From the NCBI GenBank assembly GCA_002256025.1, contig NKIB01014986.1:1-39040 (forward strand): DNA of 39,040 nt, in the 5' to 3' direction. This document shows positions 1 through 39,040 of the stretch, in pieces; position 1 is the first letter of the stretch; every line of letters begins with the position of its first letter. The notes below the pieces were generated by a model that ran no database searches, was not told the DNA's origin, and was given only the letters and a program-made list of their open reading frames with translations. The position numbers and the translations under genes were made by a program. This stretch comes from Asterionella formosa (Eukaryota).

Positions 1-790
1 GGGGGGGGGGGTCAGTCCTATGACCTCCTGCCACATATCTAGCCTTGCGCGTGAAGTCCATCTTGAGATCCCAGACTATATGTCCCGGGATCTTCTTGTA
101 ACCAGGAACGTGGGTTGCCTTTTCTGGCTGAACTTCAAAAGCTATCATCACTGCAGACATCTCCTTGCGGAGAGCATCCATCCAAAGTTTATTACCATTT
201 TCATGGTCCAACCTTGCTGTATCGGGAATGCTACTTGGCATTTGAACCCCAAATTTAAAACCAGCTCGGTGGTGTCTACTCTGTGTTGCCTTGATGATTC
301 GTTTCTTGCGTCTTAAGACCATTGGAACCCACCAATCAAAAGCAGGCTCGGTTTCGATTTGGTTCGCTTTGGCGTATTCAGCAACTTCAATTGGATTTGT
401 TTCCTTCAGAGTCTTTAATAGGACCCAGGATGTAGATCCGTCCCTCCATTAGACTTCTAGATAACAACCAGTTGTTGTCTTCTTCTTATAATGCTTCCCG
501 TTTCGCTGGAAGTATTGATCACTCTTCTCCACAGCCTTCCTTGAATCACGGCGATGGTCCACAATTTCTTTGAAGAGTTGGTACTGTCTACCCTCCTCGT
601 CTACCTGACTGAGGAGATGCTCTGCCAATATATTGTATGCGATTTGCTGTTGCTCACCATCTAAGAATTCGACCTCATGAACCCTGGAAGCTAACCTTGG
701 AAACCTGTGCTTTCGCCCAACCAGGTTCCCGTTCGCATCCCGCTTTCGTTTAATGACCACCGCAATCATATCACCCTCCTTGTGTGGAAG
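1..790 (-). pseudogene. Integrase-RT linker and N-terminus of reverse transcriptase
   Basis: KRKRDANGNLVG..HEVEFLDG..NILAE; KTTTG..LEV*WRDGSTSWVPLKTLKETNPIEVAEYA; FKFGVQMP; EMSAVMIAF; RKARYVAGGH. In-frame stop at 449-451. Confidence 0.85.
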
Positions 791-909
791 TATGACCTGA
801 TCCTTAATTAGTGGATCGAAACTTGGACTATTGGGATCTTCTTCCAGATCTTCATCTGTAGGGAGAATGCCATCAGGGGTAGCCTCGAAGATCTCTTCTT
901 CAGGCTCAT

Positions 910-2553
910 CTACCTCAGACTGGAGGATAGCATCATCCCAACATGCTCCTTTATTCTAGTCTCAAATTCTTTCATTTCATCTCTCAGCGTTGGATACTTT
1001 AAATAATTATCATTGACAATCGGCCTCACAGTCGACTGAGCGATGTACCGCCCATTCACCTTAAGTACATAGTAACATAAAGCTTGCCCAACGCTCTTGG
1101 AGGGGCCAAGGAGCCATCTCCCGAGTTTCCGTTGGGCCAGGCCACTCTCGTCCATATCATTGGGATCATAGTAAATCACAAACTGATAGAAATAGAAATC
1201 TGTATACTCCGAAATGTTGGGAGTCGCTTTCACCTGTCATCACTTTGTATGGAGATCGACCCTCAAGTGCAGGTATAGACATGAGCTCACAGATGTTGGA
1301 GGTATATTCTGCTGCAAAACAACATAGGATGTCTGGACATCTGTACCTATTCATGATGCGACACCAATGCGTCTTGAATTGTCCAATCTCGCTCTCAGCT
1401 CTGCTGTACATCCAGGGACTGTGAGGCTCTGTTGTTGTGCAAGGAACCAAGTGGGTCTTCCGGACTCTCTCAAACTCTGTGAAGTCCCCCGTTTCCGCAC
1501 CTGCATTGTCTGAGTGGATACCTAGTTCTGGAATTCGATATTGCCAGATGGCTTCATTGAATCTATCCCCACAATCTGCCTCAGAGCGCATTGGATACAC
1601 CTTGGCCCAACACTGATCGTTACAGCAAAGTTGTACACATGTGTGTCCCCTCACCGACTTCACCTTGTCCTTGGGAAACATGGTATCAGTATACCACCTA
1701 GTACAAAGGTGATGGTATCGTAACTGCCCTTGACGGGTACGAAACCGGCGGGAGAACTCTTCCATTTGTGGGTAAAACCGTACTGCTCTTGTTGTAGATG
1801 CCTGCAGGGTAATCGCTGCAGTTGCCAAACTTGTCCCCCATCGTTGGGCCAGTGTGGCTGCGTCCACAGTTGAGCGGCGATCTGTGCTGGAAGTGGCTCC
1901 AACACAGTGCACAAATGTCGCCAAGTGTGCTAAAGAACTCCCCAGTCGCATCTCCACGAAGCAACATTTTCATAAACCTTCTCGAGGTTGGCAAAGGACT
2001 GCGAATAAGGGTCCCATGCTGCCTCGGAAGTAAATGTGATGTGCCGATACTTGACTAGTTCATCGTTGGTAGGGAGGCGAGTAGTGAGATAGCTGATGCA
2101 TCCATGGATCTTGAATGGGAGGAAAAGGTCTTGTTCTGGAACGTAAATTCCGTGCAAAGACTTTCCTTGGGAATATTGCTTGGGGCAGGTGTCGACAACA
2201 ATACCATAGTATGCTCAACACTGATAAGGGTTGAGGAGTGAATCGTCTAAACACTTGCCAAAGTAAAGGCCTTCATTCCAGACACCACCAATGATGGTTT
2301 CCTGTACCCCTTCTAGGTCAATTGCTGTTGCACATGTGCCAATTGAAACATCCGAAAAGGATCCAAGCTCCCCAGAGAAGCCCTGAACATCTGCCACTCG
2401 ATCGCTTTGCTCTAGTAGGTGGAATTTTTTCCCAAAGCAACATGTGTTGGCTCTGGATTCCCCTTCCAGACGAGCTGTGACCTTAAAGTCATTAGGATGC
2501 TGTATGACTAGTCCCTTTCCAACTTTGTAGCCCACTTTACAGTGAGTCACCAC
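910..2553 (-). pseudogene. Protease and integrase region of copia pol, multiply frameshifted
   Basis: WYTDTMF, WAKVYPM, IHSDNAG, TEPHSPW..RAESEIG (DDE core), GRSPY, PNISEY, LGRW(L)LGPS..VGQALCYYVLKVNG. Confidence 0.9.
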
Positions 2554-4380
2554 TCCAGCAAGCTCCCTACGGGTGCTGCTTGTTGAGCTGACCTTTTGCT
2601 TCTTGGTTGGGTTCTCAGAATGCCTATTCCGAGAGTTGCAGCCAAATGATGCAGAAGCAGCGTCACTTGCATGTGGCTGGGACCTTCAGTCGCATCATCT
2701 TCAGAATCGACTTGCTCATTGTCATGTCCTTCACTCGATACCGATTTAACAACACGACCTTCCTCTTTTTTTCGATCCCTGAGCAGATAGCTCACATATT
2801 TGCTCCCAAGTTTCCCTCCAGCTTTCTTCACTGCCTCAATTACATTATCTGGAATATAATTGTTCTCGCCCTGTTGTTTCTTATCGCATATTCCTTTTCC
2901 TTTCTCGGAATCCTTTCTCTTAAATGCTTTGATTTTTGATTTTAGTTTCTTGATTTGCCGATTTGGAGTGCTATTTTGACCATCATCACCTGTCTGAGTT
3001 AATGTGCCAAGTAGCGCCATGTGTTTTCCAATCTTGGCCAAGGCATGAAGAAGAATTTTCTTTGCCTTTTTGTCAGTAGCAACAATCTCAGCTGCTATGC
3101 CTTTGGTTTTTTCATAGAGAATCATGCTGACAAGATCACAAACTTGGGTATGCTTGTCCACTCCAGCCTTCATGCTTTCAAGATCTTGGTGATGACTCAA
3201 CAAGGTGTTGCTGAACTTATCCCAGGATGGGAGGTTTTTCGTTGCCCTATACTGTAACGCTTTGAGTTTGTTCCTGACTTCTTGAACCCTGGTTTCATTT
3301 TTGGAAGTACTCTGATATTGAGAATGCATGCTGCTCAAAAATGCAGACCGCCCATCCCCAGGGGATTTTCCTTGAGTGTACTGAGGCGCAGCCATCAGCA
3401 AGGGCAATTTCTAACATCTGACTGACCGTGAAGTTATTGCGGTCTAATCTTTTGCCCAAGAGTGTGGTACCCTTGATCTGACGTCTAATAGACAACTCTT
3501 CTTTCCTTGCTCTAACAATAACATAGAGTAGAGGATATCCTTCTTCATTTCTAGAGTTGGAGAGATAAGCTCTCCAATTTATATTGAAGGTCTTATAAGA
3601 AATCTGATTGCCATTAAAAGTAGGCAGGGTTGGCCCATCCTTGGCACCCCCCACAGATCTCTCTTTAGTTGTGCCCTCTCTTTCCTCCTGATTGAGTAAA
3701 GATGCAAGAGCGTCATCATCAAACTTGGTGAGATTCACGAGGCCAAGGTTCCTACCTGCCTCTTGTTTCTGTCGAAGCCATCGATGTAAAACCTTAATGC
3801 ATTGAATAAACAGGACCCGAAGTTCTGTCAACCATTTATAATGAAAGAGTTTGTCCAAGGCATCTTTATCGAAAAGGCGTGCAAATGATTTCGCTGAGAC
3901 CGCCCCATTATCTATCACGATATCTGCTTGGGTTGGGGTGAGTCCAAAGGTGATCAATTTCTCTCGAAATCGCGGCTCTGCCACCAACACACCAGTAAAC
4001 TCAATGAACACCACTTGAGCCATGGCAAGTTGATCACCAACTGAAACGCCCGATGGATTGTCATTGTCATTGTCGCTTTCGTTGCCTTCACTATCGCCTT
4101 CACAATCGCTGGGGTTGTCTGCCGGTCCAGAGGAACTGTCACTCTGACTCCAATCGCTTGATTGCTGCTGGTCTGGTGCGGGGAATCGGACCTCCTGAAT
4201 CACTTTAGGCCGCATTCCCACAACTCCTTCCGCCTCAACAAGCAACATCATCTGGCGGCTCCAGAAGCTCATCTTCTCCCTGGGCTGCTCGAATTTGCGC
4301 TCTTGTGGCTCGTAGAGCTGCAATGACACGCTTCGAGACCCTACCACCCTGTCGAACCCTCTGCTTGGTTCTTGGTGATA
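2547..4380 (-). pseudogene. Frameshifted gag of the copia element
   Basis: PTLPTFNGNQISYKTFNINWRAYLSNSRNEEGYPLLYVI and GDGRSAF...HSQY...KLKALQY resemble copia gag; frame break near 3360. Confidence 0.7.
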
Positions 4381-4980
4381 TGATGATAATGACCCCAACA
4401 CTGAACAACGATGCGCAAAAGCGGACTCCCAGAACGCCGAAACAAACGTTGCTCGCTGGCCAGCAGTTTTCCCTTCGAATATTATAACAATCAACCAATA
4501 AAAGCTACTGAAGAGGCTACGTTGGTCTGATAAACCGACTAATTCTCCTATCAAACAGGCGATGGGGAGAATACTGAACCTAATGCTGCAATTAGCGCTA
4601 TCAAAGGGTACCACATAAAAAAGAAGAAGTGATCACAGAGCAATATCCAACACAACTTGTTGGATGGGAAAAACTCAACATATTCCAGACAAGGATTACC
4701 CACTCAAGGATGACCAAAATGCATGCTGGTCCTACAGGCTGCTAGTACCAGGCACCTGCATGTCAGAAGACAGACCTCGCAGGACTACACTTAATGGTTT
4801 TCCCCATTGAGCATACACCCAAGACACCCTGAGGTATACCCAGAATTTACCATTGACGGATGATTTTGTACTCCCTTTTTGGTTGAAAAATCAACTCTGA
4901 TTAGTCGTAGAAAGGCTGGGATGTGCGTGATGATGCATAAAAAATGCACCTGAAGATGGTGATACCTGGTACTCCGCTTA

Positions 4981-5004
4981 CCGGCAAGTTGCGGTAATTT
5001 TGCT
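4981..5004 (+). mobile_element. Solo terminus of MITE family B (CCTGCAAGTTGCGGT-type TIR)
   Basis: TA|CCGGCAAGTTGCGGTAATTTTGCT matches the TIRs at 13641-13736 and 28413-28615; no partner end found. Confidence 0.6.
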
Positions 5005-6957
5005 ATACAAACAGTATGCATACTTTAGTGCTACATATGTCATTGTGCTGTCAATGGTGATTCCAATTCCAAATTGATTCTTGTGTATCTTTTTTTATTT
5101 TTTATCTAATAAACCACCCAACCGCATGGTTGTTTGGAATTGATTGTAACTTTAATCTGATTTTGCCTGCAATATTGAGACCTATCTTTTTACTTATTCT
5201 GCCAGTTGGTACCATAGCTAGGATTTGCTCAAGAATGTTTGACCATTTTGATTTAAGTATTAATTTCCCTTAATCTGTGATGTCATCATTTCAACCCAAA
5301 TGCCATCACAGCCGCATACCTACATAACGCTGTAGTTAAGGAGCGATACAACATACTGGTAATCACAAGGTGAAGTACTAAGCAATGTATTGCCCATGAA
5401 ACATGCAATATATCATACACCTTTTGATGGATTCATGTACAGGGCACCCGTGGTAGCCCACATAGGCACTATAATGTAATTATTGAACTTAGATTATGCT
5501 TTTTCTCAATTTAAAACTCTACGGTGTAGTCATTATGAACGGCTGGAGAGCGAATATTGCAAAATGTTGTTGTCTCAGCCTTGACCATGACAAAGATAGC
5601 AAATAACTTAATGAAAAATCAGAACGACTATATTTGGTATGTACAATAACGACATCATCGACAATACAATCAAAACAATTATGCTGATGACACTGATATT
5701 GACATGTTACGAGGAGCTTTGACACTTTTACAGTAACTACACAACAAGTAAGACTACGACTACAACTACGTCGATAACATGAAGAATTGGAGCAACAGAT
5801 TTTAAACAAGTTATTTTTATCTGCTGAGCGAGAATTGATTGATTACTAATTGGCAGGTTGTATAGTGGTGAAAGCTGACAAATGTCAAGTATGCTGTCAA
5901 AACTACTAGAAATGCCCTATAGTTAATGTTTGGCAGCCCCTTCATGCAGCATACATGTGAGTGCTTACAGGAGTACAGAACATCATTATGAAATAATGCT
6001 ACACATAGCGATCCACTATTATTACCAGCATATTGTTGACATAGTACGCACTGGTAGACTAATGCTGGTAAATCTCTTTCCTTCTGTAGTGAGACATGCA
6101 GTCATGTACATATGAATTAAGGACTCTGCATGCTTGTCTACAAAGTTAAAGAAAAATATTGCTTAAAGTTGTCTTGATTAAAGTAGATTCCATCATTTGC
6201 TTAAACCTAAATAGTCTTTCAGTACTTTAACCCAAAATAAAACGATTTGGAAAGTAAAATGGCTGTTGATCCAGACTAGTACAATGCTAGTAAGACACCA
6301 AAGATGCTAGTTGTTCTTTGACAGGAATGGGATTTAGGATAAGAGGACAAAAGCCAGCAAGGCTATTTACAAGGGTTGAAAGGAGTAGACTGAAATTTAT
6401 TTACTGCTGGTGCAAAATTCTGTGGGACACAGTTGCAATGCTAGTTTGTGCTGGTTATACTACTCCTGCAAACACAGCAAGAAATGGACCGAATTTATGA
6501 GCCATATGGCCAAGACCAAACAGTGAGCGACATACATACTCATGCATCTGATACAAGATTGTTGCACTGGTGGGCATTCACTACTGTCTGTTTAGATAAT
6601 TTCATTGAAATTTTAAAATTTGCAATCTCTTTAGTATTTACTATGCTTGTTTCTTAGTACCTCAATTGTTATTAACTATTTTATCTACTAGTCGTTTCAT
6701 GGTTTGCATGTTAACATGCATATTACTAGAAAACTGGGGAGGTAAAACAAGGGATTTCATTTCATGACAAAACTATAAGAGGTGATGGTATTACCCACTC
6801 TATACAAGGCAGGATATATACTGAGCTTTGTCGAAGATGCTAGTTAACTACCACTGCACTACATAGCGACGACTTTATGTACCAGGTACCTTTTACCCAG
6901 TCTAAACGAGTATCGGTAGATCGCTACATAGATAGTAATTTTTTGTCAAAGGTGCTA

Positions 6958-7832
6958 CCAGTAAAAAACTGCATTGACCCACTGTTTTATCCCATTCGTT
7001 TGATTAATTCGACTAACACTTAGCTCCCCTCTCTCTGAAATCTGTTCGGAAGTATTGATGGCATAAGGCGTCGGTACATTAGCATCCTTTTCCTAGTTAA
7101 ATTGAACATATGGTTCAGAAGACATTTATATACATCTAGACGTAAAATTCAGTCTCAGTAGGTCAATGCAGTATATGAAATTTTTCCTGCAAGTAATTTT
7201 ATATTTGTTGGTGAACACGGATTATCCTCTTTGGTTCAAAGCGAAAAGACAGAAAATGCATGATGCTCCATACATGATACCGGTACATTGCACAGGTACC
7301 GGTACCAGGTACCTGGTACCATTCCTGTTACCTAGTACCAGGTACAACAGATGTACAGTATCAGTTTTGTGCACAGCCATGGGTACATATTTATAGGTAC
7401 CAGGTACAAGGTACTCCGTACCACTTATGCTGGTCTGCCTTCATAGATACTGGTATTACACGACCTCACCGGGTTTCATCAATTTTTATTTACTTAATTA
7501 TTATTGACAAGGTTATGGATAAGACACAAAATGCGAGAAATTTACACCCATCGTTGTACACAATATAAGATGAGAACTCCAAACTTTGGAATAATCTGTG
7601 CTTTTCACTTTTTTCCCGATCGCCACTTTTGACCTAAATTAACGAAAGATCGACGTCCAATCGGTTGAGAACTAACAGTATGACTCCATCCATTATATGC
7701 ACAAGATACATTCTGGAGCTTACTAAGAAATAGAAAATGAATGATTTTTCATAACAAAACGTGTTTTTATACCGTCAGTGCGTCAATGCAGTTCGAAATT
7801 TTTCCGAGTGGGTCAATGCAGTTTTTTACTGG
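6958..7832. mobile_element. MITE A, non-autonomous Tc1/mariner-type element, 875 bp
   Basis: Perfect 26-bp TIR CCAGTAAAAAACTGCATTGACCCACT (6958-6983; reverse complement 7807-7832) flanked by TA on both sides (6956-57, 7833-34). Internal partial copies GTCAATGCAG..GAAATTTTTCC at ~7162 and ~7782. Confidence 0.92.
7278..7422. repeat. GTACC(A/T)G palindromic array inside MITE A
   Basis: GGTACCGGTACCAGGTACCTGGTACC, TACCTAGTACCAGGTA, GGTACCAGGTACAAGGTACTCCGTACC. Confidence 0.85.
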
Positions 7833-8156
7833 TACCGTTACTCCATTAACTTAAACAGTGCACAACATACCTACGACTATATGTAACAGTACCTAGTACC
7901 AGGTACCCAGTTGACCCTGTATTCAAGTATATGTACATCACGAGCTTTGTCGAAGGTGCTGAAGGCAATACATGCACGAGGTGGTCTCTTGTCTGTGAGT
8001 AGTACTATACATGTGTTCGAGGCTGGGTGGCATGAGTAGGTTGACTGTACAAGTGGCGCCCCCCGCGCTGCGAGAAGGTCACCCTACGAGTGCCATCCCA
8101 GTCGAGTACACATGTATATAAGAAGGCAAGTAGCCGCTGAGAAGGGTATTGTTGAG

Positions 8157-8968
8157 GCAATTCCCGCTCTAGCTATCGTCCCGTCATTCGCTTACCTACT
8201 GCCCACAAATAAAGCATAAATGTCAATTCTAGCCTACTATTGCCCATCATATAAAATATATTTTGTATATTTCCTATCTTCACCTCGAAAATTGCCAAAG
8301 GTCTGATATTGCTAGGGAGAGTCAATAGTGCTGGAGCAGCATGGAGATCACGCTTGCTCAGAATGGAATGATCAGGGTTGCTTGTTTGCTTAGTGGGCGG
8401 CGGGGAGGAATGACTATGGCGGAAATACTGCTACTGGTGTCAGGCTACTACAGCGATGCGCATGGTTGCAGCAACCAGACCATTGACGCTAAATAACGAT
8501 GCAGGTCTACATTGGGTTGAGCTTTTCTTCTTCTTCTTCTTCTTCTTCTTTCGGTCTTCGATTGTATAGTAATGGAAAGTCAATGTTGCCTGTGTAAGTA
8601 CTACAATGATTCACAATGCATATGTCTCCATTGGAACTCTTATTTTTAATTTCCTTTCTAACCCAAATTTTTTTCTATTTCTCATTTGGCTGATGCTACT
8701 TATTACATCGCCATTTCATACTTTGGTTGCTCCAAACATCATGTTCAACTTTCATTGATGTTGCATGTTACAATCATTCTCGTGTGTTTTACGCTTGTTG
8801 TACCATCTCTATGCATATTACCGTTATTCTGGTTGTCATGCTAAAATCGGCAATTTTATTGCCGAAAAATTCGATGTGCCCCATATTGCCCTTAAATAAA
8901 AATTACTTAGAGCCTAAAAATTACTTAGAAGTACCCGAATGGCAAGACAATGGCTGAGCGGGAATTGC
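8157..8968. mobile_element. Degenerate TIR element (MITE C), ~810 bp
   Basis: Left GCAATTCCCGCTCTAGCTATCGTCCCGTCATTCG versus reverse complement of right end GCAATTCCCGCTCAGCCATTGTCTTGCCATTCG; first 13 bp identical; no clear TSD. Confidence 0.7.
8525..8550 (+). repeat. (TTC)n microsatellite, about 8 units
   Basis: ttcttcttc run read directly. Confidence 0.95.
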
Positions 8969-10058
8969 TAATTAACTACCAGTGCAGTACACAGCCACGA
9001 CTATGTGTATGGCAACAGAAGGTTGCGCTGAGAGTTGATTATTTTTCGGGTACGTTCGTAGTTCTCGTGCTATTAGGCCTGGTACAAACCATTATTTTTT
9101 AAATATAGCTAAATATTTTTGCGCAATGAATCTCGTGTTATGACGAATATTGCCATGTTAATTGCGTTAAGTCGCTTATCTTTGCTACCCTTCAGCACCT
9201 TGTGTTTTGCAATATTACATTAGAATCGTGATTGTAGCGGCAATAGGAAACATGTCCGCAAAACAGAAGATGGCAAACTTCCAGTTGCTTGGGAGATATT
9301 TTTTTATTGGTGATGGTAGTCATCACCTGTAATATTTGGGCACTGGATTCCGGCTGAACTCCTCATTCACTACATTAAGCAACAATACAACATTGGAAGA
9401 AACATGATATGAACTACGCAAACATTGATGAAATGCATGAACAAGTGCTACCCTTAGATGTCATATGATCTCAGTACAATCACCATTCCAAGTGGCACAA
9501 CAATGATGGACTTCATCAATAAACGAGCCAACTGTCAAGTCATGAGCATCTGTTACAACTTTTTTGTTGAGACTTCTACTACTGCTCCTTTTTTCTCCAA
9601 GAACAGTAATGATGCATCTTTTCTTAATAGTGCATCACAAAGCCGCTATTAGGGGGATCAAGGCAAATTCAAACTGGAGAGGTGATGGAATATTTTGAAG
9701 TTGGATCACTGAACAAAGAGCCAAGCTGATGCATTCAAATGAAGCTGATGATCCCTCAATTGAATACCTAAATCAACCTCAATAAGAATCAAAAATTTCT
9801 GTTTTTATAGAGCAAGAGCAGGCTCATCCAAACATAGATTATTGGAAGTCATCCACCAGGTGGCTGGCTGAGGTCAGCAGACTACTATTTGTTTCCAAAG
9901 CAAAGTATGGAGATAAGCCAAAGTCAAAGGATTTTTATTTGCATAATTGAGCTTTTCGAAACAATCAATAGAAATCCCAACCATTGGAAATTGTTTGTGG
10001 AAGAGAGAGATGCTTAAAAGCATTGTTCAGACTTAAAAAAATTTGATATGCAAAAAAC

Positions 10059-10298
10059 TTTTTCTGTTCGATCAATTGAATTTATATGTCTCAGGTTGTG
10101 ACAGCACTTTACACAGATCAATATACTATGTTTGTGTAAAAACTTGTCTTACATATTTTTCAAATGTTATTAATTTAGCTAAATTTTTGTTATATTTGGA
10201 ATTTTTTTGATAGACCAATTTTTTCTGTTTGATCAATGGAATTCATATCTCAGGCTATGAATTTACACATATCACTTCATGTGTATGTAAAAACTTGT
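10059..10298 (+). repeat. Diverged direct repeat, two ~80-90 bp copies 160 bp apart
   Basis: TTTTTCTGTTYGATCAATKGAATT..ATAT..CTCAGG..TTTACACA.ATCA..ATGT.T.TGTAAAAACTTGT at 10059-10147 and 10219-10298. Confidence 0.75.
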
Positions 10299-11220
10299 AG
10301 CGGATGATTAGATTTTGATTTTTGTGCATTGATTCTTTCCTTGCCATTCCAATTTGAACACTTTACATGCTTTGATGTATTTCATGTTGTATTTCTCTCT
10401 CCTCTCTCCATGACTACTTACCAAAGATTTCCGAAATTGTTGGAGTGACTGGGAAGCAAAGTAATTGAACAGGTAGAGGAGACAATTGATTTATCCAGTA
10501 AGGATCTGGTACAATTGAAAAGTTTTTGATGAAGGAATTCATAAATATTTACATGAAAGACAAGAAACAATGAAACACGTCAATTAAATAATCGGAAAAA
10601 TCAGTGTGAGAAGGCATTGTAGCTAGTACCAGGTAGGGCTCAAATGATTATATGCCAGTTAAGTATATAATTGTCCATGTATTAGAAGCAATGTTCGTAT
10701 TGCCCACTTATGTTTAATACCATGTCAGAGCTCAAACTCGCTTTGAAGTAATTACAGTCGCGCGTACGTTTCAAGAAGTACGCGACCTTCGAAGAAGAAC
10801 ACGCAACTAGAATTTCGTAAGACATTTGGAAAAAATACATCGAGGTCTTGGCACGATTCCACGTTTCTAGCGAGAAAGTACGGAAGTTCCCTTACCGGTC
10901 CCTTATGGTACCTGGTACCAGGATCTGCAAAAAAGAAAAACATAATTCTCAGAGTAATTTATCCACATGTTCATGTATACAAATAAAATACATGGTACGC
11001 AATGATGACGGCTATAGCAATGCTGTATATAGAAAAGCACTATCGGTAATGCGCAATACATACATAAAAACGATTACCGGTAATAAATCAAAATATTCGC
11101 CAATGTACGCCTATGTAGTACGGTAATGGTACGCAAAACTGAAACAAGCGATCATAATAAGCAGATGATAAGAGTTGTGAGGGAATCGACAATAACGGAG
11201 AAGGACGCAGTGATACGTCG

Positions 11221-12177
11221 ATGAAGCACTGTTTGTTTCTCCTCTTCGTCGCGATATTAGCACCGTTGGTTTCCTCGTTGTCACCATCATCAGCATTGTC
11301 CGCCAACCAAAAGAATCTTGTGATTCTGGGACTGGGAAATGTCGGTCAAGCCCTATTCCATCAAGTCACAGCATCCGCCACTTTCTCGGTGCGATGTGCC
11401 ACGCGCAATCCCCAGGAGGACTCCGTCCTTACGTTAACTTGGGAGCACCTCGAACAGTTACTACCATATTGCACGCATCTTGTGATAACAATACCTCCCA
11501 ATCCAACCATATCCGACCTGCTCCTACTCCTGTCCCACCATCCTCATCTCTTGCCCGGTTGGATAGGAGTAGTCTCCACCACTGGTGTGTACGGCAATCA
11601 CGATGGAGCATGGGTCACAGAAGACTCTCCCCTCCAAGGGGCACTCCCGCATCCCTATGCGACGTATGAACAGGAGTGGGCTGCCGTGGCTCCCTCCTTG
11701 GCCATCTTTCGATGTGCTGGGCTGTATGGACCGACACGGTCCGCCCTTCATACAGTCTGGAAAGAGGGCCAACCAGCAAGCAGCGCCATTAGGAATACTC
11801 CAGCTACTGGAATTACAAATCGTATCCATGAATCCGATGTGGCAAGAGCCATATTGGCGGCCATGGAGTCCGACGCTGTGGGCATTTACAACTTGGCAGA
11901 TGACGAACCGGAAAATCGAAATGTCGTTATGCAGAAGGCGGTGGAATTGCTCCGGTCGATTGGGAGGGAACCACCTATGAAAGACGAGGAGTTGATGCTT
12001 TCTAGTAGTAGTAGTAGTGGTGGCCGGGGTCGAAGGAGATCCTCAGAATCGAAACGAGTTTCGAACAGCAAGATGAAGGAGAGTTTGATTTCGGAACTGA
12101 CGTTCCCGACGTATAGAGAAGGGCTACAGTCCATTCTGGAATCAAAGGCAAATCCATGGTGGGCATTGGAATGCTAG
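11221..12177 (+). CDS. Atypical SDR / NAD(P)-dependent epimerase-dehydratase family protein (YeeZ-like), probably plastid-targeted
   Basis: 318 aa. Signal peptide plus Ser-rich segment, Rossmann ILGLGNVG, STTGVYG.HDGAWVTEDSP, FRCAGLYGP, NRIHESDVA, IYNLADDEP, KRVSNSKMK, FPTYREGL. Confidence 0.88.
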   Translation: MKHCLFLLFVAILAPLVSSLSPSSALSANQKNLVILGLGNVGQALFHQVTASATFSVRCATRNPQEDSVLTLTWEHLEQLLPYCTHLVITIPPNPTISDLLLLLSHHPHLLPGWIGVVSTTGVYGNHDGAWVTEDSPLQGALPHPYATYEQEWAAVAPSLAIFRCAGLYGPTRSALHTVWKEGQPASSAIRNTPATGITNRIHESDVARAILAAMESDAVGIYNLADDEPENRNVVMQKAVELLRSIGREPPMKDEELMLSSSSSSGGRGRRRSSESKRVSNSKMKESLISELTFPTYREGLQSILESKANPWWALEC

Positions 12178-12246
12178 AATTCATAGCAAATAAATCATAA
12201 AAACTAAAGTAAAAAACCTTTTCTACAGCAGCACGTTTCCGTTTCG

Positions 12247-13251
12247 TCAATGCCATCCATTTCGTGGCCTTGCAAAAGGGTTTCCTCCCCAAAATCTTTG
12301 ATTCCTTGCCATTCCATATCCCATTCTATACATTCCCATTCGATTCATGCCCTGTCCCCGATTGCCAGTGACGACATTGAGCATCACAATAGCATGAAAC
12401 GGGTTGATCCCATTTTGGTGACATACGAAAACAATGGCAGCCACAATCAGCATGGAGAACGGGCTCCCATCCAAGAGGTTTGGAAATCCAAATGATGATC
12501 GTGTTGAGGTATATTCCTGGGTGACAGTTGGTCGTTGGGTCCTTGGTTGTGGATGACGGTATCGATCATATGCATTGCCACTTCCGTAATTTCCTCGTGG
12601 GGTCTGTTGCCCAGGCGAGAAGTGTTCAAACCCAAAACGTCCACCGAAAGCAACATATAAGACCAAAATCCCTAATAGCACTTGTAAAACTGACTTTCTA
12701 TCTTGTGGTTGTTCGTGATAGCGCTGAATCATTCGTCTCCATGCAAATTCCACTCGATCTAACCATGACACAGAGTCCTCTACATTGGTGGCTGTTGGTT
12801 CATTGTCAGTGTCGTCTGTGGCTGTATCGAACTCTTCCGGAGGAGCTGTTGGGGCCGGACCTCGTCTCAACTCCGCCCGCAACATGTCGCGCGCCACAGT
12901 ATAGGTGGGATCCAATTGCAGAGCTCGTTGCAAGGCATTGCAGGCGTCGTTCGATTTTCCTGCCATACTGTAGGCACTGGCCAACCGGACCTGACCCTTG
13001 GGCCATGACTCATTCAATGCTACGCATGCTTTTGCATCTTGAATGGCTTCATCCGTGTGCCCGAGTTTCAAGTGACAGGCAACAATGTTGGACAAGAGTA
13101 CTTGTTGTTCTATCAAAGGTGGGTGCAAGGCCAAGGCGGACCGATAGGAGATGAGGGATTGTGCATGATTGCTTTGTTGAAAGAAAAGTGTGCCTTGCTC
13201 CTTGTGGCTAATCCAGGATGACTTGTTGTTGTTTGAGTTAGATGGCGTCAT
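12247..13251 (-). CDS. TPR-domain protein with C-terminal transmembrane segments
   Basis: 334 aa. Three STI1-type TPRs (HKEQGTLFF; LSNIVACHLKLG..EAIQDA; WPKGQVRLA..ALQLDP); hydrophobic stretches VLQVLLGILVLYVAFGG and MLIVAAIVFVC. Confidence 0.85.
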   Translation of the reverse strand: MTPSNSNNNKSSWISHKEQGTLFFQQSNHAQSLISYRSALALHPPLIEQQVLLSNIVACHLKLGHTDEAIQDAKACVALNESWPKGQVRLASAYSMAGKSNDACNALQRALQLDPTYTVARDMLRAELRRGPAPTAPPEEFDTATDDTDNEPTATNVEDSVSWLDRVEFAWRRMIQRYHEQPQDRKSVLQVLLGILVLYVAFGGRFGFEHFSPGQQTPRGNYGSGNAYDRYRHPQPRTQRPTVTQEYTSTRSSFGFPNLLDGSPFSMLIVAAIVFVCHQNGINPFHAIVMLNVVTGNRGQGMNRMGMYRMGYGMARNQRFWGGNPFARPRNGWH

Positions 13252-13640
13252 GGGGGCGACTTTCTAAAGGAGCAATATCTAGTATGGCTTAATTTGTTTG
13301 TGCCTTGCTGAGCTGAGCACGTATTTGCTGGTATTCGGGGTTGAGGTAGACACTAATATATAGATATCGATGTACCGGTAAAGTGATCCCTCCACTTTTG
13401 AGATTGATTGCATGCAGTTTAGGAGCAATGTACCGGTACAGTGAGAGATGATGGGTTATCAAGTGGTAGGGGGAATAATGGAAATCGAGATCGAAGGAGG
13501 AGGTGGGAATAAATGTGATGATTTTGACCACTGTGGGAACAGTAAACAATTACCACTCGAAATTCTGCATAAATGTACCTAGTGCCATTACCAGGTCGTC
13601 CTGCAGCAATCGCTCCTGCATTCAACATAAACCCTGGTCA

Positions 13641-13736
13641 CCTGCAAGTTGCGTTCATTTAACTTAAACTAACATTTCAATCTGGGATAAAGATAACTAA
13701 ATCTTTAGTTTCAGCAAAATTACCGCTACTTGCTGG
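13641..13736. mobile_element. MITE family B, short 96-bp copy
   Basis: CCTGCAAGTTGCGTTCATTT ... AAAATTACCGCTACTTGCTGG|TA imperfect TIR; internal AATCTGGGATAAAGATAACTAAATC shared with 28413-28615. Confidence 0.75.
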
Positions 13737-13949
13737 TATCAGGGTACCAGATGAAGTATCTAACTAGAAGTAGTAGTGTTTGTTAAATATATGAGCTTAT
13801 TAGTTAATCAATACAATAAGGGTTAGTCGAGTTCTCTCATTATTGACTTCTGATACCGGTGTAATTGATATAACACTAACCCTCTAAACATCAGTGCTGA
13901 TGCGCGAGATCGCTCACTCTCCCACAGCAAGGGAAAACCTTGTTCCTTT

Positions 13950-14350
13950 GAAAAGGTTTGATGTAAGAATATGCATGGTTCGTTGAAAAGTAACTGTACA
14001 ATTGGCATTTACAGTACCAGGTACTTGAATAATAGAATAAGTACCACGTCCACGGTCATCCAGGGTAGGATTATCCAACAGGATTAAAATCTCGTCACCA
14101 ACTTTGTAATCACAAGAACAACAACAGAAATTACCATGATGTAGACATTTGTCAATCATCACTTGTCAACATTGATATCCCAATTTTAATTGCAAATCTG
14201 TACTCAAAGGAATATTTAATGTCATTTCATGTTGGAAAACCCATGTTCCTGGTGAAATACGCAATGTGCTATAAATAATAGCTCAAGCTGCATATGATGC
14301 AGCTGCAAAACATATATGCACATTATTCTGAGCTTGAAATTCCTTGATTG
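13950..14350 (-). mobile_element. Ty3/gypsy retrotransposon integrase C-terminal fragment (relic)
   Basis: YSTLRISPGTWVFQHEMTLNIP (cf. HTTL.ASPGQLVFGRDM) and DYKVGDEILIL..GTYSIIQV..NCTVTFQR (GPY/F module). Confidence 0.7.
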
Positions 14351-14666
14351 TAGGATGAGCCTTTAAGGTTAAACCCTAGTTTGGAGGAAACGTCGCTAGG
14401 GTTGTAAAAACGGCATGGAACAGGGAGTTTGCTGCTTTGAGTTCCCATGATTCGAGTGTCCATTTGAATATTTGAATTAAATAGGAGTCGGCGCCAGATA
14501 CACAGAGTTCCATTTTAAACAAACAAAAATGATATTTAAACCTTTATACTATATCTACGTTGCTGAATGTAGACATTATTTTGTTCCACGCCATAACACA
14601 TATAAATCAGGAGTATGCCTAAATGTATACTCATGATATTTTTCCGTTTATACCGGAGTAACGGTG

Positions 14667-14776
14667 TACCAGGGTACCTGGTACCAGTAGTACATAATCT
14701 TAGTTAATGATGATGGATGATGAAACTACCGGTAGTACCAGCTACTTATTTTACCTACCAGGTACCGGTACAGTAC
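14667..14776. repeat. GTACC(A/T)G palindromic array
   Basis: GTACCAGGGTACCTGGTACCAGTA, TACCGGTAGTACCAG, TACCAGGTACCGGTACAGTAC. Confidence 0.85.
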
Positions 14777-15140
14777 ATCTACTAATACATGTGGTTCAAG
14801 TATGGCTGGCATAATTTTACAAGACCGAGATACTGCAGCCGATCTGGAGCAGGTGAGTAAATTCAATTCAACCAATCAGAATATGTGTAGTGATGCGGGA
14901 ACTTACCCTGGAGTCTTTTCGGACAGAGAATTATTCAGCAAAACATACCTACGCAAGACTCTTAGCTAGTCTACGAGAACGTTTTTGCACGTACTAATTC
15001 CGATTCCAATATTTTAGCGAGCGACTGTTGAAAAAACTGATCGGGTCGACTTTTTGGAAGAGGATTGCTCTACATCTACGGGGTTTCATGACGATTAAAA
15101 TAGATAGCAGCCGTGTACCCTATAACGTCAGGAGTTAACT

Positions 15141-15259
15141 TCTGGAGAGAAGTGGCAGTTATGTATCGTAGATTTTTTGAAAAGCTTCGTAGCCCCTTTT
15201 TTTGACTATTTTTGCGGTAGTTACGAATCTATGATACATAACTGCCACTTCTCTCCAGA
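15141..15259. repeat. 119-bp hairpin element with 34-bp inverted repeats (probable mini-MITE)
   Basis: TCTGGAGAGAAGTGGCAGTTATGTATCGTAGATT (15141-15174) versus 15226-15259, one mismatch. Confidence 0.85.
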
Positions 15260-16572
15260 GATGGGGTCCTTACCATATCTGTATATAGATCAGACCCCTA
15301 AGTCGAGCAATGACAGTATCTAAGCATATACAAAGTGGTTGTAATGGTGAGAGCTAATTTTACCTTTAACTATTACAATTACTTGTACGTGATGCGTGGA
15401 TTGAGGTACATCAAAAAAGATTTTGGGAAAAAACGGACCTCGCAATTTGTAACTGCGGGGCCGCAACCTTGACATAACTCTTAGACTGCTGTTACTGATA
15501 GATTGATGTTTAATGATCAGTGTGAACATGTAGAACCGCATTCAATAACATAGAGCGAAATTCTATCCCTTTTTAATTTTGAAGACCAAAATTTTGAGGT
15601 CAGTTGTATTTTATCGAGTCAGTTTCTTCAACAGACCATTTCTTTTGGAATTGTGCTTGATGACTTGTGGTTAAATAAATTTATTTCAGCCATAACAGCA
15701 GCTTTACGTATCTGTTTAGTTAAAAGCTTTAATGTTCCCTGTGTAAACATATTCCCCCTTGATAGGTGTATAAAAATATAACAACCCATTATGTAAATGT
15801 TCTGTATCACCATAGGAATCAATGACATGCAGAAAACCACTGATATATCCACCACACAGGAAATGGCATTCTGTATAAAATCCATCTAAAATAAACATCT
15901 GGACAAATGAGCAAACTCGCAGAATGTACTTAGACCAGGTACTTCTGTTGCAGGATACAAGCTGATGAATTAAGTGATGGGAGCATTATGTTTTATGAAA
16001 GAGTACTAGCAAAGGAAGAAAAGATCATACCTGCTATGCATGGTATATATAAATTATAAATGCTCAATGGACAACGAAATGTCCTGAAGTACGATCCATT
16101 CATAAGTTAAAGAGGAGGACCCACCGCCATCAAATATCATTCATCTTACATCATGTATATACACAGCAGCCACCAATCCATGGGATGCTAATGTTATGGA
16201 AATGAAATGCAATACAGCTTATGCATTCTTAAACAAAGAAAGAAATGAGACCGGAATCAGGCCTTGAGATGTGCATATGGGATTGATAAATTGAATCTAC
16301 CTTCGTCTATGAATGGAAAATGCGTTAGGCCTAACACTTTTGCTCAATCGTCGACTGCCCCAAAATTATCGCAGTATGAAGTATTATATTTTGATTGATC
16401 ATACAGAAAAACTCATCAATCAATCATTTTTTTGCGATCGATCATAAACATATAAATGATGGATCATAAAATATCATAAATAGTTATTGATCAATCACCT
16501 CTTTTGCGTTGGATTTTTAACATCATATGATTGATCACATACATATTGTCATACTATCAAACAGATTTTTAG

Positions 16573-18196
16573 CTTGAAAAGGCACGACTGTATGGCACCA
16601 AGAGCGCAGCAAACCGATGGCATGCACATCTAGCCAACACTCTACGATGTATGGGTTTTGTAACAAGCAGATATGATGCAGACATTTGGTACCAAGCACA
16701 TAGTGATGGCTCTAGCTATGATTACATCGGGACATATACTGATGACCTGATGGTAGTGGAAAAGAACCCGGAAGGGTACTTTGAGGTGTTACAGGAGAAG
16801 TATACGATAAAGAAGATTGGCCCACCTGCGTTTCACTTGGGATGTGACTAGTACGTAAAGGGGCCAGATGGTAAATGGAGCATAGGAACAGAAACCTATG
16901 TCAAGGAGACCCGCCTGGAGAGAGTGAAAGCCATGCTAGGCCGTAAGGACCTTGGCAAGGATGCATGACACACCTATCTCGCCAACATTCCATCCAGAGT
17001 TAGACAATTCACAACTACTAGATGTCGACCAACACAGGTTATACCAGCAACTAGTTGGAATAGCCCAGTGGCTGATAACATGTGGTAGGCTGGATCTCTG
17101 CTATGCCATTTCATCTTAAAGTCGATTCAGCTCTGCACCACAGATAAAACATCTAAACGCACTAGAACGAGTATTCAAGTATGTTAACAAGAATCGAGCA
17201 CTGGCAATTAAGATAAATCCGGACAACTATGTCTTACCAAAACAGCACGGAATTATGTACGAGGACGCAGATTGGACTGAGCAGTACCCGGGGGCAATCG
17301 AAGAAATGGATGAGAAATTTCCTACTCCACTGGGGAAGAAATTTACCACAAGCAACTATATACTTTGATTTGGACCACCACGCTCATGATCAGAAAACAA
17401 GACGCTCTATTACTGGGATGATAGCCTTTATAGGGTCCACTCCAGTAACATGGGCAGTGTCAAGGGGCCATAGCGACTACCGGTAGCACTTACACTGCAA
17501 AGCTATGTGCGGGTAGAACGGCTGCTGAGGAAGCCATCAGCATCAGATACATGCTGAGATCTTTAGGGGTGCCCGTGATAACACGAACGCTATTATTGGG
17601 AGTCAACCTGGGTTCGCTCCAAAGTACCTCGAATCCTGGGTCTGAATGCCATAAGAAACATAGTAAGGTTTACTGCCACTGTGTGCTTGAGTGTTGTGCA
17701 TCTGGAATCATTCAACTCACGAAGGTAGACACTAAGTTGAATCTTAGCGATGGCTTTACCAAGGCTGTCGAGAAGTCTATCTACCTTGATCATAGAAGAT
17801 GCCATTTTGCAGCGTAACACTTAGTAACAACGCGGCAATTTAGCAAATTCATCATTACTTTAGAAGCACTACGTCCATAGCTTGAGGGGTGCTGGTCAGG
17901 TACACATAGTACATTGGCATATAGCTCCTATGATGGGCAAGCGGATGGAAGTAGTGATCCCAACTACTGTAATACGCTCACTGCCTGATCAAGGGCGGGG
18001 TCCCACAAAGCCTCGGGGGAAGTACAGTACTGGTACCGGTACCAGGCATGTGCAGTGTAGCTGCTGGTGAGTACTTTTGGGTACGACTCGTACCTGTACC
18101 TGTGTACCTGGTGCCCTGACTGTGTTATGTTATGTTGAGGGCGGATTATAATACAATTTAATTAAACTTAAACATCAGTACAATTAAACATCAGCA
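16573..18196 (+). mobile_element. 3' half of a degenerate CoDi-like copia element (RT, RNase H, PPT, 3' LTR)
   Basis: LEKA(R)LYG..AANRW, YIGTYTDDL, FHLGCD, YQQLVG, DH(H)AHDQKTRRSITG, LRSLGVPV, NLSDGFTKA; stops and frameshifts present. Confidence 0.9.
17890..18196 (+). repeat. Candidate 3' LTR (307 bp) preceded by polypurine tract
   Basis: GAGGGG (17884-17889) directly followed by TGCTG; ends CAGCA at 18192-18196 (inverted termini). No second copy in the window to confirm. Confidence 0.6.
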
Positions 18197-19436
18197 TGGC
18201 AACAAGCAGTGTTGACCAGGAGAGTAAATGAACTGACACATTCCCATGCTTACAAAAGTGTACTTATTTCTATAATGTTGTACAGAGGTTATGGCAAATA
18301 GCCGATGATAGTACGCTAAAAGCTGTGAGTTTAGTGTAGAGGAGCCTGGGTAAAACAAGGATCATGATAACCAAACACTTGGCCAGTATTCTTCCACTAA
18401 CTATTACTACAAAAAAGGCATTGTAGTATTTTATGCCACATTGTCTTTTCACTTGGAATGTTATTACCCACAGTGCTGGAAATCCAACAAGGTATGTGCC
18501 TGTCAATGACCTTGTCATCAAAAAGGCCATAAAACAGGACAAGTCTGCAGACCAGACAAGGGAAACATTACAAGCAAGGCAGCCTCTAGAGTCTCACATT
18601 TAGCAAGATTTCAATCATGATGGTCATCCTTTTCTCATTCAAGTATAAAATCCAATTCATCAATGGTATAAGCTGCCTGCGTGCGTGTTGTGTCTGTCAA
18701 TTCCATGTGGTCAACCAAATTGACAATTGCTTCCAACTAACAAGAAAACTTACTGCAAATATTCGATTTCTTGTCGCTCTGATGGCCAAGCTGCGTCTGT
18801 GTTGAACGAAAATTCTAAGGACGAGAGGGCTGCGCCAAGCCAGGTTCTCATTGTTTGCATCCCTGTCAAAAGGCAGTTGTGTTCTCCTTTCCTTGGCCAT
18901 TATCTTGAGACGGAGTGTATGGAACAATGCATTTACCCGAAAAACCGTGGATTTTCCGCTAAGAACTGACAATCCAGCAAATGCCAAAGAAAGACCTAGA
19001 CAATTCTGCAAGATAATGTCCGTGAAGGGAAAATCATGAGTTTTGACAATTGAACAATGGTAAATTGTCAAAACAGGATATCTAAGTACTCATTAACACA
19101 TACAAGTTGAAATGTATGCTCCTGAGATGATATTGTTTGAACGATGGTGGCACATATCGTGGTGGTCCACGCTGGGCAGTGTTCCTAACAAAGTTGCTTT
19201 TGCTGCAACAAATGCCAACAGCAACCCAAAATGGAAATGTCAGCCATATGCTATCAAGGCGATCAATCCTAAACAAGTTCAGAGGTAACAAACAGAGTTG
19301 AATGATTAAAACGAGTGAGCTAAAAAGTTTATTAATCTATTTTCGATCGCTTGTTGAGCTGGGCTTGAAAAGTACCTGTTACGTAAAAATCTATCAACAC
19401 TGATTGTTCACATGGTAACCGTATGATCACATGCTA

Positions 19437-19496
19437 TACCAGGTACCTGGTACCACCTTTAGACTACCAGGTACTGGTACCAGGTACCTGGTACCA
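19437..19496. repeat. GTACC(A/T)G palindromic array ~65 bp upstream of the ClpR start codon
   Basis: TACCAGGTACCTGGTACC...TACCAGGTACTGGTACCAGGTACCTGGTACCA. Confidence 0.9.
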
Positions 19497-19559
19497 TAGA
19501 AGCTGAAAGAAAATATCAAGCAGGTTGAACAATACAATACCCCTTAATAAACAGCAACG

Positions 19560-20468
19560 ATGAAGCCGCTACTGTTTGGACTGTTCGCCACTGCCTTGAC
19601 CTGGCCAACCACGGAAGCATGGTCCTACTCGCAGCTGCAGAAGGAGTCTGCCAAGATGGCCATGGTCCGGCGAAGTCCCATCCAGATGCCCACGCAGACG
19701 CCCATGGTCCCCTACAAGGCCCCTGGATCGGACTACGCTCAATTCATGGATCTGTACAGTCGTATGTACCGCGACAGAACCATGATGATTTCATCCTACA
19801 TTAACGAGGAAGCCGCCAACAACATTATTAGCATTCTACTCTACCTTCGAAACGAAGACCCAAACGGACCATTGGATCTGTATTTCAATGTCCCCGGAGC
19901 AGACTTGAGGCCAGCCCTGGCCGTATACGACTTGATTTGTCAAACTCGCAACACATGTGAGATTACGACCGTCAATTTGGCACTGTGCTCAGGGATGGGG
20001 GCCATGCTGTGCGGGGCTGGCACGCCGGGCAAACGATCGGCCATGCCCAATGCACGCTTCTTGTTGTCGCGCACGGGCATGGAGCGGACCTTTAGAGGAC
20101 AAGCTAGTGACATTGCCTTGGAAGTCAAGAATCTCAAAACTTGGAATGACCGCATGGAGGTGGAGTTGCAAAAAATGACCGGACAACCGATGGAAGCTGT
20201 TCAACGAGATTTGAAACGAGACTTCTATTTGAGTGCAGATGAAGCTGTGTTGTATGGACTGATTGACAAGGTATTGATGCCCACTTTCAACAAGCGAGCG
20301 GCGGCTGGTGGTGTGGTGGGCCTGGGAACTTTTGAAGGAGAGGAGCAACGCTACCAGGGGGACAACGCAGGCGGTGGAAACAGCGGTGGTGGATGGGGGA
20401 GTCAGCAAAAGGTACAGCCTCAAAAACCAAATAATAATGGCGACGATGAACCGAAGACGCAAAAATAA
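19560..20468 (+). CDS. clpR: Plastid Clp protease non-catalytic subunit (ClpR-type)
   Basis: 302 aa ClpP fold (DLYSRMYRDR, ANNIISILLYL, LYFNVPG, GKRSAMPNAR, GQASDI, RDFYLSADEA..YGLIDKV). Catalytic Ser and His positions replaced (CSGMGA, FLLSRT). Signal peptide ends TEA|W. Confidence 0.88.
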   Translation: MKPLLFGLFATALTWPTTEAWSYSQLQKESAKMAMVRRSPIQMPTQTPMVPYKAPGSDYAQFMDLYSRMYRDRTMMISSYINEEAANNIISILLYLRNEDPNGPLDLYFNVPGADLRPALAVYDLICQTRNTCEITTVNLALCSGMGAMLCGAGTPGKRSAMPNARFLLSRTGMERTFRGQASDIALEVKNLKTWNDRMEVELQKMTGQPMEAVQRDLKRDFYLSADEAVLYGLIDKVLMPTFNKRAAAGGVVGLGTFEGEEQRYQGDNAGGGNSGGGWGSQQKVQPQKPNNNGDDEPKTQK

Positions 20469-20491
20469 TTAGAAGTCACTTTTCTTTATTT

Positions 20492-22643
20492 TTACACATC
20501 AGTTGGTGCTTGATCTTTATCATCGTCAATAGGCGCAAATCCATAATCAAAGTTGCCTGTCTTCATTTCATCTTCTTCCTCCTTCATGAGCTGTTCCATT
20601 GCCTTTTTCCATTCTTGATCAATGGCACCAGTATTATCTTCATTGCTATGATACACCATACTCTTCGAGTTACGAAGGACCATCTCAGCTGCAAGTTCTT
20701 CGGGAGTGGTCCCTTGAGTTTCGGGAAGAACCAAAACGGCAAAAGCAAAAGTAAATGCCAGCACCAATGCAAATGGTGCAAACGAGTACGGGCCCAAATA
20801 TTTGTTCATGTACGGAAAGACAAGTCCGACAACAAAGTTGCAAGCCCAGTTCACTTGACTGCAGGTTGCCATGGCCACTGCCACATATTTGGCATCAAAC
20901 ATCTCAGCAACAATGAGCCATGGGATGGGTCCCAATCCAATCTCAAAGAAGCTCACATATACATTGACTGCCACAAGAGCCATAATGTTGTTAAAGTACC
21001 CTAACAAGGCCAATACGATGACCACACAGCTGAAAAACATGCCTCCTGATGACCACAAAATAAGAGTCTTGCGTCCGCATGAGTCCATCAGCAGGAGAGC
21101 CACATAGGTGGCAATCACGTTGACAGCACCAACGATTGTGGTTCCAATCAACGGGTTCTCAATGACACCTTCAAAGAACGATGTGGAGTAATAAAAGACT
21201 GCGTTGATACCGCAAAACTGCTGTGCCATTTGCAACACCAAGCAACTAATCAGCAAAACGCGGATCTTGTTGTGCGAGAACATTTCGGAAAGGACAGCAC
21301 CCTGGGAAGCCTGTTCCTGCCTTTGAGCAGCACCTCCCAATACAAAGTGTCCCACTTCTGTTTCAACTTCATGGTCGTACCGCAATCCGCGAAGTTGCTT
21401 GATGATGTATCGCGCTTTGAGAGAGTTTGGGTCTCTTCCAAGCAACCAACGAGGACTCTCCAACAAGAATGGCGAACAGAGGAGCTGAACGATAGCTGTT
21501 ATGACAGTGACAGAGAAAAGAACGCGCCAAAGACGTTGCGTGGCAAAGGAGAATGCCAACAAGTCGCTGGCGAGAATACCAATCACCATGGCAAACTGTG
21601 TCAATGTCCCAAGCGTCCCACGGAGTGTGGGTGGGGCAAGTTCTCCCAGGTATATTGGGACTAGTACCGACGAGAAGCCACTGGCGAATCCAATTATGAA
21701 ACGAGAAAGTATGATGGTAAACATGTCCACTGCAAACGTTTGCATCAATCCGCCTAATAAAAAGGTCCACGTATCAATGAGGAGGGCTCCACGGCGGCCG
21801 CGAGAGTCCGCCATCTTCCCCCCGACGGTCGCACCGAATGGACCACCAACAGCAAAGGCTGCCACTGCCAATGACCAGGTGCCAGTGCTGTGACCTGGGA
21901 AAACGACACTTTCGGGAGCGTTCATGACTCCAGTGTTGTATCCCACCAAAAACTGTGACATGGCAGCCACAATTATGGCAAATACAAGTGGTGTGGTCAC
22001 CATGACTGTCTCAAACTCCAGCTCATCTAGAATAATCATACTAGCACGCGAGCGACGTGTTTCCTTATCTTCGTTCGACAGTTCCATGTGACCCATGACA
22101 TCCAAGTCGGCTGCGTAGGATGCAAACGCTTGACTGATGGCGCGTTCCTTCTTTTGCAAGCCAAACACAGCAGTGAAAGGCACTTGCTGGTAGAGCTCCT
22201 GTATTCCCATCTGGGTGGGAGTGAGCGCCGACATGGATCCGTCGACGCTGACGCTATAGGATTTCGGCAGTCCCTTGACGTTCGGGGGCTGTGTGAACTG
22301 AAAGGTCCCGAGACTGGATGAGCCACCTAATGCGCCAATGGACGCACTGCGCCCTGCCTTGTGCATTTGACGAGATTGGAAGTTGGTGGGGTCCTCGAAG
22401 GTTCCCCTGCTGGATTCCTGCTCGTATAGAATGGCAAGGAAATCATGGAAAATGTCAGTGAATGCTGAACAGGTTCGACTTCATCGCATGCCACTCTCAC
22501 AGCTACAGAGATTCTCGATCTGTCGAATTCAATTGTTCACGCTGAAAACAAAAACGCCGTTGCGGAAGGGAATCGCGAACGACCAGTCAGCTCACCTTGC
22601 CTATGTCATCCTTGCGGAGGAGGCTTGTCTTTTCCGACGCCAT
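20492..22643 (-). CDS. MFS sugar porter (GLUT/SLC2-like hexose transporter), 2 exons
   Basis: [64 protein letters not shown]. Predicted exon 1 22643-22596 ([16 protein letters not shown]), intron 22595-22418 (GTGAGC..CACTGAC..CAG), exon 2 22417-20492 in frame. Confidence 0.92.
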
Positions 22644-22867
22644 TGTCACTAAATGCTATCCAAAATACTGAGTTAAGGATCAACTACAGCTAGATGCATT
22701 TGCCGACTAATATATTCAAATAAAATGGAAGCTAATTCCTGTAGTGTGCACAAATGTGATGATACAAACGGGCAGGCAAGGCAGAGGATCCACTTCTGCT
22801 CGCTGGCGGTCACAAGGTTCGTCAAGTTGTTAATCATTTTCATACGCACATTTTAAGTAGAGTGCCA

Positions 22868-22949
22868 GGTACCCCGTGCCGGTACCAGGTACCTGGTACC
22901 ACGTCCTCGGAGTACAGTACCACTTCCTAGTACCTGGTACCTGGTACCG
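22868..22949. repeat. GTACC(A/T)G palindromic array upstream of the sugar porter
   Basis: CCGGTACCAGGTACCTGGTACC, GGAGTACAGTACC, TAGTACCTGGTACCTGGTACCG. Confidence 0.9.
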
Positions 22950-24138
22950 TTGCGCTGGACGTGGGATCGATAAAAGATGAAACATCCACCCAGTATTGGG
23001 CAGCTTGACCTATCCTGAATCTGATTCCTTGGGAATGTATTTCATTGAGTCAAGTCTGCACTTTGCACCAATGAGCAGGTGAAAAAAGGCACATCCCAGT
23101 CTGTTATCCAACATTTTTTTGTTCATTCACTCTTAGTTCACCATGCATTCATTCATTTGATTCAATGGTTGCTGGGGAAAAAATCATTATTGATCATGCC
23201 TGCACATTGCCATGCATGGTATACACCTAATAAATGCTCTTGATGCATGCCTCCCGCCTTCTTTATACTCTGATTCTGAAACTTGTCTCACTGGTGCTTG
23301 CTGCAACTCCCCCTTCCTTTTGTTCCAATTCTGAATTCACATGTGCTATTCCATTGTTTATCCATTTTGTTTTCCTAATCATACTAACAATGAAGAGGTA
23401 TAAATCGTTAGTCATGTTTGGTTAAAACCTATACATGCAGTTCAATTTGACCTTGCTTCACTTATCAGAAATTGATGCACTTTTTGCATATTTCTGTAAA
23501 ATAATGGCTATGCCAATCAAAAATTGCATAAGTACACGACACCAATATATCGTTCCACCAATGTCATTTATACCTTACAACCAATACTGTTTGATTTCAA
23601 TTATCCTGAAATATAAACATGCATGTGTCAGTTATGTTCTAACAGTTCTTGTGCATTGATCCAAGAAGAGCACTTAACAATTTGGTTTTGTCCAAATTGG
23701 TGGCTTGTTCCCATGGAATGGAAAATGAGCTATTAAATCACCTAAAAAGAACAAAGCAATCATTTAGTCTTTTTCAAACCAACAATCGATCGTCCTATCA
23801 TGTGCCCTTCATGTGCCATAGATAGATTCACTTTATCATTTTGTTGGAGCGTCATTTCAGTTTTCCTTGTCATGTGGCTGACTGATGTGATCTTTCAATT
23901 CAGGAATTGTACCATTATGCATGAAAAGTAACATTTAAACACGATTTCAAATGTATTAGCCATGTAAATACATTGATAAAAATTATGAAAATGTATAAAT
24001 ATTTATACCGTTGAACATTTGCATTGTTCAAAGACACTCTTTATATCGCACATCATGTGTATACTATCATCAGTTAAGCAAATTTATACATAATTCAAAT
24101 ATATACAAGGCATGATAATTGTTAAATTGTCTATTGTT

Positions 24139-25130
24139 TTACTTGACAAAGAATACACATGGATCGACCTTGCTTTGCCGCAATCCAACTTTAGTTAAGT
24201 TTTGAACCATCTTCTTGAAGAATTGTAGCGCTGCTTGAACTGTGCCATACATGGCCTTCTCCAACTTAATGCATTTGTTTTTCATTGTTTCTTGTGTTTC
24301 GAAACCAAAGTCTAAAACCCCATCTGGCCATTCAATACAGATTTGCTCTTCCATATCTCCTTCAGGAAAAGCAGCTTCAACATCAATGATTTCACAAACC
24401 CATCGTTTTTCTTCAGTTTTATCCCATTTGTATAACGAGAGAGCGAATATCATACGCATTGAAGCATCTGTTGCAACTGGAGCAAATGAATCAGTGAAAT
24501 CCAGTCCCGGGATCTGAACATAGCCTTTCACTACAATACGTCCTTTGTATTGAATACTTTTATCCAGCTTGGATTTCTTCTTGAATAACCAGCGTGTGCC
24601 TAACGGTTTTCTGCCCTTGAGATTGTCACGAGGAACCATTTTCCAAACATTTCGCTTGTAGAAATTGTTGATCTCATTTTTAATAGCAACGGTCCACTGC
24701 TTGTTCTCATCTCGTTTCATAGCCTCCTTGTAATGCTTTGGCTCACCAGGATCTGAAACAAGAGTAGTAGAATACGCATAGAACCTCTCTACTCCTTCTT
24801 TACTTTGAAATAGTTTATCATCGTCTTGATAGGCCGCTACAGCATAATCGATTTCTTCAATTGATCCTTTGTCCTTGTCATCTAGTTGTAAGTTGCGCCG
24901 AGCACTGGTGCGTTTGCCAGTAACTTCTTTCCAACCATCAAGGCGTTTCAATTATCGTTCCAATTTTGCTTTCTTCGAAGCATCTTTGTTGATCTCATCA
25001 TCTAACTTCCCCACTGCTTCGGATAGCTGAAATCTTGTTTGTTTCACAACTGGAACAGGTGTTTCCAAATCAAGATCCTGCTCTTTTTTCAATAAGTGTC
25101 GCATGTTTTGGGTCTTGGTTTCTAATCACT
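24139..25130 (-). mobile_element. Truncated Ty1/copia reverse transcriptase fragment (different lineage from the CoDi-like relics)
   Basis: EPKHYKEAM, GTRWLFKKK, YKGRIVVKGYVQIPGLDFTDSFAPVA, DVEAAF, LEKAMYGTVQAA, DPCVF; ends abruptly before YVDD; frame continues upstream through one stop (KLER*LKRL). Confidence 0.92.
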
Positions 25131-25459
25131 ACTAAAAATATTGATTCTCGACTCATTGGATTCCATATATTTTCTCAGATAATATCATTGTTTTCCAAGA
25201 CCTGATGTACTGTTTTTGAACTTTTTCCATATCAAGCAATTCTTTACCTATAAGTAATCCATTTAATTAGAGCTAAGCCCCTAAGCAACTAGCGGGAGTC
25301 ATGCAGCATTTTTCATTTGGTACAAATCATTATGTTGATTTGACCATATATAGACCGACCATCAAAATAGTCACAGCTTACAGTATACTTGGTTCTTACT
25401 CATATAATGAGAGTACCATAATACAGCAGAAAACTGAATATAATTGTTTAGGATCCTTT

Positions 25460-25868
25460 TTTCGTACTTTTAGCTAATATCAATTTATCCTAAAAATTGA
25501 ATTATATTTTCGATGATTCACTTGTTTCTCATATCAATGACACCGTTTATAATATGATCAATATGCTTTGATCGAACGTATAGGATGTACAAATCAAACT
25601 GCATTAATTACAAATCATACTTTCTACGTAGAAATGATTACCAGTAAAATTAGATGATGTATAACAACATTGAATTCCTTTTATCTTACTTTTAGTATCA
25701 ATTTATCCTACTACTTAAAATGAATTTTGATCGTTCCTCATTTTCTCATATAAATGACAGTATTTATCTTATTTTTAATATGCTTTTATCGAAAGTATAG
25801 GATATAAGAATCAAACTTTACAGATCATACTTTCCGGTCAGAAATGATGATTGCCAGTTGAATTAGAG
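25460..25868 (+). repeat. Diverged tandem duplication of a ~220 bp AT-rich unit
   Basis: Collinear blocks TATCAATTTATCCTA, TTTCTCATAT.AATGACA, AATATGCTTT.ATCGAA.GTATAGGAT, AATCAAACT, ATCATACTTTC, AGAAATGAT in both copies. Confidence 0.8.
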
Positions 25869-27235
25869 AATCACCAAAACTATGTCGGATCCCATAGGAT
25901 TCTTATCGTGTTTCCATGTGTAAGCATATGCACCTGTATAGCATAGAACACAGAAATGATCATCATACTACCAAATTTTTCCATCCTGTAGGATTAGTGC
26001 CACAGGCGTAACTCATGAAAGGGAGGAGTCATGTATGCACCTGTTTATACAATACGAAAATGATCGAAATATTCTCAAGTACATAACAAGTAAGTACCAG
26101 TAATTTAATTCCCAAGTGAACAATTTCTAATGCAGCCATACTTCTAGTCAACATGTAGTTCTATGCACAATGATAGTAGCTACTGCTACTCTGGCAGCAA
26201 TACACCATGTCAAAAGCCAATTCCTTGATTGATCACGGCAATATTTATATGAGTTGAATGATTACATCAGGAGAATACAAGTGCCAACAACGTCCCTACT
26301 GGAACAACCACGACGAATGAGAGTAAAATTACCAGGTGGTTCTGTACCATACTACCAGCGGAAATTTAGTGATGCTAACAGACTGTGTACCTGCCTGGTA
26401 CTAGGTTTAATACTGGTATGACAGGAAAATGCTGCTGGTACTAGGTCTATGGTGGTACCAGGCTGTGCATTCATACACAGCCTACTGCCAGTACCTCTGG
26501 TCTTGCTCCTGACATTTCTCTACCTTTCTCTTAGGAGTCTGTAGATTCCCTACTCAGTCTATGGTGCCAGCACTTCATTAATTGCTGGCATTTCCCTACC
26601 TTCCTCATTTTGCCAACTAGGATTATGCTCATATAATTGAAAACATCAGTTTTGTCAACCAAATTTACATTCATTCCTTTCTTTCATTCTTCAATCCCCT
26701 AGATTCAATACTGCTTGCCACTTGATTCCTACACAATCTACTAGCTTGCTACTCTACCACCTACCTTGGATCCCTACAAGAAGATCCACCCTTCTTGATT
26801 TTCCCACACAGCTTGTTACTTCAGTTCTACACAACCTTTGATCCTTAAACAAGAATCTGTCAACTTCTGATCCCTGACACTACAGCCTACTCTTCTGGTC
26901 CTTTCTATTGATCCACCACTTTCTTATCTGAGTCTACTACCTCCCATCTTAAGACTCGATCTTTCTTGTTAATCACTACACCATCAAGTGGCATATTGAC
27001 TTGCAGTATATTATCTGCTACATTTATTTTTCTGTACCTACCTTTTACACCGCCATTTTAATCAGGCATTATTAGGTATTATTGTATACCGGTATAGCAT
27101 AGCGGTATGTGCCGTACAAATTGAATTGTTCCAGATAATGTACGATATATTTGATGCATGGCCACCACCCGGCATCATTGAACTCATCCAATCCCACACT
27201 GAGAACCCATTCAACCACCGTACCTCGACCCACAA

Positions 27236-28000
27236 ATGAGAGAACGAGACTTTTACATCATGTTTCTCGTTGCCGCTGCTATTTTCATCCTCACAGTAGA
27301 TCGACTAGGTGTCAGAAGTGCTGCTAGAAAGAAATCATCCTTGAAGCCTTCCCGTTCATCAGCCCAAACACCCTCCTTGCAAATGTCACCATCTCCTCGA
27401 ATCTTATGCTACGGAGATTCACTCACAGCGGGATTATCGCCGCCTCTTAACGAGATGCATCCGTATGCACCATACTTAGAACAGGCATTGCATCAACAAA
27501 CGTCTCTCAGTAATGCCATTGTCCGGCATCGTGGGCTGCCTGGATGGACATCGTCACAAATGTTAGCCGAGGCGAATGGCGACCAGACTGGGCTACGTTC
27601 AGCGATTCAGTTGGGAGCTCCAATTGACGTGGTAATTATATTGGCTGGAACCAATGACTTAGCATATGTAGAGCAAGTTCAGCCTATTCTCGAGGCTATA
27701 CTTGCGATGCATCAGTTGTGTTATGACGAGGGTGTCCAACATACGATTGCATTGGGGATTCCTTCGTCGGGTTACCAGTCGGTCAATCAGCCGGTGAGTT
27801 TGCTGGCTGAATCTATCAACACGGAGCTAGCCAATTTCGCGCAACGAGAACCCAGAGCAACATTTGTTCCCTTCCCGTTTGCCTTTTCAGACGGAGATGA
27901 TAAGTGGGCACCAGATGGACTCCATTTTACACCGCATGGATATCAAGTTTTGGGGTCAGCTCTAGCACCGACTGTAGAATCTATATTGAAAATCAGCTAG
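27236..28000 (+). CDS. SGNH/GDSL hydrolase (esterase/lipase) with N-terminal hydrophobic anchor
   Basis: 254 aa; block I ILCYGDSLTAG, block II GLPG, block III LAGTND, block V DGLH. Confidence 0.92.
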   Translation: MRERDFYIMFLVAAAIFILTVDRLGVRSAARKKSSLKPSRSSAQTPSLQMSPSPRILCYGDSLTAGLSPPLNEMHPYAPYLEQALHQQTSLSNAIVRHRGLPGWTSSQMLAEANGDQTGLRSAIQLGAPIDVVIILAGTNDLAYVEQVQPILEAILAMHQLCYDEGVQHTIALGIPSSGYQSVNQPVSLLAESINTELANFAQREPRATFVPFPFAFSDGDDKWAPDGLHFTPHGYQVLGSALAPTVESILKIS

Positions 28001-28084
28001 TTATGAATTCCAACCAATAGTATTTTAATCCCAACCCAAGTACTGGAAAGGCAAACAGTCTTGTGCAACAGGTGTGTTTTACTA

Positions 28085-28095
28085 GGAATCGAACC
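28085..28095 (-). promoter_or_regulatory. Consensus RNA Pol III B-box downstream of U6
   Basis: Minus strand GGTTCGATTCC, a perfect GGTTCRANTCC match, same orientation as U6; function inferred. Confidence 0.6.
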
Positions 28096-28210
28096 TACAA
28101 CTCCATCTTTAAAAGTAGGAAAAAGCACTAAAGATCGCACTTTTTAAATCATCCGACATTTCGTCTTTCCTTATTGATATATAGACAGAATGTTGATCGA
28201 GTGGGCAAAC

Positions 28211-28321
28211 AAAAAAAAGGTTTGCTTCTCTTCGATTATGCGTGTCATTCTTGCTCAGAGACCATGCTAATCTTCTCTGTATATTTAAGCGTTTGTTTAA
28301 AGTCCGGCACAAGTGCCGGAC
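28211..28321 (-). ncRNA. U6: U6 spliceosomal snRNA
   Basis: Minus strand: 5' hairpin GTCCGGCAC-TT-GTGCCGGAC, ATACAGAGAAGATTAGCATGG core, ISL TCTCTGAGCAAGAATGACACGCA, T8 terminator; TATA-like TTAAATAT near -30. Confidence 0.93.
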
Positions 28322-28412
28322 AAAACATGTTGGGAAATTAAAATATTTAATGTTTACAATGTTTCACTCCTTCACGTCTGAGTTGTAACAAAACCTCACA
28401 GGAGGAGAAACA

Positions 28413-28615
28413 CCTGTGCAAGTGCGGTCATTTTGCTAGCAACAATTTAATCTGGGATAAAGAAAGCTAAATCCTCAGCAGAGCGAAATTACCGCAACTT
28501 TCCTGCTTGAATAAAATTTTTAATCTTGGATAAAGATAGCTAAATCTTCATCCCAGATGCTATCTTTATCCCAGATTAAAATGTTTATTTAAGGAAAATG
28601 ACCGCAACTTGCAGG
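28413..28615. mobile_element. MITE family B, 203-bp copy just upstream of U6
   Basis: CCTG(TG)CAAGTGCGGTCATTTT ... AAAATGACCGCAACTTGCAGG|TA; internal AATCTKGGATAAAGAWAGC twice direct and once inverted. Confidence 0.8.
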
Positions 28616-28621
28616 TATTGA

Positions 28622-28822
28622 GTACCAGGTAGCTGGTCCTAAAACCTAAAACTACCGTATATCATATGAAAAATACTAAAAAAAACAGAGGTAGATGAAC
28701 CTAACTACAGGTACCAGTTAGATGGTACCTGGTACTCCACAAGGTAACCGAGTACGGTACCGGTACTCGTAGCACCGCGGGTTTTCCAGAGAGCAATCAC
28801 AGGCCCCAGTACTGGTAGTACC
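28622..28822. repeat. Scattered GTAC-palindrome cluster between U6 and HPRT promoters
   Basis: GTACCAGGTA, TACAGGTACCAG, GGTACCTGGTACTCC, GTACGGTACCGGTACTCGTA, GTACTGGTAGTACC. Confidence 0.8.
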
Positions 28823-28937
28823 CCTGATGAGGCATTTGTGTATTAGTTGCACCAATTGCTTCGTCATGGCTAGCCATCAGTTGAAGATAATAATACAATT
28901 GTCTTTATGAAACACTGTGGTGAACACCCATTGTAAA

Positions 28938-29761
28938 ATGAGCGATCGACTAGAGCCACTCTTTATTCCAGATGAAGCAAGGACCACAACCTCGGAAAGG
29001 ACGGTAAGTCCCCTTTTCTGTCGTGAAGTGAATTCGCCCGTTGTGCAAGAAATCATGCCCTCACTGACTCATTTGCCATTCTTCCTTGCGTCGAACAGAT
29101 TTACCCACCAGAGTATGAAGGCCATTTCGAGAGTTTGATGGTATCTTCTGTCGAAATAAAAGGTCGAGTCAAGAGTTTGGCAACTTTGATTCATGAAGAC
29201 TATCTGAATGAAAGGCCAGTAATGGTCTGTGTCCTCAAAGGTGCCAATCCTGTACGTTACCGCATTGAACTTCACGGCCATTCCTCCCTTGCAAAACCTT
29301 GATGGATGTACTAACATAGTAAATAGTTCTTTCAGCATTTGTTAGAAGCCTTACAGGAGTTGAAACATGGGTACACAACAGAATTTCTGAGAGCTTCTTC
29401 CTACGAAGGACTATCGTCCACAGGTGATGTTAAACTTGGCGGAGGGCTCGATTATGAACACTTAAGGGGTCGTCATGTTATTCTTGTTGAAGATATCGTG
29501 GATACTGGTACAACTCTTGCGAATTTGATCCCAATTCTAGAGAAAGAAGCAGAGCCAAAGTCACTGCAAGTGTGCACCCTGTTGGAGAAGCGATTGCGCG
29601 AGCCACCAAAAACAAATGCCAAGTATACAGGATTCTCCATTCCAAATCATTTCATTATTGGCTATGGATTGGACTACAACGAACTTTATCGAGATGTGAA
29701 AGATATCTGGGTAATTTCGAAAGCAGGAGTGGAATTTGACCAATCTACACTGTACCCCTAG
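28938..29761 (+). CDS. HPRT: Hypoxanthine(-guanine) phosphoribosyltransferase, 3 exons
   Basis: Exons 28938-29003, 29099-29251, 29327-29761 joined by GT-AG introns (branch sites CACTGAC, TACTAAC). Motifs CVLKGANPFF, RASSY, VILVEDIVDTGTTL, FIIGYGLDYNELYRD. Confidence 0.95.
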
Positions 29762-30160
29762 AGCTTGTAGAGAAGGCATTTTGTATTCCATTCATTGTTG
29801 ATGGACTAACTGGTGGATCACAATCAATCGTATATGATGTGATGAATTAACTATATGAAATGCAGTCTGAATTTTTAGACTCATGTCACTTTCATGAGGA
29901 CAAGGGCATATTTTGGCTTTGATTGCTCTGATACAGGCAGATGCCCTTGATCTCTGAATAATGTAGTTGATAATTTTTACCATATTGACTACCAGTGTAC
30001 CAGGGACATATGGAAAACATGCTTGTACACATAGACGAGAATTTTTGATACACATTTCAAAATTTGCTGCAAAAACTAAAGGCATTATATTTCAATGTCC
30101 TATGGGATGGACCAGCAGGGTAAAATGCATGCACGCTGGCCTTCCTACTGAGGAAACTTT

Positions 30161-30232
30161 TAACTTAAGCTGGAAACTGACATCTTGCTTAAACTTAAGC
30201 AGTGAATGCCAATCTTGCTTAAACTTAAGCAG
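30161..30232. repeat. 30-bp-period array with palindromic core GCTTAAACTTAAGC
   Basis: ATCTTGCTTAAACTTAAGCAG at 30182 and 30212; partial AACTTAAGC at 30162. Confidence 0.8.
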
Positions 30233-31039
30233 CAAACAGACTTCTAATTACATTAGGGATAGGGGATGTCTTTGTTTTCAGACTACTGTTACCCAGTACT
30301 GGTAGCAGGATGGAGGGGAGCTATCAAATAACATAACAACAGTCCTGGAAAACCTAAATGTTCTTGTCAGCCCATCGACTGTGATGTAGGACAACAAAAA
30401 TATAATGAAAAATGCAAAATATTTTTATTAGACTACTGGTATATAATATTATACTATTTTTACAAATAAAATAGTATTATTCCTATGGGAATTAGTTAGT
30501 TTTTATAGCGAGTGTGGACTCAATTAAAATGCACCCAGAGTAAAGTGACTTGGTGGTGGAACAGCAATATGACAATGACAATCACATGGTGATCCAACTA
30601 TTCTAAACAGATAAATAGTGAATTATAAATCAATTTTTGTTCTGGGCCTGATCTCTTTTAGAAAATGGAGCATTGTAGCTAGAATGGTGCATATGTACAA
30701 ATAAGACGCGTTTCAATGCAACAATGAGGCATCGTTGTTGTTGAGCCCAATTGTGGGTTTCTGATTCACTGTTTCTGCTATATCTAAATGAATATTGTAG
30801 GGACAATTAAAATCGTTTACAATACGCTAGTGACTATACATAATTGAACAAAACATTCTATATTCTATATATTACAGGCGGGGAAGGTAGATTGTTCACA
30901 CGCTGGCTGCCAAAACCCCTCCATTATAGAATGAAATCAAATCAATGAATTATTCTGTCATGGTTGTCAATGTCCACCTCCACATTTCCACCATTAGCCT
31001 CCATAAATACCATTGCAAATTCTATTACCTGCTCTATCG

Positions 31040-31970
31040 CCTCAAATTGAATAGGTAACAACCCTGACTCTGCAATGCCTCTTTTCCCATATGTGGAGCG
31101 AATCTTGTAATTGTTTCCGCCGTGGTATAATAAAAAATTTCCAAACAACTATGCAATATGAATTTTAAATCATTAAACTTCCTTGGACAAAAAATTGATA
31201 TACCACAGTGACAGCCTCAATCAACAAGTCTACATCGTCCCTGCTGGGCTCCTCAACAGAATGCCACTGAGGACAAGCCTGTAAAGCACGGAAAAAAATA
31301 AATCATTCACATTCAGATCAGGAAAGTTTGGCAACTGCAGCGTTTTAGTAATAATACATCCCACACTAGGTCCAACTTCAACAAACCTTGCACATTCCAG
31401 CCCAAAATGAGTTGTCACAATATTGTGTTGAAGAAATACAGTTCTGGGTTCAAGAGTTCCATTGTTAGCTAGGCCATTTAGCAGGGATCACCAGAATAGC
31501 CTTGTTTAAAATGAAATCTTGATAAATCTCCTTTGTTAGATTTACCAACTTAGTCTCTAGAACACCCCTGTCTCTGTTAGCCAACTTCCTGGTTGCAGGA
31601 ATCTGCTCCAATTTTGCCATCAAATCACATCTCCCTGGTAGCATTGTGTCTTGGTCTTGCAACAACACTTACTAGAAACATGACTTTTTAAATATGAGAC
31701 TTGGTGTAACAAACATTCCTTTCTGGTGGTACCAGGTACCTTATCTTGTGCTAGATGTATCTTCTGATAAGCCTTTTTTACAAAGAACCATATTTTGTCT
31801 ATATGGATATCATGATAGAAGTGATCATAGAAACCAAACTTACTAGGATCGAATGGTTCATGATTCACCTGATCAGGGTGATTCAATTGCAAATGATCGA
31901 AGCATAGAACACACAATTTAAATCATTTTGTTGTTAACAATGATTTGATTGCATTTGTGTGTGGTATATA
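31040..31970 (-). mobile_element. Degenerate mariner-like (DD39D, plant/oomycete-type) transposase
   Basis: HTNAIKSLLT, IHIDKIWF, KVMFL..VARPR, FDGKIG, NRDRGVLETK, IPAKWP, QLPNFPDLNVNDL.FF, GGNNYKI across shifted frames. Confidence 0.85.
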
Positions 31971-32403
31971 GCTACGGGGGGTAGATATTAACTATTATTT
32001 CAGATATCACAGTGTGGTACAACAGGGAATGTAGTTAGAACGCCACACCACATATTACCGGTACAAGGTATGATTCACCTGTGTACCGGTAGTTACATTC
32101 ATACATTTAGAATTTACGTATTTCATGTACAGGCACTGTTTTACACAAAATATATGAATATGATATATAGGATACAGTATCTCTGGCATCAAACAAAGGC
32201 CATCTCCGTCAATCTATTATCAACTTCAAAATAGCATTCTCATTACCCACACTACTCCTTGAACTCTGACTCTTGGAAGCAATCCGGCGCTGTAGCAACC
32301 CAACTATTATTCACTGCTACTGCTCCTAGTGAAGAAATTGACGCTCGAGAGTTTCTGACTATTCATTCTACCAGGAAAACTACTGGTATCGATCACCTTA
32401 GCA

Positions 32404-35400
32404 ATGGATCAAAATCAACAAGAAACTGTCCTAAGAGCAATCGCGCTCTCGTCAGGAGTTGGAAATATAGCCACTATATCTGCACAAGACCGACAAACAG
32501 CCTTTCGAATATTAGAAGATCTCAAGGCCTTTGACGGTCGCATTACCGTTTGCATTTCATGGTTACAGGTTGAGCGCCACATCTTGCAAAATCTGGACAT
32601 AACAGTTCCCGTTAAGCTCTACGCAGCTTCCATTCTTGAAACGTTTCTTCAGAAAGGCTACACACAATTGAACGAGAACGATCGATTGGCGCTGAGGAAT
32701 GCTGTGTTGACTGCAAGCCGACAAGTTGCACCATTACCAATATCGGACGATGGCAGGATTCTGGGAAACAAGCTCGCATCGCTGCTCGCGGGTCTAATGG
32801 TAAGAGACTTTCCGCAACGATGGAAAACCTTCTTTCAGGACGTATTTTCGCCAATTCAACTTGGGGGTCTATGGTATGTTGAACCAGGTGATAAGGTTCA
32901 CGTCATGGGAGTCAAAATTTGCCTAGAATGCTTGCGTCTAATTTCTGAAGACTGCACTGACAGTGATTTCAATCTCAAGGTAAGTCACAAGACAAGGCGT
33001 ACGTTCCTGGTTGCATTGTCAATACTGCATACTCAAATTATTTCAAAGATATCAACTACAAGACGAAACGATGTATTGATTGGGTTGAACGAGGTATCAG
33101 GGCAATTCTTGCCGCTATTGTTTAACATTCTAGAACATTTCACCGTCCTTCAGCAATCGAAACTGACTCTGCACAATATGCGACAATTCCTCCTTTCTGG
33201 CGGAAGAAATTTGCCCCAGATGAATCAAGAAGAATCAAGATTGTATGGACTAGAATTGGAACGAAAGACGCAATCCGGGAAGCTGGTGGCTGACTGCTTG
33301 GTTACATTGGAGCGATTTTGTCACGCGATGCCGCTGGATTGGATCCTGGGTAATTCGCCGGACTTTTGTTCTGCCTTTCTACACATGCTAAGAGAACCAG
33401 TGACGCAAATTCACGCTGTAGCTTGTCTTGAACAGCTAGCAGCTCGGAAGCTCGATGCAATACAATGGATGAGGCTTGTGTCTCAGTTGCCTACTGCCGT
33501 GGGCGGAGCGAATCAGGCGGCTCAACTGGAACAAGAAATGATTCAAACTGAGCAATCCGTGGGCGGTAGAGTAGAAAACACGGATTCGTTGACGTTACAG
33601 TTAAGTTTTCATCGGCCACTTTCACGCATGCTTGCTTATATGATTTCAATGAACGTGTCGCATGTTACCACTGATAAACAAATGGTATGTGACAATCATG
33701 AGTTGTATTTGTTCATCTGAGAACGCGCTCACTATTATTTGTCCTCTCTCATTCTACTATAGCTTAATAGTAGCGGCCCAAGGTACGATTCCATGTCAGC
33801 TTTCTTCCGACTGTTGGTGGACATGATCCACCATCCCAGTGGTACAATTTGCGGGGAACAAGTGAGTACGTGGATTGGGCTTTTACGAGATCCTCAAGTT
33901 GTCAAGTCAAACATTCTCTCGCCATTTGTTGAGGAACTTCTTTCGGCTTTGATGGATCACAGTGTTCGCATAAGATGGGAAGATGTCGAAGAAGGGAGAC
34001 ACCCGTTTTCCCAGCTAATTGAAGCAAGTTGGTACGATGAGGTAAGTGGAGCAAACGCGAACAATCTTTATTTTTCGAAACGGTGCTCACGAAGTTACGA
34101 CTCATAGGAAGAGTATGATGCGTGGTTCGCAGAGCTAAGGTCAAAGAGTAGTCTGCTTTTCAAACTTATTGGAAATGTCGAGCCGAAGATCGCCGCGAAG
34201 GTTGTGAGCCGTCGGGTACTGGACTGTCTTGCTAAACATGGGAATGGAGATCCACGAGATCATACGGATCCTTCGAATGGACAACTGACTCCGAAAAGTG
34301 AAGCATGCATTCAATTTGAAGGATTGGTGCAGCCACTTGACAACGTCCTGGATGGCCTCCCGACATGGTCTGTTGTAGATGACAAACTCAGACACGAGTC
34401 GTCAACCGACTCCCAACGCGCTCAGGTACGACATCAATTGACAGATTTATAGCTTTTTTTTGAAATAAAATCATCGCTAACACCCATGCGATATGTAGGT
34501 TCGCTCTGAAGTGCGGTTGGTACTTGGCCAAATGGCATCAGCAATTGTGACGTGGACCCCAACATATCTATGGCTGAAATTCCGGAAGACGACTCTGTTG
34601 GAATCACTGAAGCACTATTGGAAATACGACCCAGCGACTTTGCTCCAAGGCGTTGATTCACTCCTAGGGTATCTAGGTGCTTCTGACGATTGGAACCATA
34701 CTAATGATCCTGATCAACCAAGTGGAGAGACGATTTCACTTCGTAAAAAAAGTGGCGTGTCGCTGGTTGTTATTGCAAAGAAGGTACCCAACCACCTTGT
34801 GCCTTGGTTGGCAGAGCTAAGCGAGGCAACCAGGCGGCATTTATCGTCAAACTCACTTCTGCCCCCAAATAGAATGCATCTTTATGAATTCCTGTCCTGT
34901 GTGGCGACAGCTGTAGATGACCCCGTTGCACGAGCAAATTTTATTTCTAATGTGCTTGCTGATGCAATGTCAGTCTTGGAGTCTGCAGAAGTTCAGCAAG
35001 CAATCTCATCACCGGAAATGTTCCTCTCTTCGCTGGGAATTTCCCAAGCCGCTACGAATCCTGACAGCGTGACTAACCTAGAGAATGTTGCAAGGGTTGA
35101 TCGAGCCTTCTGTGCTCTTTTTTCCGCAATGAATCAACTGCTCTCTGTTGGAAAGCGATGCCACGAAGCTGCAAGAAAGCGACCAAACGGTGGAATCCCT
35201 TTACAAGACAATCCGAATTTCAACAGTGCAAATATGCAGAACTTTCCGGACGAAGGACCAGTCAGTATTCAAGATTTGGTCGTCAACGATCCATTTGTTC
35301 CTCTGTGGCCCCGAATACTTCCAATATTGATAAGAGTGGTTGATGTAACTCTCAGTCTATGGCATCCTAGACACCAAGCTACTCTGCTTCGCAACAATAT

Positions 35401-37264
35401 ACAGCGGTATATGTATGCTATTTCTGATGATGAAGCTTTTCTATCAAAGGTTCACGACAGTCATTCCGGTGGAGTATTCGGTGAAGGAGGCACTGCTGGC
35501 AGTGTCGTTGCAGGTACTGACCGTAGAGATCAAAATCTCGTGCCGAAGTGGAGTGGATGGTTCAACGAGCTTAGAAACTCTTGTTTTCAAATGCTAGGAA
35601 TGTTTTCTGGTCAGAGGGCGATGTTTGCGCCCGAGGTTGCTCCAATGTTTCCCTCTTTTGTGTCTGTTGTTGCAAACTCAGAGCATCTACAAGCAATGGA
35701 GAATCGTCACCTTGTCCAGTATATGTGAGTCATTCGATGCCTTAAGTTTTTTTGTCCTCCTGTCATCGTTTCTCACTTTATCTCCAGGAAGCAATTCTTG
35801 GAGATCCTTATGGTAACTTGTCCATCGACACTATATACGTCGCATCTCTCGCCCATTTTGGGCCCGGTATTGGAGCACGTCCAATACCGCTTGGAGAAGT
35901 CGTGGGACCCTATTGTCAATCCAGTTTCACAGGTTTCTAACAAGCCGCTCTTCACATCAGATTGCGATGCTGCTGCAACTCTTGCATCGTCCGGTGGTGA
36001 TGCGTGGTATAGCTCATATTATGCTCGAGGTGGACTCTTCGTTGGTGACTTGGATACTGTTACTGCTGAAGCTGCCGTGGATAAAGCTCGAGTGGAGCTG
36101 AGCCGCTGTTACAGTGACATGCTCCAAACGGCGTTTGCACTCAAGGGAGATTGGTGAGTATGTTCTCGACGACGAGAGATTTAGAAAATTGATCCTTTCT
36201 TCCTAACGCATTTCTGATTCACAGGGCATTGGTCCTTGCAACCCAATCCAAGGAAGACCAGGCCGTCAAGAAGAATGACCTGTCGAAGCTTTTGTCGGGG
36301 CCAAAAAGCCGAATCAACCACGGAGGTGCAGTGAACGCGGACGGAACTCCGAGGCGAGAAAGTCAAATTGCTGTCGACGCAAGGAAGAATTTGAGGATTA
36401 CGCGTATATGTCATTTTATGCTACTCGAGGACGAAAGAGTTGCAGGTCACCTCACTCTCTCGGTCATCCAGGTAAGCTAATCGTCATGCTGCTTTAATTC
36501 GGTGTCTGAAATTTCTCCAACTGATGTCCACGCTATAGTGCCTTTCATTTCCTGACGGATACACAGTCCGACGCTGTACAAAGCTCTGTCACCGAATTCT
36601 AGAGACGGTGGCGTGGTCTGCTCGATACACCGATATGCTTGTCAACAAAATGTTTCCCACAGCAGTACGAAACATTGTGACAGAACCAAAGTGGATGGTC
36701 GGAATCGAATGGGATCAAATCAATTTGATTCGAGACATTTATTGTCGACTCGTGTTGGGGCAGGTATTGCAACCTGGTGGCCAAGGTCCCGGTGTTCAGC
36801 AGCTGCAAGATCCGCGCATGCCCAACCATTATGAGCAAGCAAAGTCAGCTGAGACACCATTACAAGGAGGCGGAGTACTGATATCCCCCTCATATGTTCC
36901 ACGTCAAATCCTTGCGAGACTTCCTGGCGTTGGTGAAGCAGTTGTAGCAACTTTCGAGGACGACATGCGGAGAAAAAGGTCCGCAAAGGATCAGAAGGAT
37001 TTCCTACGCGATTTACTCCGAACTGCAGCTGAAAATTCTCTTCATATGGACAATGGCAATAGTCGTGGAGAAGCCGGAGTGTTCGATCGAGCTGTTGCTG
37101 AGGAATCACTTCTGAACCAAAAGAAGATTGGGAAGGCGGTTGCATTATCTGATATTCCTGAGAAATTGGTCACACATAGTATGGTCATGAAGCGAGCGCA
37201 CAAAGAAGTCACCGACAAGGAGAAGCAAAATCGCCCAGAAGGACTAGCCGCCTTCCAGCTATAG
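32404..37264 (+). CDS. XPO5: Exportin-5 / Msn5 / HASTY-like karyopherin, 8 exons, ~1457 aa
   Basis: Exons 32404-32979, 33049-33684, 33763-34041, 34108-34425, 34499-35724, 35788-36153, 36225-36471, 36539-37264; seven 63-78 nt GT-AG introns keep frame. Xpo1-type N-terminus (DRQTAFRILE, NKLASLL..RDFPQRW, LRLISED, RRNDVLIGLN). Subfamily call from motif recall. Confidence 0.8.
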
Positions 37265-37595
37265 CTATGTAGCCAGAAGGCGAAACAAATCGCGAGAGCA
37301 TTGGGATGAATCTTATGCCCCGTCACGTACGGAGAAGATGGTGAATCGTAGATGCTATTACAGGAATGAAACAATAACTATTTGGTTCAGAATAAAGCGA
37401 TTTATCGCCACTTTTGAAAGTTAACGTCAATCGTTCATTTTTCTTCTTTTTTCATAAATACTTTGAAACAACGGATACCTATTCCTCCTTTGTCGTTGTT
37501 GTCAAAATCAAAGGCGTAGCTGCGTCTTGTATTCATTTTCGAATGCATGATGGATGACATCCTAACTCTTCAAAATTGTCCATTTCAATTTCATG

Positions 37596-38453
37596 CTAAA
37601 GTAGCCCTTGGACAAACGCCATTACTTCCTTCGCCACTTCATCAGGTCGTTCTTCCATAACTTGATGACTAGCCATTTCGATTATCTTGAATGCCGCATA
37701 TTCTCCAATAGAATCTGCCAAATGCTGCCCCCCTTCCTTGGGAATGATTCCATCGGAAACGCCATGCATAATCAAAACGGGCAAATGGCTCACTGCCTTG
37801 GCTTCTTCCAGGATGGCAAACTGATGATGTTTCTGATACCATTTACATATGCACATGCTATTTTTATTTGACGCTACACGAGATGCTTCTACCAAGGCAG
37901 CATCAGCCGATGGATCGAACGCCATTTTTAAAAATTCCTTGGTCAACCACGGTTGGATGCATTTCAATACAGGTACTGGGAGTCCAAACAGCGGGTGCCC
38001 TCCGTTTGTAATCGGCAGGGGACCACCGATAATGGCTGTGGATAGAAAAATGCACGCCTTCACACGAGAATCATCGTTTTGGCATAAGTATCGCATGATA
38101 ATAGTGGGAGCGTAAGAATGACCCAAGAGGATTGTGGGGCGGGAAGGATCGATTCTGGTGTCCATGATTGCCTTAAGATCCAAGACTTGTTCGTCTGTAT
38201 GATAGGCAGCATAGTCTGAGAGCGTGGGCGATCTACCACAACCAACAGCGTCATATAGATAACAACATGCAGAGAGATCTTTTTCTTGCAGGCTGCAGAG
38301 TAAAAAGTCAAACTGAGCGGAAGAAGCGCAAGTCCCATGCAGCATCACGAGATTAAAAGTTGCGATTTCTGATCCGGTTCCCAGATGGAGTTCTCTGTAG
38401 AACAGGTTTCTCCCTGGCCGGATTGATTCTACTCCCTCCTTAACGACTCTCAT
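37596..38453 (-). CDS. Alpha/beta-fold hydrolase
   Basis: 285 aa; VMLHG, YDAVGCGRS, nucleophile elbow GHSYA, HGVSDG (Asp), ASHQVMEERP (His). Confidence 0.92.
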   Translation of the reverse strand: MRVVKEGVESIRPGRNLFYRELHLGTGSEIATFNLVMLHGTCASSAQFDFLLCSLQEKDLSACCYLYDAVGCGRSPTLSDYAAYHTDEQVLDLKAIMDTRIDPSRPTILLGHSYAPTIIMRYLCQNDDSRVKACIFLSTAIIGGPLPITNGGHPLFGLPVPVLKCIQPWLTKEFLKMAFDPSADAALVEASRVASNKNSMCICKWYQKHHQFAILEEAKAVSHLPVLIMHGVSDGIIPKEGGQHLADSIGEYAAFKIIEMASHQVMEERPDEVAKEVMAFVQGLL

Positions 38454-38686
38454 TGCAGCACAAGAACATGTATTAGTTTAATCGATCAGTAAGTTTAGAA
38501 GGATGGGAGACACTTGACAACTGCCGAGGATAATAGAGGTTCTTGTTGGATTGTTTGTTTGGAAACTTGATGTAGATTTCTCGGAGTCCCAGCAGAAATG
38601 GTCTTGGTATTCCTTGATTCTTTCTTCGCTCGTGCTGTTATTTTATCGTCCTTTATCTCCGTATGATGATTGTCTTGGGTACGCAC

Positions 38687-38770
38687 CGGTACCTGGTACT
38701 ATATTTATTACCGGTAGCTATTATTTACTGTCGGCGTACAGTACTCCGGAGTACCTGGTACTCCGTACTA
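38687..38770. repeat. Mixed TA-delimited palindromic array upstream of the hydrolase
   Basis: CGGTACCTGGTAC, TACCGGTA, TACAGTACTCCGGAGTACCTGGTACTCCGTACTA. Confidence 0.85.
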
Positions 38771-38985
38771 AGGTAGTCTACCTATAGTTAGTAAGAAAAG
38801 TACCAGTATTTTTTTGGAAGTTCCGGTAAAGGACGGTTAACCATACCGGTAAACCGGTATCATTGTGGTGTTTCATCATCCCCCTGTCGTCCACATCATG
38901 CACGGCTTCACCATTAGGCCATGCATTGCTTGGGATGCGAGCAAGAGCAAAGCAGCAGAGGATAGTGAGCGTTATCAAGGAATGT

Positions 38986-39039
38986 TACCTGGTACCTGGT
39001 ACCAATAGCATGAGTCGTACCCTGGTACCAGTACCGGTA
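38986..39039. repeat. GTACC(A/T)G palindromic array at the window end
   Basis: TACCTGGTACCTGGTACC, GTACCCTGGTACCAGTACCGGTA. Confidence 0.85.
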
Positions 39040-39040
39040 A

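Follow-up and report, generated by a model that had tools for sequence, protein, structure and literature searches.

Palindromic GGTACC arrays in the Asterionella formosa genome are probably stacked excision scars of pogo-like DNA transposons

The footprint left by Sleeping Beauty (SB) is TAC(A/T)GTA. Excision footprints of IS630-Tc1-mariner (ITm) elements comprise 2–4 bp between two TAs (PMC7913693), and repeated insertion and excision of Stowaway elements at one TA has been described for intron 4 of the Triticeae beta-amylase gene (PMC1925063). The pogo superfamily, which has a DDxD triad within DD29-56D, is present in stramenopiles (PMC7386202). NuwaI, among the CWG-duplicating PHIS elements, has a TIR starting with GGG and an autonomous form with two ORFs, and was reported from animals (PMC4482050). 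The authors who described the motif TACATGTA in Phytophthora weighed an origin as Tc1 footprints and dismissed it because of the abundance and conservation of the motif (PMC3520976). A literature search, covering main texts and few subscription journals, turned up no publication that describes GGTACC/CCWGG scar arrays from diatoms.

The stretch of A. formosa DNA analyzed here (39,040 nt, "the window") carries many TA-unit-TA arrays, which a preliminary description took for stacked Tc1/mariner footprints forming a self-reinforcing satellite. Its core idea held in every test run; a second TA-flanked MITE family, the narrow Tc1/mariner assignment, feedback through CCGG units, the satellite label and a source for CTCCG units were not supported. 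We consider it probable (roughly 85%) that the arrays are stacked scars of TA-duplicating pogo-like DNA transposons, excision being the step we infer. Like the ITm footprints, the units appear as a few terminal bases within a TA duplication, with a central A/T ambiguity. Unlike them, the CC..GG ends give units of 4–6 nt, one scar has ~27,000 copies in a 68-Mb genome, and the scar rebuilds the preferred target, whereas SB and ZB prefer ATATATAT, which is not rebuilt by their scars. The Stowaway site is similar in having distinct 1–4-bp footprints of TIR fragments at one TA, with a new element beside an older footprint. That case concerns one grass locus and mariner-like elements, whereas the arrays described here are genome-wide, pogo-like and up to seven units long, and a measured target bias explains the return to the site.

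All nine clusters named in the preliminary description were found in the window and can be read as TA-unit-TA chains. Compared with 100 order-3 Markov simulations, TACC[AT]GGTA occurs 28 times (simulated mean 0.79, maximum 4), TACCGGTA 16 times (mean 0.92, maximum 5), GGTACC[AT]GGTACC 12 times (simulated 0) and GGTACC 42 times (mean 19.5, maximum 28). Intact CDSs had been said to lack extended arrays, and within the 11,284 bp tallied as CDS from approximate intervals we found none of the 28 CCWGG units, none of the 16 CCGG units and one of the 42 GGTACC sites. The following arrays (no strand is assigned to them) include several close to genes or gene remnants:

10909..10917: CCTGG unit, ~290 bp upstream of a + strand ORF at 11200
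14667..14775: arrays CCAGGG-CCTGG-CCAG, CCGG and CCAGG-CCGG-CAG, including the chain 14667-14689
18023..18041: array CAG-CTGG-CCGG, adjoining a decayed copia RT/RNase H remnant
19437-19452 and 19465-19493: two arrays of 2 and 4 units, 65–120 bp upstream of a ClpP-family gene
22883-22898 and 22931-22946: two 2-unit arrays upstream of a - strand sugar transporter gene
28623..28817: unit cluster, including 28726-28734 and 28753-28765, upstream of a phosphoribosyltransferase gene
38690..39039: densest cluster, reaching the contig end and including 38737-38767, 38986-39001 and 39018-39039, upstream of a - strand alpha/beta-hydrolase gene

That such arrays are an assembly artefact, as the fragmentation of the assembly into 15,436 contigs might suggest, has next to no probability: contigs from independent runs in several studies share 0.7–0.93 of the words of window positions 18900-23200 (a measure not specific to arrays), a metagenome contig with no relation to this genome (L171) has arrays of the same type flanking a relative of the element, and the units avoid CDS.

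Genome-wide, TACCWGGTA occurs 26,886 times, against 902 for a reversed control pattern. In a 639-kb sample we counted 249 CCGG and 245 CCWGG units, where ~2 of each are expected. The spectrum fits the termini of resident TA-duplicating elements, as had been proposed: CCWGG, CCGG, CCAGGG, CCGGG, CCG and CAG units match the CCAG/CCAC, CCGT and CAGT element ends that were found. The proposal that CCW..WGG ends produce both main unit types is supported for CCWGG; CCGG instead fits separate CCG-ended pogo elements. Flanks likewise follow the source element, with G..C around 78% of CCWGG units and 35% of CCGG units. Units reading CCAG/CTGG are not independent evidence, because CpG decay of CCGG yields them in MITE copies, and the excess of CCAG over CCTG (180 versus 41) was dropped as evidence of end identity for this reason. 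An origin of CCWGG by CpG decay of CCCGG was rejected on the counts (CCCGG 8, CCCAG 7, CCWGG 245). No CTCC-ended source family for the CTCCG unit was found in the sample; GC and single C/G units are similarly without a matching source among the elements found.

One probable source family is represented in the window by a MITE, F1, that splits a dispersed repeat, R2 (strand unassigned throughout):

4780..8275 (limits approximate): dispersed non-coding repeat R2, split by the 875-bp MITE
4963..4971: one CCTGG unit, at an R2 position where paralogues have 1–4 mixed units
6880..6888: CCAGG unit; in paralogue L138/L165 its right TA holds a CCAG-ended element of 2.5 kb
6958-7832: F1 MITE, 875 bp, with a 28-bp TIR starting CCAG and a TA duplication at 6956-6957 and 7833-7834
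7278..7420: cluster of arrays within the F1 MITE, with CCGG, CCAGG, CCTGG, CCTAG and CTCCG units, including the chain 7297-7318
7890..7905: two-unit array in R2, with one unit fewer in L141 than in L142 and the window

The cluster at 7278..7420 is hypervariable between F1 copies. The cluster at 7295 lies within the 875-bp MITE and is partly inherited from it.

The F1 MITE has 98 genome matches, including about 40 loci, and exact F1 ends occur 258 times genome-wide. In the F1 ends compared, the inner C is present in 59/59 cases and the outer G in 52/59, GG precedes the TA in 43/58, and a unit adjoins 20/58, compared with 2.4% of background TAs. The suggested check of GTAC context thus showed that the CCAG-ended family favours GG-TA-CC. 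The related claim that footprints create self-reinforcing GTAC targets is supported for this family, which prefers G-TA-C and lands in arrays; it did not extend to CCGG units, as neither the flanks of these units nor the ends of CCG-ended pogo elements have such a bias (G at 4/25 pogo ends, a unit abutting 0/25). Duplication of all four bases of GTAC by an element with CAG ends, which on paper leaves the same scar, was rejected: the inner C is invariant and the outer G variable, the unoccupied L141 site agrees with a TA duplication, and N-CAG-N units lack matching flanks.

We propose the following cycle. The family with CCAG/CCAC ends, which appears to comprise a 3.5-kb autonomous element, 2.1–2.5-kb deletion derivatives and 0.7–0.9-kb MITEs, inserts preferentially at GG-TA-CC and duplicates the TA, both of which were observed. 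From known ITm chemistry, excision would keep a few terminal bases per side and end joining would give TA-CC(A/T)GG-TA, with A and T equally frequent at the centre. Three or four terminal bases may be kept, the CCAGGG unit being compatible with a retained 4-nt end as well as with slipped fill-in. A scar at GG-TA-CC would yield two GG-TA-CC sites, so that the same family could return and chains of independent units could grow; its return to units was seen, and repeated cycles are presumed. CCG-ended pogo elements, with no GG-TA-CC preference, would contribute CCGG, CCGGG and CCG scars, and an 88-bp CWG-duplicating MITE would take CCWGG scars as its own target. With ~27,000 scars for 258 exact F1 ends, this cycle would require a very high cumulative excision count.

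R2, with 41 genome matches and 70–91% identity to other copies, served as a natural allele series. At 4963..4971 the window has one unit, L152 and L153 two, L137 and L138 three, and L136, L143 and L154 four; the four-unit alleles mix CCGG, CCAGG, CCTGG, CCCGG and CCAGGG, and in L150 a CCG-ended pogo MITE sits at the last TA of this site. The F1 site is empty in L141 (GGTGC-TA-CCGG-TA) and filled in its paralogue in the window, and the paralogues L013, L027 and L016 show filled forms and forms with one additional unit in the same array. An element occupies the central TA of an array in L138, L166 and L010. Across these paralogues, no single TA of known descent showed a clean set of empty, filled and scar alleles, and no excision event was seen.

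Among copies of dispersed repeats, with insertion and deletion polarized by majority consensus, TA-x-TA accounts for 31 of the 84 non-duplication insertions (null mean 2.2, maximum 8), and 21 of the 84 are built only from end-like units (null 0.18, maximum 3). Units gained at plain TA sites include CCGG (three times), CCTGG, CCGGG, CCTG, CAG and a stacked CCAGG-TA-CCCTGG. These gained-scar alleles are new evidence. The preliminary description had raised the case of polymorphisms consisting only of slippage or copies of neighbouring DNA; units were instead gained at TAs without such a neighbour. Single C/G, GC and CTAG insertions at TA are likewise present, with no element identified for them, as expected if host double-strand-break repair at TA inserted templated or non-templated bases unrelated to transposon ends. 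We judge such an origin highly improbable, as the longer units combine a prefix of one element end with a suffix of the other, and the flank bias of units tracks the target preference of the family whose ends they match.

Alternatively, a palindromic 7-mer could expand into a microsatellite through slippage and fold-back template switching, with transposons only favouring the resulting sites. The arrays are palindromic, tandem duplications account for 27 of the 111 insertions found among repeat copies, and adjacent CCWGG units genome-wide share their orientation in 3,074 pairs, against 2,502 opposite (55%, p 2e-14). TA-order palindromes also exceed AT-order ones (1,500 versus 1,002), which together with the orientation bias points to some contribution from slippage, amplification of repeats or biased repair. 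As the origin of the arrays, however, slippage is very improbable: 45% of the CCWGG pairs are opposite and just 43 of 201 adjacent units in the sample are identical; CCGG, CCGGG, CCTG and CCTGG arise at TA sites lacking such a neighbour; CCAGGG/CCCTGG occurs 22 times in the 639-kb sample and its mirror CCCAGG/CCTGGG never; and single units predominate (647 of the 765 non-coding chains sampled). Multi-unit chains have 2–7 units and are not homogeneous long tandem arrays, and the label "satellite" does not suit them.

For the excision scars that we favour, an autonomous F1 partner is present: C14068, a 3,540-bp (3.5-kb) element with F1-type TIRs at both ends, its frame broken into 222 + 763 aa at a G/C run (relatives have 700–1,000 aa). 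D247, D396 and D434 are invariant across 54 sequences, with a D-D spacing of 37 (DD37D), and are predicted from sequence to be the catalytic triad, in register with the pogo aspartates. This candidate DD37D transposase for the scar arrays is new here. Top matches in the ESM Atlas (0.93–0.95) are DDE_1/HTH_Tnp_Tc5 clusters, and hhalign gave a modest similarity to pogo (E 0.2 versus one protein, E 6e-5 to 0.025 versus an alignment). The F1 element has the TIRs, TA duplication, length (1.2–5.2 kb) and transposase size (300–977 aa) of pogo elements, and DD37D falls within DD29-56D. It resembles pogo (PMC7386202) as a 3.5-kb TIR element with a TA duplication, a transposase of about 900 aa and a DDxD triad. 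It differs in that a Pfam scan found no DDE_1 match in any of the 54 transposase members, and in DD37D, the CCAG/CCAC/CCGG/CCGA ends and the G-TA-C bias. Tc1/mariner sensu stricto as the mover is not supported: the elements with matching ends encode pogo-like proteins; no DDE_3 match was found among 16 candidates in an insensitive search, and a pogo ORF matches DDE_3. A group of long, Pfam-less transposase-like ORFs nested in MITE copy L124 (56 matches) was rejected as the F1 partner, with no F1 TIRs around the 8 loci inspected. In 19 complete metagenomic relatives the arrangement is TA-CC..GG-TA in 19/19, with G on the left in 15/19 and C on the right in 13/19. CCWGG units occur in the flanks of one of the 19 (4 units in 16.5 kb), so arrays do not follow from the presence of this family by itself.

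Two MITE families had been described as TA-flanked; this stood for the CCAG..CTGG family of 6958-7832, whereas the CC(A/T)GCAAG family, F2, has a 3-bp CWG repeat (strand unassigned):

13645-13732 (with flanks 13642..13735): F2 MITE, 88 bp, with CAAG..CTTG ends and flanked by direct CTG repeats
28412..28615 (limits approximate): degenerate composite F2 (CWG-type) MITE

F2 inserts within CCWGG units and shows no TA duplication. Its CWG direct repeat is like that of PHIS/NuwaI elements, unlike its ends, which begin CAAG rather than GGG. Among 20 paired F2 ends, 9 have direct CWG, 0 inverted and 11 neither (degenerate or spurious pairs). Being CWG-flanked, F2 was rejected as a TA-duplicating scar source; double-CWG scars are nearly absent, with 2 TA-flanked examples in the 639-kb sample. 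Also rejected was an element with CATC ends that sits inside a single MITE copy: it looked TA-flanked there, but the flanks vary among other copies.

CCWGG units reach 1.96/kb within 1 kb 5' of ORFs versus 0.24/kb 3' (~8-fold, p 7e-22), and CCGG units 1.52/kb versus 0.49/kb, a bias that probably stems from insertion into open promoter chromatin. The same enrichment would be expected of a promoter cis-element (a homodimeric transcription-factor or nucleosome-positioning site) shaped by ordinary mutation and selection and exploited by transposons, and the abundant palindromic TACATGTA promoter motif of Phytophthora has been so interpreted (PMC3520976). We find this very improbable here: whole units with TA duplication appear inside transposon-derived repeats, their number and identity vary freely between paralogues, and the spectrum is that of the element ends, although later co-option is still compatible. 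Both cases involve a very abundant TA-flanked palindrome upstream of stramenopile genes; in A. formosa, unlike Phytophthora, abundance and 5' bias accompany direct signs of footprint origin. Promoter co-option of the units may apply because they are 8-fold denser 5' of genes. A wider scheme seems unlikely, though conceivable, in which a target-doubling scar motif reached most promoters, scars were co-opted as regulatory sites and as a landing pad for a second, unrelated transposon, and TACATGTA and other stramenopile palindromes arose alike.

If the arrays are excision scars, such scars, commonly seen as rare traces, can become a genome's dominant non-coding word, and ~27,000 copies of one 9-mer would be a countable record of past transposition. 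The positive-feedback model, in which the scar is a new target, is made concrete and testable by a candidate transposase, one that escapes standard Pfam scans. Promoter motif searches in algae and oomycetes may mistake transposon scars for transcription-factor sites, a question that can be tested by setting motif spectra against the ends of resident elements.

The assembly comprises 68.4 Mb in 15,436 contigs, and the window is one complete 39,040-bp contig (C14986 of G000). It contains genes for ClpP, a sugar transporter, a GDSL lipase, a phosphoribosyltransferase, an exportin and a hydrolase, together with remnants of broken copia-type retrotransposons and a further repeat:

1–4632, minus strand: broken copia-type gag-pol, directly adjoining R2, a dispersed non-coding repeat
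~16550–17820 and 24139–25100: further copia RT remnants
15122–15278: inverted repeat of 53 bp with a 51-bp spacer, probably another small MITE

The GGTACC[AT]GGTACC arrays noted in the preliminary description are real. In the window there are 28 copies of TACC[AT]GGTA (mean of 0.79 in order-3 Markov simulation, maximum 4 in 100 runs), 16 of TACCGGTA (0.92 expected) and 12 of GGTACC[AT]GGTACC (0 expected), and none of the 28 or the 16 lies within the 11.3 kb of approximate CDS. Genome-wide we counted 26,886 TACCWGGTA (13,279 in the A form, 13,607 in the T form), against 902 for the reversed control pattern. A sample of 600 kb from 18 other contigs, picked for length and presence in earlier match lists, had a density of adjacent pairs close to that of the genome (89 and 81 per Mb).

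The term satellite does not fit, as the non-coding chains of TA-x-TA units are short: 647 are single units, 76 pairs and 30 triples, 12 have 4–6 units, and the longest chain has 7. Dispersed micro-array is the better description. Slippage, which copies neighbouring DNA, would be expected to leave adjacent CCWGG units almost all in the same orientation; genome-wide, 3,074 pairs share their orientation and 2,502 are opposite (1,500 T-then-A, 1,002 A-then-T), and adjacent units in the sample are identical in only 43 of 201 cases. The slight same-orientation excess (55%), which is significant, as is the 1,500:1,002 order asymmetry, speaks for slippage, and slippage or repeat amplification probably makes some contribution. 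With orientation and identity thus mixed, it does not explain the arrays.

The unit spectrum was counted in a 387-kb non-coding proxy. CCGG (249 units, 2.0 expected), CCWGG (245, 2.2 expected), CCAG/CTGG (180, 10.9 expected) and CCAGGG/CCCTGG (22, 0.4 expected) exceed expectation, as do CCG (84, 19.7 expected) and CAG (116, 54 expected); CCTG (41), CTCCG (10), CCCGG (8) and CCATGG (3) were also counted. The mirror units CCCAGG/CCTGGG are absent from the proxy (0 versus 22), unlike the outcome of a symmetric decay of CCWGG. Since CCAG/CTGG units derive partly from CpG decay of CCGG, as seen in MITE copies L002, L006 and L016, they carry no weight as evidence.

Gain of units at TA sites was observed in repeat copies. 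We aligned 24 of 30 fetched loci of F1, the 875-bp MITE family ending in CCAG (window 6958–7832), and separately the window and 19 copies of R2 (~4780–8275) taken from its 41 matches. Insertions were called against each majority consensus, with the majority state setting polarity; of 167, 113 were 3–40 nt long, and 111 remained after merging identical events. Tandem duplications accounted for 27, and among the other 84, 31 turned TA into TA-x-TA (null mean 2.2, maximum 8 in 2,000 simulations), the end-like units alone making up 21 (null 0.18, maximum 3). Ten of these 21 have units of at least 3 bases (CCGG three times, CCTGG, CCGGG, CCTG, CAG, CCAGGG, G-TA-CCAGG and CCAGG-TA-CCCTGG); the other 11, of less certain source, comprise C, G, GG and CTAG forms. 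A single TA of the F1 MITE received a different insert in each of three copies (L007, L015, L025). At window position 4963, R2 paralogues have one to four mixed units; L150 has a pogo MITE at the corresponding array. In L138, an F1 element occupies the central TA of an array that consists of units only in other copies. No trio of empty, filled and scar alleles of known descent was seen among the aligned F1 and R2 copies. De novo TA-GC-TA, TA-CTAG-TA and TA-C/G-TA insertions also occur in R2 copies L139, L141, L146, L143 and L148 and in the sample.

The F1 MITE has about 40 related loci (77–95% identity), and its exact ends occur 258 times genome-wide. The base inside the ends is invariably C (59/59), the base outside variably G (52/59), and paralogue L141 is an empty site (GGTGC-TA-CCGG-TA) of the window copy; F1 therefore duplicates TA. 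As the empty site contains a unit, this copy inserted into an older one. F1 favours GG-TA-CC, with GG 5' of TA at 43 of 58 ends, and a complete unit adjoins 20 of 58 (background, 2.4% of non-coding TAs), in line with the suggested target preference. Longer F1-ended elements of 2.1–3.4 kb with transposase remnants are likewise located in arrays (L163–L166). One MITE sub-family (L005, L006, L008, L011, L012, L021) terminates 43 bp before the usual end, where an internal sub-terminal repeat has become a full TIR, and a 3.3-kb element with CATCTAAGCCGCG ends is nested in an F1 MITE (G000:C371:17261–20563; L047–L048).

Of the two MITE families described as TA-flanked, only F1 is so. F2, an 88-bp MITE (window 13645–13732), has CWG repeats on both sides, in direct orientation at 9 of 20 paired ends and inverted at none, and inserts in the middle of CCWGG units; we therefore rejected it as a maker of scars and regard it as a user of them. 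Han et al. (PMC4482050) describe NuwaI elements, which duplicate CWG. F2 is very abundant, has CAAG ends and targets CCWGG scars; its loci in the window are 13642–13735 and 28412–28615.

The genome has 93 DDE_1 matches, among them pogo elements ending in CCGT and CAGT. Eight of nine compared loci are identical to L061 over 1,000 bases, which points to recent activity or to collapse of copies in the assembly. At CCG-ended ends the outer base is not biased towards G (4/25), and none of these ends adjoins a unit (0/25; Fisher p 1e-9 versus F1). This target difference is matched by the units, as G..C flanks surround about 78–80% of CCWGG and CCAGGG units versus 35% of CCGG units.

A candidate autonomous F1 element, C14068 (L167–L169), is complete at 3,540 bp with F1 TIRs, its coding region broken at a G/C run into frames of 222 and 763 aa. 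Its protein has 294 relatives, with no Pfam domain in the best 120 (P0001–P0120); the only named ones are Fragilaria crotonensis proteins, which points to a diatom as the probable host. Three aspartates (D247, D396, D434; DD37D) are invariant in 54 sequences, none of which has a Pfam match. ESM Atlas features place the protein among DDE_1/HTH_Tnp_Tc5 pogo clusters (0.93–0.95), and profile comparison with pogo proteins of the same genome aligns the three aspartates (E 6e-5 to 0.025), while comparison against a single pogo protein fails. The transposase is thus predicted to be pogo-like, a group defined by TA, DD29-56D and 1.2–5.2 kb that includes stramenopiles (Gao et al., PMC7386202). The family, with proteins of ~900 aa and elements of 3.3–3.8 kb, is widespread in freshwater and marine metagenomes. 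Complete elements were present in 19 of 79 metagenome loci (L170–L248), all bounded as TA/CC..GG/TA (the boundary of L174 is doubtful), with CCAG (10), CCAC (4), CCGG (3) or CCGA (2) ends, and G on the left flank in 15 and C on the right in 13. L171 lies in a CCTGG array; the short flanks of the other 18 lack CCWGG units. In place of CCWGG units, TACGTA is frequent in hosts of related elements (L174, L195, L210, L214, L222, L245), with a raw count of 26 in 16.5 kb of flanks, and may be a shorter, host-dependent scar. Element ends were not found for another group of long transposase-like ORFs without Pfam match (L124:3496–7477 and L155–L161; 56 genome matches, some multi-copy), which carry the motifs DGHE, GQDE, FDHS and PKCHxEL.

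We consider a footprint origin of the arrays highly probable (about 0.85). When ITm elements excise, some of their terminal bases stay behind on either flank, as 2–4-bp footprints (PMC7913693). CCA overhangs joined with an A-A mismatch or by fill-in would yield CCAGG and CCTGG equally; a scar formed at GG-TA-CC would create two such sites, and repeated visits would make chains grow. The proposed self-reinforcement would hold for the CCWGG class and not for CCGG, given the flanks of the latter and the unbiased CCG-ended ends. About 27,000 scars versus a few hundred extant ends demand long, heavy turnover. Individual parts of this system are already known. Mason-Gamer (PMC1925063) describes several footprints and re-insertion adjoining a footprint at one grass locus, and for the Phytophthora promoter motif TACATGTA a footprint origin was weighed and dismissed (Seidl et al., PMC3520976). 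A literature search of incomplete coverage turned up neither genome-wide arrays of self-targeting scars nor a GGTACC/CCWGG motif in diatoms. What sets this case apart is its scale, the proposed loop in which scars rebuild the target, a transposase family without Pfam match and a second element that exploits the scars.

Densities were compared within 1 kb of 120 long ORFs in the sample, a crude proxy for genes: CCWGG units reach 1.96 per kb upstream against 0.24 per kb downstream, and CCGG units 1.52 against 0.49. TAGCTA, 3-fold enriched, has no 5' bias around these ORFs. Open-chromatin targeting is the simplest cause of the bias of the units, behind which selection or co-option may also lie.
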